NCBI GenBank assembly: GCA_045640985.1
Contig: JAZUFZ010000017.1
Span: 18,125 to 82,124, forward strand
Length of the DNA stretch: 64,000 nucleotides
Origin: Bacteroidales bacterium
Lineage (GTDB): Bacteria; Bacteroidota; Bacteroidia; Bacteroidales; P3
Reading direction: 5' to 3'
Shown: positions 1 to 64,000 of the stretch, one piece after another
Position numbering within the stretch: the stretch's first letter is position 1
Layout: each line of letters opens with the position of its first letter
Notes under the pieces: model-generated
What the model saw: only the letters and a program-made list of their open reading frames with translations
Database searches by the model: none
What the model was told of the DNA's origin: nothing
Made by a program: the position numbers and the translations under genes

Positions 1-763
1 GACCGAGATAAACCAATGCGCCGGGATCCACATCGCCGGGACGGCTTCCCATAATCAAGCCCTCCAGCGGGGTCATACCCAGAGTGGTATCCACCGATTT
101 GCCGTGGTCGATAGCGCAGATGCTTGCGCCGCTGCCGAGGTGACAGCTGATAATCTTCAGGTCCTTCCAGTCCTTGCCCACCATCTTGGCAGCCTTCTGG
201 GCTACAAACAGATGGCTCGTGCCGTGGAAGCCATAGCGGCGGATGCCGTATTTCTCATAGTATTCGTATGGCAGGCCATAGAGATAAGCCTTAGGTTCCA
301 GCGTGCTGTGGAATGCCGTATCAAATACCACCACCTGAGGCACTTCGGGAAGAAGTTTCTTCATGGCATAGATACCTGCCAGATTACCGGGAGTGTGGAG
401 CGGAGCCAGGTCGGTAAGCGCCTTGATATGTTCCACGACCTCGTCGGTCACCAGTACGCTCTCCTTGAAATATTCACCGCCGTGAGCCACACGGTTACCC
501 ACTGCGCTGATTTCATTCAGGCTCTTGATAACGCCGATTTTAGGGTCTGTGAGCGCGTCAAGCACCAGGTTGATACCGGCAGTATGGTCAGGAATAGGCA
601 CCTGAACATAATGCTTCTCGCCGTTGTACTTGTGAGTAAATTCGCCCATCGCCAAACCGATTCTTTCACATAAACCTTTTGCCATAACAGCGGCATTGTT
701 TGCCATATCTATCAACTGATATTTGATAGAAGAGCTGCCGCAATTCAATACTAAAATTTTCAT
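1..763 (-). CDS. ackA: acetate kinase, N-terminal ~254 aa (3' end lies beyond the window edge)
   Basis: Reverse complement from 763 reads MKILVLNCGSSSIKYQLIDM...FHGTSH...DHGKSVDTTLGMTPLEGLIMGSRPGDVDPG, a typical acetate kinase. It is open to position 1. It is absent from the ORF track because it has no stop in the window. Confidence 0.9.
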   Translation of the reverse strand, partial: MKILVLNCGSSSIKYQLIDMANNAAVMAKGLCERIGLAMGEFTHKYNGEKHYVQVPIPDHTAGINLVLDALTDPKIGVIKSLNEISAVGNRVAHGGEYFKESVLVTDEVVEHIKALTDLAPLHTPGNLAGIYAMKKLLPEVPQVVVFDTAFHSTLEPKAYLYGLPYEYYEKYGIRRYGFHGTSHLFVAQKAAKMVGKDWKDLKIISCHLGSGASICAIDHGKSVDTTLGMTPLEGLIMGSRPGDVDPGALVYLG

Positions 764-816
764 AACTAACTGATATATATTATTTTCTATTAATTTTCAC
801 ATTTTTTTCAGCACTC

Positions 817-824
817 CAAAGATA
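817..824 (-). promoter_or_regulatory. candidate Bacteroidota -7 box (TATCTTTG on the minus strand) for ackA
   Basis: CAAAGATA on the plus strand is TATCTTTG on the minus strand and matches TAnnTTTG. It lies ~54 nt upstream of the ackA ATG. Confidence 0.4.
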
Positions 825-1007
825 CACAAACTTTCCGAACCTGCAAAATAAAGTTATCAACAGTCCCTGTTTCTAACCCCATTTCCGTCCTGGAAATTGC
901 CCGGGCAGAGCTCCCGGAAAGCCCTTCCGGAAATCCCTGCCCGACCCTCGGAAACCGGACTATGGAAGGCCTCTTTTTTCTGCCTTGTAAATCAGGTGTT
1001 TCCTGCA

Positions 1008-1126
1008 GGTAACTCCCTTCTATCTTCTTTTTATCTCCATATTATCTTTTTTTTATCTTTTGTTCTAAGAATTGGAGATAAAACGAAGATAAAAAAAAGA
1101 TAAAAAGAAGATAGAAGGGAGTTACC
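1008..1126. repeat. 119-bp palindromic intergenic element, copy 1 (GGTAACTCCC...GGGAGTTACC)
   Basis: 29-bp perfect terminal inverted repeats. Each arm holds four TATCT (left) or AGATA (right) subunits spaced exactly 11 bp apart (1021/1032/1043/1054 and 1076/1087/1098/1109). A second copy is at 29923..30041. Confidence 0.9.
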
Positions 1127-1326
1127 CGCTGCACGGGAGAGAGAAAAACGGCCGGAAATGCCGGGAAATGAATTTCCTTCCAAAGAGGCATGGCAACCGG
1201 AAAAAGAGGCAGGAAAAGTCCAAAACGAAAGCAGAAAGAACTCCAGGTAAAAGCCTCCACGGTTCCCGTCAGAATTTTCAATAAAAATAAATTCGCGCCA
1301 GGAGCGCATAATTCAAAAAAAAAGTG

Positions 1327-1334
1327 TATCTTTG
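1327..1334 (+). promoter_or_regulatory. candidate -7 box TATCTTTG for the OmpA-family gene
   Basis: Exact TAnnTTTG match 113 nt upstream of the ATG at 1447. Confidence 0.35.
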
Positions 1335-1446
1335 CAAAAATCCTTCAGGGACTTCCAAGTCCCCTGAAAGGGTATAACACTATGGAAATCACCGCTGAAA
1401 CAGACACCAGCTGTTTTGGCGTAAAGAATTATAAAAGCATGTTTGC

Positions 1447-3042
1447 ATGAAACGACGACTGATTATACTATGTTTAGGACTGCTTCTGGCGCTTCCGGGA
1501 GCCCGGGCACAGTTCTACAGCAGCACCAACAAAAAGGCCATACGTCAATATGAACTAGGCCTCCAGCAACTGCAGAGCGCCAACATCCAGGAGGCAGAGA
1601 AATGCCTGCGCCAGACCATCGCCCTCGACCGGAAGTTCGAGGAGGCCTATCTCACCTTGGGCGAGATGCTCCTGGACCAGAGACGTGAGACGGAAGCCCG
1701 GGAGATATTCGAGCAGTTCCTCTCCTTAGGAAGCCGCTACAAGGCATGGAACCAGGAAGCACGCTTTGCCATAGACTGCATCGACTTCCGCCGTGAGGCT
1801 CTGGCACACCCCGTTCCGTTCCAGCCTATAAATATGGGACCCGAAGTGAACAGCCCTTACGACGAATATCTGCCCGCCCTCACCGCCGACGGAAAGACCC
1901 TGATCATCACGCGGCGGATGCCTAAGAACGAATATTCCACCGCCGAGACCGAGGAGGAGGAAGACTTCTATGTAAGCCAACTGCAGGAGGACGGCACCTG
2001 GAGCCCCGCCCAGCGAATGGAAGAGCCCGTAAACTCCACCGACAACGAAGGGGCACAATGTATCTCACAGGACGGAAGAATCATGATCTTCACCGCCTGC
2101 AACCGCAAGGACGGCTACGGCCGGTGCGACCTTTACCTCTGTGTGCGCCACGGCGAGGAGTGGAGCCGGCCCCGGAACATAGGCATCGAGATCAACTCCC
2201 GCAGCTGGGAATCCCAGCCCTGTCTCTCACTGGACGGACGCACGCTCTACTTCGTGAGCGACCGCAAGGGCGGCTACGGCGGCAAGGATATATGGGTGAG
2301 CCGGCTGACCGAAAACGGCTGGGGCGCCCCTCAAAACATGGGTCCCGAAATCAACACCGAAGGAGATGAAAGCAGTCCCTTCATCCATTTCGACGACAAG
2401 ACCTTCTATTTCACCAGCAACGGACATGTAGGCATGGGAGGCTTCGACCTTTTCGTGAGCCGCCGCAACGAAGACGGCACCTGGGGCAAGGCACAGAATA
2501 TGGGCTACCCCATCAACACAGAACATGACGAAAGCAACCTCATCGTGAGCGCCGACGGAAGCCGCGCCTATTTCTCCTCCGATATTCTGGAGGGCTACGG
2601 AAGGCAGGACCTCTATTATTTCGACCTTCCGGTAGAACTGCGGCCCGAACCGGTTGAATACCGCGACGAACTGGCACAGGAGGAGACCCCGGAGGTAGGC
2701 GAGAGCATCACCTTGAAAAACGTGCTTTTCGCCACAGGCCAATATATCCTCAACGAAACCGCACAGGTGGAACTCGACAAAGTGGTGGAGATGCTTAACC
2801 GCAACGCTACTATGGAAATAGAACTCGAAGGCCATACCGACAACACCGGCGATGCCGCCGCAAACCAGCAGCTGAGCGAACACAGGGCCAAGGCCTGCTA
2901 CGACTATATCGTATCGCGGGGCATTGCAGAAGAACGCCTCAGCTTCCGCGGCTACGGCGAAAGCCGGCCGATAGCCGACAACACTACCGAAGACGGCCGC
3001 GCCCAGAACCGGAGAACCGTATTTACCGTAAAAGCCCGATAA
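1447..3042 (+). CDS. OmpA-family protein with N-terminal TPR region, TolB/PD40-like repeats and C-terminal OmpA peptidoglycan-binding domain
   Basis: Signal peptide MKRRLIILCLGLLLALPGARAQ. Repeated 'D.Y.P..S.DG..L.F' PD40-like units. C-terminus reads LEGHTDNTGD...N..LS..RA......G....R......G...P...N.......NRR, the OmpA_C pattern. Confidence 0.85.
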   Translation: MKRRLIILCLGLLLALPGARAQFYSSTNKKAIRQYELGLQQLQSANIQEAEKCLRQTIALDRKFEEAYLTLGEMLLDQRRETEAREIFEQFLSLGSRYKAWNQEARFAIDCIDFRREALAHPVPFQPINMGPEVNSPYDEYLPALTADGKTLIITRRMPKNEYSTAETEEEEDFYVSQLQEDGTWSPAQRMEEPVNSTDNEGAQCISQDGRIMIFTACNRKDGYGRCDLYLCVRHGEEWSRPRNIGIEINSRSWESQPCLSLDGRTLYFVSDRKGGYGGKDIWVSRLTENGWGAPQNMGPEINTEGDESSPFIHFDDKTFYFTSNGHVGMGGFDLFVSRRNEDGTWGKAQNMGYPINTEHDESNLIVSADGSRAYFSSDILEGYGRQDLYYFDLPVELRPEPVEYRDELAQEETPEVGESITLKNVLFATGQYILNETAQVELDKVVEMLNRNATMEIELEGHTDNTGDAAANQQLSEHRAKACYDYIVSRGIAEERLSFRGYGESRPIADNTTEDGRAQNRRTVFTVKAR

Positions 3043-4044
3043 ATGAAATACAGAACCATCCCTATCTTTATCCCCGAAATGGCATGCCCGTGCCGGTGCG
3101 TGTATTGCAACCAGTTTGTGATATCGGGTCAGCAGCAGATGCCTTCCGATGCAGAAATTCTTTCCACCATCGAGAGCCATCTCGCCACTATATGGGGAAA
3201 CGGCGTGGATTCCGGAGAGCAGCGGGTAGAGATAGGATTCTTCGGAGGCACATTCACCGGACTGCCCAAAGAGGAGCAACTCCGGCTGCTGCGACTGGTC
3301 AGCCCCTATCTGGAAACGGGAAAGATAAAGGAAATCCGCTGTTCCACCCGCCCCGACCGCATAGAGGAACCGTGGCTCAGGGAACTGAAAAAATACGGAA
3401 TGCAGACCATAGAACTGGGCGTACAGTCGATGAACGATGAAGTACTGAAAGCCTCCGGCAGAGGCTATTCCCCCGCCACAGTGGAAGCGGCCGCCTCCGC
3501 CATCAGGAATGCCGGAATGAAACTGGGAATGCAGATGATGATAGGACTGCCCGGAGACACTCCCCAACGCAGTCTGGAGACGGCCCAGAGAATTGTAGCC
3601 CTCGGAGCTGACAACACCCGAATATACCCGACCCTCGTGATAGAACATACGCTGCTGGCAGAACGCTGGCGGAGAGGAACCTACAAGGCACTCAGCATAG
3701 AAGAAGCCGTAGCATGGACCAAGCCTGTGCTGAAACTTATGGAGGAAAGCGGACTGGAGGTTCTGCGGGTAGGACTGCATCCGACGGAAGGCTTCATCAA
3801 CGGAACCGACTATCTGGCAGGGCCGTTCCATGTGGCATTCAAACTTCAGGTACAGAGCGGGATATGGGGCGACCAGTTCGAGACACTTCCCGGCGGAGAG
3901 CGTGTCACCATCAGGGTAGCCCCACAGATGCTGAACGCCGCAGCCGGCTATCAGGGCATCAACCGCAGGAAACTGGAACAGCGATACCGCAACGTACAGT
4001 TCCGCCCCGACGAAAAACTGAAATTATACGAATATGAAATATAA
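3043..4044 (+). CDS. radical SAM protein (ELP3/coproporphyrinogen-oxidase-like fold)
   Basis: CPCRCVYCNQ (CxxxCxxC-type cluster motif) near the N-terminus. The ATG directly follows the upstream stop. Confidence 0.75.
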   Translation: MKYRTIPIFIPEMACPCRCVYCNQFVISGQQQMPSDAEILSTIESHLATIWGNGVDSGEQRVEIGFFGGTFTGLPKEEQLRLLRLVSPYLETGKIKEIRCSTRPDRIEEPWLRELKKYGMQTIELGVQSMNDEVLKASGRGYSPATVEAAASAIRNAGMKLGMQMMIGLPGDTPQRSLETAQRIVALGADNTRIYPTLVIEHTLLAERWRRGTYKALSIEEAVAWTKPVLKLMEESGLEVLRVGLHPTEGFINGTDYLAGPFHVAFKLQVQSGIWGDQFETLPGGERVTIRVAPQMLNAAAGYQGINRRKLEQRYRNVQFRPDEKLKLYEYEI

Positions 4045-4894
4045 AGTAAACGAAACCATAGAACTGCTGGCATTTCTCCAGCAGACAATGCCCGAAAGCA
4101 GCCGCACGAAGATTAAAGAGGTGCTGGCCCACAACGTATATGTGGATGGGCGTAAGACCACACAGTACAACTTCCCGCTCCAACCCGGCATGGAAGTAGA
4201 GATACAGAAACAGGGAGGCAAAGACCGTCTGAAGCCCAGAGACCTGGACATCGTATATGAGGACAATTATCTGTTTGTGGTGAACAAACACGAAGGGCTC
4301 CTTTCCAGCAGCAAGAACGCAGCCGACAAGACCGTGATAACCGTATTGAACCGCTATCTGGAGGCCACCCACCAGAAATGTACCGCCCATGTGGTACACC
4401 GGCTGGACCGCGACACCAGCGGGCTGCTTCTTGTAGCAAAAAACAAACGCACCGCTATGGAGCTGGAAGAACACTGGAAGGAGACGGTATATGACCGGGT
4501 ATATGTGGCTGTGGCCTGGGGAAACATAGAAAATGACAACGGAACGATCCGAAGCTGGCTTACCGACGGAGAATACTGCGTGCTTTCCTCCCCCACCGAC
4601 AACGGAGGAAAAGAGGCCATCACCCACTATACAGTAAAGCAACGGAGCCGCAGATACAGCCTCGTGGAACTGAAACTCGACACCGGAAGAAGAAACCAGA
4701 TAAGGGTACATCTCCGCGAGATGCAGCATCCCGTGGTACACGACCCTATGTACGGCTACAAAGAGGACCTCTCCCCCATCAGCCGGCTGGCGCTCCATGC
4801 CATGAGACTCTGCTTCAAACATCCCGTAACCGGCAAGAAAATGCAGTTCGAGACCCCGGTTCCACAAAGTTTTTTGAAATTGATGCAAATATAA
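4034..4894 (+). CDS. RluA-family RNA pseudouridine synthase
   Basis: Catalytic motif HRLDRDTSGLLLVAK and later RNQIRVH. 11-nt overlap with the upstream gene. Confidence 0.85.
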   Translation: MKYKVNETIELLAFLQQTMPESSRTKIKEVLAHNVYVDGRKTTQYNFPLQPGMEVEIQKQGGKDRLKPRDLDIVYEDNYLFVVNKHEGLLSSSKNAADKTVITVLNRYLEATHQKCTAHVVHRLDRDTSGLLLVAKNKRTAMELEEHWKETVYDRVYVAVAWGNIENDNGTIRSWLTDGEYCVLSSPTDNGGKEAITHYTVKQRSRRYSLVELKLDTGRRNQIRVHLREMQHPVVHDPMYGYKEDLSPISRLALHAMRLCFKHPVTGKKMQFETPVPQSFLKLMQI

Positions 4895-4929
4895 ATAATA
4901 AAACCGCAATATTCGCGTTATAGTAAGAT

Positions 4930-5553
4930 ATGGAATACAACACACAAAGAAAAATACTGCAATTCCCTGAGTATGGGAGAAACATCACCCAGCTGGTGGC
5001 TTATGCACAAACCGTTGAAAGCAGAGAAGAACGCACCAAAGTGGCAGAAGCCATAGTGAATGCCATGGCGGCAGTATGCCCGAAGGTAAGAGAGACAGCC
5101 CACTGGAAACTGCGCCTGTGGGGACATCTGATGATTATGTCGGACTGGAAACTGGACGTAGATGTGCCCGTAGGAGTGACGCGGATGGAGACGGTACACT
5201 ATACACCCGAGAAACTGACCTATAAGAATGATGATGTAACATACCGTCACTATGGACGCTTTCTGCCTGCACTTCTCGAAGCCATACAGAACAATCCCGA
5301 TGAAGAAGAGAAACAGGAGCTGATTGACATGACCGCCAACCTGATGAAGCGGCTTTATCTGACATGGAACAACGAAGGAGCAAGCGACGAGGTAATTCTG
5401 GAACAACTGGACAAACTGAGCCATGGAACCCTTACGCCCAGCGAGGGATTTCAGTTTCTTGGCAGAAACACCATTCTGGAGGAGCCCTGGAACGGAACCA
5501 CATCCAACACCAGCTCCACATCCGGCAACAAAAAGAAAAAGAAAAAGAAATAG
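4930..5553 (+). CDS. DUF4290 domain protein with Lys-rich tail
   Basis: N-terminus MEYNTQRKILQFPEYGRNITQLVAYA is typical of DUF4290, which normally precedes murA in Bacteroidota. It ends in KKKKKKK, encoded by (AAAAAG)3-like DNA. Confidence 0.7.
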   Translation: MEYNTQRKILQFPEYGRNITQLVAYAQTVESREERTKVAEAIVNAMAAVCPKVRETAHWKLRLWGHLMIMSDWKLDVDVPVGVTRMETVHYTPEKLTYKNDDVTYRHYGRFLPALLEAIQNNPDEEEKQELIDMTANLMKRLYLTWNNEGASDEVILEQLDKLSHGTLTPSEGFQFLGRNTILEEPWNGTTSNTSSTSGNKKKKKKK

Positions 5554-5608
5554 CCCGTCCTCCACGCCCGAAAACTGGTGGTAGAATAAGGAAAATAAAC
5601 TGAAACAA
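5554..5608 (+). repeat. 55-bp direct repeat, copy 1 (identical to 7971..8025)
   Basis: CCCGTCCTCCACGCCCGAAAACTGGTGGTAGAATAAGGAAAATAAACTGAAACAA read at both places; 55/55 identical by eye. Confidence 0.95.
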
Positions 5609-5624
5609 ATTAATATATAAAGTC

Positions 5625-6956
5625 ATGAGACATTATATTTTTTTCATCATGCTGCTTTGCACATTGATACCGACTAATGGGCGGAGTCAGAGCATCGAAC
5701 AGATACTACCATCAGCAGATCCAATATCAACATTGATCTGCAACTGTGACCAGCAACAGATAACCATTATGTATGAATTGGATGCCAATAGAATCGGTTG
5801 GTTGTATTATATTAATCCAGGGAATACTGCACTGCAGAAAGTACAGCTACCGAACGGAGTGGAACTGAAGGATATGGAATGCATAGGTGACACGATGTAT
5901 TTCGGCGGTGCCAATACCGCCACAAAGCAAGGATTGGTGGGATTCTTCAATGTGCAGGATCTGTTTTTCAACAGCGGACAGATTCACTTCTGTGAAATTC
6001 TTCCTCTGTGGGGCATACAGGGCTGCCACCTTCCAATGATAAAGAAGATAGACTGCTATGAATACGGAACAGGAATACATATCGCTTTCATCGGAAAAAT
6101 GCAGTTGACGGAAGACACCATCGGGACAATCGGCGAGGCTATCTATGACAATATTGCAAACACATGGAATGTATCGTATTTCTACAACAAAGAGCAACGA
6201 ATAAATTATACTGATGTCACCACCACTCAGAACTACGTTGTGGCTGTTGGTACAGACCCTGAACACCAATATATCATGCAAGGGTGGAAACAGACATCTG
6301 GATTTCTGTATGACCCACTATTTCCAGGTCAAATATCCGTAGCAAATGACAATGTAAACGAGTCAAAACTATTCGTGACCCATATCCAAAACAATGAATT
6401 TGCAGTTACCTATGAATATAGTGAGAACAATGGGATAGGAATAAAGATCAATACCCACAAAGTGAATACAACCAACGGCTTCATGTTCACAGCTGGAATG
6501 AAAGTGGCACCATGGACAGGTCATACGAATGTAATATATGATGTAGCATATCAGGGGCAGGCGAATAATCCTTGCATAATGGTGGTACACCGGGTATATT
6601 CCTCAATCTATAACTCGTATTTCGTAAGTTGGTTTGATTATTTTAATATATGGCCAAACTATCACCGAGCTAAACATTTGAATGACAAGGTTACCTCCAT
6701 AGATTTTTTGCGTGATTGGGGATATCAATTATCGGGGAGTATATACTCAAATCCATGTTGGACACTTTATCGTTATGATAATCTGTCGGTACAAAACACC
6801 TGTTTCCCACATGAATCCCCAACCAATGCGCAGAACAGTGTGAACATTACGAATATACCATTAAGTATTATAATTGAAATCCCTCATATTTCTACTTATA
6901 CCATAACTCCGACAGTGAACTCCAATAGCAGTTACATAAATTGTCAAACCAATTAA
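5625..6956 (+). CDS. hypothetical secreted protein (AT-rich cassette gene 1)
   Basis: Signal peptide MRHYIFFIMLLCTLIPTNGRSQS. Rich in N/Y/T and more AT-rich than the neighbours. I recognise no motif. Confidence 0.75.
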   Translation: MRHYIFFIMLLCTLIPTNGRSQSIEQILPSADPISTLICNCDQQQITIMYELDANRIGWLYYINPGNTALQKVQLPNGVELKDMECIGDTMYFGGANTATKQGLVGFFNVQDLFFNSGQIHFCEILPLWGIQGCHLPMIKKIDCYEYGTGIHIAFIGKMQLTEDTIGTIGEAIYDNIANTWNVSYFYNKEQRINYTDVTTTQNYVVAVGTDPEHQYIMQGWKQTSGFLYDPLFPGQISVANDNVNESKLFVTHIQNNEFAVTYEYSENNGIGIKINTHKVNTTNGFMFTAGMKVAPWTGHTNVIYDVAYQGQANNPCIMVVHRVYSSIYNSYFVSWFDYFNIWPNYHRAKHLNDKVTSIDFLRDWGYQLSGSIYSNPCWTLYRYDNLSVQNTCFPHESPTNAQNSVNITNIPLSIIIEIPHISTYTITPTVNSNSSYINCQTN

Positions 6957-6968
6957 ACAATAAATATT

Positions 6969-8006
6969 ATGTACAAGATCATCATCGTCATGACAATGTT
7001 GCTAACAGGTATCGGGAATGCATATTCTCAGAATAATGAAGTGTTGGACACCCTCTGGGAGAAGCCTGACCGATATTTCGCGAACTATTACCCACCGACA
7101 GACTGGATGGAAAACCCCAGTGTTGGATATTCACGTTCATTAAGGTTTGATTATGGAGAACTTCACGTAAGACGTGCTGATAGCAGTTTCACCTCTACTC
7201 ATCGTCTCTTGCACCAACTACATACCGACCATCCGTTGAAAATAGTGGGAATCGCATACTATGCCAGAAAAGACATTCCATACTATAAAGATTCCGTCAT
7301 CCTGTATGATATGGATTCGATGGGGAACATGGTACAATTATGGGCAAAAGGATGTGAATCGAAGGAGGAAGACAACCAACTGCTTTTGGATATTCCATAC
7401 GAGTCAGATGAAGAGGACCAATGCGGACATTCACCACGGCTGCCGCACAGGCTTATACTGATATCTGAATCATATCTGGATGAACCCATAATTGTGGAAG
7501 ACAGTTTCTATGTCGGATTTACCGACTGGTATCATGACGGAGGGTGGGGGAATTATTCTTGTTTGATTGTTCAGTGGTGGCGACCTTTAATGGATGTACC
7601 ATGGAACCGATGTGGATATCCGGTAATTCCAAAGATGTATTGGGAATCATCTACAGACACATGGCACCGGACAGATGTAGATAATTTTTCATATATGATA
7701 TGGCCTATCATTGATGTGGAATATGGGCAGGATACGATAGACACCGTTTCAGTTGGCAGGGTGGAAACGGTAGAGGAAATAAAGGTAAGTCCGAACCCCG
7801 CACGGGAACGAGTATCGGTGGAGGCTTCGCGGGTGATAGACCATCTTTGGGTAAAGAACACCCAGGGGGTTGAGATATACAACAACACCCATTGTACGAA
7901 CCGCGTGGAGCTGAACGTGAACTGGTGGTCCAAGGGAGTATATATCATCTATATGCAACTGGACGGAGACCCCGTCCTCCACGCCCGAAAACTGGTGGTA
8001 GAATAA
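6969..8006 (+). CDS. hypothetical T9SS cargo protein (AT-rich cassette gene 2)
   Basis: Signal peptide MYKIIIVMTMLLTGIGNAYSQ. C-terminus KVSPNPARERVSVEAS...KGVYIIYMQLDGDPVLHARKLVVE has the type-A T9SS sorting-domain pattern. Confidence 0.8.
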   Translation: MYKIIIVMTMLLTGIGNAYSQNNEVLDTLWEKPDRYFANYYPPTDWMENPSVGYSRSLRFDYGELHVRRADSSFTSTHRLLHQLHTDHPLKIVGIAYYARKDIPYYKDSVILYDMDSMGNMVQLWAKGCESKEEDNQLLLDIPYESDEEDQCGHSPRLPHRLILISESYLDEPIIVEDSFYVGFTDWYHDGGWGNYSCLIVQWWRPLMDVPWNRCGYPVIPKMYWESSTDTWHRTDVDNFSYMIWPIIDVEYGQDTIDTVSVGRVETVEEIKVSPNPARERVSVEASRVIDHLWVKNTQGVEIYNNTHCTNRVELNVNWWSKGVYIIYMQLDGDPVLHARKLVVE

Positions 8007-8025
8007 GGAAAATAAACTGAAACAA
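7971..8025 (+). repeat. 55-bp direct repeat, copy 2 (covers the last 11 codons, the stop and the 3' flank of the 6969..8006 gene)
   Basis: Identical to 5554..5608. Confidence 0.95.
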
Positions 8026-8032
8026 TATAGAT

Positions 8033-9352
8033 ATGAGTTCTTTTGAAATAATCGGAGGTCACAGACTGCAAGGCGAAATTCACCCTCAGGGGGCGAAAAA
8101 CGAAGCTTTACAGGTACTGTGTGCGGTACTCTTGACTGACGAAAAAGTTACCATAGAAAATATCCCGGATATCAGGGATGTCAATAAACTGATTGACCTG
8201 TTGAAGATGCTGGGAGTAAAAGTGACGGAACAACAGAATCACGAAGAGACCGGGAGAACTTTCGAATTCCAGGCAGACGAAATAAACCTCGGAGCCTACG
8301 AAAACAAAGAGTTCTGCACCCAAGCAGCAGCCCTGAGAGGCAGCATCATGCTGATGGGGCCCCTGCTGGCAAGGACTCATCACGCGTTAGTTCCCCAACC
8401 CGGTGGCGACAAGATCGGCAGGAGACGTCTGGACACCCACTATCTGGGAATGCAGATGCTGGGAGCCAAGGTAAGATACAGCGTAAACGGATATGAGGTA
8501 ACCGCTCCCGAAGAGCTGAAGGGCTGCTACATGCTGCTGGATGAAGCTTCGGTGACAGGAACCGCCAATATCGTAATGGCAAGCGTAATGGCAGAAGGGA
8601 CTACCACGATCATGAATGCCGCCTGCGAGCCGTATGTATATCAGCTGTGCAAGATGCTCAACCGTATGGGAGCCAAGATTACCGGGGTAGGCTCAAACCT
8701 GATTACCATAGAAGGAGTGAAGGAACTTCACGGATGCAACCACAGGCTACTGCCTGACATGATTGAGGTGGGAAGTTTCATCGGACTGGCAGCCATGACC
8801 CAGAGCGATATCACGATAAAGAACGTGAATGTGGAGCATTTAGGCATGATTCCGCAGGTGTTCCGCCGTCTGGGTATCGAAATATGGCAGAAAGATGATG
8901 ACCTGTATATTCCAAAACAGGAACACTATGAAATAGAGCGGTTCATGGACGGAAGCGTGATGACGATTGCTGATGCACCATGGCCAGGATTCACCCCCGA
9001 CCTTATCAGTATTGCCCTCGTGGTGGCGACCCAAGCTAAAGGCAGCGTGCTGATTCATCAGAAGATGTTCGAGAGCCGTCTGTTCTTTGTAGATAAACTT
9101 ATCGACATGGGGGCTCAGATTATTTTGTGCGATCCCCACCGTGCTACCGTAATAGGACTGAACCGGGAATACAAGCTGAGGGGAGTAAGAATGTCCTCGC
9201 CCGATATCAGAGCCGGTGTAGCACTTTTGATTGCCGCGTTGAGCGCTGAAGGGAAAAGTAGAATTGACAATATAGAACAAATCGACCGAGGCTACCAGCA
9301 TATCGATGAACGTCTTCGGAAGCTGGGCGCTGAAATAACACGTATTGAATAA
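8033..9352 (+). CDS. murA: UDP-N-acetylglucosamine 1-carboxyvinyltransferase
   Basis: FEIIGGHRLQGEIHPQGAKNEALQVLCAVLLT... full-length MurA pattern, 439 aa. Confidence 0.93.
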   Translation: MSSFEIIGGHRLQGEIHPQGAKNEALQVLCAVLLTDEKVTIENIPDIRDVNKLIDLLKMLGVKVTEQQNHEETGRTFEFQADEINLGAYENKEFCTQAAALRGSIMLMGPLLARTHHALVPQPGGDKIGRRRLDTHYLGMQMLGAKVRYSVNGYEVTAPEELKGCYMLLDEASVTGTANIVMASVMAEGTTTIMNAACEPYVYQLCKMLNRMGAKITGVGSNLITIEGVKELHGCNHRLLPDMIEVGSFIGLAAMTQSDITIKNVNVEHLGMIPQVFRRLGIEIWQKDDDLYIPKQEHYEIERFMDGSVMTIADAPWPGFTPDLISIALVVATQAKGSVLIHQKMFESRLFFVDKLIDMGAQIILCDPHRATVIGLNREYKLRGVRMSSPDIRAGVALLIAALSAEGKSRIDNIEQIDRGYQHIDERLRKLGAEITRIE

Positions 9353-10101
9353 TGTTTGGTTTTTTGAAATCCAGAAAAGGCGCAGCGCCCATATTTGAGG
9401 CGTTAGGTACAGATATGCACTGTCATCTGATACCAAATGTAGATGATGGTTCCAGAAGCGAACTGGAAACGGTGGAATGTCTGGAAATACTGCAAAGCGT
9501 AGGATACAAACATGTGATTATCACACCCCATTTCCAGGCACCCAGATTCCCCAATCAGGAAGAGGATATCGTTGCAAGATACAAACGGGTTCAAGACTTT
9601 GTGGCAGATAAAGGATTGAAGATAACCTTGAACGGAATTGCAGGTGAATACCGTATTGATTCGGGATTTGAACATCGATTGAATGACAACAAATTTCTGA
9701 CCTTGAAATACGGGGAAAGCAACATGGTGCTGATTGAATTTTCATTGCGCCAGCATGTATTGGGAATAAAAGAGATTATTGATGAATTGCAGGCCGATGG
9801 ATATACAGTAATTCTGGCTCATCCTGAAAGATACCCTTATCTCAACATCAATGGCATGGAAATTAGAAGCCTGAAGGAGAATGGGGTGCTCCTGCAATTA
9901 AACCTGCTGAGCCTGGACGGATTCTATGGAGATGAACCGAAGCGCAAGGCCCTGCAGCTGATAGAACGCGGATGGGTGGAATTTATGGGAACAGATATGC
10001 ACAATCCCCTTTATGGCCAAGCCCTCATTCAGGCTTCCCGAAACAGGACAATTGAGAAAATTATCAATAAATATCATTTTCTGAACAACGAATTAATATG
10101 A
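9352..10101 (+). CDS. CpsB/YwqE-like PHP-domain protein-tyrosine phosphatase
   Basis: DMHCHLIPNVDDGS near the N-terminus and later AHPERY, the metal-binding motifs of the CpsB family. Confidence 0.8.
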   Translation: MFGFLKSRKGAAPIFEALGTDMHCHLIPNVDDGSRSELETVECLEILQSVGYKHVIITPHFQAPRFPNQEEDIVARYKRVQDFVADKGLKITLNGIAGEYRIDSGFEHRLNDNKFLTLKYGESNMVLIEFSLRQHVLGIKEIIDELQADGYTVILAHPERYPYLNINGMEIRSLKENGVLLQLNLLSLDGFYGDEPKRKALQLIERGWVEFMGTDMHNPLYGQALIQASRNRTIEKIINKYHFLNNELI

Positions 10102-11432
10102 ATACATTAAATGCAATCACGCCTATAGATGGGCGCTACAGAAACAAAGTAGAAAAACTGGCCAACTATTTTTCAGAGGGCGCATTAATCAAATACAGAG
10201 TACGTATAGAGGTGGAATACTTCATCGCACTCTGCCAGAAACTCAATATTGGTATCGATGCCAATATGTTTGAAAGGCTGCGCGATATCTACCGCAACTT
10301 TACAGATGATGATGCGGCAGAAATCAAAGAAATAGAAAAAACCACTAACCATGATGTAAAGGCTGTTGAATATTTCCTGAAACGTCATTTCGATGCTCTG
10401 GGTCTGGAAAAATATAAAGAATTCATTCATTTCGGCCTCACTTCCCAGGACATCAACAACACCTCTGTGCCCCTGAGCATGAAAGAATGCCACAATGAGG
10501 TATTGATGCCTATGTATGAAAATATTCTCAGCATGATTGAAGCACGCGCACAGGAATGGAAAGACATTCCCATGTTGGCTCATACACATGGACAACCGGC
10601 ATCCCCAACCTCACTGGGGAAAGAAATGATGGTGTTTGCCTACAGAATGCGCCGACAGATGGACTATTTCAAACAGATTCCTTTTTCTGCAAAGTTCGGC
10701 GGAGCAACCGGTAACTTCAACGCCCATCTGGCAGCCTACCCGGAAATTGACTGGCGAGAGTTCGGAAATACCTTCGTGGCACAGAGTCTCGGGTTGGAAC
10801 GTCTGCAATATACCACCCAGATTGAAAACTATGACAATATGGCTGCATATTTCGACAACTGCAAACGTATCAATGTCATACTGGTAGATTTCTGCCGGGA
10901 TATCTGGACTTATGTATCGATGGAATATTTCAAACAGAAAATCAAAGCCGGAGAAGTAGGCTCTTCCGCAATGCCTCATAAAGTAAATCCTATAGATTTC
11001 GAAAATGCAGAAGGTAACCTCGGTCTTGCCAATGCAATTTTTGAACACCTGAGCCATAAACTTCCTATCTCCAGGATGCAGCGCGACCTTACCGACTCTA
11101 CTGTAAGTCGCAATATCGGCGTACCAATTGCTCATACGCTCATCTCTCTGGCATCTCTTGAGAAAGGTTTCAACAAACTTATCCTCAACGAACAGGCAAT
11201 TTATAACGATCTTGACAACAACTGGGCTGTTGTGGCAGAAGCTATCCAGACCATTCTCCGCAGCGTAGGTTATCCAAACCCTTACGAAACACTCAAACAG
11301 CTTACCCGCACCAACACAAAAGTAACTGCCCAGACAATCTCCGAATTTGTGGATACCCTTGATGTAAGCGCCGAAATTAAAGAACGCATTCGCAAGATTA
11401 CCCCACACAACTACCTCGGATACCTGATATGA
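10098..11432 (+). CDS. purB: adenylosuccinate lyase
   Basis: ITPIDGRYRNKV..., HTHGQPASPTSLGKE and GEVGSSAMPHKVNPIDFEN signature. ATGA overlap with the upstream gene. Confidence 0.93.
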   Translation: MNTLNAITPIDGRYRNKVEKLANYFSEGALIKYRVRIEVEYFIALCQKLNIGIDANMFERLRDIYRNFTDDDAAEIKEIEKTTNHDVKAVEYFLKRHFDALGLEKYKEFIHFGLTSQDINNTSVPLSMKECHNEVLMPMYENILSMIEARAQEWKDIPMLAHTHGQPASPTSLGKEMMVFAYRMRRQMDYFKQIPFSAKFGGATGNFNAHLAAYPEIDWREFGNTFVAQSLGLERLQYTTQIENYDNMAAYFDNCKRINVILVDFCRDIWTYVSMEYFKQKIKAGEVGSSAMPHKVNPIDFENAEGNLGLANAIFEHLSHKLPISRMQRDLTDSTVSRNIGVPIAHTLISLASLEKGFNKLILNEQAIYNDLDNNWAVVAEAIQTILRSVGYPNPYETLKQLTRTNTKVTAQTISEFVDTLDVSAEIKERIRKITPHNYLGYLI

Positions 11433-13231
11433 AATCGTTCACACTACAGCATATAAAGCCATACACTGCCCGTGCGGCAGTGTATGGGATTTATGTTACC
11501 CTTAGTGTGATTTTCACTATGGCCACAGCGCTCAGCGTGGCTGATTTCCTTAAGCTACTGTTCAATCCCGAAAACAGCCAGGTCCCTGTTTCAACCAACG
11601 GGAACCTTATCAGCAAATGGTTAGATGTATTATATGCCTGGCTGATTGATTTCGGACAAAGCAAGGCATTACTGATTTTTGCGGGACTGCTTATCATAGT
11701 TTATGGTTTGAAGAACATTTTCTCCTATCTTTCTGCCATCCAGATTGCCTCTATCCGTATAAGAATAATCCGGGATGTACGACAGGAATTGTTCTCACAT
11801 ACGCTCCATCTGCCGCTCTCTCATTTCTCTACCACAAAAAAAGGAGATCTGCTCTCCCGGTTCGGAGGAGATCTTGTAGAATATGACGAAACCTCCCTGG
11901 CATCCATACAGACCATGGCGACCGCCATTATCAGTATGATTCTTTACCTTGTAATGTTATTCTATATCAATATAAAGCTTACCCTATTTGTACTTTGTAT
12001 GCTGCCGATAGTAGTATTTGTTATTTCTGGAATCACCCGCCGCCTGCGTCGCCATTCTCAAGATGTACAGGAAAGAGCCTCTCACCTCATGTCCCTCATG
12101 GAAGAAACCGTAAGTGGATTAAAGGTCATCAAAGCCTATACAGCCATCGGGTTCAGCCAAAAGCGTTTCCAATCCTATAATGCAGAACACGCCAGACGAA
12201 GAACATCAATGCTGAGAAGAATAGATCTTGCCCCACCGACCAGCGAATTTCTTGGAAATGTAATCGTTATAGGAATCCTTCTTTTCGGGGCCAATCTGGT
12301 ACTCCATGGGGATAATGGTCTTACCCCCGAACTCTTCATTTCCTATATCATGCTCTTTGTCCTTATGATTCCCCCCGCCAAAGACATTTCTTCCGCCGTA
12401 TCTTTACTCAAGAAAGGTAAGGCCTGCACAAGCCGTATCCAAGAGTTATTAGATAGTTACCTCGAAGAAACCAACCCTCAAGGAGTCCCCGTTTCGGATA
12501 TAAGCGATATTGAGTTTCGAGATGTCTGCTTCCATTATACACCTGAAACGGAAGTACTCCATAACATCAGTTTCTCTATACCTAAAGGACACACCATTGC
12601 CCTCGTGGGCAGTAGCGGAAGCGGTAAATCCACCATTGCTGACCTACTTTTGCATTTCTACCCCGTCTCCCATGGACAGATCCTTATCAACAATATAAAT
12701 ATTAACCAATTGAATATTGCAGATCTGAGAAGAAAGATAGGTGTAGTCTCTCAAGATACACTTCTTTTCAACGACTCGGTTTCCAACAATATTGCTTTTG
12801 GAAACAAAGATGCCACTCCCCAGCAGATTCAGCAAGCCGCCCGGCTCGCCGGTGCAGATGGATTCATCACAAAACTTCCTTTGGGATATCAGACCAATAT
12901 CGGCGATGGTGGCTGTTCCCTTTCTGGAGGACAGCGTCAGCGTATTTCTATTGCCCGTGCACTGCTTTCCCAACCTGACCTGCTGATTCTCGACGAAGCT
13001 ACCAGTGCTCTTGATACAGAATCTGAACGCATCGTTCAACAAGCGTTAGACTCGGCTTTAACAGAACGTACTGCCCTTGTGATTGCACATCGTCTTTCTA
13101 CCATTATGTCTGCCGACCTTATCCTGGTTATTGAAGAAGGCAGAATAACTGAACGGGGAACACACCAGGAACTTATCCAACTTAACGGCCGATATAAACA
13201 ACTAATAGACCTCCAGTCTTTCAAAGCATAG
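11429..13231 (+). CDS. ABC transporter, fused permease/ATPase (MsbA-like exporter)
   Basis: Six-TM N-terminal half, Walker A GSSGSGKST, signature LSGGQRQR, Walker B LILDEATSALD. Confidence 0.88.
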   Translation: MKSFTLQHIKPYTARAAVYGIYVTLSVIFTMATALSVADFLKLLFNPENSQVPVSTNGNLISKWLDVLYAWLIDFGQSKALLIFAGLLIIVYGLKNIFSYLSAIQIASIRIRIIRDVRQELFSHTLHLPLSHFSTTKKGDLLSRFGGDLVEYDETSLASIQTMATAIISMILYLVMLFYINIKLTLFVLCMLPIVVFVISGITRRLRRHSQDVQERASHLMSLMEETVSGLKVIKAYTAIGFSQKRFQSYNAEHARRRTSMLRRIDLAPPTSEFLGNVIVIGILLFGANLVLHGDNGLTPELFISYIMLFVLMIPPAKDISSAVSLLKKGKACTSRIQELLDSYLEETNPQGVPVSDISDIEFRDVCFHYTPETEVLHNISFSIPKGHTIALVGSSGSGKSTIADLLLHFYPVSHGQILINNININQLNIADLRRKIGVVSQDTLLFNDSVSNNIAFGNKDATPQQIQQAARLAGADGFITKLPLGYQTNIGDGGCSLSGGQRQRISIARALLSQPDLLILDEATSALDTESERIVQQALDSALTERTALVIAHRLSTIMSADLILVIEEGRITERGTHQELIQLNGRYKQLIDLQSFKA

Positions 13232-13238
13232 ATTTCTC

Positions 13239-14453
13239 TTGAACATTCTAAAGTCCATAATAAGACCATTCGCCCAATACATCGTTCTGGGAATTTATCT
13301 ATTTGTTTCATGGGATACAACTGCTCAAAATATCGACCTCCAAACTTCACAGATCGCTCCTAAAATTGTTCAGATATCCTGGTCCTCCCCGGATTCCTGC
13401 TTGTCGCCATTCTACCTCTACAGGAGTTTGCCGGGACAGAACTGGGAACAACTCTCGAATGATGCGGTTTCCCCTTACAGAGATACCATCCCTATGGTAC
13501 TTTGCGGAGACACCATCCGATATAAGGTGTTGTCCCCTAACGGACTCTCTCCCGTATGTCCTATTGCCATGATTGACAACTTGCCCACAAGTCCTTGTAC
13601 CATCTGCGTAGCTTCTGTCGAAGATTCTTCCCAGCATATCATTCTCTCATGGAACCCCAACCCGGACCCGGACATATTGGGCTACTATCTTTGCAGCGGC
13701 TTCCCCTGTACTGATTATGATACTATATGGGGGGCAGAAAATACAACTTATACCTGTGAAGACCTCTCAGCGACGGAATCCCACACCTTCAGGCTATTGG
13801 CTTTTGACTCCTGTATGAATGCAGGGCCGCTGACTGACCCTTTGTCCAATATGATTTTTTCTGTATCAGCTGATACTACTACCCGCAATATAAACGCCCA
13901 ATGGACCCAGTATCAGAATATGCCATCCGGCGTTAAATGCTATAAGTTCTATTTCCGCTATGGGTTGGATACACCGTGGCTGCTTCTTGACTCTCTGCCC
14001 TCTTCCAGATTCCAGTACAGTTTCTCTACCTCTGAAAATGCAGCACTCCACATCTACGCCAAAGTAGTGGCTCTCAATACTGACGGTACGCTGACGGCTT
14101 CTTCCAACACCGACTCCTGCTACCTTCCTCCACACAACAATCCAAACGATACAACCCCGTCCGATACCGCCCTTTTTCCACTTGTACTGTATCCTAATAT
14201 TTTCACTCCCGGACTTCCTACCAACAATATTTTCCTGCCTATAGTTCATCAGTTAGACCCCGACAACTACGCGCTCTATATCTTCAACCGCCATGGTGGA
14301 CGGGTATTCTTTTCCGATAATCCCTCTTTGGGATGGGATGGTACCTATCATGGGGAACTCTGCCCACAGGGCTCATACATCTTTCATCTTCGGGTCCGTC
14401 ATTACTCTGGCGGCGTCTTCAACTACACCGGAAATATCCTTTTAATCAGATAA
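13239..14453 (+). CDS. secreted protein with T9SS type-B (gliding-motility CHU_C-like) C-terminal domain
   Basis: TTG start followed by a signal-like N-terminus. C-terminus PNIFTPG...N..F.P.......Y.L.IFNR.G..VF......GWDGTY.G...P.G.Y.F matches the type-B sorting-domain pattern. Confidence 0.75.
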   Translation: MNILKSIIRPFAQYIVLGIYLFVSWDTTAQNIDLQTSQIAPKIVQISWSSPDSCLSPFYLYRSLPGQNWEQLSNDAVSPYRDTIPMVLCGDTIRYKVLSPNGLSPVCPIAMIDNLPTSPCTICVASVEDSSQHIILSWNPNPDPDILGYYLCSGFPCTDYDTIWGAENTTYTCEDLSATESHTFRLLAFDSCMNAGPLTDPLSNMIFSVSADTTTRNINAQWTQYQNMPSGVKCYKFYFRYGLDTPWLLLDSLPSSRFQYSFSTSENAALHIYAKVVALNTDGTLTASSNTDSCYLPPHNNPNDTTPSDTALFPLVLYPNIFTPGLPTNNIFLPIVHQLDPDNYALYIFNRHGGRVFFSDNPSLGWDGTYHGELCPQGSYIFHLRVRHYSGGVFNYTGNILLIR

Positions 14454-14481
14454 ATTTCTCATTTCATAATAACCCATTATC

Positions 14482-15285
14482 ATGAAGACCGCACTCTACA
14501 CAAAATATGTTGAACCTTCGATGCATCATCACCTTGAGAACCTTGTTCTGGCTCTGCATAACCATCATATTGAAACCACTGAATTTTCCGATTCACTTCC
14601 TCATCAGGATTTCGATTTCGTACTCTCTATCGGTGGGGATGGTACCCTGTTGAGTTGTGTACATCATATTGTAGATTCCGGTATCCCTATTATCGGCGTG
14701 AATTTCGGGCATCTCGGATTTCTTACCACGGTAGGAACCGAAAATCTGGAAGACTTCGCGGAGAATCTTGTAATGGGCCATTTTTCCATCGAAAAGAGGA
14801 CGCTCCTAAATGCTATGGTGGATGATATCGACACCTTCGCTCTCAACGAAGTTTTCGTTCATCGTGCAGAGAATGTTCCATTGCTCCAGACCGACCTTTA
14901 CGTTGATGAAGAATATGTTGCAACCTATAGCGGTGATGGACTCATTGTTGCAACTCCTACAGGAAGTACTGCCTATTCTCTCAGTTGCGGCGGACCTATA
15001 CTTACCCCCAATAGCGGATGTTTTGTAGTTACCCCTATCGGAGCCCATAGCCTCACTCTGAGACCTTTCATTGTGCCCGATACTGCCTCCATCAAACTGG
15101 TAACCGACTCTCGCCATTCCACGCTTTATTTAGGACTTGACTCCCGTAGCCAGGAACTGAAAGGTGGTACAACCATTCTTCTGCAGCGAGCCAACTTTAC
15201 CATCAATCTGGTTCGTATGAGCCACCAGAACTTCTTCTCTGCAATACACCAGAAACTCCTCTGGGGTACGGATGCCCGAAGATAA
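14482..15285 (+). CDS. nadK: NAD kinase
   Basis: GGDGTLLS motif and NEV...TPTGSTAYSLSCGGPI pattern. Confidence 0.9.
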   Translation: MKTALYTKYVEPSMHHHLENLVLALHNHHIETTEFSDSLPHQDFDFVLSIGGDGTLLSCVHHIVDSGIPIIGVNFGHLGFLTTVGTENLEDFAENLVMGHFSIEKRTLLNAMVDDIDTFALNEVFVHRAENVPLLQTDLYVDEEYVATYSGDGLIVATPTGSTAYSLSCGGPILTPNSGCFVVTPIGAHSLTLRPFIVPDTASIKLVTDSRHSTLYLGLDSRSQELKGGTTILLQRANFTINLVRMSHQNFFSAIHQKLLWGTDARR

Positions 15286-15298
15286 TGAGGCACTCCTG

Positions 15299-17431
15299 CT
15301 ATTCCACTATCACCATCTCATCGATAAGATGGCTTGCTCCTGCATATTTGTCTATGATAAACAGACAATAGCGAATATCCAGACTTATATTTCTACAATA
15401 ATCAGGATCAAACAGCAGATCACTCATAGTACCCTCCCAACAGCGGTCGAAGTTGATACCGACCAACTGGCCTTCTGCATTCAGTACGGGACTTCCACTG
15501 TTTCCTCCAGTGGTATGATTTGTAGCGATAAACCCTACCGGAAGTTCCCCTTTTGCGTTGGCATATCGACCGTAATCCTTGTTGTTATACAGTTCTTTCA
15601 ACCGGTCCTCGACCACATAATCATATATATCTGGATTTTCTTTCTGCATTATTCCCTCCAGCGTACTATAGGGCTTGTAGTAAACACCATCCTGAGGACG
15701 GAAACCAGCTACATGCCCATACGTTACTCTCAACGTAAGGTTTGCATCAGGGAAGAAATTGCTGTCGCTATACATCTCCATCTGTCCTTTTACATATAGC
15801 CTCATCAACTGGTTAATGTTCTGACGGCTGCGAGTGTATAAGGTATTCTTCTCCTGGGTATAGCATACATAATATGCTACATTGAACAGATCTACCCCAG
15901 GGTCAGAAACCAATTTCTTCTTGTCACCCATTTTGTACGATTTCAGAAGTTTATCCATTTTGTCGCGATGGGTCAGCAGAGAATTATCATATATTTCATT
16001 CAGGAGTTTGGTAATTCCAGCTTTATCCTTACCTTTCTTTTCCAGATAAGGCGCATATCCTGCTTCCCAACATGCTAGCATGGTTTCAACAAATATAGCC
16101 TTATCCACGACTGTGTGCTCATCGAAATCCTTGAAATAGTTTTCATTCTCTTTCAATAACTCAGCTGTTTTTGCAGCAACAACAGAATCTCTTCCCGAAT
16201 TGGACAACTGCCATAATTTGTAGGCTCTATTCATGAAATCGCTTGCCATCACAGCCTCATTAAAATACACCCGCTCTACTTCTATCGGACTCATATTACG
16301 GTAATTGGCACCTAACTGTGCCAGCACTTCCGAGTATTCCGTCTTGTCATTTGCCCATTCTTGAAAAACACGTTCCTGTTCTTTCTTCTGCTGCACGCCT
16401 TTTAAGCGTTCAATACCCTGGGTTTCACCTTGCCATTTCTTCCATCCGTTAGCAATGCTGGCAACTCTTGAAGCATATTTCAGACGCTGGGCGGGACTCT
16501 GCTCCATGGCAGCCTTGTAATGGTTCAGACGGATATCGCGCATCTTGATTCTGATGGGATTCTCTACATTGGCTGCAAGATCCACCTCGTCGCTTGTCAC
16601 ATAACGTTTCGTCGTTCCGGGATAGCCAAACACAAAGGTGAAATCCCCTTCATCTACTCCTTTGAGGGATATTTCCATAAACCGCAACGGCTTGTAGGGC
16701 TTATTGTAACGGCTGTAAGGAGCAGGTCTATTATCATTGTCTGCATATACCCTGAACATAGAAAAATCTCCCGTATGACGGGGCCACATCCAGTTGTCGG
16801 TATCTCCGCCGAACTTGCCTATATTGGATGGGGGAGCTCCGACCAGACGCACATCGGTAAACACTTCATTAACATACATGAAATACTGGTTCCCATAATA
16901 GAACGGCTTGATGATGGCCTTATAATGGGTTCCTCTTACAGCCTTGGCTGTTATCTGTTCTATGTTCTTTTCTATGATTCTGTTACGGTCTGCTTCGGTG
17001 GTATTTTCCGTCACACCTGCCAGAACTTCTTCCGTCACATCTTCCATCCTCACTAAACGGGTGGCGGTAAGGCCCGGGCAAGGCAGTTCCTCATCTTTAC
17101 TCATAGCCCAGAAACCATGGGTCAGATAATCGTGTGCCACCGTGCTGTGGCTCGTGATGTAACTGTAGCCGCAATGATGATTGGTCAGGAAAAGACCTTC
17201 GTTACTTACATATTCTCCGGTGCATCCCTGATTGAACAACAGCACGGCATCCTTCAGACAGGCATGGTTGATGTCATATATATCCTTGGCACTAATCTTC
17301 ATACCTGCCTTCTGCATATCGGCCTCATTCTTGCCGAGAAGCATCGGAATCCACATTCCCTCGTCGGCTATGGCCGACATGCCCATTATCATAAGGGCTG
17401 CTACAATAAAAAATCTTTTCATATTCAACAT
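15299..17431 (-). CDS. S46-family dipeptidyl-peptidase (DPP7/DPP11-like)
   Basis: Signal peptide then ADEGMWIP, NHHCG and a C-terminal TTGGNSGSPV serine-protease motif. 710 aa. Confidence 0.88.
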   Translation of the reverse strand: MLNMKRFFIVAALMIMGMSAIADEGMWIPMLLGKNEADMQKAGMKISAKDIYDINHACLKDAVLLFNQGCTGEYVSNEGLFLTNHHCGYSYITSHSTVAHDYLTHGFWAMSKDEELPCPGLTATRLVRMEDVTEEVLAGVTENTTEADRNRIIEKNIEQITAKAVRGTHYKAIIKPFYYGNQYFMYVNEVFTDVRLVGAPPSNIGKFGGDTDNWMWPRHTGDFSMFRVYADNDNRPAPYSRYNKPYKPLRFMEISLKGVDEGDFTFVFGYPGTTKRYVTSDEVDLAANVENPIRIKMRDIRLNHYKAAMEQSPAQRLKYASRVASIANGWKKWQGETQGIERLKGVQQKKEQERVFQEWANDKTEYSEVLAQLGANYRNMSPIEVERVYFNEAVMASDFMNRAYKLWQLSNSGRDSVVAAKTAELLKENENYFKDFDEHTVVDKAIFVETMLACWEAGYAPYLEKKGKDKAGITKLLNEIYDNSLLTHRDKMDKLLKSYKMGDKKKLVSDPGVDLFNVAYYVCYTQEKNTLYTRSRQNINQLMRLYVKGQMEMYSDSNFFPDANLTLRVTYGHVAGFRPQDGVYYKPYSTLEGIMQKENPDIYDYVVEDRLKELYNNKDYGRYANAKGELPVGFIATNHTTGGNSGSPVLNAEGQLVGINFDRCWEGTMSDLLFDPDYCRNISLDIRYCLFIIDKYAGASHLIDEMVIVE

Positions 17432-18294
17432 ACTAATTTTGTTACTGCAAGAAGTACCACATAACCAGCGTTGAGAAGCCCGTAGTGGAACAGAACCTTG
17501 TTATATTGGCTGCCCTGAGCGTTCAGGTATTCTGAATATACGCCGAAGTGCAATGCCATGAATATCACGAATCCGAAACGGAAGTCTGGCGAAATCCTGA
17601 AAAAGGTACAAGCGGCAAAGACCACAGATGCCACCAACAGGGCACCCACCCCTCCTCGGGTCGCTTTCATACCAAACCGCACGGGGAACGTCTTTTTCCC
17701 AGCCGTACGGTCGTCTTCTATATCTCTTGTATTGTTGGTTGCCAGTACACACACGGCTATACACCCGCACACGCACCCAGCCGCCACGGAAGTCCAATCC
17801 CAATTGCCTGTCTGCAGGAGAGCCGTCCCGGCCGCAGCCAGCGGGCCGTAATAGAGAAAGCAGATAATGTCGGCCATACCCGTATATGAAAGCGAATGCC
17901 TTGTAGCAGTATAGAGCCAGGCAAAAATCAAGGCGGTAACACCTATCAGGAGGATAGGCCATCCTCCCTTCAGTATAAGCACAGCCCCAAGTATCACGCA
18001 TAGGCCCGCTGCTATATAACAGGCCCGTTTCATCTGCCCCTCACTCACCAGACCTTCAGCCAAGGCTCGCTGGGGCCCCACGCGGCCTGCCTTGTCGGAT
18101 CCGCGTTTATAGTCATAGAAGTCGTTCACCAGATTGGCCAATATCTGCAGGGACAAGGCGCAAAGCAAAGTACATACCGCCGTGCCCGGACGACTTACAA
18201 TCTCAATGGCCAGCAGCCCAGCCAGCACTGGGCAGGCCGAGGCAAAAAGGGTCTTGGGTCTGCAGATCTTGAACCAGAGTTTCAACTTGCTCAT
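17425..18294 (-). CDS. menA: 1,4-dihydroxy-2-naphthoate polyprenyltransferase (UbiA family)
   Basis: NDFYDYKRGSD and NNTRDIEDD motifs. Polytopic membrane protein. Confidence 0.82.
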   Translation of the reverse strand: MSKLKLWFKICRPKTLFASACPVLAGLLAIEIVSRPGTAVCTLLCALSLQILANLVNDFYDYKRGSDKAGRVGPQRALAEGLVSEGQMKRACYIAAGLCVILGAVLILKGGWPILLIGVTALIFAWLYTATRHSLSYTGMADIICFLYYGPLAAAGTALLQTGNWDWTSVAAGCVCGCIAVCVLATNNTRDIEDDRTAGKKTFPVRFGMKATRGGVGALLVASVVFAACTFFRISPDFRFGFVIFMALHFGVYSEYLNAQGSQYNKVLFHYGLLNAGYVVLLAVTKLVC

Positions 18295-20042
18295 ATCAGA
18301 TTCATATCTTTCTTGATGGACTCAATCTTCGCATCCAAACAATTGCAGACCATCTCGAAATCCTCCTTCTTGAGCAGTTCGCCCTTCACCCCGAAATAGA
18401 ACTTAATCTTAGGTTCCGTACCGCTGGGACGTACCGTAACTTTACAGCCCTCTTCGGTGAAGAACTGCAGCACGTTACTCTTCGGAAGGTCAATCTTCTC
18501 CACCTTGCCCGTCAGCAGGTCCGTAGTGGTACCTGATTCTATATCGTTGATTCTCACCACACGGCTGCCGTCAATAGTCTTCGGCGGATTCTCCCGGTAC
18601 TGACGCATCATCTCCTGGATTTCGGCTGCTCCGCTCTTGCCCTTGCGCACCACGCTCAGCAGTCCTTCCTTATAGAATCCATATTCCTTATAAAGATCCA
18701 CCAGAACGTCGAAGAAGGTCTTGCCCTGCTCGGCTGCCCAGGCGGTAATCTCGGCTATCATACAGCAGGCGCTCACCGCATCCTTGTCTCTCACGAAATC
18801 GCCCACCATATAGCCGTAGCTCTCCTCTCCTCCCGCGATAAACTGCTCCTTGCCTTCCATCTCGCGGATCTTGGCTCCGATCCACTTGAAGCCCGTCAGC
18901 ACGTCATATACCTTTATGCCCAGCCGCTTGGCTATATCAGCCGGAAGTTCGCTGGTTACGATGGTTTTGATGATATATTCCTTACCCGTAAGGAGTCCCT
19001 TCTCCTTCCATTGCTTGGTTACATAATAGATAATCATCGAAAGGGTCTGGTTTCCGTTGAGGAGCATCCATTCTCCGTCGGGACGTTTTACTGCTACGCC
19101 CACCCGGTCGGCATCCGGATCGCTTGCAAACACAATATCTGCATCAATCTTCTTACCCAGATTTACAGCCATTTCCATGGCGGCATGTTCCTCAGGGTTA
19201 GGGCTCGGCGTGGTCGGAAAGTTGCCGTCCGGAGTGGCCTGTTCTTCCACCACGTTCACGTTCTCAAATCCGAGCCGTTTCAGCATCTTCGGTATCAGCA
19301 CTATGCCCGTGCCATGCAACGGCGTATAGACAATCTTCAGATCCTTGTGTTTCTTTATCAGTTCCGGATGAAGCGCATTCTTCTCCACACGGCTGAGATA
19401 AATCTCATCCAGTCCTTCACCGATGATTTCGATACCCTCCATGGAATCCAGAATCTTCACATCGCCCACACTCTTGATTTTCATCACCTCGTCAATTACC
19501 CTCGTATCATGAGGTTCGGTCAGCTGACAGCCGTCGTTCCAGTAAGCCTTGTATCCGTTATATTCCTTAGGGTTGTGGCTGGCGGTCACCATCACACCCG
19601 TCTGGCAGCCCAGAGCCCTGATTGCGAACGAAAGTTCAGGAGTCGGACGCAGCGCCTCAAACAGGAACACCTTGAAACCGTTTCCTGCCAGCACACGGGC
19701 AGTTATCTCTGCAAACTCACGGCTATGGTTCCTTGAGTCATGCGAAACCACCGCTTTCAGTTCCTCTCCCTGGAAACAGGACTTCACATAATTCGCCAGA
19801 CCCTGGGTAGCCATACCCACCGTATATTTGTTCATCCGGTTGGTTCCCACTCCCATGATGCCGCGGAGTCCGCCGGTACCAAATTCCAGACTACGGTAGA
19901 AAGCCTCATTCAGTTCCCCCTGATCCCCTTTCAGCATCTCGCGGATAGCAGCCTTGGCAGCCTCATCATAATCCCCCTCTAACCAGGTACGGATATTTTC
20001 TTTTGCAGATTCGTCGATATTAAGATTGTTCAAGTTTTCCAT
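18291..20042 (-). CDS. phosphoglucomutase / phospho-sugar mutase (alpha-D-phosphohexomutase family)
   Basis: Active-site TASHNPKEYNGYK, DPDADR and GGEESYG motifs. 583 aa. Confidence 0.9.
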   Translation of the reverse strand: MENLNNLNIDESAKENIRTWLEGDYDEAAKAAIREMLKGDQGELNEAFYRSLEFGTGGLRGIMGVGTNRMNKYTVGMATQGLANYVKSCFQGEELKAVVSHDSRNHSREFAEITARVLAGNGFKVFLFEALRPTPELSFAIRALGCQTGVMVTASHNPKEYNGYKAYWNDGCQLTEPHDTRVIDEVMKIKSVGDVKILDSMEGIEIIGEGLDEIYLSRVEKNALHPELIKKHKDLKIVYTPLHGTGIVLIPKMLKRLGFENVNVVEEQATPDGNFPTTPSPNPEEHAAMEMAVNLGKKIDADIVFASDPDADRVGVAVKRPDGEWMLLNGNQTLSMIIYYVTKQWKEKGLLTGKEYIIKTIVTSELPADIAKRLGIKVYDVLTGFKWIGAKIREMEGKEQFIAGGEESYGYMVGDFVRDKDAVSACCMIAEITAWAAEQGKTFFDVLVDLYKEYGFYKEGLLSVVRKGKSGAAEIQEMMRQYRENPPKTIDGSRVVRINDIESGTTTDLLTGKVEKIDLPKSNVLQFFTEEGCKVTVRPSGTEPKIKFYFGVKGELLKKEDFEMVCNCLDAKIESIKKDMNLI

Positions 20043-20068
20043 AATATGATATATTTAATTTCAAAGTG

Positions 20069-20076
20069 CAAAATTA
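20069..20076 (-). promoter_or_regulatory. candidate -7 box (TAATTTTG on the minus strand) for the phosphoglucomutase operon
   Basis: CAAAATTA on the plus strand, 27 nt upstream of the ATG at 20042. Confidence 0.35.
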
Positions 20077-20131
20077 CAAAATAATTTCCACACCACCAAA
20101 TTTATTTTCCCCGCGTTTCACGGAAGCGGAT

Positions 20132-20281
20132 TTATTTCTTGAGAATCACCAACGCTCCTATCACCCCCGGAACCCATCCGCACAACGTCAGTAGAAGTAC
20201 TATCAGAAACGACCCGCATCCTTTATCCGCTACAGCAAACGGCGGGAACAATATTGCCAGCAGAACTCTCCAAAAAGACAT
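20132..20281 (-). CDS. YqaE/Pmp3-family small membrane proteolipid (49 aa)
   Basis: I translated it by hand: MSFWRVLLAILFPPFAVADKGCGSFLIVLLLTLCGWVPGVIGALVILKK. It is below the ORF-track size cut-off. Two TM helices and the family-typical LP.....G and GW.PG...A pattern. Confidence 0.75.
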   Translation of the reverse strand: MSFWRVLLAILFPPFAVADKGCGSFLIVLLLTLCGWVPGVIGALVILKK

Positions 20282-20329
20282 ATCAAAATGGTGTTGTTAA
20301 ATAGTCGATGTTACTTCCTTAATGAAATG

Positions 20330-20337
20330 CAAAGGTA
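20330..20337 (-). promoter_or_regulatory. candidate -7 box (TACCTTTG on the minus strand) for the small proteolipid gene
   Basis: CAAAGGTA on the plus strand, ~50 nt upstream of the ATG at 20281. Confidence 0.3.
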
Positions 20338-20497
20338 CGAAGATTTTTTGATATGGGGAAATTTTTTCCTGTTTGACAAAATAACAGAGATGTCGGGAGT
20401 GGTTTCCCTCCCGGGACGGGTGGTCCACGGGGACGCTGGGAAGGGAAAATCCGGGGGCGGATTTCCTCCTGCTCAAGGTCGGGGTAAAAAGGGGTTT

Positions 20498-20573
20498 TCT
20501 GCGCCTTTTCTCCGCTCTTTCTCCGCTCTTTCTCCGCTTTTTCTCCGCTTTTAGAGCGTAGAAAAGGCGCAGA
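20498..20573. repeat. 76-bp palindrome-capped tandem array: TCTGCGCCTTTTC ... GAAAAGGCGCAGA enclosing 4 x 11-bp CTCCGCT units
   Basis: CTCCGCT starts at 20510, 20521, 20532 and 20543, an exact 11-bp period. 13-bp inverted repeats sit at both ends. Confidence 0.85.
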
Positions 20574-20731
20574 TATCCCGGAGAAAATACGGCAGAAACC
20601 CAGCGTTACCAGAGAGACATAAGGGAGATATGTCGGGCCAAGCCGGGCATCGGACATCCGCTTTTCTTTCGCCTGAGCCTTCCTCTGGATGAAAAAATGG
20701 GAAAAAATTTTGCAAATTGAAGATTATTTTG

Positions 20732-20739
20732 TAATTTTG
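20732..20739 (+). promoter_or_regulatory. candidate -7 box TAATTTTG for sbcDC
   Basis: TAnnTTTG match 57 nt upstream of the ATG at 20796. Confidence 0.4.
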
Positions 20740-20795
20740 CATAATCTTTATCGTTATAATATGACGAAACAAAGTCTTTACAAAAAGAACAGTAT

Positions 20796-22055
20796 ATGAA
20801 AATCATCGCTACTTCCGACTGGCATCTGGGCAATATCTTCCACGGGAACGACCGTCTGCCTGAACATATTCATTTCCTCGACTGGCTCAATACTCAAATC
20901 AGGGAGCATCAGCCGGATGCACTTTTGGTGGCTGGAGATGTGTTTGATAACGGCAATCCTTCTGCTGCCGCCCAATCGGCCTATTACGCCTTTCTGGCTG
21001 AGGCTACTGCCCGCTGCCCTCATATAAGAATCGTCATCACGGCAGGAAATCACGATTCCGCCTCCCGGCTGGAGGCCCCGAGGGAACTGCTTTCCCGCCA
21101 CAACGTGGAAATCAGAGGCAGTATCCACCGCGAATGGGTGTCGGACGAGACGGACGGCCATTGGGAAATCGACTACGACGACCTGATGATTCCCGTGAAG
21201 GACCAGGAGGGAAATGAGATCGTGGTGCTTGCCGTGCCGTTTCTCCGGAGCGACATCGTGAGGGACGCGAACTACTCGCAAGGGGTGAACCGTATTCTGA
21301 AAGAGCTTACGGAAAGGGCTCGGGGAAAATTTCCAGGACTTCCGCTCGTGATGATGGCACATATATACGCCAAAGGAGCAGAAATAGCCCATCAGGAGGC
21401 GAGCGAGAAAATCGCCATAGGAGGACAGGAAGAGGTTAATATGGAGGGATGGGCGGACCATCCGGAATACCTCACCTGCGGACATATACATAAACGCCAG
21501 CATGTGTGGAACACCGACTGGGCCCGCTATACGGGGAGTGTCCTCCCGATGTCGTTTGCGGAAAAGGACTATCGTCATGGGGTAGATCTTATCACCTTTG
21601 AAGGGAACCGTCCGAGGGTGGAACTTCTGGAATACCAGCCTCAGCACCGGCTGCGTGTCTTCCCCGAAAACGATGAGGACTATACCATCAACAAACTGAA
21701 GAAACTCCTTGACGGGGAACTTGCCGACCGGGTGGAAGGCAGACTGTCCGGGAATTTTGAATATCTGGTACTCCGGGTACAGCAGGACCGTATAAACAAC
21801 GACGCGGTGAAAGACCTTGAGAGTTTTATAGAGACAAAAGATGCGGTGCTATGCAAGATGCAGAAGATCAGTACTCAGATTGACATACACACGCTCACGG
21901 ACCACCAGCAGCTGAGAAGTGTTGACGATATTCTCAACCGGGACCCGATGGAGGCGCTGAAAGAATGTTTCCTTATAAGGCAACAGAAGGAACTCAACCC
22001 TAACCAGCTCCAGATTCTGGAAGAAATAATAAATAACGTGAAGGTAAACTCTTGA
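20796..22055 (+). CDS. sbcD: exonuclease SbcCD, nuclease subunit D (Mre11-like)
   Basis: MKIIATSDWHLGN, GDVFD and GNHDS calcineurin-like phosphoesterase motifs. Confidence 0.88.
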   Translation: MKIIATSDWHLGNIFHGNDRLPEHIHFLDWLNTQIREHQPDALLVAGDVFDNGNPSAAAQSAYYAFLAEATARCPHIRIVITAGNHDSASRLEAPRELLSRHNVEIRGSIHREWVSDETDGHWEIDYDDLMIPVKDQEGNEIVVLAVPFLRSDIVRDANYSQGVNRILKELTERARGKFPGLPLVMMAHIYAKGAEIAHQEASEKIAIGGQEEVNMEGWADHPEYLTCGHIHKRQHVWNTDWARYTGSVLPMSFAEKDYRHGVDLITFEGNRPRVELLEYQPQHRLRVFPENDEDYTINKLKKLLDGELADRVEGRLSGNFEYLVLRVQQDRINNDAVKDLESFIETKDAVLCKMQKISTQIDIHTLTDHQQLRSVDDILNRDPMEALKECFLIRQQKELNPNQLQILEEIINNVKVNS

Positions 22056-22068
22056 AAAAAACGCAATC

Positions 22069-25000
22069 ATGAAACTTCTCAAACTCGAAATACAGAACTT
22101 GGCTTCACTTGACCGTCCTGACGGCGAAGTGATAGATTTTGAATCAGGCGCCTTAGGTGAGAGCACCATCTTCAGCATTGTGGGACCCACGGGAAGCGGA
22201 AAATCCACTATCCTTGACGCTATCTGTCTGGCGTTATACAACCGTGCCCCACGCTATCCGAAAGAGAAAGGCGAGCGAAACCAGAAGATAGAGATCTACG
22301 GCGACATGGAAGAAACGGAGAAAAACCGACTTGCCCCTACCGACGGACGCAATATCCTGACCAAAGGCAAGAAGGAAGGCTATTCAAAAGTTACCTTCCT
22401 GGCCAACAACGGGGATATATACCGAGCAGAGTGGTATGTAAAATTCATGAGAACCAATTATCAGAATGCTATCACCTCTCTCTATAAACTGACCCCGGAC
22501 GGAGACCGCTGTATAGAATCCGAGGAAGACTGGAACCAGCTTCAGCAGATTATCGGACTGGATTATGATCAGTTTCTGCGGACCGTACTGATAGCCCAGG
22601 GCGCTTTTGCGGACTTTCTCAATGCCAGCGTGGAAGACCGATACGAACTGCTTGAAAAACTGGTGGGATGCAAAGAAACCTATACTGCAATTGCAAAGGA
22701 AATCAATGCCCGGAAAGAGAAAGCCCAGCAGGCATATAACGAACTGGCCGCCACTACAAAAGCATATAAGGAAAAAATGCTGGAAACGCAGGAGGCGGAA
22801 GCGCTCCTTCAGGAAATCCAGCAACTGCAAGCCTCTGAAAAGAAGTTTTCTGAAAACCTTGAACAAATCAGAAACAGCACAAAATGGTATCAGGATGAAG
22901 AACTGATGCTGAAAGATATTCAAGGGAAAGAAGCCGTGTATGACGCTGCAAAAAAGAACTTGACAAGCATTGAGGATAAAGTCAGAAAGCTGGAACTCTA
23001 CGATGCCATTCTGCCAGCCATAACGATACGACACGACTGGCTGCGTATGGAGGGGGAAAACACCCGAATCCAGAACGCCATCACAGAGACCCGAAAAACT
23101 ATGGACCTCCAGAATAAAGACTACATAACTAAAGGCGAGGAATTAAATATCCTTCAGAAACAGCTTTCCGAAATTCTTAACATGACGGCGGCTCTGACTC
23201 CCCATATCAGGAAAGCCCGGGAACTGAAAGGGCTCCTTGTCCCCGCCCGAGAAAAATTGAATGAAAAAACTATAGCCAAGGAAACCGCCTTCACAGCAAA
23301 GAACGTGGCAGAAAAAGCCGTGGAGGACAACGCGGTAAACATACAGAAAGCGGACGAAGAACAGAAATCGGCAACCCGGAAACTGACTGAATACACACAA
23401 AAAATAGCGGAGAAAAGAATCCTGCTGAACCAAACTGAAAAAAAAGCAGCGGAAGACCTCGCAAAAGAAAACCAGAAGGCAGAAGGGCTAAACTTTGAAC
23501 TTCTACAGCAACAGAAAGAAACTGCCACCCGAAATCTCACGGACTTGAATACCGCTATGGAAACCGTCAGGAGCAGGGATGCCAAGCAAAAGGAACTATT
23601 GGAGAAGCAGCAAGAGGCAGCCGTGCTTAAAGAGCGAAACCATCAACTGCAGGAACTGATTTCAAAACTCACCATCAAGGACCTGAATACCGAGGTGGAA
23701 GAACTGAAAACCCTCTATACATTGACCTCCAGCGAACAATGGGGCCAACACCGGAACCTGCTGAAAGAGGGGGAACCCTGTCCTTTGTGCGGAGGCGTAC
23801 ACCATCCATACTCAGATAACCCAGAACTTTTTAACAAAGTTTCCTCCGAACTGATGTCCCTTCTGCAGAAAAAGAAATCCGAACTGGAAGCACAACGGAA
23901 ACAAGAACAGACCCATACCGGAGAACTGCAGGAAAACCTTGGAAAAGCGGCCGGATTGGAACATTTAATCAGTAATCTGAATGCCGATATCAAGAATTAT
24001 AATGACATTATGGAGCGCATTCACGGAAAGCATCCGGAATGGCCTGAGGAATACACCCAGATAGAGGCTCTGAAACCTTCCTGCGAAGATGCAGAAACTG
24101 CCGCCCGGAAAGCTTTGACGGACTATACCGCCTTGATGGAAAACATTAAAAAACTGACCGAAATCCGAAATACCGCAACCAAAGCATTAACAGAATTTGA
24201 AACCAATGCAAGCAAGGCTTTGGAACAAGCCCAGCAGGCGGTTGCTGCCACCAACGAAAAACTGACTCACTACAAAACCCTGAGCAGTTCCTTCGCCCAA
24301 CAGTTGCACGAGAAACAGTTGTACTATACCCAATCGGAACTTGAATATACGGCTGCTAAAGATGCAGTAGAAAACCTGAACAAACAATATCAGGAAGAAC
24401 TGCAGGGAAAAGACCCAGACACGGAAGAATTTCGACTTACAGAAGAAAAGCAAAAAGTTGATACTGCCATAAGTAAACAATCCGAAATTCTCGAAACACT
24501 CAGAAACGATCTGAGCAATCTGGCAGGTTTCCTTACAAGTCAGGAGAAGATACAACAGGATAACAATGCTGCTATCCAGGAGAAAAAACTACTGTTGGAA
24601 GGGTGGATTAAACAATATAATGAAAGTCATGACGGGACGAACATTTCGGCGGATACCGTAATAGAGCTGATGGAATCAACAGAAGATTGGAATGCTATTC
24701 GTCAGCTGAGAGACGAGAGGTCCAGTTCGCTCACTTCGGCACTTACCCTTCTGAATGCCGCTAAAGAAACAGTCCAAACACATCAGCTTTCCAAGCCCGA
24801 GTTCTCCCGTGAGGAACTTCTGGTACAACAGAATCTGCTGCAGGAACAATTACAGCAAAATCACGATAGTCTCATCGTCAGAAACACAAGATACCAGAAC
24901 CATTTAGAAGCCTCCAAGGTAATTGGTGAACAAGCCGAACAACTGGCTCAGGCAGAACAGGAAAACGATGACCTGTCGGCTATCACTACCGCAATAGGAA

Positions 25001-25473
25001 GCGATGGAAAGACCCTGAGAAAAATTGCCCAATGTTATACGCTGCAATTTCTTATTGAACATGCAAATGCAGAAATCCGTAAGTTCAACAGCCGGTATGA
25101 ACTGATGCCCGTAAAGAATTCTCTGGGCATCCGTGTGATTGACCATGACCGGGCTGACGATATCCGTGATACTACTTCCCTTTCAGGCGGAGAAACATTT
25201 ATCGTGAGTCTCGGACTGGCTTTAGGACTTTCATCGCTCTCCTCCCGCAACATCTCTTTCGGAAATCTCTTTATTGATGAGGGATTCGGTACACTAGACC
25301 CAGAGATGCTGGGTATCGTGATTGATGCGCTTGCAATGTTGCAGAGTTCTCAAAACAAAAAGGTGGGGGTAATTTCTCATACCGACATTATGAGTGAACG
25401 TATCACAACCCAAATCAGGATTATCAAAAACGGAAACTCGGGCAGCAGCCATATTGAGGTTTACCCTAGTTGA
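22069..25473 (+). CDS. sbcC: exonuclease SbcCD, ATPase subunit C (Rad50-like SMC protein)
   Basis: N-terminal Walker A GPTGSGKST, ~800 aa of coiled coil with a central zinc hook CPLCGG, and C-terminal LSGGE.F...L and DEGFGTLD motifs. Confidence 0.88.
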   Translation: MKLLKLEIQNLASLDRPDGEVIDFESGALGESTIFSIVGPTGSGKSTILDAICLALYNRAPRYPKEKGERNQKIEIYGDMEETEKNRLAPTDGRNILTKGKKEGYSKVTFLANNGDIYRAEWYVKFMRTNYQNAITSLYKLTPDGDRCIESEEDWNQLQQIIGLDYDQFLRTVLIAQGAFADFLNASVEDRYELLEKLVGCKETYTAIAKEINARKEKAQQAYNELAATTKAYKEKMLETQEAEALLQEIQQLQASEKKFSENLEQIRNSTKWYQDEELMLKDIQGKEAVYDAAKKNLTSIEDKVRKLELYDAILPAITIRHDWLRMEGENTRIQNAITETRKTMDLQNKDYITKGEELNILQKQLSEILNMTAALTPHIRKARELKGLLVPAREKLNEKTIAKETAFTAKNVAEKAVEDNAVNIQKADEEQKSATRKLTEYTQKIAEKRILLNQTEKKAAEDLAKENQKAEGLNFELLQQQKETATRNLTDLNTAMETVRSRDAKQKELLEKQQEAAVLKERNHQLQELISKLTIKDLNTEVEELKTLYTLTSSEQWGQHRNLLKEGEPCPLCGGVHHPYSDNPELFNKVSSELMSLLQKKKSELEAQRKQEQTHTGELQENLGKAAGLEHLISNLNADIKNYNDIMERIHGKHPEWPEEYTQIEALKPSCEDAETAARKALTDYTALMENIKKLTEIRNTATKALTEFETNASKALEQAQQAVAATNEKLTHYKTLSSSFAQQLHEKQLYYTQSELEYTAAKDAVENLNKQYQEELQGKDPDTEEFRLTEEKQKVDTAISKQSEILETLRNDLSNLAGFLTSQEKIQQDNNAAIQEKKLLLEGWIKQYNESHDGTNISADTVIELMESTEDWNAIRQLRDERSSSLTSALTLLNAAKETVQTHQLSKPEFSREELLVQQNLLQEQLQQNHDSLIVRNTRYQNHLEASKVIGEQAEQLAQAEQENDDLSAITTAIGSDGKTLRKIAQCYTLQFLIEHANAEIRKFNSRYELMPVKNSLGIRVIDHDRADDIRDTTSLSGGETFIVSLGLALGLSSLSSRNISFGNLFIDEGFGTLDPEMLGIVIDALAMLQSSQNKKVGVISHTDIMSERITTQIRIIKNGNSGSSHIEVYPS

Positions 25474-26603
25474 CGGCGCAAGGCCTGATCAAGACGGAAA
25501 AGGGTATCTCTTACGGAGACGAGTTCTGGGAGCGGACTGGTGGCGAAATTAAGGTGTGACGGAACTGTCTTGCCCTGTTGCTGCAGAAACTTAAGCAAAT
25601 TACAATCAGAAGTTGGAAACCCTTTCATAAACTGAAGTATTCTCAGTCCGTCAACCCGTTCATGGCAGGCATGGATAAACTGTTCCTGATGCTTGAAATT
25701 ACGACGCAAGGGGCCCCATATATCAGAGGTACGGAGCTGCTGCTGAAGAAACGGCGTCATAGGGGTAGGAATATCTTCCAGAAAGAGCTGCGGAAATTTC
25801 TGGATCGTTTCCTCCACCGCCTGAAAAGCCTCAGCAGGATAGAAAGGATATCGCTGCTGTTGCTGTGCTATAGTAGTGAGCACGGCAGGTCCTGTGCCGA
25901 AAGGAACCCGTGGGGAGGGTCTGCCTTGCGGAAACACCAGAGCTGGAGTAGAAAGAAGCAAGGAACCCGTTTTTGCGAATTTCTGCATCAGATAGAAATC
26001 TTCCCCAGCAGGCAATGGAGTAATTCCTCCTACACGGTTATACGACCATAGAGGAAATACCATAGCTGATCCAAGCGCCGAAAAGGCGTAAGGACTCCCA
26101 ATAAGCAGCAGCGAAAGGAAATAATGACGCATATAGCACTCGTAGCGCAAGAGACTGCGGGCACAGGTTTCCTCATCGGGAACGGGATGATAATAGGGTA
26201 CAGCGAGGGCATGCGCCTCAGGATGGGCATTCATGGAATCCAGCACTTGTTGAAGATAGCAGGGGGCTATCAGCGTGTCGGCATCGAGGCTTACTACCAG
26301 TTCATCAAGAGTAGCGTGCGCCTGAATGGCTTTGAAAAGTGCTTGACGAGCATATCCTACCCCACTTTTGCGCAAAGGCCATCCTCGACCTTCTGAGCAA
26401 TGGTCAAGAAGGATGATGTTTTCGCTGTAGGCGAGGAGACGGAGGGTATCCGCATTATGAATACAAACCTGAAGATGGGCATCATTATCATCATGCCACC
26501 AATCGTCGGGTTGGTTTACACAGATATATACCGTAAAATTCCGAAAAGTCTGGGCTTCCAGTTGCCGCAGCAACCGAGGCAGAGCATCCGGTTCATCCAT
26601 CAC
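25461..26603 (-). CDS. family-2-like glycosyltransferase (start codon uncertain; see findings)
   Basis: ...ITVAIPVMDEPDALPRLLRQLEAQTF... and SLDADT (DxD-like). The ORF is open up to 26663, but the first canonical starts are GTG 26603 and ATG 26600. Confidence 0.7.
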   Translation of the reverse strand: MMDEPDALPRLLRQLEAQTFRNFTVYICVNQPDDWWHDDNDAHLQVCIHNADTLRLLAYSENIILLDHCSEGRGWPLRKSGVGYARQALFKAIQAHATLDELVVSLDADTLIAPCYLQQVLDSMNAHPEAHALAVPYYHPVPDEETCARSLLRYECYMRHYFLSLLLIGSPYAFSALGSAMVFPLWSYNRVGGITPLPAGEDFYLMQKFAKTGSLLLSTPALVFPQGRPSPRVPFGTGPAVLTTIAQQQQRYPFYPAEAFQAVEETIQKFPQLFLEDIPTPMTPFLQQQLRTSDIWGPLRRNFKHQEQFIHACHERVDGLRILQFMKGFPTSDCNLLKFLQQQGKTVPSHLNFATSPLPELVSVRDTLFRLDQALRRQLG

Positions 26604-26635
26604 TGGTATGGCTACTGTGATATGAGTATAACGTG

Positions 26636-27847
26636 CTATAGCTTTATGATTTTGCAGGTGGTGTTACCTACCTTGAGTGGATATACTCCAGCGGGATAAC
26701 GGCTGAGGTCGTACTCGTAACGTTGAGTGCCTTTCTCAACAATAACAGGACCTGTTGTAGGATTGGGATAGACGCGTAGTTCCTCCGGTAAAGGAGATGT
26801 GAGGGAGACCGTATGGGTAGGAGCATTATGAATTTCGGCAATATACCGCAGGAGCGGAGTGGCGAGTACCCTCCAGTAGTGGGGCAACTGGTCGGCGGGA
26901 AGACGTTTTGCCTGTGATATCTCAAGGGTAATCTCTCGTATTGAATGGTAATAATTCATATAGTCCTGTCTGCCGTTATGGATGACATACCAGTCTCCTC
27001 CCACGATTACACCGGAAGGACATACCGCAGTGAAAAAGAGCGAATCAACTCTGCGACAGGAATCTACCATACGCTGACATATCTGCTGAAACCAGAGTTG
27101 GTCGGGGTGCTGCTGCCGGACAGAAGTGAAACTGTCCCACGGGAGATTGCAGACCTGGTCGCCCCCATGGATGTTCACGGCCATGAGAAAATGATGCTGC
27201 CCCACATAATTCATCATCGCTTCATTTTCAGGCTGGATCGGGTCGAGGGGCGGAGTGCCGAAGGGATCAGGATAATTACGGTTGAGATCTACACGATTGG
27301 CATTATAGCGCCATGAGGAGGATACGGTATAATCGCCTCCATGGTAGGTTCCGTCAGGATTTGAAAGGGGATTAATATAGATGTGGGTAGTGTTGAGTAA
27401 CTGAGTGAGCATGGTATCGGTTCCATAGGAGGAGAGGAGCGTGTCACACAGATGGAGCGTAAGCTGGTATCCGGTAAGTTCGTCTCCATGGATAGTGGAA
27501 GAATAGAAGAACTGGGGAGCATCTTCGGGAGTACTATTGCCGTGAATATGCAGTGCAAGTATCAGTCTGCCCTTTACGCTGACCCCTATCGTATCAAGGC
27601 TACAGAGATGCGGATAACGCTGTGCCAGATAGTTCATATAGACGATATAGGTGGGATATGTCGGATAACAATCCCAGTGATACAGGTCGCTGATCGACAA
27701 AGCCATCGTGAGAGAAGATTTGGGAATATTCTCTTCTTCAGGCGGGAAAGCATCCTTGCGGATATGCTGAGCCTCCGCAACAAAGCCTACACCCACCAGC
27801 ATAAGGAAAACAAGAAACCGCTGCTGGCAAAAAAATCTTGACTGCAT
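26636..27847 (-). CDS. M14-family zinc carboxypeptidase with T9SS C-terminal sorting domain
   Basis: Signal peptide. HGDELTG (zinc HxxE), NPDG and NRN motifs. C-terminus LRVYPNPTTGPVIVE...GVYPLKVGNTTCKIIKL. Confidence 0.85.
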   Translation of the reverse strand: MQSRFFCQQRFLVFLMLVGVGFVAEAQHIRKDAFPPEEENIPKSSLTMALSISDLYHWDCYPTYPTYIVYMNYLAQRYPHLCSLDTIGVSVKGRLILALHIHGNSTPEDAPQFFYSSTIHGDELTGYQLTLHLCDTLLSSYGTDTMLTQLLNTTHIYINPLSNPDGTYHGGDYTVSSSWRYNANRVDLNRNYPDPFGTPPLDPIQPENEAMMNYVGQHHFLMAVNIHGGDQVCNLPWDSFTSVRQQHPDQLWFQQICQRMVDSCRRVDSLFFTAVCPSGVIVGGDWYVIHNGRQDYMNYYHSIREITLEISQAKRLPADQLPHYWRVLATPLLRYIAEIHNAPTHTVSLTSPLPEELRVYPNPTTGPVIVEKGTQRYEYDLSRYPAGVYPLKVGNTTCKIIKL

Positions 27848-27856
27848 GAATAGCCC

Positions 27857-28483
27857 TTAGAAATGCTTTTCGCTCTCGGTATGGATAATACCTGTTTTAC
27901 GCACACGCTGTACGGGAGAAGGATTCTTTGGACGGGAAATTCGTGGCGGACGTTTCTTGAGACGTGGAATATATTCAACATCACCAGACTCGTTCACCTC
28001 AAGTCCATAGACTTTCTCGGTATCAAGATTGACTTTCACACGCCAGTAGTGGCCACAACCACCTCGTGTGAGAATAATATCCTCACCCAATTTTGAAGTT
28101 ACCGAAGCATCCCAGATGAAGTTGCACCATACAATCTTGTAACCGTGGATGTCAGTGAAACCCACATACTGACGTTCATACTTGCGCATGTGTTCATCTA
28201 TGACGGGACATTTGCCACCTTGGTTCTCATGTTCACGATTCACGTAGGCTATACGTTTCTTGATGAGTGCCTCAGCTTTGGCTATATCTGCATCAGTAGG
28301 GGTATAACGTCCGTCCTGACTCTCGATGGTAAAATCCACTTCCCAATTCTTATGGTACGAAAAGCCATGATAAAAGTTGCCTTCAACTTCTTCAGCCTTA
28401 AAAGTTTCTTCCGGTACAATACGCTCTTGAGCCACACCTGAAAAGGCAGCCAGAAGCATTATGGAGAGGAGTATTTTCTTCAT
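27857..28483 (-). CDS. hypothetical secreted protein (208 aa from the internal ATG)
   Basis: MKKILLSIMLLAAFSGVAQ signal peptide begins at the ATG at 28483. A -7-like box 25 nt upstream supports this start over the longer 28558 ORF. Confidence 0.7.
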   Translation of the reverse strand: MKKILLSIMLLAAFSGVAQERIVPEETFKAEEVEGNFYHGFSYHKNWEVDFTIESQDGRYTPTDADIAKAEALIKKRIAYVNREHENQGGKCPVIDEHMRKYERQYVGFTDIHGYKIVWCNFIWDASVTSKLGEDIILTRGGCGHYWRVKVNLDTEKVYGLEVNESGDVEYIPRLKKRPPRISRPKNPSPVQRVRKTGIIHTESEKHF

Positions 28484-28507
28484 TTCTATTAGTATCAAAA
28501 ACCGATG

Positions 28508-28515
28508 CAAAAGTA
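28508..28515 (-). promoter_or_regulatory. candidate -7 box (TACTTTTG on the minus strand)
   Basis: CAAAAGTA on the plus strand, 25 nt upstream of the ATG at 28483. Confidence 0.35.
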
Positions 28516-28577
28516 CTAAAAATTTAATACATGGACAAATTTTTTTTATTTTTTTCACATATATGAAAAAAAATTCC

Positions 28578-28585
28578 TATATTTG
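28578..28585 (+). promoter_or_regulatory. candidate -7 box TATATTTG for the CoA-transferase operon
   Basis: TAnnTTTG match 100 nt upstream of the ATG at 28686. Confidence 0.35.
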
Positions 28586-28685
28586 CAGACTGATAACCAA
28601 TGCGTAGAATGCCCCTTAGGGAGGTGGAAAATATTTAATACACAACGCATTCGGACGAATTGAATAACAAAAAAAATTAAACAAT

Positions 28686-29333
28686 ATGAACAAATTTGTC
28701 ACAGTAAAAGAGGCCGCAGAGAAGATTCACGACGGCATGACCATCATGGTTGGAGGATTTTTGGGAGTTGGTAACCCAATCGCCCTTATCGACGAAATCG
28801 TAGCCCGCGGGGTGAAAGACTTAACCATCATCACCAACGATACAGCATATCCAGAAGTGGGAGTGGGCAAGCTCATCACCAACCATCAGGTAAAGAACCT
28901 GATTGCTACCCATATCGGCACCAATAACAATACTATCGACCAGATGAACTCGGGCGAACTGAACGTAACGCTGCAACCTCAGGGAACACTCGCAGAACAA
29001 ATCCGCGCAGCAGGCGCTGGTCTCGGTGGAGTTCTTACCCAGACCGGACTGGGTACCATCGTAGAAAAAGGCAAGGAGAAGATCACTATCGACGGTAAGG
29101 AATATCTTTTAGAGAAACCTATCCATGCCGATGTAGCAATCCTGGGAGCCAACATCTGCGACGAAAGCGGAAACCTGGTATATAAAGGAACTGCCCAGAA
29201 CTTCTGCCCTATGATGGCTACCGCAGCAGACATGGTGATTGTGGAACCTCAGGAAATCGTAGCTACCGGAAGCATCGCTCCCGAAAACGTGAAGACTCCT
29301 GGAATCTTTGTAGATTATATCATTAAGAAATAA
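28686..29333 (+). CDS. 3-oxoacid/acetate CoA-transferase, subunit A (AtoD/ScoA-like)
   Basis: [27 protein letters not shown] and [18 protein letters not shown] are collinear with E. coli AtoD as I remember it. Confidence 0.85.
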
Positions 29334-29347
29334 ATAAAACTAATACT

Positions 29348-29740
29348 ATGGCAGTAAAATCAATGCTCCGCGTTCGTATGAGCGCAAAAGACGCCCACTA
29401 TGGCGGAAACCTCGTTGATGGTGCACACATGCTTCACCTCTTTGGTGATGTAGCAACCGAACTTCTTATCATCCAGGACGGCGATGAAGGCCTGTTCTGC
29501 GCTTACGATATGGTAGAATTCAAAGCTCCTGTATATGCAGGCGACTATATTGAGGCATACGGCGAAATCACCCATGTAGGCAATACCAGCCGCAAGATGA
29601 CCTTCGAGGCATATAAGGTTATCAAGACCCGCCCCGACATCAGCGCCAGTGCAGCCGACGTACTTGAAGAAAAGATTCTGGTATGCCGCGCCAGCGGAAC
29701 CTGTGTAACCCCTAAGGATTGCCAGCGCAACAACAAATAA
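29348..29740 (+). CDS. hotdog-fold protein resembling 3-aminobutyryl-CoA ammonia-lyase (Kal) of the lysine fermentation pathway
   Basis: 130 aa. [35 protein letters not shown]...[23 protein letters not shown] resembles Kal-type hotdog proteins from memory. Not verified by search. Confidence 0.5.
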
Positions 29741-29776
29741 TCCGCAGAAATTATTTTCTTTTTCATAGTGAAGATA

Positions 29777-29803
29777 GAAGCCTCGCAAGGGCTTCTTTCT
29801 TCT
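29777..29803 (+). terminator. candidate rho-independent terminator after the Kal-like gene
   Basis: GAAGCC-TCGCAAG-GGCTTC stem-loop followed by TTTCTTCTTATT. Confidence 0.5.
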
Positions 29804-29922
29804 TATTATACCCTCTGGCAGTATTAATCTATAGTTTTATTCTGGAAATCCTTGGTTCTCAGTCTGCGCGCGGTCGCTCCGTTGTGCTTGGCGCAGAACC
29901 ACCACCGGGGACTCCGCACCGC

Positions 29923-30041
29923 GGTAACTCCCTTCTATCTTCTTTTTATCTCCATATTAACTTCTTTTTATCTCCTTTCCTTAGAATAAGAGATAGAAAA
30001 AAGATAAACTGGAGATAAAAAGAAGATAGAAGGGAGTTACC
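29923..30041. repeat. 119-bp palindromic intergenic element, copy 2
   Basis: Perfect 31-bp terminal inverted repeats, GGTAACTCCCTTCTATCTTCTTTTTATCTCC and its reverse complement. The first 38 nt are identical to copy 1 (1008..). It lies between convergent genes. Confidence 0.9.
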
Positions 30042-30131
30042 ACTTACAAATGACTATATTACAGCAGAAAAAAATCTGCTTCTTTACAAGAGCAATTAAC
30101 CGATTAATTCATTTCGACGGGTATTTATCCC

Positions 30132-31418
30132 CTATTCTCGTGTCGCTTTCTTCATCGTGACGACATGCACCAGCCGCATACGGTAGTCACTCCGTACACT
30201 ACCGGCATTTGATATCGTAGTACCTGACCTGAATGAAAAGGTCTTGGTGCCGTTTTCACAGAGATAGCGGGCAGTTTCGCCCCCATCCTCTATGAGCAGC
30301 TCAGCAGCATTCAGGGAACGAAAAACCTGATTGAGTTCTGCTATATTCTGCTCGTTGTACAGGGATTTCAATCGCTGGGCCTCCGCTTTCGAAGGAATCC
30401 TCCAAGATTCGATTTCCCCTTCAATATAATTCTCTGCCAGTGATAAGGCGTATTCCGGATTGTCTGCATTATTGGCGGAAGGCAGGTCTCCCCAATCCCA
30501 TAAACTCATCAGCATCACTTCTGCCTTTCCGGGTGCTATAGAATCCACCATCACGACCACATGTCCCTGCCAGACCTCGCCGGCTACAGGAAATTCCTCT
30601 ACCCATACGCCTGATGAGTCTTCATCTATCGGAATGACTATAGTATCGCTCTGTATCAAGGATTCAAGATGAGTATAGGAGCCACACAACTGATAATATT
30701 GCGCACTCAGCAAAGGGTTGGGACAGGTTATTCCAAAGATATTTTCTCCTTCCGCACCTTCCGAAACAACTGTGAAACGAAACTGATTATCCACTGAAGG
30801 CAGCACCCACACGGGGACGGATTTCCAGACATCGCCTTCCCGACGCAAAGAAATGCTGACAGTCTCTGCTCCACTACCCCGTCCGCACATAGCGACCCCG
30901 CCATACAGATATCCTAACGAAACCTCCAGCGAAGAGACCGCATCGGGAACGTCTCGCAGGGATATTTCCAGATTAGCGGTCTGTGGCGTTAATGCCAGAG
31001 ATAATGTTGTCATGACATCATGTATTGTAAAAGTGGCCATTCCCATCATCAAGGGGTTCTGCGCTATGGCCTCATGAGCCTGGCCATAGCGTGGCGTGAT
31101 GACGGAATAAAGCGTGGGATTCTCGAGTATATCAAAATCCTCATTCTCTGCTACCGCAACCACATGGTAGTTCTCAAGTGTTTTCAACTGGAAATACAGT
31201 ATCTGCGAAGGGGCTGAAGCTTTCTTGGATTCGAGTAATTCGCCGTTCTCTCCAAACACAAACACCGCTACCGGATATGTCAGTCCTGCTTCTGCGTAAG
31301 TATAGACCTTCACTCCTAACGTGGTATCCTGAGACATACCTCCACTCTCTGGATGGCATCCTTCCAGCCCTAACACTGCACAGCATAGTATCAGTATTTT
31401 AATAAAGTATTTTCTCAT
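30132..31418 (-). CDS. hypothetical lipoprotein
   Basis: Lipobox ...CCAVLGLEGC. The C-terminal region carries W-R-I-P-S-K-A-E, reminiscent of DUF1566/FISUMP-type domains (weak). Confidence 0.75.
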   Translation of the reverse strand: MRKYFIKILILCCAVLGLEGCHPESGGMSQDTTLGVKVYTYAEAGLTYPVAVFVFGENGELLESKKASAPSQILYFQLKTLENYHVVAVAENEDFDILENPTLYSVITPRYGQAHEAIAQNPLMMGMATFTIHDVMTTLSLALTPQTANLEISLRDVPDAVSSLEVSLGYLYGGVAMCGRGSGAETVSISLRREGDVWKSVPVWVLPSVDNQFRFTVVSEGAEGENIFGITCPNPLLSAQYYQLCGSYTHLESLIQSDTIVIPIDEDSSGVWVEEFPVAGEVWQGHVVVMVDSIAPGKAEVMLMSLWDWGDLPSANNADNPEYALSLAENYIEGEIESWRIPSKAEAQRLKSLYNEQNIAELNQVFRSLNAAELLIEDGGETARYLCENGTKTFSFRSGTTISNAGSVRSDYRMRLVHVVTMKKATRE

Positions 31419-31440
31419 TCTACCACTTGAATTTTACAAA

Positions 31441-31472
31441 TAATTCCCCGATAGGTGACCTATGCGGGGAAT
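31441..31472 (-). terminator. candidate terminator hairpin downstream of the skp genes
   Basis: AATTCCCCGATAGGT-G-ACCTATGCGGGGAATT near-perfect inverted repeat, 26 nt after the stop at 31498. Confidence 0.45.
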
Positions 31473-31497
31473 TACAGTTTCGGTTGGCAAAAATGTG

Positions 31498-32010
31498 TTA
31501 TTTCAATCCTAACTTCTTCTTTACAAGAGGGAGAATATCATCACTGTCCTGCTGATAAAGCAAGGTACCTACTCCACTGTCAAACACATAAGTGTAGCCA
31601 TTTTCCTTAGCCACCTCTTCTATGGCCTTCTTAGCGCGGTCAATGATAGGCTGGAGAAGAGCCTGCTGACGCTCCTGAAGCTGTGCCTGGGCGTTCTGCT
31701 GGAACTCTTCAATGCGGGTTCCCATATCCTGCAGTTCGCGCTGCTTGGTCTGTTTGATGAGGTCCGACCACTGAGACTGTTTCTCCTGAAACTCATTGTA
31801 GCGCTGTTCAAGTTCTCCCTGCATGGCTTTCAAAGTATTCTCCAACTCGGCAACTTCTGCCTGAAGGGCATTCTGAGCAGAATCTCTTCCTGGCATAATC
31901 TGCATAAGTTCTGTAGAATTTACATGTCCCAGTTTGATGGTTTTCTGTGCCATAGCCGTACCGCTCAGGGCCAACATTGCTATCAAAGCTACGATTAATG
32001 TCTTTTTCAT
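31498..32010 (-). CDS. OmpH/Skp-family periplasmic chaperone
   Basis: Signal peptide, 170 aa, Q/E-rich coiled-coil core, directly downstream of bamA and a second ompH gene. Confidence 0.85.
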   Translation of the reverse strand: MKKTLIVALIAMLALSGTAMAQKTIKLGHVNSTELMQIMPGRDSAQNALQAEVAELENTLKAMQGELEQRYNEFQEKQSQWSDLIKQTKQRELQDMGTRIEEFQQNAQAQLQERQQALLQPIIDRAKKAIEEVAKENGYTYVFDSGVGTLLYQQDSDDILPLVKKKLGLK

Positions 32011-32081
32011 CTCTATTAATTTCCTTTTAATTTATTGTTTTCTAATATTTTGATTATTTCTTTCTTCAGTGAATGATGATG

Positions 32082-32089
32082 CAAAGATA
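32082..32089 (-). promoter_or_regulatory. candidate internal -7 box (TATCTTTG on the minus strand) before the distal skp gene
   Basis: CAAAGATA on the plus strand, 72 nt upstream of the ATG at 32010. Confidence 0.3.
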
Positions 32090-32122
32090 CGCTTTTTTTT
32101 TAATACTGCGTTTTTTTATGCG

Positions 32123-32764
32123 CTATTTACGATTTATCTCGTCGTTGTCCTTTGGCCCTTTGATGCTGTTTTTTCCTGACTGGGCATTTTCTTTGGCTGC
32201 GGCTGCGGCTGCATCCCCGGGCTTACACCCTAAGATTTCCAGTACCTGATCGCTTATATCATATTTTGCATTGGCAAAGATAATGGTGGAAGATGCCGAC
32301 TTGTCAAATACGAAGGCATAACTCTTCTCACTGGCTATGCGTTCTATAGCATTGTAGATTCTGTCCTGTACCGGTTTCAGCAGATCCTCGCGCTTGCGGT
32401 CAAGGTCTCCCCCTGCACCGAAACGCTGACGCTGAAGATCTCTCACCTCCTGCTCTTTGGCTTTGAGTTCCTCCTGACGCCGCTGCCTGAGATTTTCAGG
32501 CAGGAGGTACGCTTCCTGCTGATAGGACTTCCTCAGGTTTTCCAACTCGACATACTTGGCATCGAGTTCCTTCTGCCATTCTTCCGCGAATTTCAGTATC
32601 CGCTTCTGTGCGTTCACATAATCAGGCACATTGGTGGTTACATACTCCGTATTGACACACGCATATTTCTGTGCCGTGGCAACAGCGGGAAATCCTATAC
32701 ACAACACCAAGCCCAACCAAGCGGGAAGTACTGTCTTGAGGATATTTTTCAGGGTTGCTATCAT
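32123..32764 (-). CDS. OmpH/Skp-family periplasmic chaperone (longer paralogue)
   Basis: Signal peptide and a coiled-coil core similar to the downstream gene. Positioned 3 nt after the bamA stop. Confidence 0.82.
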   Translation of the reverse strand: MIATLKNILKTVLPAWLGLVLCIGFPAVATAQKYACVNTEYVTTNVPDYVNAQKRILKFAEEWQKELDAKYVELENLRKSYQQEAYLLPENLRQRRQEELKAKEQEVRDLQRQRFGAGGDLDRKREDLLKPVQDRIYNAIERIASEKSYAFVFDKSASSTIIFANAKYDISDQVLEILGCKPGDAAAAAAKENAQSGKNSIKGPKDNDEINRK

Positions 32765-32767
32765 GAT

Positions 32768-35323
32768 TTAATCTATGCTTTGACCGATACTGAAATGGAA
32801 CTGGCTTCCGCCTTGTGTGCCATCGAAACCATAACCCCAGTCTATACCTATCATACCGAGCATTGGCATATTGAGACGGATGCCCAGTCCGGCAGCGTTA
32901 TACAACTTGAAGGGCTGGAACTCTTTCATGTCTGACCATGCGTTACCGCCTTCGAGGAATCCCAGCACATAAATCGTGGTGGCATTGCTCTCAATGATGG
33001 GCTGACGAAGTTCCAGAGTATAACGGTCGAATACGGAACCACCTGCGTCAGGACTGATGGCGTTATTCTCATATCCTCGCAGAGGTATCACCTCTCTTCC
33101 GTCTATCAGCCATGAAGAGAGACCATCACCACCAACGAAGTAACGTCCGAATGGTGAAAGTCCGATATTCGGGTTATAATAACTCATAAATCCGAAGCGG
33201 AAACGTGCGTTCAGCACTACATCTCCTACGAGATTCAGCATCCACGAACCGCGCATGTTTATCTTGTAATATTCTACCCAACGGTACTTCTCCTGTGCAG
33301 TCGCGCTGCTGAAATCCTTACCACTCAGCAAGGAATAGGGGGGCGTGATGGCTCCCGATATGGAGAGTTCGGAACCGCTTCGCGGATAAATAGGCGAATC
33401 GGTGGAGTTTCTGCTGACTGTAATGGCATACGAAAAGTCGTTTGCCACACCATCTGTAAACAAGCTTCCCGCCAGCTGGGTATAGTTCTGGAGCGTATAA
33501 TGTTTGAACGTGAAGCCATGTGAAAGAATAAAGTAGTCATCAGGCCATTTGAGGCGTTTTGAGAACGATACGCCGGCACCCGTAAGTTTCAGCTTATAAT
33601 ACTCGGGATCATCTTTATCACAGAAATATCCGTTGCTGAACAGATTGTGATAGACCGACACACTCAACGCATGAGCGCTCTTACCGCCAAGCCAAGGTTC
33701 AGTGAAAGATCCGTTGATGGCGTAATAGTAGGAGCCGTTCGATACGACGTTTATACCCAGTTTCTGACCATCACCCATCGGTATAGGACTCCAGGCCTCT
33801 TTGTCGAACACCTTACTTGCAGCAAAATTCATCAGCTGTACACCAACCTGACCTACGAACATCTTGTTGCCGTATCCGCCCTGGAGCTGAAGCTGACTTG
33901 TATTGCCCTCTTCCACCTTATAAACGATATCTACCGTACCGTCATTCTTGTTGGGTCGCACATCCGGCTGAAGTGACTCTTCCTTGAAGAAGCCCAATGC
34001 CCGCAATTCTCGCAGACTGCGCATGACTGCGTCACGGCTGAACAGATCTCCCGGACGGGAATACAGTTCGCGCATGATAACCTTATCATTGGTGGTAGTA
34101 TTGCCTTCAATCCATACATTACGCACACGCGCCTGCTTGCCTTCCACTATGCGGATTTCTATATCTATGGAATCGTTCTCCACAGCCACCTCTACAGGAT
34201 TTGCTTCAAAGAACAGGTATCCATTATCCATATACATGGAGGTGACGTCCGTTCCGCTGGGGTTATAAGTCAGATTCGTTTCCAGCGTGGTTTTATTGTA
34301 GGGGTCACCTTTGGAGATTCGCAGGTGATTCAACAAATCCTCGGAGGTATAAATGGTATTTCCTGCAAAGGTAATGTTTCGGAAATAGAATTTGTCGCCT
34401 TCATGAACTTTCACCTTTACCTTCAGACGATCCTGCTTTGCCTTCTTCTTGGCACTGAGATTCAGGTCCTCCTGAGGTACCTGCCATACAGTGTCCATCA
34501 CAATGCGGGCATCACGATAACCGAGTTCGTTGTAGTAATCAATTATCGAGTTCAGATCTTCTGACAGGTCGGCTTCGTTATACTTTGATTTCTTCCAGAA
34601 ACCGCTTGTCCAGAAATAAAGTTTCTTCCCATAATGCACATCATGGGTTTTCTTCATCTTCTTGATGAGCTTGTTATAGGCCACCTGTTCATTCCCCTCA
34701 AAAATCAAGGAATCTATCTTTACCTTCTTGCCGGGCTTTACGTTGTATGTCACTATAACGCGGTCTGTTTTACCATTGGTAGTATCCTGCGTAAGAGCCG
34801 TTTCTACTTCCACATTGGTAAATCCCTTTTCCATGTAATAGCTCTTGATACTGTTCTTGGAAGTGGTAAGCATATTTTCAGTTACGACATCCCCAGCCTT
34901 CACATTCATATCATTGCGAAGTTTTTCATCATCACCTTTTCGGGTACCTTTCAACTCAAACTTCGATAGTTTGGGACGTTCCACCAATATGATTTTCAGA
35001 AATGCCTTGCCGTCCTGGATGCGTGTAAGATTGATTCTCACATCCTCAAAAAGGCCCTGTGCCCAGAGATTGTCGATAGCTGTGATGATTTTGTCGCCTG
35101 GGATTTTCACCACATCACCTACCTGCAGTCCAGCCACCAGCAACACCATACGCGTATCAAAATGGTCGGCTCCCTCAAAAGTGATACCGCCAATCTCATA
35201 CGTCTTAGGGGTAAGATAATCAATATCATAGTACTGCTCATCGCCTATTCTTATCTGTGCCATGGTGACACACGGTATTGCCATAAGCAGCGTTGCAATT
35301 ATCAGATATATTTTATGTTTCAT
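32768..35323 (-). CDS. bamA: outer membrane protein assembly factor BamA
   Basis: 851 aa. Signal peptide, POTRA-like repeats and a C-terminal beta-barrel ending ...FHFSIGQSID. Conserved uppS-bamA-skp synteny. Confidence 0.9.
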   Translation of the reverse strand: MKHKIYLIIATLLMAIPCVTMAQIRIGDEQYYDIDYLTPKTYEIGGITFEGADHFDTRMVLLVAGLQVGDVVKIPGDKIITAIDNLWAQGLFEDVRINLTRIQDGKAFLKIILVERPKLSKFELKGTRKGDDEKLRNDMNVKAGDVVTENMLTTSKNSIKSYYMEKGFTNVEVETALTQDTTNGKTDRVIVTYNVKPGKKVKIDSLIFEGNEQVAYNKLIKKMKKTHDVHYGKKLYFWTSGFWKKSKYNEADLSEDLNSIIDYYNELGYRDARIVMDTVWQVPQEDLNLSAKKKAKQDRLKVKVKVHEGDKFYFRNITFAGNTIYTSEDLLNHLRISKGDPYNKTTLETNLTYNPSGTDVTSMYMDNGYLFFEANPVEVAVENDSIDIEIRIVEGKQARVRNVWIEGNTTTNDKVIMRELYSRPGDLFSRDAVMRSLRELRALGFFKEESLQPDVRPNKNDGTVDIVYKVEEGNTSQLQLQGGYGNKMFVGQVGVQLMNFAASKVFDKEAWSPIPMGDGQKLGINVVSNGSYYYAINGSFTEPWLGGKSAHALSVSVYHNLFSNGYFCDKDDPEYYKLKLTGAGVSFSKRLKWPDDYFILSHGFTFKHYTLQNYTQLAGSLFTDGVANDFSYAITVSRNSTDSPIYPRSGSELSISGAITPPYSLLSGKDFSSATAQEKYRWVEYYKINMRGSWMLNLVGDVVLNARFRFGFMSYYNPNIGLSPFGRYFVGGDGLSSWLIDGREVIPLRGYENNAISPDAGGSVFDRYTLELRQPIIESNATTIYVLGFLEGGNAWSDMKEFQPFKLYNAAGLGIRLNMPMLGMIGIDWGYGFDGTQGGSQFHFSIGQSID

Positions 35324-35357
35324 GCGTCAATAGGTGAGGTTTATCTTATTAATAACT

Positions 35358-35365
35358 CAAAAGTA
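35358..35365 (-). promoter_or_regulatory. candidate -7 box (TACTTTTG on the minus strand) upstream of bamA
   Basis: CAAAAGTA on the plus strand, 35 nt upstream of the ATG at 35323. Confidence 0.3.
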
Positions 35366-35395
35366 TATAAAATATTGCGTACCTCGTGAAAAAAA

Positions 35396-36178
35396 TTATT
35401 TTTTCACTTGTTCACCTGTTTTTCCGAACCGACGCTGGCGACTTTGATAATCTGCTATAGCCTGATAAAAATCTTCTCTACGGAAGTCCGGCCACAGCAT
35501 ATCGCTGAAATAAAATTCGGTATATGCCATCTGCCACAGAAGGAAGTTGCTTACCCGCAATTCTCCGCCTGTACGTATCAGCAGGTCAGGATCAGGATAG
35601 TTTCGGGTGCTTAAATAGTTCCGTAAGGTCTCCTCCCCTATCTCTTCGGGATTGAGTCTGCCCTCTTTGCAGTCAAGTCCTATCTGACGCAATGCTTCCG
35701 CTGTTTCCCAACGGGCACTGTAACTCAGTGCCAGTATCAGCGTCATGGCTGTATTGCCGGAGGTCTCGTCAATACATTCCTGCAGTTTCTCACGTGAACG
35801 CTGTGGAATACGGTTTATATCTCCTATGGTGGCCAGTTTCACGTTGTTGTCCATCAGAGTCTTTGTCTCCTCCTTCACTGCCTTGATCAGCAGTTCCATC
35901 AGTCCGTTCACCTCTTCCTGCGGACGGTTCCAGTTTTCGGTACTGAAGGTATAAAGCGTAAGATATTTCACGCCGCACGCCACGGCAGCCTCTACGGCCT
36001 GTCTTACTGCCGTGAAAGCATGTTGATGGCCAAAAAGGCGTATCTGCTGCTGTTTCTGTGCCCAGCGCCCGTTGCCGTCCATAATGATAGCCACATGCTG
36101 GGGTACTCTTGTTTTGTCTATCTCTTCTAATGTCATATTCTTGTTTCGGATGGGAAATCTTCCCTGTTTAATGTTCAC
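35396..36178 (-). CDS. uppS: isoprenyl transferase (undecaprenyl-diphosphate synthase)
   Basis: HVAIIMDGNGRWA and RTGGE.R.SNFLLWQ.AY.E motifs. The alternative start at ATG 36136 (MTLEEIDK...) would avoid the 11-nt overlap with the upstream gene. Confidence 0.9.
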   Translation of the reverse strand: MNIKQGRFPIRNKNMTLEEIDKTRVPQHVAIIMDGNGRWAQKQQQIRLFGHQHAFTAVRQAVEAAVACGVKYLTLYTFSTENWNRPQEEVNGLMELLIKAVKEETKTLMDNNVKLATIGDINRIPQRSREKLQECIDETSGNTAMTLILALSYSARWETAEALRQIGLDCKEGRLNPEEIGEETLRNYLSTRNYPDPDLLIRTGGELRVSNFLLWQMAYTEFYFSDMLWPDFRREDFYQAIADYQSRQRRFGKTGEQVKK

Positions 36179-37022
36179 AACGTTTTTTCAGCATCCAGTG
36201 GAGCAGATATTCCATGCTCACATTCACACTCACGTTCATATACGCATACCAGTCGTTGAGCGAATCGTCTCCACGTTTGAGACCTACTGCATGATGACTG
36301 TCTGCCTTTGCGCCCGTAGCCGGGGCAGGGTCTGCCAGAGCTGCGGCTTCAGAAGAAAGCAGCCACGGCTCTACATAGGTCGTACTCACGTCATCAATAT
36401 AGTCGGTCCACGTCTTTCTGTAGCCGTATTCTACTGCCAGCACCAGATATTTGGAGGGCCGGTATTTCACACCCAAGCCGAAAGGAAGCATCGCCTGCAG
36501 ACGGCCATACAATTCCCTGTCAGGATATTGTGCCAGTCCCTGTCCTTCCGTTCCGAGGGGCTGAAGTTCCACCCAGTCCGTGATGCCGGTAGCAGGGTCA
36601 GTATATTGCGCCATCGGGTTGAAATGGAACAAACCAAGACCGCCGAACAAGAACGGACACCAGCACGCCTGTCGTCCCGACATTCCAAACGGAAGGAAAT
36701 TGAACTCTACCCTGAAGGAGGCCTCCCATATATCCGACCTGAAATAGAGGTTGCGGCTTGGTATCACGTCCGGATTTCCCCCTTCCAGCTTGCCTAATGC
36801 GCCATTTACCAGAACAGCCCACCGGTCGTTGAATTTATAGCGGAAATGGGCTCCGTATGCCAGATGGACTTTCCCGAACATGCTCTGATTGTTGAGGTCG
36901 CCAAGATAGTTGGTGCCTCCGATATCCAGTCCCAGCTCCTGATGGGCAAACTTCGACTGTCCCATCACCCCTTGCGAAAGCAACAGCAGCAGAACCAATA
37001 TCGATATCAGCAATCTTCGCAT
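36168..37022 (-). CDS. DUF6089-like outer-membrane beta-barrel protein
   Basis: Signal peptide then ELGLDIGGTNYLGDLN. Alternating beta-strand pattern. Usual position upstream of uppS in Bacteroidota. Confidence 0.65.
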   Translation of the reverse strand: MRRLLISILVLLLLLSQGVMGQSKFAHQELGLDIGGTNYLGDLNNQSMFGKVHLAYGAHFRYKFNDRWAVLVNGALGKLEGGNPDVIPSRNLYFRSDIWEASFRVEFNFLPFGMSGRQACWCPFLFGGLGLFHFNPMAQYTDPATGITDWVELQPLGTEGQGLAQYPDRELYGRLQAMLPFGLGVKYRPSKYLVLAVEYGYRKTWTDYIDDVSTTYVEPWLLSSEAAALADPAPATGAKADSHHAVGLKRGDDSLNDWYAYMNVSVNVSMEYLLHWMLKKRCEH

Positions 37023-37025
37023 GAT

Positions 37026-38036
37026 TTATTTTTCTTTCTCAAATGCTATGGAGTGACACACACTTTCTACCTGCATCAGATAGTCCCGCTTGTCAAAACG
37101 GGGACAGTAGGTATATGCACAAAGCATGATTACCTGTTTTTTGTCGGGCGAGAGTAAGGTGTAGTTTACGAACGGACCTCCCATAAAATCGCCGAACAGT
37201 CTCCAGCATCCCCGGGTTTCCACACTGAAACTGCTCTGCTGCATATCGGCGGGACGGGTCACGAAGTTCATTCTGCGTTCCGTGCCCATATAACTGCTGT
37301 CGGCAGGACCGCCCACCTGACGCATCATCGTATCCAGCTGATCGAGGATGAACTTCTCTTCAAACTGGCCCTGCTGCGTGTAGGGCATTACCTTTACAAG
37401 CACTCCGATACTGAAATCCTTTGCCTCTTTTCTCACCCACGCAAAGTCTTCCGAAGGATGGGCCACGTTTGCCATACGGAACTCATTTGAAAATGCCAGA
37501 TCAAAGCCGAACTGCTTCCTGATGGCGTCCCGCAGTTCATATCCCGACTGCCCGTTATAGGCTTTGATGATTCGGGCATGTTCTGCCCTATAGACCTCTT
37601 GAAGAATCCGGTCATAATATTTTATCAGCAGCGTATCCAGTGAAGCTCTGTCCTTTACGGCAAAATCAAACACTATCTGCGGAGCTGCCCAGGCGTCCCG
37701 ATGCATATATACCTTGTTCGGGTTTTCGGGGTTGATATCCAGTTTCAGCACATTTCTGTGTACTCTGAACATCTCTGAATTGTTGAACGAAGATACCGGG
37801 ATATTCACCACATCGAACTTCGGTTCATTGTTCATAAACCCTGGCTGAGGACCGCGGAAAAGCGAATCTATCAGATCTTTTACGTCACCGTTATAGACCT
37901 CGTGGTCTGCCACAAGCAGAATTTCTAATGTCTTTCCGGAAGAGCCCTTCTTCTCAAGTTCTTTTTTCTCGTTTCCGCCACATGCTGCTACCATGACAGC
38001 CAGCGTCAGCACAGATATTAATGTTCTTATCTTCAT
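37026..38036 (-). CDS. lipoprotein, DUF4837-like (hypothetical)
   Basis: Lipobox LAVMVAACGG. The family assignment is from memory only. Confidence 0.55.
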   Translation of the reverse strand: MKIRTLISVLTLAVMVAACGGNEKKELEKKGSSGKTLEILLVADHEVYNGDVKDLIDSLFRGPQPGFMNNEPKFDVVNIPVSSFNNSEMFRVHRNVLKLDINPENPNKVYMHRDAWAAPQIVFDFAVKDRASLDTLLIKYYDRILQEVYRAEHARIIKAYNGQSGYELRDAIRKQFGFDLAFSNEFRMANVAHPSEDFAWVRKEAKDFSIGVLVKVMPYTQQGQFEEKFILDQLDTMMRQVGGPADSSYMGTERRMNFVTRPADMQQSSFSVETRGCWRLFGDFMGGPFVNYTLLSPDKKQVIMLCAYTYCPRFDKRDYLMQVESVCHSIAFEKEK

Positions 38037-38164
38037 TTTGTACAGATTAATCTTTATTTATATGGCTTTCTTCAACAGATTTTGAGGTTCCGGAGTGGTT
38101 CTCGCGCAGCGTTGCAAAGCAAAAACACCCAATATAGAACCCTACATAATAACGCAGTTTGTGT

Positions 38165-39148
38165 TTATTTATTGTGTCGTTTTCCACATTGATACGCAAA
38201 AAAATCTTCAATGGCTCTGCCTATCGGAGTCTGGGGCATGTGAAGTTCTCTGACGGCACGGCTGCTGTCATAATATTCCCTCACCATCAGCTGCCGTACG
38301 TTGCGTGTAGAGAGCTGGGTACGTATGCCCGTTCTGCGCAGCAGATCGCCAATTCTGCCAGCCAGCCCCACCAGTCCGTCAGGCAAGGTAACAAGATACT
38401 GCCTGTAGCCTCCTTTTTCCGCCTCCAAGGCGTAAAACTCCTTCAACGAGAGATTCTCCCCCGCCGCGATATATCGGGCACCGGAACGGCCCATTTGAAG
38501 CCCGTTTACGGTAGCGTGGGCCACATCCGCCACATGCACGAAACTCTTTCCTCCCCCAGGGGCTGCCATCAAAGGCTTCCTGTAAGCCGCCAGCAGCAGC
38601 GCCCCGCTGCTCGGCTTCTCGTCATACGCTCCTATCATGAAACCGGGATTTATAATGACTATATGCTTCTCCGGCAGTCTTCCGGCGGCCTCCTGAAGAA
38701 TCTTCTCCCCTTCCCGTTTGCTGAGAGCATAATAAGATTCCGTAAAAGGAAACTCTATCGGAGACGCTTCCGTAGCCGCACAATCTGCGGTTCCGTACCC
38801 TATCGTGTTCGCCGTGCTTACATGCACCAGACTTCTGAGTGAATCTCGTTCCTCCAACAGTTGTACCAGATTCTTACAGATATCTCTGTTCATAGGCTCA
38901 TAATCCTCCTGATGCAGCAGAGCCATATCGGTAGTACCGGCACAATTTATCACAGCCTCACATCCCTCCGAGACCTCAAGGATATGGTTCCAGGTCAGAC
39001 TTGCCTCTCTGATCGTAAGCCTCGGATGACGTATCTTCAGTTTTGAAGCCTGGCGCAGCAACGCCACTACCTCATGGTTTTCTTCCAGAAGAATGCGCAG
39101 CACATTATGACCTAAAAGCCCGGAGGACCCTAAGAGCAGAACTTTCAT
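38165..39148 (-). CDS. NAD-dependent epimerase/dehydratase (extended SDR) family protein
   Basis: N-terminal Rossmann motif MKVLLLGSSGLLGHNV and YALSK (YxxxK). Confidence 0.82.
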   Translation of the reverse strand: MKVLLLGSSGLLGHNVLRILLEENHEVVALLRQASKLKIRHPRLTIREASLTWNHILEVSEGCEAVINCAGTTDMALLHQEDYEPMNRDICKNLVQLLEERDSLRSLVHVSTANTIGYGTADCAATEASPIEFPFTESYYALSKREGEKILQEAAGRLPEKHIVIINPGFMIGAYDEKPSSGALLLAAYRKPLMAAPGGGKSFVHVADVAHATVNGLQMGRSGARYIAAGENLSLKEFYALEAEKGGYRQYLVTLPDGLVGLAGRIGDLLRRTGIRTQLSTRNVRQLMVREYYDSSRAVRELHMPQTPIGRAIEDFFAYQCGKRHNK

Positions 39149-39251
39149 ACGAGGAAAATTGATTTTTTTATTGTGTCCGACATCTCAAATGCAGCATCTT
39201 TCTATTGTGAGCCAGCCGTTTAACTGGTAATGGATATATATATCTTCTATG

Positions 39252-39259
39252 CAAAGATA
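39252..39259 (-). promoter_or_regulatory. candidate -7 box (TATCTTTG on the minus strand) for the SDR gene
   Basis: CAAAGATA on the plus strand, ~104 nt upstream of the ATG at 39148. Confidence 0.3.
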
Positions 39260-39363
39260 CAAAAGTCGAGCGAAATGGCAAAAATTTATTGATTTTTCAA
39301 AAAAATGCGTAGATCACAGTCATGATTGTCATACGTTCCCGCTCTGCCGCGTGACACCTCCCC

Positions 39364-39458
39364 GGTAAGGCCGTAGCTGCGGTGTGGTTCTGGTGTCCCG
39401 CAGAGGGACGGAAGAGGGAGATACCAGAGAGATACCAGGGAGATACCCCAGAGTTACC
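39364..39458. repeat. degenerate member of the GGTAAC...GAGTTACC palindrome family
   Basis: The right arm has GAGATA/GAGTTA at 39418, 39429, 39440 and 39451 (11-bp period) and ends in GAGTTACC. The left arm GGTAAGG...GGTGTGGTTCTGGTGTCCC is only loosely complementary. Confidence 0.6.
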
Positions 39459-39550
39459 AGCCGGACAGAGACGATATCAACATCTACGCAAGATATGATA
39501 AACCGGTTTTTTACGGCATTTTCGCTATTCTATTGATTCATAGCAAGAAT

Positions 39551-39614
39551 CATCCGACGTTCATCCGACAGAAACCGACATCAATGTCGGTTCATGTCGG
39601 ATGAATGTCGGATG
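39551..39614. repeat. 64-bp imperfect palindrome built from 3 x 11-bp CATCCGAC-type units per arm
   Basis: Left arm CATCCGACGTTCATCCGACAGAAACCGACAT. The reverse complement of the right arm is CATCCGACATTCATCCGACATGAACCGACAT. Units start at 39551, 39562 and 39573. 2-nt loop. Confidence 0.85.
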
Positions 39615-39805
39615 CTATCCTCAGAGAACCAGCAACATACGCAAAAAGACATCAAAAATCGAGATTTCACTCTTTCAATGCACAACGATACCTATGCTGA
39701 ACCATGATGACCCTGACTTTTTCCATTCCGACCTGAATAGATCTCTTTGACACTCCATTGAAAAAGTTCTTTGGCGGGTTCTTTGATGAAATCTTTCTCC
39801 GAGAA

Positions 39806-39840
39806 AACAAAAAAAGGGCGCCTCACGAGGAGGCACCCTT
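39806..39840 (-). terminator. rho-independent terminator of the giant gene
   Basis: On the minus strand: GGGTGCCTC-CTCGT-GAGGCGCCC followed by a T7 run, ~45 nt after the stop at 39882. Confidence 0.6.
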
Positions 39841-39881
39841 TTGATTAGAGTGTTATCTAATCAGTCAGTAGGAGGTTCGGA

Positions 39882-42800
39882 TTAGCGAACAACCACTACA
39901 CGACGAGCAGGCAAGTTGCCGACCTTCACCATGTAAACGCCAGAGGTTGGCATAGTGAATTCGTTAACTTCGCTGTAGTTTTCAGCTACGTGATTTACGC
40001 AGCGTCCAACAGCATCGTAGATGTAGATTGACTGGTTAGCGGCACCTTTGACAACGATGTTGCCGTTGGTGCTGTAGATGTTCACGTCGAGAGCATCAAC
40101 ATCGTCAATACCCTGAACAGCTCTGAACTCAGCAACATACTCGGCATCGCCGGTAACGGTGATGGTGCGGGTAGCGTTGGTGTTGCCATCGCTCCACTGA
40201 ACGAATTCATAGCCCTGTCTTGCAGTAGCGGTGATAGTTGCAGTGGTGTTGTAAGCGTAAGAGCCGGAACCGGTAACGGTACCCATAGTAGCATCGCAGC
40301 TTACGGTGATCATGTAGTTCATGGCCACGAAGTTAGCGGTGAGGGTAAGGTTGCTGGTTACAACGATGTCGCGTACAGCGTTGGTGTTACCGTCGCTCCA
40401 GCTGTCGAACTCATAGTGTTCGTTAGCTACTGCAGCGATGTGAGCGGTTGTACCTTCGAGGTAGCTGCCGCCACCGGTTACAGTACCCATAACTGCATCA
40501 TTAACCTGGAGGGTAATGGTGTAGGTCTGGAGTGTACGCTGGAAGTTAGCTCTGTATTCTGCATCATCATTAACGGTAATGGTACGTGGGTTCTCGGTTA
40601 CTGCATCGCCCCAGTTGGTGAAGGTTACGCTTGCATCAGCAGGAATAGCGGTGAGAACAACCTGCTGGCCGAAGAGATACTGGCCAGCACCGGTAACGGT
40701 ACCGAGTTCAGGATCATTAACCGAAGTAGTGATGGTGTAGAGGTTACGTGCATACTGAGCGGAGAATGCTGTATCGGAGAGGATCACAACACGGCGAACT
40801 GCATTGGTGTCACCATCGTTCCACTGAGTGAAGTGATATCCGTGGTTAGCACTTGCGGTGATAGTCACGGTGTCTTCGAATGCGAAGGTGCCGGCACCTT
40901 CTACAGTACCCATGTAGGTAGAGTCAACATTCAAGGTCAGAGTGTAGTTGTTACGTGCGAACTGAGCTACGAAGTTTCTATCGGAGGATACGAGAACGTT
41001 ACGTGGGTTTTCAGTATTGTTGTCGCTCCACTGAACGAAGTGGTAACCATAGTTTGGAGTAGCCTCGATTACAGCGGTGGTGCCATAGTCGTAGCTGCCC
41101 GTACCAGTGGTGGTACCTTCAATAGCGTTGCAGGTAACATTGATGTCGAACTGATCAACTGCGAAGATTGCGGTTACAGCAGTATCGCTGTGTACAAGGA
41201 TCTGGAGTGGGTTAACGGTTTCGCCGTTGCTCCATTCTACAAACTTGTAACCGTATGCTGCCTGAGCATTGATGGTTGCATACAAGCCATAGATAAACTG
41301 GTTGCCAACGCCACCGGTAACGGTAACAGCACCCATTTCTGCATTGTTAGCAGTTGCAGTTACAGTATGAGTATCGATTGCAAAGTTTGCAGTCAGTGTA
41401 GCATCGCCAAGAACCTGATAGTTGTATGGGTTGTCGGTTGCACCATCGCTCCAGTTGGTGAAGTGGTAGTGTGCATCGGCGGTAGCGCTGAGAGTTGCGA
41501 AGGACTCGTACTCATATTCGCCGGAACCGGTAGCAGTACCATTTTCAGCAGCATTTACAACTACTGCGAAGGTCATCTTGGTGAAGAGTGCAGTGAGGTT
41601 CATATTTCCGGTTACTTCAACAACGCGAACGCTGTCCATGTTACCGTCTGCCCAACCTGCGAATACATATCCGTAGTTAGGAGTTACATGGATGGTATCG
41701 TATTCACCATAGAGGATCATACCGTTGTTGGTCTGGGAAACAGTACCATTTTCTGCAGTTACATATACACGGTAGGTGTGACCACCGAACATTGCGGTAT
41801 AGGTAGCGTTGCCCTCTACCACGATGGTGCGGATAGCGTTGGTGTCACCGTCATTCCAGTACCAGAAGGAGTTCTGCTGTGCATCGAGAGGAGTAGCGCT
41901 GATGGTTACTTCTTCACCGTATGCAAAACGTCCGGTTCCTTCTACAGTACCGAGGTCGTTGCCAGCGAGTACAGTGATGTCGAAGGAGTCAGCCACGAAG
42001 GTTGCAGTCAGGACGGTGTCGCCCATAACGGTAACGGTACGTGGGTTGGCTACGTCGCCATCGCTCCAGCCGTTGAAGATGTAACCGAACTTAGGTTCAA
42101 CAGTAAGAACTGCTGTCTCGCCGTAAGCGGTCTGAGCGTCTTCAATGGTGCAGGTACCCATGTTGGTATCGATTGCTACAGATACAGTGTACATGTTAGG
42201 ATCGAACAGAGCCACATAGCTGTTAGGACCATTTACGGTTACAGTGCGGGTAGCATCGGTTACGCCGTCAGTCCAGCCTACGAAGTGATATCCGTAGTTA
42301 GCAACAGCGGTAAGAACTGCCTCACTCATGTAGAGGTAAGAACCAGCACCTTCTACAGTACCACGTTCTGCATATTCTGCAGCAGCGTTGATAGTGTATT
42401 CACGAGGACCGAAGGTTGCTACGAGGTTCAGGTCTTCAGTTACGATAGTCTGATAGATGTTATTGGTGTTACCATCGTTCCAGCTTACGAACTCATAACC
42501 GAAGTTAGCAGTTGCAGCCAGAGTGAGGTAAGAACCGTAGGTGTAACGGCCACCTGCGTTGAGACCGTTGATGGTACCGAGGGCAGGATCGTTTACAGAT
42601 GCGGTTACAGTCAAGGTATCAACTGCGAAGGTTGCAGTCAGCGTGATATCTTCGTTCACGGTAAGAACGCGTGGGTTGTCGGTGTTGCCGTCACTCCAGT
42701 TGAAGAAGTGGTAGCCAGCCTTGGTGCAGGTAGCGCTGATGGTAGCAGTACGTCCACTTACGTAGCGTCCTGCGCCTTCTACAGTACCCATCTTGGCGTC

Positions 42801-45800
42801 AGCCAGCAAGGTCACGTTGTAAGATACGCTGTCGAACTGTGCAGTGTAGGTAGCGTCGCCACCAACGGTGATAACACGTGGGTTAGCCACAACGCCGTCG
42901 TTCCACTGAACGAATTCGTAGCCTTCATTTGCAGTTGCTTCAAGAGTATCTTTTGCACTGAGTACAAATTCACCGGAACCGGTTACGGTACCACGTTCTG
43001 CAACGTTGGCAACAGCGGTGATAGTGAATGTTGTATTAGCCTCTTCGAAGATTGCGGTGTATTCTGCGTCACCGGTGATGGTGAGTACGCGTGGGTTGTC
43101 GGTGTTACCGTCGCTCCAGCGTGCGAATACGATGTTGTCTTCGAGGTTGGTATCGATAGCTTCGATATTAGTCGTACGGTTATACAGGTAGCGGCCTGCA
43201 CCGGTTACAGTACCGTAAGTAGAGTTAACTGCTACGGTGAAGGTATCAGGTGCGAAGTATGCCATGTAGAAGTTACGTGCGCTGGTGAACTCGAAGGTAT
43301 ATGGGTTCTCTCTGCTGTTGCCGCTCCAGTAATTGAAGTGGTAACCGAATGCAGGAATTGCCTCGATAGTAACTTCGGTGCCATATACAAACTGGCCAGC
43401 ACCGGTAACAGTACCCTGAGCTACGTTGTTGGAAACAACATTCAAGGTGTGGGTATCAGGCTGGAAGATAGCGGTCAGCAAGGTATCGCTGGTTACACGC
43501 AGACGGCGTGCAGCCTCGGTATTGTTGTCGCTCCAGTTTACAAAGCGGAAGTTAGTATTTGGTATAGCTTCGATGTTAGCGTAGCTGTTTACAGCGTAGG
43601 TGCCAGCACCGGTAACAGTACCCATAGTTGCGTCGTTGGTGTTCAAGGTAACGGTGTACTGAGCATCAACTGGCTCGAACATTGCAATGTAGGTAGCAGG
43701 ACCTTCAACCTGAACAGTACGTGGGTTGTCGGTAATGCTGTCTTCCCACATCGTGAATGCGAAGCCGGCACGTGGGTTAGCTGTCATTTCGGCGTTGCTC
43801 AGGTATGCGTAGTTGCCGCTTCCGGTAACGGTACCCATACTGTTGTTAGCGCTGAGAACAGTGATTGCGAACTGTGCAGCTGAGAATTCTGCTACGAGTG
43901 TAGTATCGTCGGTTACAGTTACGCGGCGGGATGCGGTAGTTACACCGTCATTCCAACGTACGAACTGGTAGCCGTAGTTAGCGGTTGCTCTTACGGTAGT
44001 GGTACCGAGGTAAGCAACGTCAGCATCTTCAGATACTGTACCCATTGCAAGGTCAGCGGACTGAACAGTTACGTGGAAGGTATCCTTAACATAGATTGCA
44101 GTCAGGTTGATGTTTTCTCTCAACTGGCCGCTGCGTACCATCGTGGTCACGCTATCACTCCACATCTGGAATACATAGCCGTGGTTTGCGGTGGTGCTGA
44201 TAGTGTAAGGAGAATTGTAGTTCAAGGTATCTGCGCCTTCTACAATACCTGCACCGGCAGGAGTTACGTGCAGTGCAATGATATATGCGTTAGGTGCGAA
44301 GGTTGCAGTGAGATTTACATCGCTTTCAACGATCATCACGCGTGCGGTATCGGTGTTGCCGTCGCTCCAGGACTCGAAGTGGTTGCCGAGAGTTGCATTA
44401 GCGTTCAGCACGAGTTCGGTACCGTGTTCAACGGTGGTGGTCAGACCCTCAACGCCTTCGATAGAGATGCTGCCCATAGCTGCGAAGCCTTGAGATGCAA
44501 ATGCGATGGAAACGTTGTAGGTGTTGATTTCGAAGTTAGCGGTGTAGTCGGCATTCTGGGTTGCAACAATCTGACGGGTCAGGTTGGTGTCACCGTCTGC
44601 CCATCCCGTGAAGTGGTAACCGTATGCAGGAACTGCTGTCAGAGTAACAGTGTCATTTGCATCGTAGATACCGCTACCGAGTGCTGTACCCATATTGTCG
44701 TTGTTTGCAAGTGCATTTACAGTGTAGCGTGCTTCAGTAGCGAAGTTAGCTACGAGTGTATCGTCATAGAGAACGGTGTAGCTGCGTTCAGCATTGATTT
44801 CACCATCGCTCCAGCCGTTGAAGTAGAAGCCTGCTGCAGGAACTGCGGTGAGGGTGATTTCGCTGTTGAATGGGTAGCTGCCTGTACCGGTCACCATACC
44901 AGCGTTAGCAGGATCAACCACTGCTGCGATAGCGAAGGTGTCAGGTACATAGTAAGCCGTAATATTAATGTTGTCGTAAACGCGGAAGCCGATAGCCTGT
45001 TCGGTTTCGCCGTTGCTCCAGTTCTGGAACTGATAGCCGTAGTAGTTAGGTGCGTAGAGAACTGCGGAATCACCGTAGCCGTACATACCAGTACCGCGGA
45101 TTTCGATGTCTTCGAATTCAGTTTCAGCAGCAACTTCGAAGCTGTCCTTAGCAAAGATTGCAGTCAGAACAGTATTCTCGACTACTTCGATGGTGCGTAC
45201 GGCCTCTTCGTTACCGTCGCTCCATGCTACGAAGTAAGCGTGTTCGTTAGCGATAGCCTCAATGTCCACCATTGCGCCATAACCAACTTCGTCGAAGGAT
45301 GCAGTAGCGGTACCCATTACGGTATCGTTAGAGCGTACGAGTACACTGTACAGGTCTGCCTCGAAGTAAGCGGTCAGGTCGTAATCCTGGTTCATCAGGA
45401 GACTGCGGCTTGCTGATGGATTTTCATCACTCCATTGTACGAAGTGGTTACCAACAGTAGGAGTAGCTGTGATGTAAGCGTAAGAGTCTTCAACATATTC
45501 GCCTTCGCCTTCAACGGTACCGAGTTCTTCGTCGTTGGAAGCAAGGGTTACGTTGTACTGCTGAGGAACATACAGACGGATGTCATCGATGCAGCAGCTG
45601 TATTGGTTGCTGTAGTACCATCTGAATGCTATGCGGTCAGCATCTTCCGGAACTTCGCTCAGGTCGATGGTAACTTCGCTCATGGAACCATTGTGGCTGG
45701 ATACCTGCTGAATCTGAGTGAAGGTGTTGAAGTTGTTGTCGCCTTCCTTGATATAACCAACGGTCAGCGTACCATAGGAAGCGCTTTCCGTCTGTCTCCA

Positions 45801-48800
45801 GAACTTCATCTTCATCGTATTGAGTTCAGCACCCATCTTAGGCAATGCTGCATAGTTATAGCCGCTGCCGTAGAAGGTCAGAGCCTTGCTGCCGCTATGC
45901 TTGTAGTAGTAAGATCCGGAACTGATTACGTGAGGACGAACACTACCGGTTGAGTAGGTCTTCCAGCAGTTGATTGCGTCAGCATCGATGTCATAAGTAT
46001 AGCCTTCGTAGCTTTCGAAGTCTTCTTCGTAAGGCAGTGCGCTTTCACCGCAGTACTGGAAGCCGTTGCCGGCAACCCAGCGGGAAACAAATTCACCGTC
46101 TTCATCGCAGATAGCTCTTACCTTCCAATTGATGGTAGTTACTGCTACGAGGTCTTCGAGATTATAGTTTTCAGATGCAGATCCTTCAAATACTACCGTA
46201 TCCATACCGTTAGCCCACAGTACATATTCGTAAGATGCGGGATCGGTTTCCGGATCAGGAGTTATACTGAAGTTTACAACGCCCATTTCTTCTCTTACAG
46301 AAGCAACGGCGAGTATAGGCTGACGGCAGAGAGGAGCAGTTGCAAAGATTGCGCTGTTCCACAGAGTGATGTCGTCAGTACCTGCACATGTAGGAGCAAT
46401 ATAGAAGTAGTAGTCTGCGTCAGCAGTGAGATCTTCAAGATCCAAACCGAGAGCAGTTACACTTGTGAGTTCAGCAGCTGCGATACCCTCGATAGTGAGA
46501 GGTTCGGTGCTGAGAACATAGTTGTAATCCAGGTTACCTGCTTCTGAAGGATACCAGTCGATATGGGCTGCATCAGCAGTTACGCCGCTTACATTGATTC
46601 TGTTCACGCGGTTGCAACCAGTGCTTGATGCGAAGCAGAACTTGATGTTTGCGTGTCCTTCTACTCTTCCAGGACCATTACCCTGTGACTGAGGATTTGT
46701 CAAGCTGAATGCGGTACCGTCTTGGTACTTATAGATAGTAGTATAGCCGTCTGTTTCGGTACCTGCTGCAGAATATCCATAGGATGAAGTGTGTGATTCA
46801 CCTGCTGCCTGGTTGGTGATGGTGGCAATTACGATATTGCTCTGGCCATCCCAGAACCATGGAGTAGAGAACTCGAAGGTCATCTCACCTGCTTCGTCAC
46901 CCTCGGAACGACTGATAGGTCCGCATACCTGGGTAAGATTGCTGTGAGGAACCATACCAGCTACAGTTGCACTGGTAAATTCATCCATGCTGGTAGAACC
47001 GATAAAGATATAGAGATCTTTGTTATAACCTGCTTCTTCAGTCCAGGTGTAAGAGATAGATTCGATGCTGCCTGCACCATAGTTCTGGGCAGCCATCTCA
47101 TCAACAGTGATAATCTGCTGTGTATAGCTGTTGCCCCATCCGGTGTAGGTAGGAGCACCGCTGTATTCATCTTCACCGTCACCGATGGTTACGCATCCGG
47201 AAGCAGTACCTGCTGCGGGAACGTTGAAGGATACAGAAGCTTCAGCACTGTTGCCTTCTTCGCACATTGCGCTTACGTAAGCACGATAGGTTTCGCCTGC
47301 AACGGAGAATGGAATAACTGCAGTATTGGTGTTTACGGTCATAATCTGAGCGTTGGCTGAAGAATCTTCAGGTTCGCCATATACCCAGATTACCTGCCAT
47401 TCGGTTTCCTCGCCGAACTCGCCGCGCTCCCAGTTCAGGGATGCTGCCAGAGAGGTTACGTTGGAAACGGTCAGGTTCACAGGAGTAGCACATGCAGGAG
47501 GCATGGTGAAGCTTACTTCCTTCCAGCTGCTGCGTGAGCTGCCGCAAACATTAGTTACATAGATATAGTAGGTTTCGCCTGGAACGAGATCCTCAACATA
47601 AGCCTCAGTTACGGTGAGGTCTGCCTCTTGGTAATCGTCCTCGGTCAGTTCTGCCAGGGCACCGTCTTCGAGAGCTTCGCTGCTGATTACGTATGCGAAG
47701 TTGCCTTCCATACCTTCATAGAAGTTCCAGGTGATGGTAGCGGTGGTAGTACTGGTGATGTCAGCTGCAAGGTCAACAACCGAGCGGCAGTCAGCGAAGG
47801 TTCTGAACATGTATGGAGCCCATACACTGTAGCCTTCTTCATGACCGTTGGCGTTGCAACGTGCGCGTACATATACATAGTAGTCAACCTCTGGATCGAG
47901 ACCGTTGAGTTCGCAAGTGAGTGCGTTGCCGGAGAAGTTGTAGCTGTCGAGAGAATCGATAGTTGCAAAATCAACCACAGCGGTGTCGCTTACTAACACG
48001 TCATAGTATCCAACATAGTCGGAAGTAGAAGAGGTCCAGCTGAGAGTAGCGGAAGAAGAGGTGATGTCGCTTGCTGCAATTTCGGTTGCAGGTTCGCAAG
48101 CCTCATTTTCTTCGCAGATGGTGAAGCGGATGTTGTTGCGTACGCTGAGTACGTCACCGCTTGCGCCAGAAGTTGCAGCATTGTCCGGAGTGAACTGGGT
48201 GCCATCTCTGTACACATATACAGACTTGTTGCCAGTGCAGGAGGTTACATTGTAGGAAGATCCACTGCTCCAGCTGCCGTTCACGTTGTTGATAGCCACA
48301 ACCAGGTTGGAGGTGCCGTCATACATGAAAGGTTCTGCCAGAGTGAAGGAGTTCCAGCCGATAGTGGTACCCATGTGTACATTGTGTGCCACCAGGGTCA
48401 GCTCGCTGCTAGGAACAAAGTCATCGGTACCGGAGAAGGTCGATTGGGTGGTAGTACCCAGGTAGATATCCACCATGCGGTCCTTAACAGCTGCGTTCTG
48501 GATAGCGAATGCGGTGATAGGACCAGAGGTGAGTTCTTCCTTATCGAAGATCTGCTGGCTGTAACTGTAGTCGTATGTAGAGTAGAGAGGCATATAGCTG
48601 TTGGTTCCGCTGCTGTTGCCCATCTGATGTACATCGCAATAGTTAAGAGCCTTGGTCTTAGCGTTAACGCTCAGCCATGCAGGTGAACATTCGTTGCGCA
48701 GATAGAAGTAGTAACCGGTTTCGCGTTCGAGACCGCTTACATGATATACTCTTTCATAGCCTTCACCTTCTGCGGTGATGGTCTGGTATTCAGCAGCTGC

Positions 48801-51800
48801 AAGTTCTTCAGCAGTCAGGGCAACGGTGTCATATACCAGTTGGAAGGTATAGAGCGCGCTGTCTGCGGTGTTGAAGTTGAGGTTCAGTCTCGTACGTTCA
48901 ACCTTATTTGCAGTCAGGCCGTAGAGGGTAGGACAACCCTCGATCAGTACGCGGATTTCCCATTCGGTAGCTGCTACATCCTGGCCGGCAGGCTGCAGAT
49001 ATACAAACTGACCGTAGGTAAAGTCGAGAACGCCTGCACCGGATACAAGTACATGACCTGCAGCATCCAGTACGGTAGCGTTATTGCTTACGCGGAATGT
49101 AGATACCAGATTGGCAATATCTGCGTCAGCACGTACGGTAACTTCGATTACGTGGTTAATAGCATCTATGCTGGTAGTACCTACCTGATAGTCTGCAACA
49201 GCGTAAGAAGTGAAGGTTGCTTCATCGTTAAGTGTACGAACATTTACGAAATTAACAGCAGGCTCGCTGGTGCTGTTGTCGCATACAGCGCGTACGCTGA
49301 ATACATAGTTGGTATTGGCAGTCAAACCACCGAGATTTACATTTACGTTGGTACCTTCAACGGTAGCAGCCATATAAGGAATCTGGTAGGTCTGGCCTGT
49401 CAGTGTATCGGTGATTATCCATGCTACGCATTCGCCAGGCTGTTCCCAGGTCAGATCAACAGAATGAGCATTCACCTGCTGAGCTGCGAGACGGAAACTG
49501 TTAGGACGACGGCAGTCAGGAATGTAGTTCATACCAAAGTTGTCAAGATAGATCCAGTTTTCGCTGGAGCCGACCTTTTCAACAGAGAACATGATGCGGT
49601 CGCCTGCTATCTCACCAAATTCGTCGAGATAGATTTCATAGTTCTCATAGTCGGTTGAGTTGAGTTCGATGGTAGTAAGTTCCTGAAGGTTGGTGATAGC
49701 ATCACCTTCAATAGACAGAGCATACAGTTTTACCTGACCTTCGTAGCTGCTGCTGTAGCGTCTTGCCTTGAAGGTCACCATTGTGGTGTTCAAAGCGGCA
49801 GGAACCACAGGAGTGATGATAGATCTCATGGTATATGTACCATACGCATCAAAGTTCAGATAAGCTGTAGTACCAGAAGTGACAAGTGTAGGTGAAGAAC
49901 CTGCAACACGCCAGCAGCCTAAAGATGGGCTGTCTTGGGCAAACTCATCGAGGAATGGGAGCGACATAGTACCACAGAGTTGGAACTGATCGCCATTGGT
50001 CCAGCGAGAGGTATCGCCTTCGCCGCAGATGCTGCGTACACGCCAGTTGTAGATAGCGATGTTTGGCAGAGAGGTGATTGCAACACTGTCACCTGCTACG
50101 ATGCTGATATGTTCAGCATCTTCAACCTGAGCATTCCAGAATTCATATTCGAATTCCTGAGCCTCGCCGTATTCACCGTCATGAGCCACAACGCAGATTA
50201 CGGTGTCTTCGTTAGCATACAGACTCTTGATGCTTGGAGCAGAGCAGGATGGGAGGGTAGTAAATTCGGTGCCAACCCATTTTGACTCTTCAGAGCAGAT
50301 TGGACGAACATATACATAATAGGTAACGTCGATTACCAGGTCATCGTAGGAGATGGATGGAGTTTCAACAGTTACAGGAGTAGCTTCTGCCAGAGCAGAT
50401 TCGGTCAGAGGCTCTTCGCTTCTTACCACCTGCCAGCTGGTCTCGCTTCCACCGGTGTACCATACTACGTCAGCAGTGTGGCTTGCCACATTCTGTGCCG
50501 TTACATGGGATACTGCCGGGCAGTCGCCTGCGAGGAAGCAGAACGTTACGTTAGGACGATACGTCAGTGTGGTAGTGTTACCTGTTGCGAACGGATCTGA
50601 AACAGTCAGTTGTGTACCATCCTGGTAGCATGCTACAACGGACGTATAGGAAGTTGAAGTGTACTGAGGAGTGAATGAACTACTTGTGGACTGGCTTGTA
50701 CCATCAGGCTGGTTGCTCAGGATACCTACCACAAGGTTGCTTGTACCATCCCATTCAAATGGAGTGGTGAAGTTATAGGTAAATGCTCCTTCACCTTCAT
50801 TAGCACCACGAACGAGAGGTCCGCAAACCTGCGTCATCTGGTTTTGTGGAATACGGTCTGAAGCTGAACCGAAGGAGTTCATAGTGGTAGTTCCCATGAA
50901 AGCATACACTTTCTTTTCAGCAGATGCTGCAGGATAGCTCAGAGAGATAGCGTTTATCATACCTGCATCGAGACCCATTGCGTGCATTTCATCAGCTCTG
51001 AAAAGAATCTGGGTATAGTAGTTACCCCAGTTGTATGGAGCACTGGTAGATCTGCTGGTACCTGTACCAATCTGTGTACAGTCAACCTTTACAGGAGTGT
51101 TGAAGTTCAGAACTGCAGGAGTGATACTTGGGGTACCATTGCAGATAGAGCGGACTTCAAGTCTGTAGTTGGTTGCAGGAGTGAGGTAGGTTACTACTGC
51201 TGAAGGATTGCTTACGGTGAACACCTGAGCATCGCCCATCTGTGCGCCGGTAGAATCAACAGCGTAGCAGGTTACCTGCCATTCGTTTTCATCTGCAAAG
51301 TTTGCAGTATCGCTCTCCCAAGCCACGGTAACACCGGTAGGTGCCTTGTCGGTCAGGTGAACATTGATAGGAGCAGGACAGGATGGAACCATGTCGAACT
51401 CGTAGCATACGTATGGGCTGTTGCCATCGTTGCCACCGCAGACGTTAGACAGATAGAAGTAGTAATGCTGGTCAGGAACCAGATTGCTTAAACCGATAGA
51501 AGTAACGTTCAAACCGCTGGCACTTACATTGTAGTTGTCAGGATTTGGAACTGCAGTAGGAGAAATGATGTAACGATAGTTAGCATCCTGGGTTGCGTCT
51601 GCACTCCAGCTCATAACAGCAGTGGTCTTGCTGGTGAATGCCACTGAAATGTTTTCAGGAGCACGGCAGGCTGCGTGAGTCTTGAATGGAATGCTGTTCC
51701 AGGTGCTGATACCGTCGTCCTGACCTTCACCGTTACACTTAACTCTGATGTAGAGATAGTAGTCGGTGTAAGGCATCAGGTTCTGGATGGTATAGGAAGT

Positions 51801-54800
51801 AGCGTCAAATGCCGTCAGGATTGAGCTTTCAGGCATGTTGGCGAGTTCGTCATCAGTCAGAACGGTAGTATCGATGATAATCTGGTATTCACTTGCATAG
51901 TCACCGTCGGATGACCAGTTGAGCGTTACCACGGTAGGATCATCGTTGTCATAATCTACAACAAGGTCTTTTACCTGAGGACATGCCATATCCAGACCGC
52001 AGTGGTTGATGGCCAGCTGCAGACGGAAGTTTGAGGAAGTACCAACGGAAGAAGACGGCTGGTTGTTGTAGGTATAGTGATCATTGTCACTATATTCATA
52101 ACGGGAAACACCAGAGGTGGTCTGATTACCATAGTAGTAGTTGTAATTACTGCTGTAACTACCCTTATTATCCACGAAAGTAATCACGAGGTTGCTGCTT
52201 CCGTCAAAGGTATAAGGAGCAATCAGTTCGAGATCCTGCCATCCGGTATTTGCACCAATCTGGCCTTCCCATGCGAGAACGGTATTGCTGCTGTTCATGG
52301 ATACCCAGCCGCTGGACAGAGAAGCGGCATCGGTCTTGGTCAGATACATCTGAACTGGACGGATATCGTTTGCAGTCTTACAGTTGATGGAAATAGTGTT
52401 GATGGTAGTAGGCAGAAGTTCTTCAGCCTGGAAGAGCTGCTGTGTGTATGCATAGTTGTAGAATACATAACCTGGGAAATAGCTGCTGTTGGAAGTACTG
52501 GTACCGAGGGTATCGTTTACTACCTCTTCACAGTTGAAGTAACCGAGATTAGGAGTGGTTACAGTACCACTGATCCAGCGGCTCTGGCTTTCACCACAGT
52601 TAGCACGTACATATACATAATACATAGTATCGCGTACGATGCCTTCTTCGCGGGTGAAGGTATAGCGGTTAGCGTTGGTTACTACGATAGGTTCGTTCTG
52701 CTCAAGTTCTGCCTCGGTGAGAGGTTCGTTGCCATAGAGCAGGTCGAAGGAAGTAACGTTTGCATCAGGATTGGTCCATACTGCGGTGAACTCGCGGCGT
52801 TTCACGTTCTCGAAAGTGAGAGCGGTAGGAGTAGCGCAAGGTTCGATGTTCAGGTAGATGGTCCAGAGCTGATAGATAGTAGGATCAGCTGATACTACAT
52901 AAACCTGGAGACCGCCTTCGTAGTTGTAGTTGTTGCTGTTGCTCCAGTTGAATCCGTTCACACCGTCAATCTTGGCGGTTGCGCCGTCGCTTACGCTCAG
53001 GCGGGCACGTACGGAGGTGAGATCAACACCATAAACTACATTTACATTAACAGTATGATTAACGCTGTCGATAACAGCATTACCGATCTGCTGGTTAGCA
53101 TTGTAGAGGCTGAAGGATGCGATATAGGTTGCATCGTTCTTGGTAGTAACTACAACAGAGTCGTTGCTCCATGCAGAATAACCGTTCTCTTCGCCGCAGT
53201 TGCCGCGTACGTGGAGCGTATATTGGGTATTAGGCAGGAGGCCGTTCAGTGTGTAGGATACTACATTAGCGTCATTAGGAGTTACGTTGGAAACGGTAAC
53301 CGTTTCGGTAACGGTCTCGTAACCGTAAGGAGTTACGGTCTGATGTTTGTATTCAATCTCCCAAGTGTCGGCATCACCTACAGTACCGTTGGTCCATTTT
53401 ACTGGGATGCTGTAAGCAGATACACCTGCGAGAGCGTTATATACAAAGTTGGTAGGCTTAGCACAGGTAGCACCGGAAGCAACTACGATGTTGTCGATGA
53501 GGGCAACGTTGCTTGCAGAGGTGGAAGTGCCGGCACCGGTGTAGCGGAATGCCAGACGGACACCGTCAGCAAATGCCATGGTATCAGTGCTGAAGAGGTG
53601 GTCACGGGTGGTCATGCTGCCGCTTGTAGGAATAACCTCAACAGCGGTAAATTCTTCACCGTCGTAAACACCCAGTTCAAGAGTACCGTTGGAAACCTGA
53701 TAATCGAAGGTGAGCATCAGGGAAGCCACTTCGTCATTGAACTCAGGAAGCACTACGATAGAAGGAGCCGTAGTGGTAGCCACCATGGAGAGTGCATAGT
53801 TGGCATTACCGGTCTGGTATGCGAATGCCAGAGGAGCGGTAGTGCGGTTGTTGCTGATTCCCGGGAAGTCGAAGCAGTAGAACACATGGTCAAGATCTGC
53901 ACGGCCGTGGAAATCTTCAGGAGCATTCTGTACGGTAGTAGAATAGCTGATAACGCCGTTGAAGTCTTCGGTCCAAGGCAGTTCAGCGTGGCTGATGGAA
54001 GCGCATCCGGTAGAAGCTACAACAGGATTGCTCCACATACTGTAGTTATTGCCGCATACGGCGCGTACTGCCAGTGCATAGATGGTGCCTGGGAGCAGTT
54101 CTACGTCGTGGGAAGCAAATGAGAAGCCTTCGCGTTCGTCTGGATCATCTACGTCCACCATATCATAGAGATATGCGTTGGTGTCGCTGTTGAATTCCAT
54201 TGCGTTGGCCTCGTTGAAGTTTGCACAAGCCTTATATACTACCTGATAGATAGGACTGTCGTTTTCGTCGTCAATCCAGGTAAGAGGAATATCATTGGAA
54301 GAAATCTCGGTTGCGTCGAATGCCAGTTCAACAGGCTTTTCGCAGAGAGGTTTCTCTCTCAAGGTTACGTCATCGATGGTGATGGTGTAGCTGCCGGCTG
54401 CGGTGTTGTTGTTCACCTTCATGGCTACGAAACGACCTTCACCTTCATAATCGGTAAGGTTGAGTTTGTACTCTTCAAATACAGTAGAATCAATATTAAT
54501 AACGTCAACCAATTCAAAAGTATTGGTATCGGCTGGGTCGCTCATCACACCAATCTGGAGCACACCGTCTGCATTTGCAGAGGAGGTCTTTGCCCAGAAG
54601 GAGAGCTGTACCTGGCTCATTTCATATCCGTCGATAACCTCTGGGAGGATAGCGATGGAGTTCTGGTATGCGCCGGCGTTGCCGTTTACTACAAACTGCA
54701 TTGCATTACCGCTGCGGCCTAAATTGGTAGCAAGCTTAGGAGTGGTGGTAATGGTGCTGTTCGACTGCCAGCAATATACGTTGAAGGTACCTGCTCCAAC

Positions 54801-57800
54801 TTCATCACCGTCGAAAGTGGTGGTGAATGGGAGATCCCAAGGAGCGCAGGAAGTTCTGCCCTGAGTCATGGCATACTGGAGACCGTAGCTGTCGGAGCAC
54901 TGTGCCAGTACGTAGAACAGGTAAGGAGTATTAGGAGCCAGACCAGAGATAGTCAAGGTAGAGTCACCCTGGCAGAGTTCCGATACATAGTCGCCGCTGT
55001 AGATAGCAGTGTTGAATGGATCGAAAGCAAGATAGTTGTCGCTCTCAAGTGCGCGTACTGCATATACCATGTGGCCGGTAGTGAGTTCGCGTTCAGCGTT
55101 ACGGGCATCCTCGGTGAAAGCGATGGTTGCCGTGGTAGGAGTAGCGATTACGAAATCGGCACTCTTCATGCTGAAGCAGTCAGGCTCGGTCACACACATG
55201 CGGAAGCGCATGTTTGGACGGTATCCGGAAGTGCCACGGCTGCTATAGGAGCCTTCATAAGAATAAATACTTGCGCCGGAAGCGGAAGTACAGAGAACGT
55301 ATGGATAGATATAACCCGAACCCTCAATCTGAGCGGTGTCACCGGTTCTCTTAACCTTGATTATGAGGTTGCCGTTGGCAGGATCATATTCAAATGGGGT
55401 GGTCAGCACGATGTCAGCCCAAGTACCTCTGATCAGACGAACCTCACCGCTGTAAACCTGCTGCATTGCCGGCAGGGAGCTGGTATCGGATGCTGAAGAG
55501 AAGGAAGCTCTCGTGTCCTGAGCCATATAGACTTTTACAGGATAGGAAACATCACCGCTGTTGCCAGGATTAACCTGATAGCTGATGCTCTTGATCTGTC
55601 CTGGGAACACATCCATGTTCTCAAGGTCAGAAGCCTTGTAGATAGTCCAGGAAGTTGCATAATCATAGCTGTAATATGCAGGGAAATATCCTGAAGTAGA
55701 GGTACCAGTACCATAAACTACATCACGATAGCTCTGCTCACCGCAATCTACGCTGGTGGAGAAGACAGCCACTGCAGACCAGTCGCCATAGGTCTCATCA
55801 TCGCAGTTGGCGCGTATGGCAACCTTATAGCTGGTCAGTTCATCCAGACCCTGGATGGTGTAGGTGGTATCGCTGCCGGTAGTAGTGAACTCACCGAGCA
55901 TCGTAGTAGGATCGTCTGGGTTGAATCCCTCGACTGGTCCGTAGATGATGGTGTAGTTATCGGCATTCTCCAGTGGATAGCTCCATGTGAGGGTTGCGCT
56001 GGTAGCGTCAGACTCTGCACATGCTACGTCTGTAACTTTCTTACAGGTTGCGATATGACGAACTCTGAAGTTGTCTATTGCAGTAAGATAGTTGCTTGTA
56101 CCTGCACGTGAGAACACGATGCGAGCGTTGCCGGTCACGTCGAGATTGTCGCACAGAATATCCACATTGAAATTAGAATGTGCAGTATAACCAGCCGGAG
56201 CCTCGATGGTGTCGAAATAAACTACGGAGTTGGAACCTTCAAGCATGTAGCCGATATACAATGGGCCACAGGAAGAATAACTCTCAAAGCTCAGGTCAAA
56301 CACCACCTCCATCTGATTCAACGGATGGTTGAATACTGGAGTTGCAAAGGTGTTAGGTCCGTTTACATACAGATATTTTGATGAGAACGTATGGTAGCTT
56401 GAAGCCGTGGAAGCAGGTTTCACTGCTGCCGGATAGCTGCTGCTAAGCGCGATAGGAAGCCAGCACTCAGGAAGGCTGCCTTCCGGATCAGCATTGAAGT
56501 TGTTGGCATAAGGAACATCCAATGCCTGGCATGCAGTGTGAACGCCGAGCAGAGAAACCACTTCGCTGCTGTCGGTTGCGCTGCAGACGCCGCGTACATA
56601 GAAGTCGTAATCCTTGTTAGGGGTAAGACCTTCTACCAGGTAGCCGGTCGTATCCTCTACGGTTACGGTATAATGAACATCATCCATGCCGAATCCTGCG
56701 GTATCGTAGTCGATAATCCATGTGGTTGCCTCACCGATATTATTCCAGGAGAGTTCTACGGTGTTGGAACCGGCATTGGCTACGAGATCGATTGCAGGAA
56801 GACAGGATGGCATTTCAGTAATCTCAAGATCATCAAATACGGTGTAGTATGATGAACTCTCACCGTGAACATCGATGATGATGTATCCTTGAGTGATAGG
56901 AGAAGATGCCAGATAGGCTGAGAACTGGGAATAGGAAGTACTTGTAACGTGGAATACCGTTATAGTATCAAATTCCGGAAGTTCGCCTGCGGTAACGCTT
57001 GGGGCAACACCGATGGTGATGTCACCGAGATAGCTTGTGTTCTCCAGACGGGCCCACAGTGAAAGCTGGAGTTCCTGGAGATTATCAATGAGACGGGCAA
57101 CCGCTACAGTATAGGCATATCCATAGGTGTACATACACTTACCGGTACGGGCACCTGTAGAACTTGCCTGCGGATACTGAGGATCTGCCTGATACAGGAT
57201 AGTCCATCCTGTAGGAATTCCGTCTACGTTATTGAAGTTTTCTGAATAAGGTGCAGCCAGAATACTGAAAGCTGGTGAAGAAGCAAGGTTACTTACATTT
57301 TCAGAACTGCAGTGGCTTCTTACCTGAACGGTATATTCAGTATTAGCAGTCAGGTTGGAAAAATCAGCATAGGTAGTGAAAGGTTCGCATACGACAGAGT
57401 CGATAGGACCTTCAGGACCATACAGGATAGCAGTATAGTAGGTACCGGCATCGGCATGGGAATTTTCCCATGTTGCGTGAACTCCCATAGTGCTATAGTT
57501 AGGAGTTGCCGTTACATGAGCAGGAGCATAGCAGAAATCATCACCGGCTGGAACCATCACGAACTTGGTGTTCGGACGGGCAGCATCCGTACCTGCCGTA
57601 GTAGTGTTGTCAAGGCTTGCATAAGAAGGATCTGAGTCGCTTTCACGATACATCGCCTTATGGTCAGATGTGCTTCCACTATTATAGAATGTCACAGAAT
57701 TGTTATAGGCGCTACCCACATGGGTAACCGTAATAACAATACTGCTGGTTCCATCATAGTAGAATGGAGTAGCCAGTTCCACTGTGAACCACCCGGAGGG

Positions 57801-58163
57801 GACCGTCAGCGGATTGTCGAAGGTTGCCACCTGCGTCAGATCAGCAGCAGGTGTCCAAGCAGTGAGCGTGGTTGACGAGGAAGTACCCATGTAAACGGTG
57901 TACTGACTCGGAATAGAACCAGAGCCATTGACTTGGAACGCAATTGACTGGATGTAGGAAGGAACTTCTCCCAATTCCTCTGAGGTGTAAATCATCTCAC
58001 AACGGCCATTCTTGTAGTAGTTCGTCATAGGGACATAGTATCCCGATGATGTACCTGTACCAATAATGACTTCGTTCTGAGCCATCACAGAGGAACTTCC
58101 AGGCGTTAGCCACGGCACTACCAGCGCCGCTACTAACAACATTCTAAGTAAAAAGTTTCTCAT
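39882..58163 (-). CDS. giant (6,093 aa) T9SS-sorted multidomain surface/adhesin-like protein
   Basis: Single open frame of 18,282 nt. Signal peptide MRNFLLRMLLVAALVVPWLTPGSSSVMAQ. Six unassigned 'A' modules, six adhesin/choice-of-anchor-J-like modules, ~19 FN3-like domains, 26 InlB-B-repeat-like units and a type-A T9SS C-terminal domain. Confidence 0.9.
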   Translation of the reverse strand: MRNFLLRMLLVAALVVPWLTPGSSSVMAQNEVIIGTGTSSGYYVPMTNYYKNGRCEMIYTSEELGEVPSYIQSIAFQVNGSGSIPSQYTVYMGTSSSTTLTAWTPAADLTQVATFDNPLTVPSGWFTVELATPFYYDGTSSIVITVTHVGSAYNNSVTFYNSGSTSDHKAMYRESDSDPSYASLDNTTTAGTDAARPNTKFVMVPAGDDFCYAPAHVTATPNYSTMGVHATWENSHADAGTYYTAILYGPEGPIDSVVCEPFTTYADFSNLTANTEYTVQVRSHCSSENVSNLASSPAFSILAAPYSENFNNVDGIPTGWTILYQADPQYPQASSTGARTGKCMYTYGYAYTVAVARLIDNLQELQLSLWARLENTSYLGDITIGVAPSVTAGELPEFDTITVFHVTSTSYSQFSAYLASSPITQGYIIIDVHGESSSYYTVFDDLEITEMPSCLPAIDLVANAGSNTVELSWNNIGEATTWIIDYDTAGFGMDDVHYTVTVEDTTGYLVEGLTPNKDYDFYVRGVCSATDSSEVVSLLGVHTACQALDVPYANNFNADPEGSLPECWLPIALSSSYPAAVKPASTASSYHTFSSKYLYVNGPNTFATPVFNHPLNQMEVVFDLSFESYSSCGPLYIGYMLEGSNSVVYFDTIEAPAGYTAHSNFNVDILCDNLDVTGNARIVFSRAGTSNYLTAIDNFRVRHIATCKKVTDVACAESDATSATLTWSYPLENADNYTIIYGPVEGFNPDDPTTMLGEFTTTGSDTTYTIQGLDELTSYKVAIRANCDDETYGDWSAVAVFSTSVDCGEQSYRDVVYGTGTSTSGYFPAYYSYDYATSWTIYKASDLENMDVFPGQIKSISYQVNPGNSGDVSYPVKVYMAQDTRASFSSASDTSSLPAMQQVYSGEVRLIRGTWADIVLTTPFEYDPANGNLIIKVKRTGDTAQIEGSGYIYPYVLCTSASGASIYSYEGSYSSRGTSGYRPNMRFRMCVTEPDCFSMKSADFVIATPTTATIAFTEDARNAERELTTGHMVYAVRALESDNYLAFDPFNTAIYSGDYVSELCQGDSTLTISGLAPNTPYLFYVLAQCSDSYGLQYAMTQGRTSCAPWDLPFTTTFDGDEVGAGTFNVYCWQSNSTITTTPKLATNLGRSGNAMQFVVNGNAGAYQNSIAILPEVIDGYEMSQVQLSFWAKTSSANADGVLQIGVMSDPADTNTFELVDVINIDSTVFEEYKLNLTDYEGEGRFVAMKVNNNTAAGSYTITIDDVTLREKPLCEKPVELAFDATEISSNDIPLTWIDDENDSPIYQVVYKACANFNEANAMEFNSDTNAYLYDMVDVDDPDEREGFSFASHDVELLPGTIYALAVRAVCGNNYSMWSNPVVASTGCASISHAELPWTEDFNGVISYSTTVQNAPEDFHGRADLDHVFYCFDFPGISNNRTTAPLAFAYQTGNANYALSMVATTTAPSIVVLPEFNDEVASLMLTFDYQVSNGTLELGVYDGEEFTAVEVIPTSGSMTTRDHLFSTDTMAFADGVRLAFRYTGAGTSTSASNVALIDNIVVASGATCAKPTNFVYNALAGVSAYSIPVKWTNGTVGDADTWEIEYKHQTVTPYGYETVTETVTVSNVTPNDANVVSYTLNGLLPNTQYTLHVRGNCGEENGYSAWSNDSVVVTTKNDATYIASFSLYNANQQIGNAVIDSVNHTVNVNVVYGVDLTSVRARLSVSDGATAKIDGVNGFNWSNSNNYNYEGGLQVYVVSADPTIYQLWTIYLNIEPCATPTALTFENVKRREFTAVWTNPDANVTSFDLLYGNEPLTEAELEQNEPIVVTNANRYTFTREEGIVRDTMYYVYVRANCGESQSRWISGTVTTPNLGYFNCEEVVNDTLGTSTSNSSYFPGYVFYNYAYTQQLFQAEELLPTTINTISINCKTANDIRPVQMYLTKTDAASLSSGWVSMNSSNTVLAWEGQIGANTGWQDLELIAPYTFDGSSNLVITFVDNKGSYSSNYNYYYGNQTTSGVSRYEYSDNDHYTYNNQPSSSVGTSSNFRLQLAINHCGLDMACPQVKDLVVDYDNDDPTVVTLNWSSDGDYASEYQIIIDTTVLTDDELANMPESSILTAFDATSYTIQNLMPYTDYYLYIRVKCNGEGQDDGISTWNSIPFKTHAACRAPENISVAFTSKTTAVMSWSADATQDANYRYIISPTAVPNPDNYNVSASGLNVTSIGLSNLVPDQHYYFYLSNVCGGNDGNSPYVCYEFDMVPSCPAPINVHLTDKAPTGVTVAWESDTANFADENEWQVTCYAVDSTGAQMGDAQVFTVSNPSAVVTYLTPATNYRLEVRSICNGTPSITPAVLNFNTPVKVDCTQIGTGTSRSTSAPYNWGNYYTQILFRADEMHAMGLDAGMINAISLSYPAASAEKKVYAFMGTTTMNSFGSASDRIPQNQMTQVCGPLVRGANEGEGAFTYNFTTPFEWDGTSNLVVGILSNQPDGTSQSTSSSFTPQYTSTSYTSVVACYQDGTQLTVSDPFATGNTTTLTYRPNVTFCFLAGDCPAVSHVTAQNVASHTADVVWYTGGSETSWQVVRSEEPLTESALAEATPVTVETPSISYDDLVIDVTYYVYVRPICSEESKWVGTEFTTLPSCSAPSIKSLYANEDTVICVVAHDGEYGEAQEFEYEFWNAQVEDAEHISIVAGDSVAITSLPNIAIYNWRVRSICGEGDTSRWTNGDQFQLCGTMSLPFLDEFAQDSPSLGCWRVAGSSPTLVTSGTTAYLNFDAYGTYTMRSIITPVVPAALNTTMVTFKARRYSSSYEGQVKLYALSIEGDAITNLQELTTIELNSTDYENYEIYLDEFGEIAGDRIMFSVEKVGSSENWIYLDNFGMNYIPDCRRPNSFRLAAQQVNAHSVDLTWEQPGECVAWIITDTLTGQTYQIPYMAATVEGTNVNVNLGGLTANTNYVFSVRAVCDNSTSEPAVNFVNVRTLNDEATFTSYAVADYQVGTTSIDAINHVIEVTVRADADIANLVSTFRVSNNATVLDAAGHVLVSGAGVLDFTYGQFVYLQPAGQDVAATEWEIRVLIEGCPTLYGLTANKVERTRLNLNFNTADSALYTFQLVYDTVALTAEELAAAEYQTITAEGEGYERVYHVSGLERETGYYFYLRNECSPAWLSVNAKTKALNYCDVHQMGNSSGTNSYMPLYSTYDYSYSQQIFDKEELTSGPITAFAIQNAAVKDRMVDIYLGTTTQSTFSGTDDFVPSSELTLVAHNVHMGTTIGWNSFTLAEPFMYDGTSNLVVAINNVNGSWSSGSSYNVTSCTGNKSVYVYRDGTQFTPDNAATSGASGDVLSVRNNIRFTICEENEACEPATEIAASDITSSSATLSWTSSTSDYVGYYDVLVSDTAVVDFATIDSLDSYNFSGNALTCELNGLDPEVDYYVYVRARCNANGHEEGYSVWAPYMFRTFADCRSVVDLAADITSTTTATITWNFYEGMEGNFAYVISSEALEDGALAELTEDDYQEADLTVTEAYVEDLVPGETYYIYVTNVCGSSRSSWKEVSFTMPPACATPVNLTVSNVTSLAASLNWERGEFGEETEWQVIWVYGEPEDSSANAQIMTVNTNTAVIPFSVAGETYRAYVSAMCEEGNSAEASVSFNVPAAGTASGCVTIGDGEDEYSGAPTYTGWGNSYTQQIITVDEMAAQNYGAGSIESISYTWTEEAGYNKDLYIFIGSTSMDEFTSATVAGMVPHSNLTQVCGPISRSEGDEAGEMTFEFSTPWFWDGQSNIVIATITNQAAGESHTSSYGYSAAGTETDGYTTIYKYQDGTAFSLTNPQSQGNGPGRVEGHANIKFCFASSTGCNRVNRINVSGVTADAAHIDWYPSEAGNLDYNYVLSTEPLTIEGIAAAELTSVTALGLDLEDLTADADYYFYIAPTCAGTDDITLWNSAIFATAPLCRQPILAVASVREEMGVVNFSITPDPETDPASYEYVLWANGMDTVVFEGSASENYNLEDLVAVTTINWKVRAICDEDGEFVSRWVAGNGFQYCGESALPYEEDFESYEGYTYDIDADAINCWKTYSTGSVRPHVISSGSYYYKHSGSKALTFYGSGYNYAALPKMGAELNTMKMKFWRQTESASYGTLTVGYIKEGDNNFNTFTQIQQVSSHNGSMSEVTIDLSEVPEDADRIAFRWYYSNQYSCCIDDIRLYVPQQYNVTLASNDEELGTVEGEGEYVEDSYAYITATPTVGNHFVQWSDENPSASRSLLMNQDYDLTAYFEADLYSVLVRSNDTVMGTATASFDEVGYGAMVDIEAIANEHAYFVAWSDGNEEAVRTIEVVENTVLTAIFAKDSFEVAAETEFEDIEIRGTGMYGYGDSAVLYAPNYYGYQFQNWSNGETEQAIGFRVYDNINITAYYVPDTFAIAAVVDPANAGMVTGTGSYPFNSEITLTAVPAAGFYFNGWSDGEINAERSYTVLYDDTLVANFATEARYTVNALANNDNMGTALGSGIYDANDTVTLTAVPAYGYHFTGWADGDTNLTRQIVATQNADYTANFEINTYNVSIAFASQGFAAMGSISIEGVEGLTTTVEHGTELVLNANATLGNHFESWSDGNTDTARVMIVESDVNLTATFAPNAYIIALHVTPAGAGIVEGADTLNYNSPYTISTTANHGYVFQMWSDSVTTMVRSGQLRENINLTAIYVKDTFHVTVQSADLAMGTVSEDADVAYLGTTTVRATANYGYQFVRWNDGVTTASRRVTVTDDTTLVAEFSAAQFAITVLSANNSMGTVTGSGNYAYLSNAEMTANPRAGFAFTMWEDSITDNPRTVQVEGPATYIAMFEPVDAQYTVTLNTNDATMGTVTGAGTYAVNSYANIEAIPNTNFRFVNWSDNNTEAARRLRVTSDTLLTAIFQPDTHTLNVVSNNVAQGTVTGAGQFVYGTEVTIEAIPAFGYHFNYWSGNSRENPYTFEFTSARNFYMAYFAPDTFTVAVNSTYGTVTGAGRYLYNRTTNIEAIDTNLEDNIVFARWSDGNTDNPRVLTITGDAEYTAIFEEANTTFTITAVANVAERGTVTGSGEFVLSAKDTLEATANEGYEFVQWNDGVVANPRVITVGGDATYTAQFDSVSYNVTLLADAKMGTVEGAGRYVSGRTATISATCTKAGYHFFNWSDGNTDNPRVLTVNEDITLTATFAVDTLTVTASVNDPALGTINGLNAGGRYTYGSYLTLAATANFGYEFVSWNDGNTNNIYQTIVTEDLNLVATFGPREYTINAAAEYAERGTVEGAGSYLYMSEAVLTAVANYGYHFVGWTDGVTDATRTVTVNGPNSYVALFDPNMYTVSVAIDTNMGTCTIEDAQTAYGETAVLTVEPKFGYIFNGWSDGDVANPRTVTVMGDTVLTATFVADSFDITVLAGNDLGTVEGTGRFAYGEEVTISATPLDAQQNSFWYWNDGDTNAIRTIVVEGNATYTAMFGGHTYRVYVTAENGTVSQTNNGMILYGEYDTIHVTPNYGYVFAGWADGNMDSVRVVEVTGNMNLTALFTKMTFAVVVNAAENGTATGSGEYEYESFATLSATADAHYHFTNWSDGATDNPYNYQVLGDATLTANFAIDTHTVTATANNAEMGAVTVTGGVGNQFIYGLYATINAQAAYGYKFVEWSNGETVNPLQILVHSDTAVTAIFAVDQFDINVTCNAIEGTTTGTGSYDYGTTAVIEATPNYGYHFVQWSDNNTENPRNVLVSSDRNFVAQFARNNYTLTLNVDSTYMGTVEGAGTFAFEDTVTITASANHGYHFTQWNDGDTNAVRRVVILSDTAFSAQYARNLYTITTSVNDPELGTVTGAGQYLFGQQVVLTAIPADASVTFTNWGDAVTENPRTITVNDDAEYRANFQRTLQTYTITLQVNDAVMGTVTGGGSYLEGTTAHIAAVANEHYEFDSWSDGNTNAVRDIVVTSNLTLTANFVAMNYMITVSCDATMGTVTGSGSYAYNTTATITATARQGYEFVQWSDGNTNATRTITVTGDAEYVAEFRAVQGIDDVDALDVNIYSTNGNIVVKGAANQSIYIYDAVGRCVNHVAENYSEVNEFTMPTSGVYMVKVGNLPARRVVVVR
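39885..40109 (-). other. region encoding the T9SS type-A C-terminal sorting domain of the giant protein (last 75 aa)
   Basis: IDDVDALDVNIYSTNGNIVVKGAANQSIYIYDAVGRCV...SGVYMVKVGNLPARRVVVVR, the typical Por_Secre_tail pattern. Confidence 0.8.
40110..45557 (-). repeat. 26 tandem ~70-aa InlB-B-repeat-like (Listeria-Bacteroides repeat) units, diverged at the DNA level
   Basis: I parsed all 26 units by eye. Consensus: Y.(V/I)T(V/L)..N....GTV.G.G.Y.......I.A.(P/A)N.GY.F..WSDG.T.N.R...V..D..LTA.F. 5,448 nt / 26 = 69.8 aa per unit. Confidence 0.85.
46632..47195 (-). repeat. giant-protein module A, copy 6 (approximate bounds)
   Basis: GCVTIGDGEDEYSGAP...YTQQII..DEM...PWFWDGQSNIVIAT...HANIKFCF. Confidence 0.55.
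48114..48638 (-). repeat. giant-protein module A, copy 5 (approximate bounds)
   Basis: YCDVHQMGNSSGTNSYMPLYSTYDYSYSQQIFDKEEL...PFMYDGTSNLVVAI...NNIRFTIC. Confidence 0.55.
50535..51080 (-). repeat. giant-protein module A, copy 4 (approximate bounds)
   Basis: DCTQIGTGTSRSTSAPYNWGNYYTQILFRADEM...PFEWDGTSNLVVGI...YRPNVTFCF. Confidence 0.55.
51999..52532 (-). repeat. giant-protein module A, copy 3 (approximate bounds)
   Basis: NCEEVVNDTLGTSTSNSSYFPGYVFYNYAYTQQLFQAEEL...PYTFDGSSNLVITF...NFRLQLAINHC. Confidence 0.55.
55192..55748 (-). repeat. giant-protein module A, copy 2 (approximate bounds)
   Basis: DCGEQSYRDVVYGTGTSTSGYFPAYYSYDYATSWTIYKASDL...PFEYDPANGNLIIKV...YRPNMRFRMC. Confidence 0.55.
57548..58076 (-). 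repeat. giant-protein module A, copy 1 (approximate bounds)
   Basis: VIIGTGTSSGYYVPMTNYYKNGRCEMIYTSEEL...PFYYDGTSSIVITV...ARPNTKFVMV. Confidence 0.55.
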
Positions 58164-58242
58164 AACTTTTTGGATTTAATTAATTAATTGAGTGAATTTT
58201 ATATATTTCAAGGTTTATTTGCATAATACACATATTGAACTG

Positions 58243-58250
58243 CAAAATTA
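58243..58250 (-). promoter_or_regulatory. candidate -7 box (TAATTTTG on the minus strand) for the giant gene
   Basis: CAAAATTA on the plus strand, ~80 nt upstream of the ATG at 58163, inside a ~280-bp very AT-rich tract. Confidence 0.3.
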
Positions 58251-58481
58251 TATACTTTTCAACAAATACGCAAATTTTTTTGTGACTTTTTTTTCATAAA
58301 TTTTTCATTATATTAAATATCAACACTTTATGCTGTTGAAAATTTTTATAAACAGCCTGTTGATAACCCTGCACGATTGTTCATAAGATTTTCCGCCCGT
58401 TTCCTCCCACGCTATATATATAATTTAATGAAACCATAAATAAAAAGTCCCCCGGAACCAACCTCAAAACCGGACAGAAAT

Positions 58482-58560
58482 TCCCCGAAATCGCTCCCGA
58501 AACTGGAGGAAAATCCCCCGAAAACGCTCCCGAAACCGGGAAGGAGTCCCCGAAAAGTGC
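58482..58560. repeat. 33-bp (3 x 11) tandem repeat, ~2.4 copies, of CCCCGAAA/CTCCCGAAA words
   Basis: TTCCCCGAAATCGCTCCCGAAACTGGAGGAAAA / TCCCCCGAAAACGCTCCCGAAACCGGGAAGGAG / TCCCCGAAAAGTGC. Confidence 0.75.
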
Positions 58561-58607
58561 TTATTTTCCCCTCCGGACAGCCCAGAATCCCCTCAAATCA
58601 GGCCCCG

Positions 58608-58724
58608 GGTAACTCCCATATATCTCCCATATATCTCCCATGTAGGTAGCATAAAACACGAATTTTCCGCCGTCCCGGACACAGCCCTACCAGGGAGATA
58701 CCAGAGAGAAACCCGAGAGATACC
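58608..58724. repeat. degenerate 117-bp member of the GGTAACTCCC...palindrome family
   Basis: The left arm GGTAACTCCC(ATATATCTCCC)x2 has TAACT/TATCT at 58610, 58621 and 58632. The right arm has GAGATA/GAGAAA/GAGATA at 58695, 58706 and 58717. Both arms are 11-bp phased. Confidence 0.7.
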
Positions 58725-58735
58725 TCAAAAAAACA

Positions 58736-58815
58736 CCCCGAAAAACCGCCCGAAAACCATCCGAAAACCGCTCGGAAAGAACCCGAAAACCGCCCGAATA
58801 GAACCCGGAAAAACG
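58736..58815. repeat. seven-unit 11-bp phased CCGAAAA-type array
   Basis: The CG of C(C)GAAAA / CGGAAA occurs at 58739, 58751, 58762, 58773, 58784, 58795 and 58806. Spacings are 12, 11, 11, 11, 11, 11. Confidence 0.8.
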
Positions 58816-58821
58816 TCCTTG

Positions 58822-60231
58822 CTACTCCTTATGGAACCACTTGCGGAAGCGATGCCGCCATACCGCCGGATCGAAAAACACAGAATCGGTAGTCGCCTGA
58901 AGGGTCAGCAGAATGCCTATGGGAAGGAACACAAAGGACGAAAGCCACATACCCACCGGCGGAAGCGCGCCCCCGCGGACCGCCTTCTCCGCAATCATGC
59001 CTATCACATAATAAAGCACGAAGAAAAACACCGAAGCCACCAGAGGAACCCCCAGTCCGCCCTTGCGGACGATAGAGCCGAAAGGCGCCCCGATAAGGAA
59101 CATCAGCAGGCAGGCAAACGAAAGGGTATATTTACGCTGCCACTCCACATAGTGACGGTTGATATACTCGGAATCCGACTGGAGAATCTGGTTATAGGTG
59201 CGGATATCGTCGAGGGTAAGACGGCAGACATTCATCGCCTGTTCCTTCACCCGACGTTTCTGTTCATCGCTGTAAGACTGAAACTTAGCCTGGATATCAT
59301 ATACTGTATCGAGTGGCGTTATGCCCCCGTTATGCACACAGATGAAAGCCCGCATCTTGTCGCGTTTGCTGTCGGAAAATTCCTGATAGCGGTGTTCCCG
59401 CGCCTCCTCAAGGGCAGTAATCGTACTGTCGAGCTGCGACACATTCTGCATCTGGCTTCCCCCATGGAAAAACTCCCCGTCGGACTTGGAAAAGGAGAAC
59501 GAAGAGATATCGAAAGTAAGGATTTCCTCATCGAAACGGATGGAAGTCAAGGGGCGGGTATAGAACTTTTCGCCCTCGAACTCCTCGGAATAGGAATAGC
59601 CGTTCCGGAGGGTAAAAAGCAGATACTGACTGTCGGGACTGGTCTGCATGAAACCCGACTTCGCTACTATCACATTGTTCTGGTGAGTCCCACCCGTATG
59701 GTCATAAACGATAATGTCGTGAAGTTCCCCGTTGCTCTCCTTCTGGTTGATGCGGATCACATAGCCGTCGATGTCGGTATAATACTCGCTGGGACGGATA
59801 TTGAGGGCGGGTTTCTTGCGGGTAACATCATAAAGGAGCGTCTGGTATTTCAGCATGGCTACGGGCATCACGTTATTGGCGAAATAGAAGGCTACTCCCG
59901 TGAGAATCAAGGCAAGAAAAGCCATGGGCATCATGACTCTCCGGATAGAAATTCCCCCCGCTTTCATAGCAACCAGCTCGTATTTCTCGCCGAAATTACC
60001 CATAGTCATAATGGAGGCGAAAAGCACCGATATCGGAAGCGCCATAGGGACAAAGGTGGCGGAAGCATAGAACAGAAGTTCCATGATAACTTTGAACTCC
60101 AGACCCTTGCCCACCAGATCATCTATATACTTCCATACGAACTGCATGAGCAGCACAAAGACCGCGATGGTGAAGGTAAGCACCAAGGGCCCGAGAAACG
60201 ATTTCAATATAAGACGATCCAGTTTTTTCAC
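58822..60231 (-). CDS. LptF/LptG-family LPS export permease
   Basis: MKKLDRLILKSFLGPLVLTFTIAVFVLLMQFVWKYIDDLVGKGL is a typical YjgP/YjgQ N-terminus. TM-periplasmic domain-TM layout. Confidence 0.82.
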   Translation of the reverse strand: MKKLDRLILKSFLGPLVLTFTIAVFVLLMQFVWKYIDDLVGKGLEFKVIMELLFYASATFVPMALPISVLFASIMTMGNFGEKYELVAMKAGGISIRRVMMPMAFLALILTGVAFYFANNVMPVAMLKYQTLLYDVTRKKPALNIRPSEYYTDIDGYVIRINQKESNGELHDIIVYDHTGGTHQNNVIVAKSGFMQTSPDSQYLLFTLRNGYSYSEEFEGEKFYTRPLTSIRFDEEILTFDISSFSFSKSDGEFFHGGSQMQNVSQLDSTITALEEAREHRYQEFSDSKRDKMRAFICVHNGGITPLDTVYDIQAKFQSYSDEQKRRVKEQAMNVCRLTLDDIRTYNQILQSDSEYINRHYVEWQRKYTLSFACLLMFLIGAPFGSIVRKGGLGVPLVASVFFFVLYYVIGMIAEKAVRGGALPPVGMWLSSFVFLPIGILLTLQATTDSVFFDPAVWRHRFRKWFHKE

Positions 60232-60254
60232 AGTCTCAGAACGTAATCATAACC

Positions 60255-61649
60255 TTAAAACATACCGCGAATCCAGCGCCAGAGGTCGTTCCCGTTGGCG
60301 ACCACAAGAAGGAGCAGCAGGAATGCCATACCTACCGTCTGGGCGCGGTCGAGGAACTTGTCGGAGGGTTTGCGGCGGGTGATGATTTCCCAAAGGGTAA
60401 AGAGGATATGGCCTCCGTCAAGCCCTGGGATAGGGATAATATTCATGAATGCCAGAATTACCGCCAGCATCGCCGTAATATTCCAGAAACTATACCAGTC
60501 CCAGGTATTCGGGAAGAGGCTTCCCAAAGTACCGAAACCACCCAGATTCTGCGCCCCGCCCTTGGAGAAGAGTATCTTGAAGGAGCTGACGTAAGTGGCG
60601 AGATATTCGCACCCATGCCTGATGCCTGCCGGGATGGCCTGGAAGAGGGTATAATCGGTATGTACGACTTCGTATATTTCGGTGAAATTCTTCGAGAAAG
60701 CACCAATCTTTCCGTCCGAAGCCAGCTCGAAAGTAATCTGGGAGAACTCGCCGTTACGATAGAAATCAATCGTGACAGGGCTATTCTTATGGTTTACAAT
60801 CTCCTGGGCAAACTCGCCGAAAGAGAGCGTAGGCACGCCGTTGATAGCGACCAGACTATCGCCGGGGAGCATACCGGCTTTCTTGGCTAAAGAACCGGCT
60901 ACGAAATCCTTGATAACGAATGGTACGCGGACAGCCATAAGCCCTTTAGGCTGCTGCTCGTTGATGCGCTGGTAGAGCTGGCGCGACATCTGGATATCCA
61001 CCAGAGCGGAAGAATCGCCCACCTGACGGAGTACGGTGACAGTCTGGGGATTGTTGAGGAGCAACGCGGTCTGTGCCTGCTGGAAATCATACTGGTTCTC
61101 ACCATCGATGGCATAGATAATATCGCCATTCTGGAACCCTTCATCAAGCAGAATCTGATGATAATCATATCCTAAAGCCGCATTGCGGAGCGGAAGCTCA
61201 TCCTGTCCCCAATGGGCGAAAATGCAGGTATAAATCAGGAGGGCAGAAAGGAAATTGACCAGCACGCCCCCGCTGATAATGCACAGACGCTGCCAGGGAT
61301 TCTTGGAGCGGTATTCCCAAGGCTGGGGTTCAGACTCCATATCTGCGGAAGACTTGGTTTCATCCACCATTCCGGCTATATCGCAGTAGCCTCCGAGCGG
61401 GACCCAGCCAAGACCCCAGATGGTATTGTCGGGGTCCTTTTCTTCCCATTCCTTGGGAGTTTCGGCGTTGAAGAAAAGGAAATGCCACTTGCCATCAAAC
61501 TTCTTGGCCTTGAAAATGGAGAACTTGGGGTTGAAGAAAAGGTAAAAACGGCGCACACGGGTTTTGAAAAGCTTGGCAAACCCGAGATGCCCGAGTTCGT
61601 GTGTGATAACCAAAAGCGAAAGGCTGAGGAGTAGTGCTATAACTTTCAT
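60255..61649 (-). CDS. rseP: RIP metalloprotease RseP (site-2 protease)
   Basis: HELGH in the first TM helix, PDZ-like central region and a C-terminal NxxPxxxLDG motif (NIIPIPGLDGG). Confidence 0.88.
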   Translation of the reverse strand: MKVIALLLSLSLLVITHELGHLGFAKLFKTRVRRFYLFFNPKFSIFKAKKFDGKWHFLFFNAETPKEWEEKDPDNTIWGLGWVPLGGYCDIAGMVDETKSSADMESEPQPWEYRSKNPWQRLCIISGGVLVNFLSALLIYTCIFAHWGQDELPLRNAALGYDYHQILLDEGFQNGDIIYAIDGENQYDFQQAQTALLLNNPQTVTVLRQVGDSSALVDIQMSRQLYQRINEQQPKGLMAVRVPFVIKDFVAGSLAKKAGMLPGDSLVAINGVPTLSFGEFAQEIVNHKNSPVTIDFYRNGEFSQITFELASDGKIGAFSKNFTEIYEVVHTDYTLFQAIPAGIRHGCEYLATYVSSFKILFSKGGAQNLGGFGTLGSLFPNTWDWYSFWNITAMLAVILAFMNIIPIPGLDGGHILFTLWEIITRRKPSDKFLDRAQTVGMAFLLLLLVVANGNDLWRWIRGMF

Positions 61650-61653
61650 ATTA

Positions 61654-62787
61654 TCAAATAGATTTTCTGACTTCAGCGTCAGTATTCAACAAATCATCCA
61701 AAGTAGGATCCGGTATAAATGAGGCGGACTGCATGCAGTGCTCCACGAAATCAGCAATGTCGAGGAAACGGAGTTCGCCATCGATGAACTTCTGAACAGC
61801 TACCTCGTTGGCGGCGTTCATGATACAGGGCATATTACCCCCGCGGCGGATAGCTTCGTAGGCAAGTAACGGACAGCGGAAAGTGTCGGTATCAGGCTTG
61901 AGGAAGGTAAGCTGCGGGTAGTCTGTAAAGGAAAAACGGGGGAGAAAACTCTCGATTCTCTCAGGAAAACTGAAGGCATACTGAATAGGAGTTTCCATAG
62001 TGGGAACGCCCATCTGTGCCTTTACGGAGCCGTCCTGGAACTGTACCATGGAATGCACGACGGACTGGGGATGTACGACGATTTCGATATCATCGGCTTC
62101 TACCCCGAAAAGCCACTTGGCCTCAATAACTTCCAGCCCTTTGTTCATAAGACTGGCGGAATCAATAGTTACCTTCCGGCCCATGCTCCAGTTGGGATGC
62201 TTGAGGGCATCCTGGAGGGTTACATGGGAGAGAAACTCCCGGTCTCTGCCCAGAAAAGGCCCGCCTGAGGCGGTAAGAAGTATCTTGTCTATCTTGTTGT
62301 GGGTCTCCCCAACAAGACACTGAAAGATGGCGGAATGCTCAGAATCGACAGGAAGGATGGGAACGTGGTTGCGAAGCGCTGCCTCGGTAACAATCCTGCC
62401 GGCTACAACCATGGTTTCCTTGTTCGCAAGAGCGATAGGTTTATGATATTCTATAGCCCGCATCGTGGGTTTCAGACCCGCAAATCCGACAATAGAGGCG
62501 AGTACCATATCGATGGTGTCCATCTCCATGAGGTCAGCCATGGACTCTGCCCCTGCAAACACCTTTATATCCTTGGGATTAAGTGCGTCGAAGACCTGCT
62601 GGTACTTCTGCCTGTCGGCTATCACTACGGCATTGGGCTCGAACTCCAGCGCCTGACGGATCAGAAGATCCGCATTGGACCCGGCACACAGCACCTCAAC
62701 GGAAAACATATCCTTATGGCGACGTATCACATTGAGCGCCTGTGTCCCAATAGAACCTGTAGAACCTAAGATAGCTATTCTCTTCAT
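61654..62787 (-). CDS. dxr: 1-deoxy-D-xylulose-5-phosphate reductoisomerase
   Basis: ILGSTGSIGTQAL, LANKE, DSEHSA and NAANE motifs. Confidence 0.93.
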   Translation of the reverse strand: MKRIAILGSTGSIGTQALNVIRRHKDMFSVEVLCAGSNADLLIRQALEFEPNAVVIADRQKYQQVFDALNPKDIKVFAGAESMADLMEMDTIDMVLASIVGFAGLKPTMRAIEYHKPIALANKETMVVAGRIVTEAALRNHVPILPVDSEHSAIFQCLVGETHNKIDKILLTASGGPFLGRDREFLSHVTLQDALKHPNWSMGRKVTIDSASLMNKGLEVIEAKWLFGVEADDIEIVVHPQSVVHSMVQFQDGSVKAQMGVPTMETPIQYAFSFPERIESFLPRFSFTDYPQLTFLKPDTDTFRCPLLAYEAIRRGGNMPCIMNAANEVAVQKFIDGELRFLDIADFVEHCMQSASFIPDPTLDDLLNTDAEVRKSI

Positions 62788-63305
62788 AACTTGAAATTAA
62801 ACTTGGTTTCCACCTCACGGCGCAACAAAGAATCGGCCCGGCTGTGGACATAATGCACGGGATTGGGCTGCATCACACTGTCTTGCTGAGGGAGGATATT
62901 CTCCTCGTTGATAGATTCATCCAGTATGATAGCCTTGATGGTGTTGAGCATACGGTTCTGGTTCTCCAATTCGTGGGAAAGAGAATCTATGACCTGCTCG
63001 TTGCGATAGGACTGCTCGACCATCTCTTCGTTGGTGTAGCCCGGGATATACTCCCTGAGAGGGGTAAAAGCAATAAGAAACGTAGTGAGGAGTATCAGCA
63101 CAATCATACCGACCCCTACAGCTACAAAAATATTGATGCCAGACAACTGGAAGCTGAGTTTTTCTTTAAGGGTTTCATTATCGATAACGACAAAACGGTG
63201 CTTGTTCCTGATGACATCGCTGATAGGCTGGGAAAGCTCTTTGAGACGATGCCCCCAATGTTTCCACCGGGCCTTGAAAGATTGGATTTTCTGTTTCAGC
63301 TTCAT
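62784..63305 (-). CDS. hypothetical single-pass membrane protein
   Basis: One TM helix (INIFVAVGVGMIVLILLTTFLIAF) followed by a short coiled-coil-like segment. ATGA overlap with dxr. Confidence 0.7.
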   Translation of the reverse strand: MKLKQKIQSFKARWKHWGHRLKELSQPISDVIRNKHRFVVIDNETLKEKLSFQLSGINIFVAVGVGMIVLILLTTFLIAFTPLREYIPGYTNEEMVEQSYRNEQVIDSLSHELENQNRMLNTIKAIILDESINEENILPQQDSVMQPNPVHYVHSRADSLLRREVETKFNFKL

Positions 63306-63310
63306 TTATT

Positions 63311-63338
63311 CAAAAAAAGCGCAGCCGCAGTGGCTGCG
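63311..63338 (-). terminator. rho-independent terminator after the PpiD-like gene
   Basis: GCGCAGCC-GCAG-TGGCTGCGC hairpin. On the minus strand it is followed by T7. Confidence 0.6.
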
Positions 63339-63369
63339 CCTTTATTATTAATTGATTCTACAATATATC

Positions 63370-64000
63370 TTAGAAGAATTTATTGCGCTGGTCGATAATC
63401 TTGGCCTTGTCCTTGAGAACCTGAACCATACCGCGAACCTTCTGAGCGTTAGCCTGGCTCATGGAAGCACGGAGCGCATCTACATCGGCTACAGGCTGTT
63501 CGGAGGTAGCATCCACCTGAACCATATAAACGCCCTGTGCGCCCTGGATAGGTCCAATCAGATTGTTGCCCTTGTTGGCTGCGATAGCGGCCTGAACCTT
63601 AGGCTCCATACCGAAACGGTCGAAATAATAGTCAGCGTAAGTAACGTTCTCGATAGTATCCACGTTGGTAGCAAGTTTTACTGCGATAGAATTGATATCG
63701 TTAGCAGCCTGCTTTGCCTCGTTGGCACGAGCCATCAGCACTTCGGCCTTCTTCTCGATGCGAACCTGCTGTTCGATGTTAGCACGGAGCTGGTCAAGCG
63801 TTGGGCAGCCCACCTTATAGACTTCCTTCAAAGCTACAACGATGCACATCTCATCAGCTTCAAATACCTGGTCAGCAACCATACCAGCCTTGGAATCTTC
63901 GTTGAATGCCCACTGAACGATGCTGCGAGCGTTAGAGATACCAGGGAGATTGTTGGACATCATGTTCACCATACCGTTACGAACCATGAGGTTCTGTTCC
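63370..64000 (-). CDS. C-terminal part of a PpiD/SurA-like periplasmic chaperone (peptidylprolyl isomerase family); 5' end outside the window
   Basis: The frame stays open to position 64000 (…EQNLMVRNGMVNMM…). C-terminus ...VRGMVQVLKDKAKIIDQRNKFF. Product assigned from memory of Bacteroidota PpiD-like proteins. Confidence 0.6.
   Translation of the reverse strand, partial: EQNLMVRNGMVNMMSNNLPGISNARSIVQWAFNEDSKAGMVADQVFEADEMCIVVALKEVYKVGCPTLDQLRANIEQQVRIEKKAEVLMARANEAKQAANDINSIAVKLATNVDTIENVTYADYYFDRFGMEPKVQAAIAANKGNNLIGPIQGAQGVYMVQVDATSEQPVADVDALRASMSQANAQKVRGMVQVLKDKAKIIDQRNKFF

Follow-up and report, generated by a model that had tools for sequence, protein, structure and literature searches.

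The ends of Mu, Tn7, and Tn402-type transposons carry multiple transposase-binding sites. Correia/NEMIS elements have a 26-bp terminal inverted repeat (TIR) of the Neisseria consensus, a TA duplication, and an IHF site. ParR is a ribbon–helix–helix protein. The R1 parC region, of about 159 bp, is strongly curved and consists of two sets of five 11-bp repeats, the sites being phased and each repeat being bound by one ParR dimer (PMC2241845). The description of parC gives direct repeats, with a 39-bp promoter between the two sets, beside parM and parR on a plasmid (PMC2241845). The sites of ArcA are also direct repeats with a centre-to-centre distance of 11 bp, and each site contains 2–5 repeats (PMC3798270).

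Dispersed repeats have been described in Bacteroidales as well. BrickBuilt of Porphyromonas gingivalis is a MITE that contains one direct array of 23-nt units, variable in number, between leader and tail segments (PMC4596501). PINSR is a 188-bp repeat of Prevotella intermedia and Prevotella nigrescens with no terminal inverted repeats and no reported 11-bp substructure (PMC4755523). REP sequences are GC-rich palindromes of 20–40 bp with a GTAG or CGTC head, for which a nucleoid role has been proposed (PMC3733652). The DNA gyrase motif of E. coli is symmetric and about 130 bp long, its arms have a 10.75-bp periodicity and flank a 36-bp cleavage core, and BIME-2 elements are preferred gyrase sites (PMC6379681). 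Finally, the 10–11-bp periodicity of A-tracts in prokaryotic DNA is enriched in intergenic regions and linked to curvature and supercoiling (PMC3940949).

The window analysed here, a stretch of 64,000 nucleotides, contains two palindromic elements designated copies A and B (Table 1). The initial annotation gave both a length of 119 bp, and these coordinates and lengths are exact. Both copies are near-perfect palindromes, with an identity of 86.6% in the direct and 88.2% in the reverse-complement orientation. Their common 37-nt start was described correctly, as were the 29 perfect terminal pairs of copy A; for copy B, a recount gives 32 pairs instead of 31. Each arm had been divided into four 11-bp subunits. 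The recount gives five, a terminal GGTAACTCCCT end unit and four inner units, because this terminal unit is a TAACT variant of the TATCT unit; the fourth unit of the copy B left arm is TAACT too. The reported recurrence of TATCT, or AGATA, in the arms is exactly every 11 bp. Against an expectation of 0.10, the window has 14 occurrences of the pattern TATCT-N6-TATCT, of which copies A and B contain 10. The 18-nt terminus has four exact occurrences, with 0.02 expected even for up to three mismatches. The termini of the element are GGTAACTCC, and the similarity between A and B ends exactly at GGTAAC/GTTACC. These data support the view that the element is a discrete, sharply bounded unit present in several copies.

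The centres of the cores in both arms, like that of the dyad, are located on a single 11-bp lattice, 1012 + 11k in copy A and 29927 + 11k in copy B. Since the ten cores of both arms and the dyad share one lattice, the statement that all cores face one side of the duplex is valid across the whole element. Folding, proposed earlier as a check, indicated very stable structures of the single strand, both for DNA (−36 to −42 kcal/mol, z = −10 to −12) and for RNA (−62 to −74 kcal/mol, z about −13, down to −14).

Table 1. Copies A and B, related arrays, and other 11-bp-periodic features of the window.
Feature	Position	Strand	Description
Long divergent spacer holding copy A	764-1446	.	683 bp, ackA to PD40/OmpA-family gene
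Copy A, 119-bp palindromic element	1008-1126	.	Conserved in strain contigs L003–L006
Copy A, left arm	1008-1062		Five 11-bp units: GGTAACTCCCT, TCTATCTTCTT, TTTATCTCCAT, ATTATCTTTTT, TTTATCTTTTG
Copy A, centre	1063-1071		9-bp mini-palindrome TTCTAAGAA
Copy A, right arm	1072-1126		Inverted array
TTTCTCCGCTC 11-bp array	20492-20579	.	5 units, sequence unrelated to the 119-mers; outer part pairs with an inverted partial copy
Degenerate TATCT-type array	20600-20632	minus	Three units: TATCTCCCT, TATGTCTCTCT, GGTAACGCTGG
Copy B, 119-bp element	29923-30041	.	Centre TCCTTAGAA at 29978-29986
Solo half-element	39415-39458	minus	GGTAACTCTGG, GGTATCTCCCT, GGTATCTCTCT, GGTATCTCCCT
64-bp palindrome	39551-39614	.	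3+3 units of about 11 bp, core CCGAC/GTCGG
CCGRAAA(C)-core arrays	58467-58814	plus	Flank the third element on either side; period 11 bp (also 33 bp)
Degenerate third element, 117 bp	58608-58724	.	Weak nhmmer match, E=0.8

The divergent genes that had been reported around copy A were confirmed by their starts, at about 763 for ackA (minus strand) and at 1447 for the PD40/OmpA-family gene (plus strand). The promoter consensus of Bacteroidetes is TAnnTTTG. It suggests that the TATCTTTG boxes at 817-824 (minus strand, ackA) and 1327-1334 (plus strand, OmpA gene) are putative −7 boxes, and the centre of copy A (1067) is at most about 9 bp from the midpoint between them. The TAWCT core resembles this local −7 box, but its G and the −33 element are missing. 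Copy A is flanked within its spacer by CCGGAAA-type periodic DNA. The spacer that contains copy B is 391 bp long and is bordered by the 3′ ends of two convergent genes, a 4HBT-type gene, named 3-aminobutyryl-CoA ammonia lyase by the sources, and an Mfa2-like gene, whose stop codon is 90 bp upstream of the element. The 4HBT-type gene upstream of copy B has its own canonical terminator at 29776-29796. The initial annotation held that the element is not simply a terminator, and this agrees with the intergenic position of copy A between divergent genes, with the absence of a T-run after the stem of copy B, and with a scan for intrinsic terminators, which found only the separate hairpin of the 4HBT-type gene.

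The neighbours of the copies are chromosomal housekeeping genes, and the window has no par genes. Pfam marks on the contig gene calls revealed no transposase among the window proteins, as stated previously, and no recombinase domains; DNA-binding regulator domains were not found among the proteins of the 64-kb window either. SbcCD is encoded at 20796-25473, and a tRNA search gave no matches. The host belongs to a sparsely sampled Bacteroidales lineage known from MAGs. The best homologues of the window proteins are 97–100% identical and come from ENA, Logan, and NCBI contigs of the same species, and the next best are 65–77% identical and come from sister or closely related species in runs SRR183983xx.

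Copies A and B are accompanied by other arrays with the same core. All six GGTAACTC words of the window head a TAWCT array: the four arms of A and B, the solo array at 39415-39458, and the left arm at 58608. In the degenerate third element, the left array (58608-58641) consists of GGTAACTCCCA, TATATCTCCCA, and TATATCTCCCA, and the right inverted array has AGATA, AGAAA, and AGATA cores at 58696, 58707, and 58718. The two arrays mirror each other about position 58666, around a non-palindromic centre, and a 2-bp offset keeps the arms off a common lattice. In another strain (contig L272), an inner unit of the solo array is GGTAACTCCCT. Altogether, the 64 kb contain two full copies, one degenerate copy, and two half arrays, and a search with an nhmmer arm profile over all fetched loci revealed no further copies.

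The unit grammar of the TAWCT arrays is also present in a sister species, at other loci. In contig L273, GGTAACTCCGC is repeated four times between the epimerase and DUF4837 genes, and contig L275 starts inside an arm (GGTAACTTCGC, TATATCTTCGT, TCTATCTTCGT, and further units) that adjoins a DUF4476 gene. The comparison of 38 in-phase units from nine arrays of the two species gives T (37/38), A (37/38), W, C (38/38), T (38/38), Y, and Y at positions 3-9, while positions 1, 2, 10, and 11 are nearly uninformative. With good confidence, the arrays can be assigned to a lineage-restricted family of dispersed non-coding repeats composed of 11-bp units; within this family, the 119-bp palindromes show the greatest regularity and the best conservation.

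When strains of the same species are compared, 32 substitutions are found in 836 positions of the spacer DNA around the copies, and some of them are directly outside the ends of the elements (1127, 1128, and 30042). Copy A differs in strain contigs L003–L006 by only two changes, both in the centre (1067 and 1069). Copy B is identical at 119 of 119 positions in contig L013, where its flanks have nine substitutions. There are no substitutions in the 220 positions of the arms, against 6.6–8.7 expected from composition-matched flanking rates (P=0.0002-0.0014, with one alternative haplotype per copy). As for the differences between A and B, all 16 fall within positions 38-90, i.e., the inner third (P=5.5e-7); the interior is about 30% diverged and the termini are identical. 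In the inner units of the four arms, 14 of the 15 core columns (5 nt per core) are invariant, compared with 6 of the 18 other columns (p=0.0009); the arms are related by descent, and these column statistics therefore overstate independence. This invariance of the cores strengthens the earlier reading of the helical phasing as an array of binding sites. Compensatory base changes were searched for between copies A and B and none were found; therefore, the conservation does not concern base pairing itself. The feature that is kept is the sequence at phased positions.

In the initial annotation, it was missed that the element is one case of a phenomenon with an 11-bp period that extends over the window. 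The window has five long spacers, 764-1446, 20282-20795, 29741-30131, 39149-39881, and 58164-58818 (regions 1–5). Tandem Repeats Finder revealed a dozen arrays of period 11, as well as periods 22 and 33, all within these five spacers. At least four unrelated unit sequences are used in the period-11 arrays, including CCGAAAAC, TTTCTCCGCTC, and CCGAC cores. In a scan of 44-bp windows with a self-match of at least 62%, all 215 high-scoring windows at lag 11 were in the five long spacers, and the other lags from 5 to 18 gave nine or fewer. The autocorrelation of the spacers peaks at lags 11, 22, and 33 even when the 119-mers are removed, and coding DNA shows period 3 only. Region 5 has a spectral peak at 11.1 bp with a power of 41–60, against a 99th percentile of about 17 in shuffled sequences, and the A-tracts at 58467-58814 keep one register over about 25 periods. 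The design of a palindrome made of 11-bp units was found in two further sequence families, at 20492-20579 and 39551-39614; the latter palindrome is similar to the 119-mers in architecture but belongs to a different sequence family.

At 20495-20552, the window has an array of five units where eight other strain contigs have four, which is an exact 11-bp indel. Therefore, unit slippage alters the arrays, and they are not coding. A coding reading of the ORFs that overlap the arrays is ruled out by this indel and also by the absence of conserved ORFs; a 107-aa "gene", predicted on region 2 in other strains, is a spurious call. The length of region 4 is 733 bp, compared with 120 bp in a sister species with identical gene order; thus, the periodic DNA was gained in the lineage. 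Four of the five long spacers are located at gene-order differences relative to the available relatives. The filling of long gene spacers with 11-bp-periodic DNA is a wider, undescribed habit of the lineage, to which copies A and B belong, and any function of it is inferred.

The trajectory of the DNA axis was predicted using a wedge model with Bolshoy parameters, and the values are to be taken as relative. The two 119-mers are predicted to be the most curved 119-bp segments of the 64-kb window, with a ratio of end-to-end distance to contour length of 0.72 against a window mean of 0.97 (sd 0.026). No curvature is predicted for the GC-rich TAWCTCC arrays (39415-39458 and 58608-58641). Therefore, the predicted curvature belongs to the T/A-rich spacers of the 119-mers and not to the core.

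A match to an already described repeat family had been named as evidence against the initial annotation, and none was found among the Rfam, phage, plasmid, and literature families compared. Near-identical copies elsewhere were not found in the collections searched. Rfam gave no matches at the gathering threshold; below it, only generic plant and animal long-hairpin miRNA models were found, with 18–65 bits against thresholds 1.5 to several times higher. The exact 18-nt terminus had no Bacteroidales match in the GTDB representative genomes, and its two matches there, in Photobacterium and Ascidiimonas, are isolated 18-19-mers without further similarity that were attributed to chance. The degenerate terminus pattern had 0 matches in JGI metagenomes. 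Four TATCT at 11-bp spacing gave more than 120 matches each in metagenome and viral contigs; the matches listed were unrelated tandem repeats throughout, without a palindrome or a GGTAAC head among them. The consensus terminus of the window and sister species had one match in viral contigs, inside a 681-aa ORF and without arrays, which was also considered chance. A BLAST search with copy A gave no matches to phages and three borderline A-rich matches to plasmids, located inside genes. Readings as a DnaA box, an IHF site, or H-DNA were dropped by eye: the matches were only partial, and the arms are inverted rather than mirror repeats.

The explanation that we tentatively prefer for the 119-mers is a lineage-restricted dispersed repeat that serves as a dyad-symmetric, curved platform for protein binding at multiple sites. 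It is suggested by the invariant cores on a one-turn lattice, the variable spacers, the dyad, the predicted bending, and conservation without covariation, and precedents for such a design are R1 parC/ParR (PMC2241845) and the 11-bp direct repeats of ArcA (PMC3798270). Each 119-mer is composed of two inverted arrays of five 11-bp units, with all cores on one lattice around the dyad centre, and each unit comprises a TAWCT core, usually followed by two pyrimidines, and a variable spacer. The element most likely works as double-stranded DNA, predicted to be intrinsically curved. A sequence-specific protein would bind to it with cooperativity, each helical turn taking up one subunit or dimer and all of them on the same face, and the T/A-rich spacers would add phased bending that favours wrapping. 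The cores would be read by a protein, which may be either an architectural or regulatory factor of the host or the transposase of a parent element now lost. Against this reading, no candidate binding protein is encoded in the window, and the genomic settings do not agree with one another (a region of divergent promoters, the 3′ ends of convergent genes, and spacers of tandem genes), which would be odd for the operator of a regulator. In addition, the sequence-unrelated arrays with the identical 11-bp period (CCGAAAAC, TTTCTCCGCTC, CCGAC) cannot all be the sites of one protein, and they suggest a more general structural or mutational cause. It is also conceivable, although quite unlikely, that there is an 11-bp "ruler" system, in which a protein or filament would read the cores once per 11 bp, maybe with dyad-symmetric wrapping, and would select and position several array families, the 119-mers among them; the long spacers would then be constructed nucleoprotein assemblies, a form of sequence-programmed bacterial chromatin, and not junk or ordinary operators.

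Multiple binding sites would also be expected if the element were a non-autonomous transposon (MITE), which has a real though limited probability. In this case, fused transposon ends would make up the element, the 11-bp units would be transposase sites, and the transposase would be encoded elsewhere in the genome. The discrete non-coding units of 119 bp with perfect TIRs of 29-32 bp and sharp ends fit a MITE, and the identical termini around a diverged interior, the unrelated contexts of A and B, and the existence of half-elements and a degenerate copy point in the same direction. So do the unit grammar found at different loci in a sister species, the breaks of other assemblies inside the arrays, as repeats would cause, and the Bacteroidales precedent of BrickBuilt with its internal tandem repeats (PMC4596501). 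However, the MITE/Correia-like reading of the initial annotation is weakened by the flanks (…CCTGCA / CGCTGCA… for A and …CACCGC / ACTTAC… for B), where no abutting direct repeat and thus no target-site duplication was found at either copy. Insertion polymorphism was not observed: A and B are present in all strain contigs, none of which showed an empty site. The transposase is absent from the 64 kb, the exact 18-nt terminus is absent from other Bacteroidales among the GTDB species representatives, and there is no sign of recent activity, since the two copies are 13% diverged. Moreover, the 11-bp period of the unrelated arrays would be left unexplained. Fixation at orthologous sites in relatives had been named as evidence against mobility. 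It holds for all strain contigs examined, where both copies occupy the same sites. In the sister species, the OmpA locus has no 119-mer, a different upstream gene, and a spacer of only 52–96 bp, and the truncated arm and the solo array are at other loci. In relatives with an identical 4HBT protein, copy B is absent and different genes are found at that place, the 4HBT–OmpH junction being a variable hot spot. As these loci are rearranged, they provide no clean empty site. The MITE status is therefore unproven, with no target duplication, transposase, or empty site found.

The unrelated arrays are best accounted for if the elements are a structural by-product without a dedicated protein, which as an explanation of the 119-mers we consider unlikely. 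Units would be expanded by replication slippage, palindromes would arise by template switching, and whole-turn indels and phased A/T tracts would be tolerated or favoured, leading to curved or writhed DNA. This agrees with the confinement of the 11-bp self-similarity to the five long spacers (215/215), its persistence at lags 11, 22, and 33 without the 119-mers, the variety of unit sequences (at least four), the one-unit polymorphism between strains, the long-range phase coherence of region 5, and the expansion of region 4 relative to the sister species; a 10–11-bp A-tract periodicity is a known genome property (PMC3940949 and references therein). However, slippage should homogenise whole units, yet the cores are kept, and it is the spacers that vary, both inside one array and from array to array or species to species. 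In the 119-mers, the arms are also far more conserved between strains than the neighbouring spacer, and the wedge model gives no curvature for the GC-rich TAWCTCC arrays. A topological role is highly doubtful. An AT-rich palindrome might form a cruciform under negative supercoiling and buffer the divergent promoters, or it might be a symmetric wrapping site for DNA gyrase, like E. coli BIME-2. The stability of the DNA hairpin fits a topological role. By the twin-domain model, the supercoils driven by transcription would accumulate at just two kinds of place, between divergent promoters, where copy A is at the midpoint, and between convergent genes, where copy B is found. The E. coli gyrase motif has a similar size, symmetry, and arm period (PMC6379681), but it has a 36-bp non-periodic centre and degenerate, indirectly read arms, compared with the 9-bp centre and sharp cores here. 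Frequent extrusion is opposed by the interior mismatches and by the presence of SbcCD, and solo arrays of TAWCT units exist that are not palindromic. The least likely rival is a role in RNA, where the long hairpin would be a terminator, a stabiliser of mRNA 3′ ends, or a small-RNA precursor. The very stable RNA fold and the position of copy B downstream of the Mfa2-like gene would suit it. Nevertheless, copy A is probably untranscribed, because it is upstream of both neighbouring putative promoters; the stem is not followed by a U-tract, a separate terminator serves the neighbouring gene, compensatory substitutions are lacking, no Rfam family reaches the gathering score, and the solo arrays cannot fold. 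All this makes the RNA role very improbable.

If the cores are protein sites, as in the platform that we prefer, the elements would correspond, on the chromosome and in dispersed form, to the centromere-like or iteron arrays of plasmids, and they would offer a way into the architecture of the nucleoid or of promoters in a Bacteroidales lineage of the gut or rumen that is uncultured. Whatever the function, an 11-bp period that is shared by unrelated arrays and confined to long intergenic spacers, with whole-unit differences between strains, provides an exceptionally clear example in nature for distinguishing helical phasing from a mutational ruler in the shaping of non-coding DNA. The main interest lies in this strict, lineage-specific 11-bp rule that spans unrelated sequences. 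In practical terms, the arrays break short-read assemblies and draw spurious gene calls.

Among the known systems, the closest designs are those of R1 parC/ParR and of the ArcA/PhoB-type regulators, although the element belongs to neither. R1 parC/ParR is similar to the 119-mers in its 5+5 units, its 11-bp period, and its curvature, which in the 119-mers is predicted. Unlike parC, the 119-mers are inverted around a 9-bp centre, are chromosomal, are present in at least two copies, and have neither par genes nor sequence similarity to it. The sites of OmpR/PhoB-family regulators (ArcA, PhoB) share the 11-bp spacing and the short conserved core with a variable spacer; however, they lie in regulated promoters and are not palindromic units of ten sites, and copy B is not near a promoter. 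As regards the gyrase motif, which is that of E. coli, symmetry and periodic arms are present in the 119-mers, but their centre is only 9 bp.

In comparison with the repeat families, Correia/NEMIS, ERIC, RUP, and BrickBuilt are, like the 119-mers, small, non-coding, intergenic, multi-copy, and capable of forming hairpins, with terminal inverted repeats. There is no sequence similarity to Correia/NEMIS, ERIC, or RUP, and an assignment to Correia/NEMIS is contradicted by the different termini, the absence of TA flanks, and the Bacteroidales host. BrickBuilt is the nearest Bacteroidales precedent for a repeat element with a variable tandem array, but the 119-mers have 11-bp units in two inverted arrays, no leader or tail, and no sequence similarity to it. 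PINSR is likewise a lineage-specific intergenic repeat family of Bacteroidales, unrelated in sequence. REP and BIME elements, some of them bound by gyrase (PMC6379681), are dispersed intergenic palindromes too; REPs go with RAYT transposases, and the 119-mers differ in their length of 119 bp, AT-richness, internal periodicity, and GGTAAC head. The genome-wide A-tract periodicity is a weak statistical bias, whereas explicit tandem arrays, conserved cores, and discrete repeated elements can be noted here. Thus, the 119-mers match no described family found and appear to combine an interspersed palindromic repeat with a phased iteron-like array.

The 11-bp array TTTCTCCGCTC contains five units in the window versus four in eight contigs from other strains (L262-L269), the difference being an indel of exactly 11 bp. 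Open reading frames were assigned to periodic arrays of this kind both by the gene callers and in the ORF list, in the window as well as in L262-L269; the 11-bp difference between strains rules them out as real genes. The interior of the same array is also the end point of two short-read Logan contigs (L270 and L271), and short-read contigs from other samples start inside 11-bp arrays (L272:1-40 and L275:1-43). Such repeats therefore fragment the assemblies of this lineage.

Coordinates of the array, the putative promoter boxes, the 4HBT-type protein and the ORFs called on periodic arrays
Feature	Position	Strand	Remark
11-bp array TTTCTCCGCTC	20495-20552		compared with L262-L269, L270, L271
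Putative -7 box TATCTTTG	817-824	minus
Putative -7 box TATCTTTG	1327-1334	plus
Putative -7 box TATCTTTG	39252-39259	minus
Putative -7 box TATCTTTG	about 32085	minus
130-aa 4HBT-type protein	29348-29740		named 3-aminobutyryl-CoA ammonia lyase by sources
ORF on periodic array	1031-1309	minus	ORF list
ORF on periodic array	20288-20554	plus	ORF list
ORF on periodic array	29719-30018	plus	ORF list
107-aa 'gene' on array, other strains	3671-3994 (locus coordinates, L262-L269)		gene call

Eleven substitutions are concentrated in 27 bp (888-914) when the window is compared with strain contigs L003-L006, and they lie within CCGGAAA-type periodic DNA; the spacer around them differs by about 2-3% between these strains. 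This tract looks replaced or converted rather than point-mutated. The putative Bacteroidetes -7 promoter box, in its local form TATCTTTG, opens with the same 7 nt as the array core, TAWCTYY. The TAWCTYY arrays carry neither the final G of this box nor a -33 TTTG, and for this reason reading them as promoters or as sigma decoys is not favoured. The TATCTTTG sites are presumed to be -7 boxes, having been assigned from the published Bacteroidetes consensus TAnnTTTG.

The 4HBT-type protein shows 100% amino acid identity across relatives (L012-L021), while its gene is only 84-87% identical there at the DNA level. Directly downstream of the gene is a hot spot, with different genes in each relative. 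Elsewhere, a perfect 35-bp direct repeat (5571-5605 and 7988-8022) frames a 2.4-kb block upstream of an EPSP-synthase-family gene. This block consists of two genes: one product has 443 aa and no Pfam match, the other has 345 aa and carries a T9SS sorting tail; the gene order at this place differs in strain contig L003. The 6093-aa protein encoded at 39882-58163 (minus strand) combines fn3 domains, dozens of InlB B-repeat-like Flg_new_2 units of about 70 aa each and a DUF6383 tail. Long periodic spacers flank its gene on both sides, and the sister species (L273) retains a 6097-aa orthologue.

The CoA-transferase gene is preceded by a short promoter spacer (28461-28600) that is among the most curved segments of the window by prediction, ranking below both 119-mers, the palindromes of 11-bp units. 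The SbcD/SbcC genes (20796-25473) adjoin region 2, the long intergenic spacer at 20282-20795. SbcCD reportedly cuts the stems of hairpins stepwise, about 10 bp at a time (PMC4787754); such stepwise cutting is a possible source of a mutational ruler of about 10-11 bp in palindromes.

Follow-up and report, generated by a model that had tools for sequence, protein, structure and literature searches.

The 55-nt direct repeat that brackets two secreted-protein genes between a DUF4290 gene and murA in this Bacteroidales bacterium very likely records the loss of a third gene, with the upstream copy (copy 1) being the scar of a deletion by recombination between near-identical neighbouring gene ends. 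The stretch analysed, hereafter the window, comprises 64,000 nt; the lost gene, a paralogue encoding a type IX secretion system (T9SS) cargo protein and referred to here as geneA, is still carried by conspecific strains at the position of copy 1. A first-pass annotation of the window had read the two repeats as bounding a two-gene cassette that had been inserted, whereas copy 1 appears instead to mark the site from which geneA disappeared. Coordinates of the relevant features are collected in Table 1.

Table 1. Features of the DUF4290–murA interval in the window.
Feature	Position	Strand	Description
DUF4290 gene, 207 aa	4930..5553	+	Pfam PF14123, 197 bits; left border of the variable array; stop TAG
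Repeat copy 1	5554..5608	+	Orphan C-terminal domain (CTD) tail: 11 codons, stop and 19-nt 3' flank; 100% identical to 7971-8025
gene1, 443 aa	5625..6956	+	Signal peptide, beta-propeller-like, without CTD; first gene of the two-gene module
gene2, 345 aa	6969..8006	+	T9SS cargo: signal peptide, ~270-aa passenger domain, type A CTD
Constant 334-nt 3' block	7692..8025	+	Linker, CTD, stop and 19-nt flank; also ends geneA in three-gene strains
Repeat copy 2	7971..8025	+	Functional 3' end of gene2 plus 19-nt flank
murA, 439 aa	8033..9352	+	Pfam EPSP_synthase, 237 bits; right border of the array

The genes neighbouring the repeat-bracketed unit are rluD-like, radical SAM, DUF4290, murA and cpsB, and the expectation that DUF4290 and murA are normally neighbours was borne out: murA directly follows DUF4290 in 11 of 11 relatives from the genus (murA proteins 79–83% identical) and at 45 of 60 loci across Bacteroidota. 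The gap between them therefore holds a block of genes specific to this lineage, a tandem array of secreted-protein genes, with the two ORFs in the window being as originally described. The unique interior of the block (5609-7970) has a GC content of 41.7%, compared with 48.7% for DUF4290 and 49.8% for murA, so the AT-rich contrast claimed by the first-pass annotation does exist, although its size had been overstated. Relative to the genome as a whole (46.8 ± 4.3%), the interior falls at the 11th percentile of equal-sized windows, and a paralogous array elsewhere in the same genome likewise has 41.7% GC. Because of this match the low GC is no proof of foreign origin, and a foreign origin inferred from composition was rejected.

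The two repeat copies are 100% identical and spaced 2417 nt apart; the window contains two matches to the 55-mer at up to three mismatches, against none in 100 shuffles, and the whole 2.23-Mb genome holds just these two copies. Both this identity and the content of the repeat agreed with the earlier description, the ORFs confirming that it consists of the last 11 codons of gene2 (PVLHARKLVVE), the TAA stop and the 3' flank. Copy 1 begins immediately 3' of the DUF4290 TAG stop and was the sole orphan CTD tail recovered in a scan of the genome. Its interpretation as a CTD-tail remnant is supported. A promoter and terminator scan in and around the repeat gave no signal exceeding that of shuffled sequence.

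A repeat of this kind could be produced by a loop in the de Bruijn graph, a collapsed repeat or a chimeric join between strains, and the largest default k of metaSPAdes is 55, equal to the length of the repeat. The source genome is also a metagenome-assembled genome of 50 contigs, and several related metagenome contigs do carry artefacts (palindromic ends in L042 and L044, chimera-like structures in L039 and L072). However, overlaps between contig ends in the source assembly measure 141, 135, 97 and 77 nt but never 55, a MEGAHIT-like pattern from which it follows that every junction is spanned by 141-mers. Moreover, both repeat-bearing junctions (DUF4290–tail–gene1 and gene2–tail–murA) recur in independent assemblies from other samples. 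Overlap lengths and independent assemblies together rule out a k-mer origin of the 55-mer and the assembly artefact against which the first-pass annotation had cautioned, leaving an assembly or binning error of any sort a negligible probability.

All sequences available for comparison were metagenome contigs. Those from other strains of the species revealed a fuller array in the order DUF4290, tail0, geneA (366 aa), gene1 (443 aa), gene2 (345 aa) and murA, where tail0 is a degenerate 36-nt CTD-tail remnant located 3' of the DUF4290 stop. Three-gene alleles with identical flanking synteny occur in the independent assemblies L017, L041/L046 and, partially, L047, with geneA flanks 98–99% identical to the window, while junctions on the geneA side are present in L054 and L055. 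Logan contigs of sequencing runs X2 and X4 also correspond to the three-gene form, with loose ends at positions 5588 and 7692 entering geneA sequence. When aligned to L017, the window and the two-gene contigs L015 and L018 show a single 1131-nt gap right after the DUF4290 TAG: at the position of copy 1, three-gene strains are 1131 nt longer and carry tail0 and a spacer, followed by geneA with its own tail. The two tails lie 1131 nt apart and form direct repeats of ~34 nt with 91% identity and a 17-nt perfect core.

Comparison of geneA with gene2 revealed a mosaic. Nucleotide identity ranges from 40 to 69% over the first ~790 alignment columns and then jumps sharply, reaching 88–100% over the last 334 nt (92–97% in L041, 100% in L017), and the passenger domains share 46% amino acid identity. 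The 100% value in L017, a low-coverage SPAdes contig, may reflect a collapsed repeat, because L041, a MEGAHIT contig, gives 96%. Diverged passengers joined to a near-identical, sharply bounded 3' end point to gene conversion or recombination. GeneA was found at this locus only, its relatives beyond gene2 are just 29–32% identical, and no donor copy was present elsewhere in protein collections of 5.8 billion and 1.84 billion sequences. This single location, together with the remoteness of its relatives, suggests an old resident paralogue and no recent import.

Deletion of geneA would account for these arrangements as follows. In the lineage of the window, tail0 would have recombined with the geneA tail, removing 1131 nt that included geneA and leaving one tail abutting the DUF4290 stop, while gene1 and gene2 would stay in place throughout. 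The leftover tail, with the 19-nt flank common to geneA and gene2, would then constitute copy 1, and copy 2 would simply be the intact end of gene2. Such a scar should be matched by an intact paralogue at the same position in other strains of the species, as geneA provides, and by direct repeats at both endpoints with a hybrid repeat in the deleted allele, and both of these were observed. The hybrid is seen in L015, L052 and L053, in which positions 4, 14 and 18 of copy 1 match tail0 and the sequence from position 36 onwards matches the geneA tail; on its base pattern it reads as the product of a crossover inside the 17-nt shared core. As this is the junction expected from tail0 and geneA-tail recombination in a two-gene strain, it points to copy 1 being a deletion scar and not an insertion boundary. 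The pathway would be either RecA-type homologous recombination or replication slippage.

The window itself fits a simple deletion less neatly, in that its copy 1, like that of L018, carries geneA/gene2-type bases throughout and lacks any tail0-specific bases. Beyond a simple crossover, an extra conversion, mismatch repair or a less-diverged ancestral tail0 is needed, and we favour a conversion event that, in the lineage of the window, changed the left part of copy 1 into gene2-type sequence. Tail0 is itself variable, with positions 1 and 4 alternating between two states among geneA-bearing strains. Gene1 SNPs unite the window with L015 and place L018 among the three-gene strains, whereas the type of copy 1 unites the window with L018. 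Two-gene strains hence do not form one group, implying that the event recurred or that recombination came afterwards.

Similar structures exist outside this locus: a comparable array (G000 C29/C7) comprises three CTD genes with the CTD and 3' flank in common at 94–97% identity, and in another species (L070) an orphan CTD tail lies upstream of a module. Homology-driven contraction is ordinary dynamics of surface-protein gene arrays, in line with the proposal of the first-pass annotation that the locus changes by recombination at conserved gene 3' ends, which is how it varies between strains. The deletion model does not explain where tail0, or the array as a whole at this site, came from.

The genes that remain in the window belong to a wider family. 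Paralogues of gene1 (21–31% identity) occur in 60 of 120 genomes of the genus, and at all 16 loci examined the very next gene after the gene1-family member is a CTD gene of the gene2 family. Gene1 and gene2 belong to a genus-wide, multi-copy two-gene module of a secreted propeller and a T9SS cargo protein, which may encode a surface binding pair. Pfam searches with gene1 and its family members returned no match. Its AlphaFold2 (AF2) model is all-beta (pLDDT 68.7, pTM 0.73) and matched only generic beta-propellers at a TM of about 0.5, with ESM Atlas returning hypothetical proteins or DUF5122/PQQ-like leads only.

For gene2, single-sequence scores for the CTD lie under the cut-offs, both for Por_Secre_tail in Pfam (PF18962, 23.7 bits against 27) and for TIGR04183 in NCBIfam (18.8 bits against 23). 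In the aligned family, 10 of 10 members match TIGR04183 (best E 2.5e-11), the gene2 motifs PNPA, G.Y and KLVV align with those of the family, and the AF2 model places a beta-sandwich at residues 271–345 (pLDDT 80–90). Inspection of the translation revealed a Sec signal peptide with a hydrophobic core followed by AYS/Q. The passenger domain is modelled with pLDDT <50 and has five relatives among 1.84 billion representatives; it evolves very fast. T9SS machinery is represented by GldM/PorM (TIGR03517, G000 C32; 241 bits against a cut-off of 180), and the genome carries 35 CTD-bearing ORFs.

The junction sequences on their own fit the reverse reaction, integration of a geneA-bearing circle at a tail, equally well, so that the polarity, deletion rather than insertion, rests on parsimony. 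Under such a reversal the two-gene form with one tail remnant would be ancestral, and geneA would have been gained by a Campbell-type single crossover of a circle carrying geneA and a CTD tail, making tail0 and the geneA tail the hybrid sites. Integration and excision share the same junction logic, the hybrid pattern suits both directions, and the polymorphism of tail0 at positions 1 and 4 in geneA-bearing strains could be cited in its favour. We nevertheless consider this gain unlikely: no geneA donor exists in either protein collection, the divergence of the geneA and gene2 passengers is what a long-standing local duplicate would show, the gene1 genealogy has two-gene alleles at scattered positions, and an ancestral tail remnant would be left without explanation.

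The possibility that the gene1–gene2 unit is itself mobile raises a separate set of expectations. If the 55-mer were an att-like site, the 2417-nt unit would move by site-specific recombination at the CTD 3' end, consistent with the exact enclosure of the two genes by perfect direct repeats, with the multi-copy, dispersed occurrence of the module in the genus and with cassette depths below those of the flanks in k=31 contigs (19 versus 37–48 in run X1; about 4 versus 14–15 in X4). These depths are, however, inconsistent, the shared 37-mer being at single-copy depth in run X3, and the hybrid and SNP-bearing variants of copy 1 are better explained by homology-driven events. No recombinase gene, significant inverted repeat or hairpin site was found in or beside the unit; the two sizeable ORFs between the repeats contain no recombinase domain, no transposase was detected, and the only inverted repeats are weak (71–93% complementary) and internal. 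An upstream repeat of the module's own 3' end is also no hallmark of the family, being present in just 3 and missing from 17 of 20 modules at 16 loci in other genomes. Site-specific mobility of this kind is thus highly improbable. A related and still very unlikely proposal is that the CTD-coding 3' block and its flank serve as a dedicated handle for cassette exchange of T9SS surface proteins; passenger genes or whole propeller and cargo modules would then be cut out, perhaps in circular form, relocated and joined up again, and both copy 1 (5554-5608) and the orphan tail of L070 would be traces of that movement.

Precise loss of the gene1–gene2 unit through the two repeat copies, as envisaged by the first-pass annotation, may occur. 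Comparison with relatives, which it had also proposed, did yield an alternative arrangement in the form of the three-gene allele, but no empty site with a single 55-mer. Neither empty-site nor one-gene alleles emerged from exact-match queries with the proteins of DUF4290 and murA or from look-ups of cluster members P0006, P0004, P0010 and P0011, and two scans of JGI metagenome contigs, for the DUF4290–tail junction and for the tail itself, gave 0 matches. The only hints of an empty site are the ambiguous depths of the Logan k=31 contigs.

Taken as a deletion scar, copy 1 provides a clean sequence-level example of a T9SS surface-protein repertoire changing between strains of a gut/rumen Bacteroidales species, in which recombination at sorting-domain ends that have become homogenised removes whole genes and leaves an orphan tail that can be recognised. 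In other genomes, orphan tails could serve to trace arrays that have contracted in the past. The analysis also defines an uncharacterised two-gene module that has expanded across one genus and may serve in strain-specific surface recognition. Current understanding is not overturned by any of these findings.

Among known systems, the best-fitting class is deletion, duplication and gene conversion among tandem paralogues sharing a conserved block, that is, concerted evolution; we found no paper on CTD-mediated array contraction. Target-site duplications of transposons likewise place direct repeats on either side of an insert, but the repeat here is 55 nt of coding sequence and is accompanied by neither terminal inverted repeats nor a transposase. 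Campbell-type integrative elements (attL/attR) are similar in that a gene block lies between identical direct repeats some tens of bp long, through which it could be removed precisely. They differ in that the present locus has no integrase and neither a tRNA nor another typical att target, a conserved repeat is missing from the other module copies, and the variants of the repeat combine parts of two older tails. The closest T9SS-related case found is that of kgp, rgpA and hagA in Porphyromonas gingivalis, which undergo domain rearrangement and allelic exchange (PMC5266723). There, as here, T9SS-exported surface proteins combine a constant C-terminal part with variable passengers, and strains differ via repeated coding blocks in a homology-driven manner with no dedicated recombinase. 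In contrast to P. gingivalis, exchange or deletion in the present species affects an entire gene, recombination involves the CTD-coding 3' end together with 19 nt of flank, and a non-coding orphan tail is left against a housekeeping gene, in an uncultured ruminant-gut Bacteroidales bacterium whose passenger domains are without known function.

The block between the DUF4290 gene and murA is delimited by two identical 55-nt sequences in direct orientation, spaced 2417 nt apart. These are the only two copies in the whole genome (2.23 Mb, 50 contigs), and shuffled versions of the window produced not one such pair. Each copy is made up of 11 codons from the very end of the 345-aa gene (gene2), the stop codon and a further 19 nt of 3' flank, and no base separates the DUF4290 stop from the start of copy 1. 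The repeat and the gene order stand as the first-pass annotation had described them. Its description of the cassette as AT-rich holds in direction, but the contrast is modest: GC content is 41.7% in the interior against ~49% in the two flanking genes and a genome mean of 46.8% (sd 4.3%), placing the interior at the 11th percentile among genome windows of equal size.

Features of the DUF4290-murA locus and of related loci
Feature	Sequence	Position	Strand	Remarks
DUF4290	window	4930-5553		
Repeat copy 1	window	5554-5608		
gene1, 443 aa	window	5625-6956		signal peptide; no Pfam match
gene2, 345 aa	window	6969-8006		signal peptide; T9SS sorting domain, sub-threshold
Repeat copy 2	window	7971-8025		
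murA	window	8033-9352		
Second array (L048, L049)	same genome	C29:79722-83313 into C7:1-832		CTD gene (379 aa), gene1-like (421 aa), CTD gene (374 aa), CTD gene (368 aa)
gene1-like gene at L070	G094:C1	5744-7105	minus	

A length of 55 nt coincides with a k value often used by assemblers, which at first raised the suspicion of a de Bruijn graph effect. The overlaps between contig ends in this genome are 141, 135, 97 and 77 nt long, none of them 55, a pattern consistent with MEGAHIT at k=141, which is able to span a 55-nt repeat. In addition, independent assemblies of other samples contain the same junctions (L015/L051, L052, L018, and Logan contigs of sequencing runs X1 and X3). On these two grounds a k-mer or graph artefact, which the first-pass annotation had named as fatal to its reading, was ruled out, its probability being practically negligible, and the repeat is real.

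Several lines of evidence support a type A T9SS C-terminal sorting domain (CTD) behind the signal peptide of gene2, whose own HMM scores fall below the cut-off: all aligned relatives match TIGR04183, the conserved CTD motifs align, the AF2 model of the CTD is confident, and GldM/PorM is encoded in the same genome. The passenger domain (~270 aa, beta-rich) has five relatives only among 1.84 billion representative proteins. The secreted product of gene1 has no CTD, and its predicted structure is a beta-propeller, for which structural comparison gave only generic neighbours. Together the two proteins may form a putative surface binding pair that is diversifying rapidly. A 16-nt tandem duplication across the gene1 stop, at the gene1-gene2 junction (window 6943), is present in L015-type strains and in run X1; the two genes are then 28 instead of 12 nt apart, and the repeats are spaced at 2433 instead of 2417 nt.

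DUF4290 and murA are normally adjacent, as had been claimed. Representatives of other species in the genus are only distantly related (murA ~72% nt identity) and contain none of the cassette DNA. All 11 of the 11 genus relatives examined have only 0-80 nt between the end of DUF4290 (poly-lysine tail and stop) and the murA ATG, and nothing like the 55-mer occurs at the junction. Across Bacteroidota, murA follows within 400 nt of DUF4290 in 45 of 60 evaluable loci; the remainder differ in synteny rather than carrying secreted-protein genes. Given this bare, tight junction in relatives, we take the block to be a lineage-specific addition.

Among 5.8 billion proteins, either cassette protein has so few matches as to be a near-orphan, and these matches point to conspecific contigs from other strains, whose flanks are 98-99% identical. 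Some of these strains have three genes at the locus instead of two. The three-gene form (L017, L041/L046, the partial L047, and geneA-side junctions in L054 and L055) has the order tail0, geneA, gene1, gene2, where geneA encodes a 366-aa T9SS cargo paralogue and tail0 is a degenerate 36-nt CTD-tail remnant (91% identical over 34 nt) found directly after the DUF4290 stop in all three-gene strains. Logan contigs of runs X2 and X4 confirm this form: aligned to the window, they break at 5588 and 7692 and continue into the geneA spacer and the geneA body. Relative to it, the window lacks exactly 1131 nt right after the DUF4290 stop. geneA and gene2 share 40-69% nt identity across the first ~790 alignment columns; in the final 334 nt, 19-nt flank included, identity rises abruptly to 92-97% (L041) or 100% (L017). 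The latter value comes from a 4x-coverage SPAdes contig that may be a collapsed repeat, the MEGAHIT value of 96% being safer.

Two further contigs carry fragments of these genes. L039 (ENA ERZ27247196 k141_958353) joins a frame-broken 3' part of gene2 and murA, 95% identical to the window, to unrelated sequence upstream and to rimM, an M23 peptidase gene and dxr downstream (65-71% identical to the window's genome); the contig either is chimeric or comes from a divergent lineage whose synteny differs. L072 (ENA ERZ27247210 k141_697996) holds a 713-nt internal piece of geneA, 99% identical, without signal peptide or CTD, between unrelated genes; the contig is probably chimeric through misassembly, passenger-domain transfer being a conceivable alternative.

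The strain variants allow copy 1 to be read as the scar of a geneA deletion. The starting state would be a tandem paralogue array with direct tail repeats, between which homology-driven recombination would remove geneA and leave copy 1 behind. Copy 1 in L015, L052 and L053, all two-gene strains, matches tail0 at the positions where tail0 is distinctive (4, 14 and 18); a 17-nt core common to all tails follows to the right, and then the geneA tail (TAA stop and 19-nt flank); judged from its bases, this hybrid is the product expected of a tail0 x geneA-tail crossover. The 55-nt length follows from the 36 nt retained by tail0 plus the 19-nt 3' flank common to geneA and gene2, and the right edge of the repeat is the point where the gene1 and murA leaders diverge. 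The window's copy 1 is of the geneA/gene2 type throughout, and that of L018 differs from it by one private SNP. Positions 1 and 4 of tail0 toggle between both states in geneA-bearing strains, a pattern suggestive of patchy conversion between tails. The two-gene strains are not one group: gene1 SNPs pair the window with L015, and L018 with three-gene strains, while copy-1 type pairs the window with L018. Either the deletion occurred more than once, or the region has been reshuffled by recombination. The tail remnant at window 5551-5589 is in frame with DUF4290, such that TAG read-through would append PVLHARKLVVE; tail0 of other strains is likewise in frame (1 in 3 expected by chance), and we saw no evidence of a function for it.

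We consider loss of geneA by recombination between direct tail repeats highly probable. The opposite polarity, integration of a geneA circle, obeys the same junction logic; it is unlikely, as it needs a donor, found nowhere, and still leaves one remnant unexplained. More improbable again is a site-specific mobile cassette, for which no recombinase, inverted repeat, empty-site contig or consistent flanking repeat at other module copies was found. Only ambiguous k=31 contig depths (window 4600-9000) favour it, the gene1-gene2 segment standing at 19 against 37-48 in the flanks in run X1 and at ~4 against 14-15 in X4. In X3 it equals the flanks, and a shared 37-mer there lies at single-copy depth, making these depth numbers unreliable; the low values could reflect sub-populations without the gene1-gene2 unit or k=31 depth noise. 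Removal of the two-gene unit between copies 1 and 2, as originally proposed, is mechanistically reasonable, the repeat being longer, at 55 nt, than RecA-dependent recombination minimally requires; it was not observed. The original observation is thereby confirmed and its cassette interpretation partly supported, copy 1 being better read as a scar of geneA deletion.

Paralogues resembling gene1 and gene2 are numerous across the genus (21-33% identity). At 16 of 16 loci in 14 genomes (L056-L071), a gene2-family CTD gene (T9SS cargo, 350-550 aa) starts 2-66 nt after a gene1-family gene (~450 aa); some loci have tandem modules (two in L057, three in L068) or an extra CTD gene, and the pair appears to be an undescribed conserved two-gene module. 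An upstream repeat of the module's own 3' end is absent in 17 of 20 modules, so repeats are not obligatory for its spread. The window's genome contains a second array, between a thyA-like gene and nusA/infB, likewise with 41.7% GC. Its three CTD genes share the same end peptide, with 94-97% nt identity over CTD and 3' flank; the last two are 87% identical over their full length, and the assembly splits at this repeat, between C29 and C7. Two further CTD-gene groups have near-identical tails at contig ends, where repeats break assemblies. Homogenisation of sorting-domain ends within arrays is therefore a recurring trait of this genome. CTD-gene groups whose last 56-64 nt are 95-98% identical lie at or near contig ends on C33, C9, C12, C6 and C37/C42, and the genome probably contains more collapsed or broken arrays. 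Copy 1 is the only orphan tail in this genome; an independent one occurs in another species (L070), with ~17 codons and a stop ~125 nt upstream of a module, and resembles the C-terminal end of a paralogue on a different contig of that genome (L069) more closely than it does its own module's cargo gene.

Judging by relatives' records, the bacterium inhabits the ruminant gut. The probable event belongs to a known kind, contraction of a surface-protein gene array together with conversion between paralogue ends, here at T9SS sorting-domain ends in an uncultured Bacteroidales species.

Follow-up and report, generated by a model that had tools for sequence, protein, structure and literature searches.

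The REP, BIME and REPIN repeats of Proteobacteria resemble the element described below in being short, non-coding, intergenic, palindromic, multi-copy and lineage-specific, in forming mosaics with other repeat modules, in being spread over the whole chromosome and in an action thought to be exerted through DNA structure and topology. Their partner is the RAYT Y1 transposase, and some of them bind gyrase or IHF. They are however 20-40 bp hairpins carrying a GTAG or CGTC tag, whereas the present element has arms of 50-70 bp made up of 11-bp units. Inverted arms composed of short tandem units are also characteristic of the Drosophila Foldback (FB) elements, in which unit number likewise differs from copy to copy and from arm to arm, but these belong to eukaryotes, are kilobase-sized, some of them contain genes and they produce target duplications, all unlike the 11-bp foldback, and no link by descent is implied. 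Exact 11-bp phasing around a promoter region is furthermore found in parC of plasmid R1, where ten 11-bp iterons are bound by ParR, although parC is a single locus of direct units beside parMR, whereas 175 chromosomal loci without par genes are found here. Finally, the BOX repeats of Streptococcus pneumoniae, with the structure boxA-(boxB)n-boxC, are modular, intergenic and foldable and have a variable internal tandem module, but their modules are 45-59 bp long, and they show neither a one-turn period nor a dyad of unit arrays. A search of the literature found no published description of a foldback repeat such as the one reported here, and the published intrastrand triplex repeats proved not to be relevant.

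The element in question lies upstream of sbcD in the genome of an uncultured gut Bacteroidales bacterium (G000), within a 64,000-nucleotide stretch of one contig that was analysed as a whole and is referred to as the window.

The element between pmp3 and sbcD

The spacer between the divergent pmp3 and sbcD genes measures 514 bp (Table 1), in good agreement with the divergent region of about 510 bp that the original prediction had placed between a small proteolipid gene, now assigned to the Pfam family Pmp3, and sbcD. The 13-bp inverted arms that had been read from the letters of the sequence are exact, and so are the four CTCCGCT units, which start at positions 20510, 20521, 20532 and 20543 and are thus in register with spacings of 11, 11 and 11 bp. 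TRF and a repeat search agree on this, the latter also detecting an inverted repeat (27 nt, 89%), and identity at lag 11 inside the array reaches 0.91 (z = 7.4 vs shuffles). A palindrome is therefore present where it had been placed, but the limits given for it were too narrow, since the foldback extends over the 128 bp listed in Table 1. This extent was set by aligning the seven genomic copies outward from the centre in steps of 11 bp, and the same in-register comparison gives a left arm of 70 bp and a right arm of 58 bp, both in the 11-bp register. By self-BLAST the repeated stretch is 20492-20598. The predicted fold of the whole element has an energy of -53.2 kcal/mol (z = -4.3), with GGUAA pairing with UUACC at the base of the hairpin, and a long hairpin is predicted from either strand (z = -4.3 and -3.3). 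An assembly artefact is ruled out, because nine other conspecific metagenome contigs spanning the whole spacer carry the element; the tenth contig, L060, breaks off within the array.

Table 1. Features of the spacer between pmp3 and sbcD and of the adjoining genes (positions in the window)
Feature	Position	Strand	Details
pmp3, small membrane protein gene of the pmp3 family	20132-20281	-	49 aa; PF01679
Promoter box facing pmp3, TACCTTTG	20330-20337	-	Bacteroidetes-type -7 box
Left flank	20386-20483		G-rich (42% G), unique sequence, non-periodic
Whole element	20483-20610		128-bp imperfect foldback; ends GGTAA (20483-20487) and TTACC (20606-20610)
Tandem array of TTTTCTCCGCT-type 11-bp units	20495-20552	+	TRF: period 11, 5.3 copies, 91% matches, score 88
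Left perfect arm, TCTGCGCCTTTTC	20498-20510		13 bp; sequence match
Central hairpin with family signature TCTCCGCTTTTAGAGCG	20539-20558		CGCT 20546-20549, loop 20550-20554, AGCG 20555-20558
Right arm	20553-20610	-	In-register comparison; minus-strand reading is GGTAAC followed by degenerate TTTCTSCG-type units
Right perfect arm, GAAAAGGCGCAGA	20561-20573		13 bp; exact complement of TCTGCGCCTTTTC; sequence match
Right flank	20611-20690		Mostly unique; two degenerate GAGAT-type units (20610-20637) weakly matching arrays elsewhere
Promoter box facing sbcD, TAATTTTG	20732-20739	+	Bacteroidetes-type -7 box
sbcD	20796-22055	+	419 aa, Metallophos; followed by sbcC

The notion that the palindrome is framed by flanking repeats is not borne out. 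The flanks are indeed G-rich, and CCGG words are present in both of them, but neither holds a significant periodic repeat (lag-11 z = -1.4 and 2.0), and they are not shared by the other six copies of the element. A 12-bp direct repeat at 20386 and 20626 was considered as a target duplication and rejected, since ATGTCGG is a repeat word that is also found elsewhere.

Each side of the element has one -7 box, both boxes pointing outward at 152-160 bp from the core, and both were called with the Bacteroidetes consensus, TAnnTTTG. If these are the sole promoters of the spacer the element is not transcribed, since it sits between them. About 20 bp upstream of the -7 box, both divergent promoters have GGAAAAAATTT, arranged as mirror images (20353-20370 and 20699-20712), and this likeness of the pmp3 and sbcD promoter regions is probably ordinary promoter architecture.

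The two genes and sbcC (pmp3 and sbcDC, 20132-25473) look like accessory insertions beside the phosphoglucomutase (PGM) operon. An sbcD of this type was found in two of 40 other genomes of the genus and pmp3 next to PGM in none of 25, and the genus genomes compared offered no clean empty site at the pmp3/sbcD locus. In another species, G053, the region upstream of sbcD (L049:1285-1410) has a 27-bp tandem repeat of about 4.5 copies in place of the 11-bp foldback.

Families of 11-bp units and their spacing

As the original prediction required, lag-11 periodicity is enriched genome-wide, and it is so in intergenic DNA only: intergenic identity peaks at lags 11, 22 and 33, being 0.296 at lag 11 vs 0.275 at lag 10 and 0.284 at lag 12, and coding DNA is without such peaks. 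TRF returns 282 arrays of period 11 and 112 of period 22, the numbers for periods 10 and 12 being 109 and 126. Period-11 arrays lie outside ORFs in 85% of cases vs 45% for other periods (313 arrays counted), and 51% of them are capped by their own unit in inverted orientation no more than 30 bp away (control 24%), such a cap being found on just one of 29 arrays of period 9 and on none of 43 of period 12. When the 156 non-coding arrays of period 11 that reach 2.5 copies or more are clustered by word, just ten clusters result, and the period is therefore a property of a few families rather than something made afresh at each site.

The element upstream of sbcD belongs to a sub-family with seven copies in this genome, all of them intergenic, with lengths of 95 bp (one copy), 117 bp (four copies) and 128 bp (two copies) that differ by whole units; the usual length of 117 bp corresponds to about five units per arm. 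The arm ends are in phase across the seven copies and read GGTAA in 11 of 14 cases and AGTAA, GATAA or GGTAT in the remaining three, and the central hairpin signature TCTCCGCTTTTAGAGCG is common to all seven copies and to copies in three other species. The spacers that hold the copies all bear promoters, five being divergent, two tandem and none convergent. Neighbour genes vary from copy to copy, and the distance from copy to promoter box ranges from 66 to 353 bp, so that there is no fixed operator geometry.

The other sites in the window belong to a family of 119-bp GGTAACTCCC palindromes, which is represented in the genome by 58 complete copies (52 with a length of exactly 119 bp), GGTAACTCCC itself occurring 179 times vs 3.7 expected; the genome also has GGTAWCTCY arrays. 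The original prediction considered the element to share a design with these other sites but to be unrelated to them in sequence, with a core word of its own. The shared design is real, but the words are related and the claim of unrelated sequence does not hold, since the element and the 119-bp palindromes have in common their GGTAA ends, a WTCTCC unit core and their length (117 vs 119 bp). Furthermore, the right arms of two sister copies hold canonical GGTAACTCCGT and GGTATCTCCGT units, a TTTTCTCCGC unit directly abuts several of the 119-bp palindromes, and arrays elsewhere in the genome mix GGTTTCTCC with GGTATCTCT units. The shared ends, core, units and length point to common descent over convergence, and the element upstream of sbcD thus represents a diverged sub-family of the main families of 11-bp units, which are the GGTAWCTCY arrays and the GGTAACTCCC palindromes of 119 bp.

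Units of 11 bp are also part of a non-coding composite of about 1.2 kb, found at C1:22495-23742 (L061) and in at least seven further places of this genome at 80-92% identity, which is made up of 8-bp and 11-bp tandem arrays, a 34-bp REP and a GGGTAACTCCG module and lacks any ORF reaching 130 aa. Around another site in the window (29741-30131; L096-L105), contigs with an identical 130-aa thioesterase-like protein differ in the gene that follows, which encodes OmpH, a 349-aa protein, a 428-aa Mfa2-like protein (in this genome, with a 119-bp palindrome) or a 668-aa T9SS protein.

Along the chromosome the 175 non-coding array loci are over-dispersed, with 12.7% of gaps below 5 kb vs 31-33% expected and a gap CV of 0.61 vs 0.86-0.92 expected, values that were reached in none of 1000 and 2000 simulations but that derive from a 50-contig MAG whose contigs are often broken at 11-bp repeats and in which some short gaps may be missing. 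Their density is about one per 10-13 kb, and in the window the 11-bp-array loci at 1021, 20495, 29990, 39415 and 58467 are separated by gaps of 19.5, 9.5, 9.4 and 19.1 kb. Different families also avoid each other along the chromosome (P = 0.02-0.04). For the six copies of the sub-family that could be classified, the nearest locus of another family is 9.5-29.6 kb away, so that not one of them has such a locus within 5 kb, vs 51% expected (P = 0.016). The suggestion that each core word forms a pair with a cognate protein of its own is not supported, since no cognate protein was found and since the mutual avoidance of families with different words argues for interchangeable elements and not for separate protein/site pairs.

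Variation between strains and species

All ten conspecific contigs have the element at the sbcD site, with no difference in presence or absence, and their alignment shows that the array is exactly one unit shorter (an 11-bp gap) in all other strains read. A second whole-unit change was seen in public run X2, in which exactly 11 bp are missing at 39550-39560 in a palindrome of CATCCGAC units, and unit number is most simply explained as changing by whole units through replication slippage. The Logan contigs of four runs break inside the array and for this reason yielded no insertion polymorphism.

A scan of genome contigs for the exact pattern of three adjacent units gave no match, this pattern being too strict, and it was the looser central-hairpin pattern that found relatives, namely in four of 143 genomes of the genus, with seven places in this genome, six in G044, three in G184 and one in G202. 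The GGTAWCTCY doublet, for its part, occurs 123 times in this genome and a single time across 150 further genomes of the family. Between two species with PGM proteins of only about 75% identity, the central hairpins agree at 19 of 20 positions, and to judge from this comparison it appears that something reads the sequence of the central hairpin or keeps it uniform.

One of the G044 copies lies upstream of the PGM gene in the same orientation, only 62 bp of it being alignable, and another sits where this genome has a 119-bp palindrome (window 1008-1126), while for the majority of copies in other species the corresponding site is here either empty or filled by another family. The flanks are too diverged in these comparisons between species to define the boundaries of the element. 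Three of the G044 copies have about 240 bp in common, flanks included, which suggests a recent spread. The spacer upstream of PGM is occupied in about seven of 24 relatives, which equals the background (175 of 636 spacers) and counts against the structural reading given below. Two sampled genomes of the same genus likewise have period 11 among their top TRF classes, with different words and the same arrangement of units and an inverted cap.

Relation to known classes and possible function

We can conclude that a non-coding foldback repeat of 11-bp units, dispersed over the genome, has one of its copies upstream of sbcD. It is like REP sequences in being multi-copy, extragenic and lineage-restricted (seven intergenic copies; four of 143 genus genomes), but in place of their hairpin it has arms of 58-70 bp made of 11-bp units and the ends GGTAA/TTACC, and assignment to the REP/REPIN-RAYT class was rejected. 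A cognate RAYT was likewise rejected, since the only Y1 gene of this genome (NF047646, 62.9 bits, cut-off 80) has another palindrome, one of 34 bp, in five copies around it. No Y1 match was found in G019, G142 and G202, of which the first two carry 11-bp arrays and the third one central hairpin, and the presence of Y1 genes in 88 of 143 genus genomes is unrelated to the distribution of the sub-family. The foldback repeats are thus independent of a RAYT gene.

The Y1 gene of this genome encodes a RAYT-like protein of 318 aa and is bracketed by 34-bp TATCATCAAGGGGTC..-type palindromes (C8:2990-4150, L087), which have about 20 copies genome-wide; a classical REP/RAYT pair hence exists beside the 11-bp foldback families. 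In G184 one Y1 gene that was examined (L170, G184:C9:1-1150) is flanked by tandem 69-bp units with a CCAGCC..GGCTGG hairpin, and 12 arrays of period 69 are present in G000.

Our preferred reading, to which we give about an even chance, is that the element, as a diverged sub-family of a dispersed non-coding foldback, acts as a DNA-structure site in a chromosome-wide set. It most likely acts as DNA, rather than as RNA or protein, and as a structural site recognised by its shape. Units of one helical turn would bring the same helix face and the same bend forward at every unit, dyad symmetry would make of the arrays a two-fold symmetric site of about 120 bp, and a host protein, either a topoisomerase or a nucleoid protein, might wrap this site or bind it by shape. 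Alternatively, a cruciform might be extruded by the negative supercoiling that divergent promoters are expected to create between them, but this is disfavoured by the unequal arms (70 vs 58 bp). A role in binding gyrase is argued against by the position of the sub-family, since gyrase sites are expected downstream of genes and the sub-family sits upstream. The element would accordingly be conceived as a member of a chromosome-wide set and not as a dedicated regulator of sbcD. Whole-turn units would furthermore keep the flanking sites in rotational phase when unit number changes, which may explain why a unit length of 11 bp is tolerated upstream of promoters. The predicted set, with a dyad of about 120 bp, one-turn phasing and an even spacing of about 10 kb, would be comparable to the BIMEs of E. 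coli. The even spacing could however also stem from target immunity of a mobile element, or from rearrangements between neighbouring repeats being selected against.

The first of these possibilities is part of the main rival to a structural role, namely that the element is a selfish, non-autonomous mobile foldback, MITE-like or Foldback-like, which would make the copy upstream of sbcD a passenger. A trans-acting enzyme would in this case recognise units of the GGTAWCTCC type, and the repeated binding sites would provide target immunity and thereby even spacing. Such mobility is in agreement with the occurrence of multiple near-identical copies that have their ends in common within unrelated flanks, with the lineage-specific words, with the patchy distribution in the genus and the location of copies at other sites in related species, with the three G044 copies that are alike beyond the element itself, and with the avoidance between families that have a unit core in common. 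The architecture also fits, the arms being inverted over their whole length as arrays of short tandem units in variable number, with GGTAA or a one-base variant at 14 of 14 ends. It is however in poor agreement with the absence of target-site duplications, none of which were found beside the ends of the seven copies or of 46 listed copies of the 119-bp family, with the constant presence at the sbcD site among the ten conspecific contigs, and with the fact that no element with GGTAA-type ends has a gene inside. Nor was an autonomous partner with the same ends found in this genome: it is without a match to rve or TnpB, and its transposase and recombinase genes are two small IS4/IS5-type genes without GGTAA ends, three tyrosine recombinases and the one Y1 gene, which has its own REP; IS elements with GGTAA ends were not found. 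The idea that the repeats are the ends of PF05635 gene cassettes was also rejected, as two of the three PF05635 genes of this genome were examined and have no such flanks. Taken together, we consider mobility doubtful, although it is a serious candidate.

That the element is an operator array, in which each core word is bound by an iteron-type protein of its own, for example a ribbon-helix-helix protein like ParR, and that the present copy co-regulates pmp3 and sbcDC, seems improbable. Cooperative iteron binding, as at the 11-bp iterons of parC in plasmid R1, typically involves such exact phasing by one turn, the copies of the sub-family lie upstream of promoters, and the central hairpin has been kept between species in which PGM is only about 75% identical; but the neighbours differ from copy to copy, no regulator gene is found beside the copy upstream of sbcD, promoter spacing is variable and unit number differs between strains. 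In addition, the words are not independent, having core and ends in common, families with different words keep apart as equivalent elements would, and sbcD and pmp3 are not found at this locus in other members of the genus, the related G044 copy being upstream of PGM. A parC/ParR-type centromere or operator was rejected although 11-bp phased iterons are present, as the adjacent genes, pmp3 and sbcD, do not encode a binding protein and as there are 175 loci. An action at the RNA level, with the transcribed hairpin serving as terminator, stabiliser or small RNA, is less probable still: the long hairpin fold on either strand would speak for it, but the element lies between two outward-facing promoter boxes, no copy of the sub-family is found between convergent genes, the gain of a unit in one arm breaks the symmetry of the stem, and no RNA run holding this organism was found. 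An intrinsic terminator in particular was rejected, there being no terminator-like site at the element and no T-run after the hairpin, with divergent promoters around it. Rfam 15 furthermore gave nothing but generic hairpin noise from miRNA models, both for the whole window at gathering thresholds and for the region of the element at permissive ones, and no family reached its gathering threshold at the element. Finally, in other strains an ORF of 107 aa (20288-20611) is called across the repeat, and indeed in all contigs that reach it, but that it should be a small protein-coding gene is hardly credible: the extra unit of 11 bp shifts the frame and truncates the ORF to 88 aa here, no Pfam match was found, and the frame would cross a repeat found at seven unrelated sites and in either orientation. 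The 107-aa ORF is almost certainly a false gene call.

Returning to the DNA-structure site, it is tempting to extend it to a more general, and clearly more tentative, proposal. The palindrome upstream of sbcD may be one site of an undescribed class of repeats in uncultured Bacteroidales, consisting of foldbacks of about 120 bp with 11-bp units and fast-evolving, interchangeable words, present about once per 10 kb and either recognised by shape by a topology or nucleoid protein or spread independently of RAYT with target immunity. For annotation, the foldbacks explain the spurious small ORFs in these spacers as well as many of the contig breaks in MAGs. If true, the proposal would mean that a 2.2-Mb genome has about 175 evenly spaced marked sites, each with a one-turn ruler, and that there is a second, RAYT-independent kind of dispersed palindromic repeat in bacteria. 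If the class is as it appears, it would furthermore provide a sequence-defined handle on chromosome organisation in a large group of abundant uncultured bacteria of the gut and rumen.

Follow-up and report, generated by a model that had tools for sequence, protein, structure and literature searches.

The locus described here raises the question of whether a bacterial reading frame of 18.3 kb is a real gene and, if it is, what kind of protein it encodes. The frame lies on the minus strand at 39882..58163 of the window, the 64-kb stretch of Bacteroidales DNA that was analysed, and consists of 6,093 codons and a stop codon with no internal stops, in agreement with the uninterrupted 18,282 nt reported in an earlier note on this DNA. 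The remaining two minus-strand frames across the same interval contain 292 and 389 stops, and the base composition gives a probability of about 1e-122 for a chance open frame of 6,093 codons. The encoded protein has 6,093 aa and a mass of 663 kDa and is very acidic (pI 4.1). The genome is uncultured and repeat arrays are classic assembly traps, and both points could favour mis-assembled repeats or a pseudogene that is open by luck. However, TRF found no repeat within the frame, near-identical DNA repeats are absent, and the units of the C-terminal repeat array are 60-78% identical at the DNA level, with no DNA repeat pair above 78%. Full-length copies of 6,093 or 6,094 aa were found in four other public assemblies, every one of them in frame; the record P0165 is identical to the window, is probably the window's own record and was kept out of this count. 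The four alleles differ pairwise by 61-94 residues and show one indel that keeps the frame, and their variation is uneven, with no variable sites in the signal peptide or in the C-terminal sorting domain (CTD). Because four distinct intact alleles exist elsewhere, the giant ORF is not an assembly artefact, and the reading as an artefact or dead gene, to which we assign next to no probability, is effectively refuted already.

Non-coding DNA of 733 bp (39149-39881) and 658 bp (58164-58821) flanks the frame, close to the 650-730 bp given earlier, and each flank holds one candidate signal:

58243..58274, minus strand: promoter candidate of the Bacteroidota type (TTTG, 20 nt, TAATTTTG), which lies 80 nt before the start codon (ATG).
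39812..39842, minus strand: intrinsic-terminator-like hairpin and T-run, 13 pairs, 7 of them G-C.

The pattern TTTG-N19-21-TAnnTTTG, which we take to be the Bacteroides promoter consensus, occurs six times in the window against 0.58 expected, and each of the four matches that were mapped lies immediately upstream of an ORF start. The hairpin begins 40 nt past the stop codon of the giant ORF; the terminator proposed earlier at 39806..39840 was confirmed as a hairpin, and its coordinates shift to 39812-39842. Scans of the window for Rfam families and tRNAs returned nothing. Small ORFs inside the flanks resemble noise. The giant gene would be a monocistronic unit with its own promoter motif and hairpin terminator.

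The protein was parsed into a signal peptide, 6 A modules, 19 fn3-like F modules, 6 B modules, 2 X modules, 26 Flg_new_2 units and the CTD. The features are as follows:

58080..58163, minus strand: Sec signal peptide, aa 1-28, MRNFLLRMLLVAALVVPWLTPGSSSVMA^QNE (^ marks the predicted cut here and below), read from the translation.
45558..58064, minus strand: Cys-rich head, aa 34-4202, 33 modules (6 A, 19 fn3-like, 6 B, 2 X).
57561..58064, minus strand: A1 module, own HMM mapping, modelled representative of the six A modules.
55203-55715, 52017-52508, 50541-51071 and 48123-48623, minus strand: A2-A5 modules, own HMM mapping.
46638..47186, minus strand: A6 module, own HMM mapping, strain-polymorphism hot spot.
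45558..46049, minus strand: B6 module, own HMM mapping, modelled representative of the six B modules.
56799-57266, 56040-56528, 54339-54845, 53460-53993 and 49509-49973, minus strand: other B modules, own HMM mapping.
40113..45557, minus strand: stalk of 26 tandem Flg_new_2 units (R), aa 4203-6017, about 70 aa each, own HMM.
39885..40112, minus strand: predicted T9SS C-terminal sorting domain, the last 76 aa (aa 6018-6093), from family models and orthologue alignment.

The signal peptide that the earlier note had recognised is plain in the translation and has no lipobox Cys, and the orthologues in the same chromosomal slot, described below, have equivalent N-termini. Iterated HMMs of our own identified 6 A, 6 B, 18 F and 26 R units. 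They missed a divergent nineteenth F module at aa 2627-2730, which by eye resembles the F module preceding B6 and for which Pfam gives a faint Fn3-like hint (E 0.12). With this module and the CTD the count comes to 60, and the head reads A-F-B-F-B-F / A-F-B-F-B-F-X-F / A-F-F-F / A-F-F-B-F-X-F / A-F-F-F / A-F-F-B, so that both the number of about 60 domains and the order proposed earlier were recovered. The fn3 match that had been expected from hmmscan was obtained with PF00041, which reports 12 stretches and scores 156 and 154 bits on two head segments (gathering 25). The two X modules are homologous (29% identity), and a homologue search with their profile found nothing. The head also carries diverged block duplications, in which segments S1 and S2 share 24% identity and S3 and S5, as well as S4 and S6, share 30%. 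Pfam and NCBIfam scans of the protein revealed no catalytic domain and no dockerin-like partner module.

Cysteine is distributed very unevenly along the protein, as had been observed before: aa 1-4202 contain 79 residues, against 4 for the repeat array (1,815 aa) and 1 for the CTD. At least one Cys is present at 30 of the 32 module junctions of the head, where the Cys density is 5.9% against 1.9% for the head overall. This distribution supports the earlier picture of Cys-rich beads on a stalk, which is Cys-poor (4 Cys) and not Cys-free; the disulfides that would staple the beads are predicted from the distribution, with C-x17-22-C and C-x5-6-C as the expected spacings in A modules and their fn3 neighbours. 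The 26 InlB-B-repeat-like units of the stalk, also proposed earlier, were found by our own HMM and by PF18998 Flg_new_2, a divergent InlB B-repeat family, with 649.3 bits in 23 stretches (gathering 23.6); PF09479 scores 60 bits on the same repeats. The units share a mean pairwise identity of 34% with a maximum of 52%, and the stalk contains 0.44% Lys.

The B modules lie within about 30 nt of the positions given earlier and had been described as choice-of-anchor-J- or cleaved-adhesin-like. The family assignment is indirect. NF038128 (choice-of-anchor J) matches 4 of the 6 window copies at E <=10 with a best value of 1.6e-6, B1 scores 20.9 bits and is below the curated 30-bit cut-off, and the whole protein gives no NF038128 match at E <=0.01. 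When B modules of relatives were aligned with the window copies, 25 of 30 matched NF038128 (best 2.8e-14) and 4 of 30 matched MAM. Cleaved_Adhesin PF07675 matches neither the window copies nor the 30 relatives' B modules at E <=0.1. The AF2 model of B6 (pLDDT 90.3) was matched by Foldseek to 3km5 (TM 0.74), 3m1h (0.69) and 4itc (0.68) with E of about 5e-7; against the cleaved-adhesin domains K1-K3 of Kgp its TM is 0.68-0.74 (K2 0.74), with an rmsd of 3.3-4.6 Å and 16-20% identity. Further structural matches are CBM16, 61, 4, 22 and 11 and MAM. The earlier description is thus supported by the intermediate sequences and by the fold (TM up to 0.74), and not by direct family scores. These indirect results, from sequence intermediates and a model, suggest that B is a divergent choice-of-anchor-J jelly roll.

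The A module matches no Pfam or NCBIfam model, apart from faint DUF4082 matches in Pfam for 5 of 45 members (best E 4e-4). The AF2 model of A1 is all-beta with a pLDDT of 94.6, and its best matches in the PDB do not exceed TM 0.55 (E >=1.4e-3); they are domains of phage tails and baseplates and an esterase that carries a CBM. One uncultured-phage protein, a BFVD model, matches with TM 0.83 at 26% identity. The link between A and phages depends on this single model. A tblastn search of 50,697 GenBank phage genomes found no A-like sequence, and A has no match in PHROG. Sequence searches of the PDB with the A and B profiles gave nothing below E 0.1, and a profile-profile comparison revealed no relationship between A and B. 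An exhaustive HMM search with the A profile retrieved 11,496 cluster representatives, most of them carrying several copies in giant proteins of Bacteroidales and Cloacimonadota, and 86 of the top 150 proteins with A modules finish with a similar CTD. Word-indexed searches had returned 4 matches for aa 1-455 and 6 for the A profile, and the rarity of A and of the N-terminus that these numbers imply was rejected in view of the exhaustive count.

The CTD was judged by its position at the extreme C-terminus, its length (about 70-80 aa) and its motifs, namely a cleavage motif of small residues together with B, D (GxY) and E (basic) (PMC11969387, PMC10202324). The last 76 aa of the giant score 23.5 bits with TIGR04183 (T9SS type A CTD), marginally above the cut-off of 23, and 22.8 bits with PF18962, below its cut-off of 27. 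DUF6383 (PF19910), which has been termed a putative T9SS targeting domain (PMC9722745), gives 29.9 bits and is above its cut-off of 23.7. The region features a predicted PorU cleavage site, VQ^GIDD, in front, followed by IVVKGA, GVYMVKVG and a basic RRVVVVR tail. It aligns with the C-termini of the slot orthologues, in which x^GI(D/A/S), the IVVKGA motif, GVYM(V/I)KV and the basic tail are conserved. The type B model CHU_C yields 13.1 bits (E 0.11), too low for a type B CTD, and the type-A T9SS CTD announced by the earlier note is probable, with two curated cut-offs exceeded at a terminal position. Elsewhere in the window, a PorG-like gene two genes downstream of the giant reaches 123.8 bits where the cut-off is 130, and a gene resembling PorE/CHU_0125 reaches 288-301 bits where the cut-offs are 600-620; a type-B-CTD cargo passes TIGR04131 (35.2 bits, cut-off 35). 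No porK/L/M/N, sov, porU, porV or PorZ is present within the 64-kb window.

A comparison of related genomes determined that the giant gene occupies a conserved slot between lptFG and an epimerase gene. One species has no gene in this slot, and four others encode a B-repeat-CTD protein of 660-1,308 aa there, which gives a series of 0, 660, 1,132, 1,164, 1,308 and 6,093 aa. The shared slot and the short B-repeat-CTD genes in it identify the giant as an expanded positional orthologue, and it would have arisen from such a short gene. When genomes were scanned with LptF/G, no relative exceeded 66% identity, and the best sequence relative outside the giant's own cluster shows about 32% identity over the N-terminal 455 aa. 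The source is an uncultured gut or rumen Bacteroidales bacterium related to rumen and hindgut MAGs, 'bacterium P3' and Ca. Colimorpha. Bacteroidales MAGs commonly encode proteins of 2,000-6,700 aa that draw on this A/F/B/R vocabulary, and the fibre is less unusual than the earlier note described; the giant is a very large yet recognisable example of a common, little-studied class and no new kind of system.

Variation among the four alleles is concentrated in the A and B modules, with 80 variable sites in 2,015 positions against 43 in 3,128 for F and R (p = 5.6e-9). In A6 31 of 183 positions vary, mostly through the divergent A6 of one strain. The polymorphism excess is dominated by this single-strain A6 and could reflect a single recombination, not sustained diversifying selection.

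We consider it likely that the protein is an LPS-anchored multivalent adhesin, exported by the T9SS, whose Cys-poor stalk would bear a Cys-rich candidate binding head and whose gene has grown from a short slot gene. The Sec signal peptide would direct the protein into the periplasm, where the Cys-rich head modules would fold and probably be stapled by disulfides. The 76-aa type-A-like CTD would then be recognised by the type IX secretion system, and PorU, by analogy with type-A cargo, would cut near VQ^GIDD and join the new C-terminus, predicted to read ...AEFRAVQ, to anionic LPS. Cleavage by PorU and attachment to A-LPS are described for type-A CTD cargo (PMC10202324, PMC9143113). Held at its C-terminal end, the protein would have its 26 Flg_new_2 units beside the outer membrane as a Cys-poor, Lys-poor spacer, and the 4,200-aa head would point outward, perhaps for 150-200 nm if extended (a rough estimate). 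The twelve jelly-roll modules of the head (6 A and 6 B) are taken as binding modules, with fn3 and Ig-like spacers between them. The function is most likely multivalent adhesion, with glycans or cells of the gut or rumen as targets, and A and B, also the strain-variable parts, would determine specificity. The earlier note held that no function can be read from the sequence; the twelve lectin- or adhesin-type jelly rolls, being the polymorphic parts, argue against this. A more far-reaching proposal, which we put forward tentatively and with considerable doubt, is that A is a new and very widespread family, a ligand-binding warhead of T9SS cargo akin to a phage receptor-binding fold; that a slot gene of the B-repeat-CTD type (660 aa) grows tenfold by accretion of warheads and spacers; and that warheads such as A6 are swapped between strains and so alter adhesion specificity.

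The same architecture and export route could also serve a protein that is released to the medium or to outer-membrane vesicles and acts as a soluble, non-catalytic, CBM-like scaffold that captures polysaccharides. True CBMs (CBM16, 61, 4, 22 and 11) rank among the best structural matches of B, the relatives come from fibre-degrading communities of the rumen and hindgut, and some T9SS cargo is released and not anchored (PMC10202324). However, the Pfam and NCBIfam scans found neither a catalytic domain nor a dockerin-like partner module, the CTD is of the type-A/DUF6383 kind that is typically LPS-anchored, and a spacer of 1,800 aa at the anchoring end best suits a tethered protein, and release is considered unlikely. 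A protective or decoy coat, in which long acidic fibres repel phages, predators or host factors and A mimics phage receptor-binding domains, would draw on the phage-like structural matches of A, weak but for the single model with TM 0.83, and on the one A module with strain-level allelic replacement. The phage genomes and PHROG hold nothing like A, the jelly-roll similarity is generic and the neighbourhood is without defence-related genes, all of which make such a coat decidedly improbable.

The size of the giant and its T9SS-dependent, repetitive and filamentous character also recall SprB of Flavobacterium johnsoniae, and an analogous gliding-motility or track-borne adhesin might be considered, given that the motility adhesin RemA bears a type-A CTD (PMC10202324). 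SprB itself uses a CTD of type B and is accompanied by an adjacent SprF/PorP gene (PMC10202324), whereas the CTD of the giant is type-A-like. The neighbours of the giant are the epimerase and LptF/G, PorP/SprF is not adjacent, and gld genes are absent from the window. Gut Bacteroidales are generally non-gliding, which also counts against a motility role, and we regard this role as highly improbable. The LPS-anchored adhesin is the reading retained here. In Bacteroidales from gut and rumen, giant surface proteins account for a sizeable share of the genome and probably determine what the cells adhere to, and this locus provides an example whose 60 domains are cleanly parsed and which several strains carry intact. 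Few building blocks of such giants are as common as the unnamed A module, which now has a confident model, and the slot series (empty, 660, about 1,150, 1,308 and 6,093 aa) is a natural record of how a giant is assembled.

Among known systems, the combination of fn3 and choice-of-anchor J is a common T9SS cargo architecture in P. intermedia (PMC11969387). The closest likeness is to T9SS-anchored putative adhesins with these domains from Prevotella and other Bacteroidales, and to MAG proteins such as MCR4659623.1 (P0030, 5,398 aa), which share with the giant the A, fn3 and B modules, the Flg_new_2 array, the CTD and the export signal. In P0030 and P0084 an A/F/B head precedes an array of 14 R units, whereas the giant is longer, with a 33-module head and 26 R units. 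The K1-K3 domains of the gingipains and HagA of Porphyromonas gingivalis have the fold of the B model (TM 0.68-0.74). Gingipains and HagA carry several cleaved-adhesin copies per polyprotein. Gingipains are T9SS type-A cargo, as the giant is by its predicted CTD; however, the giant has no protease domain and no sign of proteolytic processing between modules, and its B modules are 16-20% identical to the gingipain domains and have no Pfam Cleaved_Adhesin match. SprB, a protein of about 6,500 aa, is likewise a giant, repetitive, T9SS-dependent surface filament (about 650 kDa, against 663 kDa for the giant). It differs in its type-B CTD and its dependence on SprF (PMC10202324), where the giant has a type-A-like CTD, and in its repeat families. 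The 26 stalk units belong to a divergent branch (PF18998, PF09479) of the Listeria InlB B-repeat/Flg_new 'Listeria-Bacteroides repeat' family. The single B-repeat of InlB functions in receptor activation, whereas the giant has a 26-unit array whose role, judged by its position, is most simply that of a spacer.

The giant protein is encoded by the minus strand, where 6,093 codons followed by TAA run from position 58163 down to 39882, and both the ORF listing and direct translation found no internal stop, as the earlier note had claimed. The remaining two frames of the minus strand contain 292 and 389 stops across the gene, and the probability of 6,093 codons without a stop is ~1e-122 at the local base composition. 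An artefact of assembly is excluded. TRF detected no tandem DNA repeats within the ORF, and the 26 R (Flg_new_2) units are only 60-78% identical at the DNA level, with a mean identity of 34% and a maximum of 52% at the protein level. The 90%-identity cluster contains five full-length proteins, each 6,093 or 6,094 aa long, that come from ENA, Logan and NCBI assemblies. One of these, P0165, is identical to the window protein and is probably its own record, and the other four add three alleles to it. Pairwise, the resulting four alleles are 61-94 residues apart, with one single-residue indel among them, and all of them keep the frame.

The upstream flank consists of 658 bp of non-coding DNA, and a putative terminator belonging to the gene itself, which had also been claimed, lies past the stop:

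58243-58274, minus strand: putative promoter, a match to TTTG-N19-21-TAnnTTTG, 80 nt 5' of the ATG
39812-39842, minus strand: hairpin of 13 pairs with a T-run, 40 nt past the stop

The promoter motif, which we take to be the Bacteroidota/Bacteroides consensus, has 6 matches in the window versus 0.58 expected, and an ORF start lies directly 3' of each of the four mapped matches. From the hairpin it is 660 bp more to the next gene. Both flanks contain an 11-nt-period repeat, GGGAGATACCAGAGAGATACC, in direct orientation (39415-39460 and 58688-58724; also 39388-39450 versus 58665-58727). All 5 of its matches in the window fall within these two flanks, where 0 are expected by chance, and it could be a footprint of enlargement or relocation of the gene or a common regulatory element. 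The upstream flank (58467-58812) also features CCCGAAAAC-type repeats with periods of 11, 22 and 33 nt, whose A-tracts recur roughly once per helical turn and may form intrinsically bent DNA 5' of the promoter. A near-perfect inverted repeat of CATCCGACA-like units (39551-39614; 31-nt arms, 90% complementary, 2-nt spacer) is located between the terminator and the epimerase promoter.

Pfam searches revealed the predicted fn3 (156 and 154 bits) and InlB B-repeat families, the latter as the divergent Flg_new_2 (649 bits, 23 stretches), and DUF6383 at the C-terminus. HMMs iterated from single copies within the protein determined the following modules:

A (unnamed): six, module HMM
B (choice-of-anchor-J-like): six, module HMM
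F (fn3-like): 18, module HMM
aa 2627-2730: extra divergent fn3-like copy, by eye like the F preceding B6; faint Pfam Fn3-like hint, E 0.12
X (Ig-like): two, homologous, 29% identical to each other
R: 26, module HMM

Including the C-terminal sorting domain (CTD), the protein has 60 domains; the HMMs and the copy assigned by eye reproduce exactly the order proposed in the earlier note, whose B-module coordinates agree to within about 30 nt. Judging from sequence, the head (aa 34-4202) is the product of diverged duplications of blocks that each open with A: S1 aligns with S2 (24% identity, about 800 aa), S3 with S5 (30%, 480 aa) and S4 with S6 (30%, 500 aa). The 663-kDa protein has a pI of 4.1 and 1.2% Lys. 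The noted Cys distribution holds: the head has 79 Cys, the 1,815-aa repeat array 4 and the CTD 1, and Cys is found at 30 of the 32 module junctions. Typically fn3 ends in C-x17-22-C and A in C-x5-6-C, and both B-module Cys are conserved in at least 90% of relatives' sequences. The head Cys presumably form disulfides.

The B modules have no match in Pfam. NCBIfam choice-of-anchor J is matched by four of the six copies (best E 1.6e-6; one copy with its score shown falls under the cut-off) and by 25 of 30 relatives' B modules (best 2.8e-14); four of the 30 match MAM. An AF2 model of B6 from a 30-sequence alignment (pLDDT 90.3) superimposes best on the Lys-gingipain K1-K3 cleaved-adhesin domains (TM 0.68-0.74), followed by CBM16, 61, 4, 22 and MAM domains. 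Because of these matches and superpositions, B is assigned as a predicted divergent jelly roll of the choice-of-anchor-J/cleaved-adhesin type, in agreement with the earlier guess.

The A module has no model in Pfam or NCBIfam, DUF4082 is faintly matched by only 5 of 45 members, and profile-profile comparison found no relationship to B. The AF2 model, all-beta and very confident (pLDDT 94.6, pTM 0.90), resembles nothing in the PDB closely; PHR domains, phage baseplate and central-fibre domains, and a CBM-bearing esterase came up at a distance, with a best E of 1.4e-3 and TM never above 0.55. Against BFVD, a single protein from an uncultured phage gave a good match (TM 0.83, 26% identity), and the matches to many minor tail proteins were weak; no A-like sequences were found in GenBank phages and PHROGs. 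Word-indexed searches suggested that A is rare; an exhaustive profile search overturned this, as 11,496 cluster representatives passed E <= 1e-3 and 1,524 passed E <= 1e-30. Nearly all of the best 150 contain several copies and measure roughly 700-6,700 aa, and 86 of the 150 terminate in a CTD resembling that of the giant. The named proteins, from Bacteroidales, Prevotella and Cloacimonadota MAGs, carry no annotation beyond 'fibronectin type III' or 'choice-of-anchor J/D' domain-containing. A-bearing relatives have the A/F/B/R vocabulary in common with the giant, and in the database proteins P0030 and P0084 an A/F/B head precedes 14 R units.

The four alleles vary at 142 positions, which make up 4.5% of A, 3.5% of B, 1.1% of fn3, 1.5% of R and 0% of the CTD and signal peptide (A+B versus F+R, Fisher p 5.6e-9). 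In A6 (46638-47186, aa 3660-3842) 31 of 183 residues vary, mostly from the divergent A6 of one strain (P0161), which is likely a recombination tract. This polymorphism, although it reflects only a handful of events, fits A and B as the specificity-bearing parts.

The predicted type A sorting domain was found by NCBIfam TIGR04183 with 23.5 bits (cut-off 23); the last 82 aa scanned alone gave 29.9 bits for DUF6383 (cut-off 23.7) and 22.8 bits for PF18962 (cut-off 27). By their sequences, the neighbouring genes are housekeeping envelope genes, with BamA, UppS, a PorG-like DUF6089 protein, DUF4837 and an epimerase on one side and LptF/G, RseP and Dxr on the other. T9SS-related genes in the window are:

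36168-37022, minus strand: DUF6089 outer-membrane beta-barrel; T9SS PorG model 123.8 bits, cut-off 130
1447-3042, plus strand: PD40 + OmpA protein; PorE and CHU_0125 families 288-301 bits, cut-offs 600-620
13239-14453, plus strand: second T9SS cargo, 404 aa; type B sorting domain TIGR04131 35.2 bits (cut-off 35), CHU_C 35.3 bits

The DUF6089 gene lies two genes downstream of the giant, between DUF4837 and UppS/BamA, an order kept in the related loci L041 and L062. Since the PorE/CHU_0125 match sets in only at model positions 65-68, the ORF as called may lack part of its N-terminus. The PorG-like and PorE/CHU_0125-like genes and the type B cargo make it very probable that the organism has a T9SS. 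Three ORFs have no Pfam/NCBIfam match (5625-6956, plus strand, 443 aa; 6969-8006, plus strand, 345 aa; 62784-63305, minus strand, 173 aa), the last of which is kept upstream of dxr in the majority of related loci. A 475-aa ORF (58819-60246, plus strand), also without a family match, is exactly opposite LptF/G (58822-60231, minus strand) and is almost certainly a shadow ORF.

GTDB species representatives, among which the window's own species is missing, were scanned with LptF/G and gave 80 loci at 56-66% identity in rumen, hindgut and faecal Bacteroidales MAGs. The epimerase is retained downstream of LptF/G in six, and the content of the slot between the two genes was seen in five:

L049: nothing (26 bp)
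L041: 660 aa
L062: 1,132 aa
L053: 1,164 aa
L028: 1,308 aa

All four proteins found in the slot begin with a signal peptide and an N-terminal B module, continue with 5-11 R units and end in a CTD that aligns with the end of the giant; L028 has an additional A-like piece. The terminal B6-R26-CTD of the giant has the same layout. The simplest reading of these sequences is that an ancestral B-Rn-CTD gene acquired module blocks at its N-terminus and a longer repeat array. Large proteins lie downstream of LptF/G in two more loci, one of them the sixth that retains the epimerase (L030):

L030, 11616-19022: B/R-containing ORF, first 2,469 aa read, listed as CTD-bearing
L045, 11575-17565: 1,997-aa CTD-bearing protein with B modules, directly downstream

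Both contain B modules and otherwise differ in content, which makes the position look like a hot spot of variable surface-protein genes.

Signal peptide, 60-domain map and CTD can be read from the sequence, as can the T9SS context. Type A cargo is shuttled by PorV and cut by PorU at a small-residue motif (consensus PT/GI in P. intermedia), after which the newly exposed C-terminus is joined to anionic LPS (PMC10202324, PMC9143113, PMC11969387). The giant has a putative PorU site, VQ|GI, that is conserved in orthologues, and by analogy it would be shuttled, cut there and joined to anionic LPS in the same way. The C-terminus would tether the protein, the Cys-poor, Lys-poor array would serve as a spacer, and the disulfide-stapled head would display twelve jelly-roll binding modules with fn3 and Ig spacers between them, reaching, as a rough estimate, perhaps 150-200 nm when extended. 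The giant is probably a multivalent adhesin that targets glycans or cells. Less likely readings are that it is released as a soluble CBM scaffold or that it forms a protective or decoy coat.

The observation and the interpretation in the earlier note both stand, and the interest is moderate and lies in the unnamed yet very widespread A domain, the protein-size series at a conserved slot and the allelic replacement of A6. As for known systems, a motility adhesin like SprB fails as an analogue since both the CTD type and the gene neighbourhood differ. Most of the huge proteins of bacteria are surface proteins (PMC11573180). The giant is less unusual than it was taken to be: it is a large member of a class that abounds in Bacteroidales metagenomes, and close architectural analogues of it exist.
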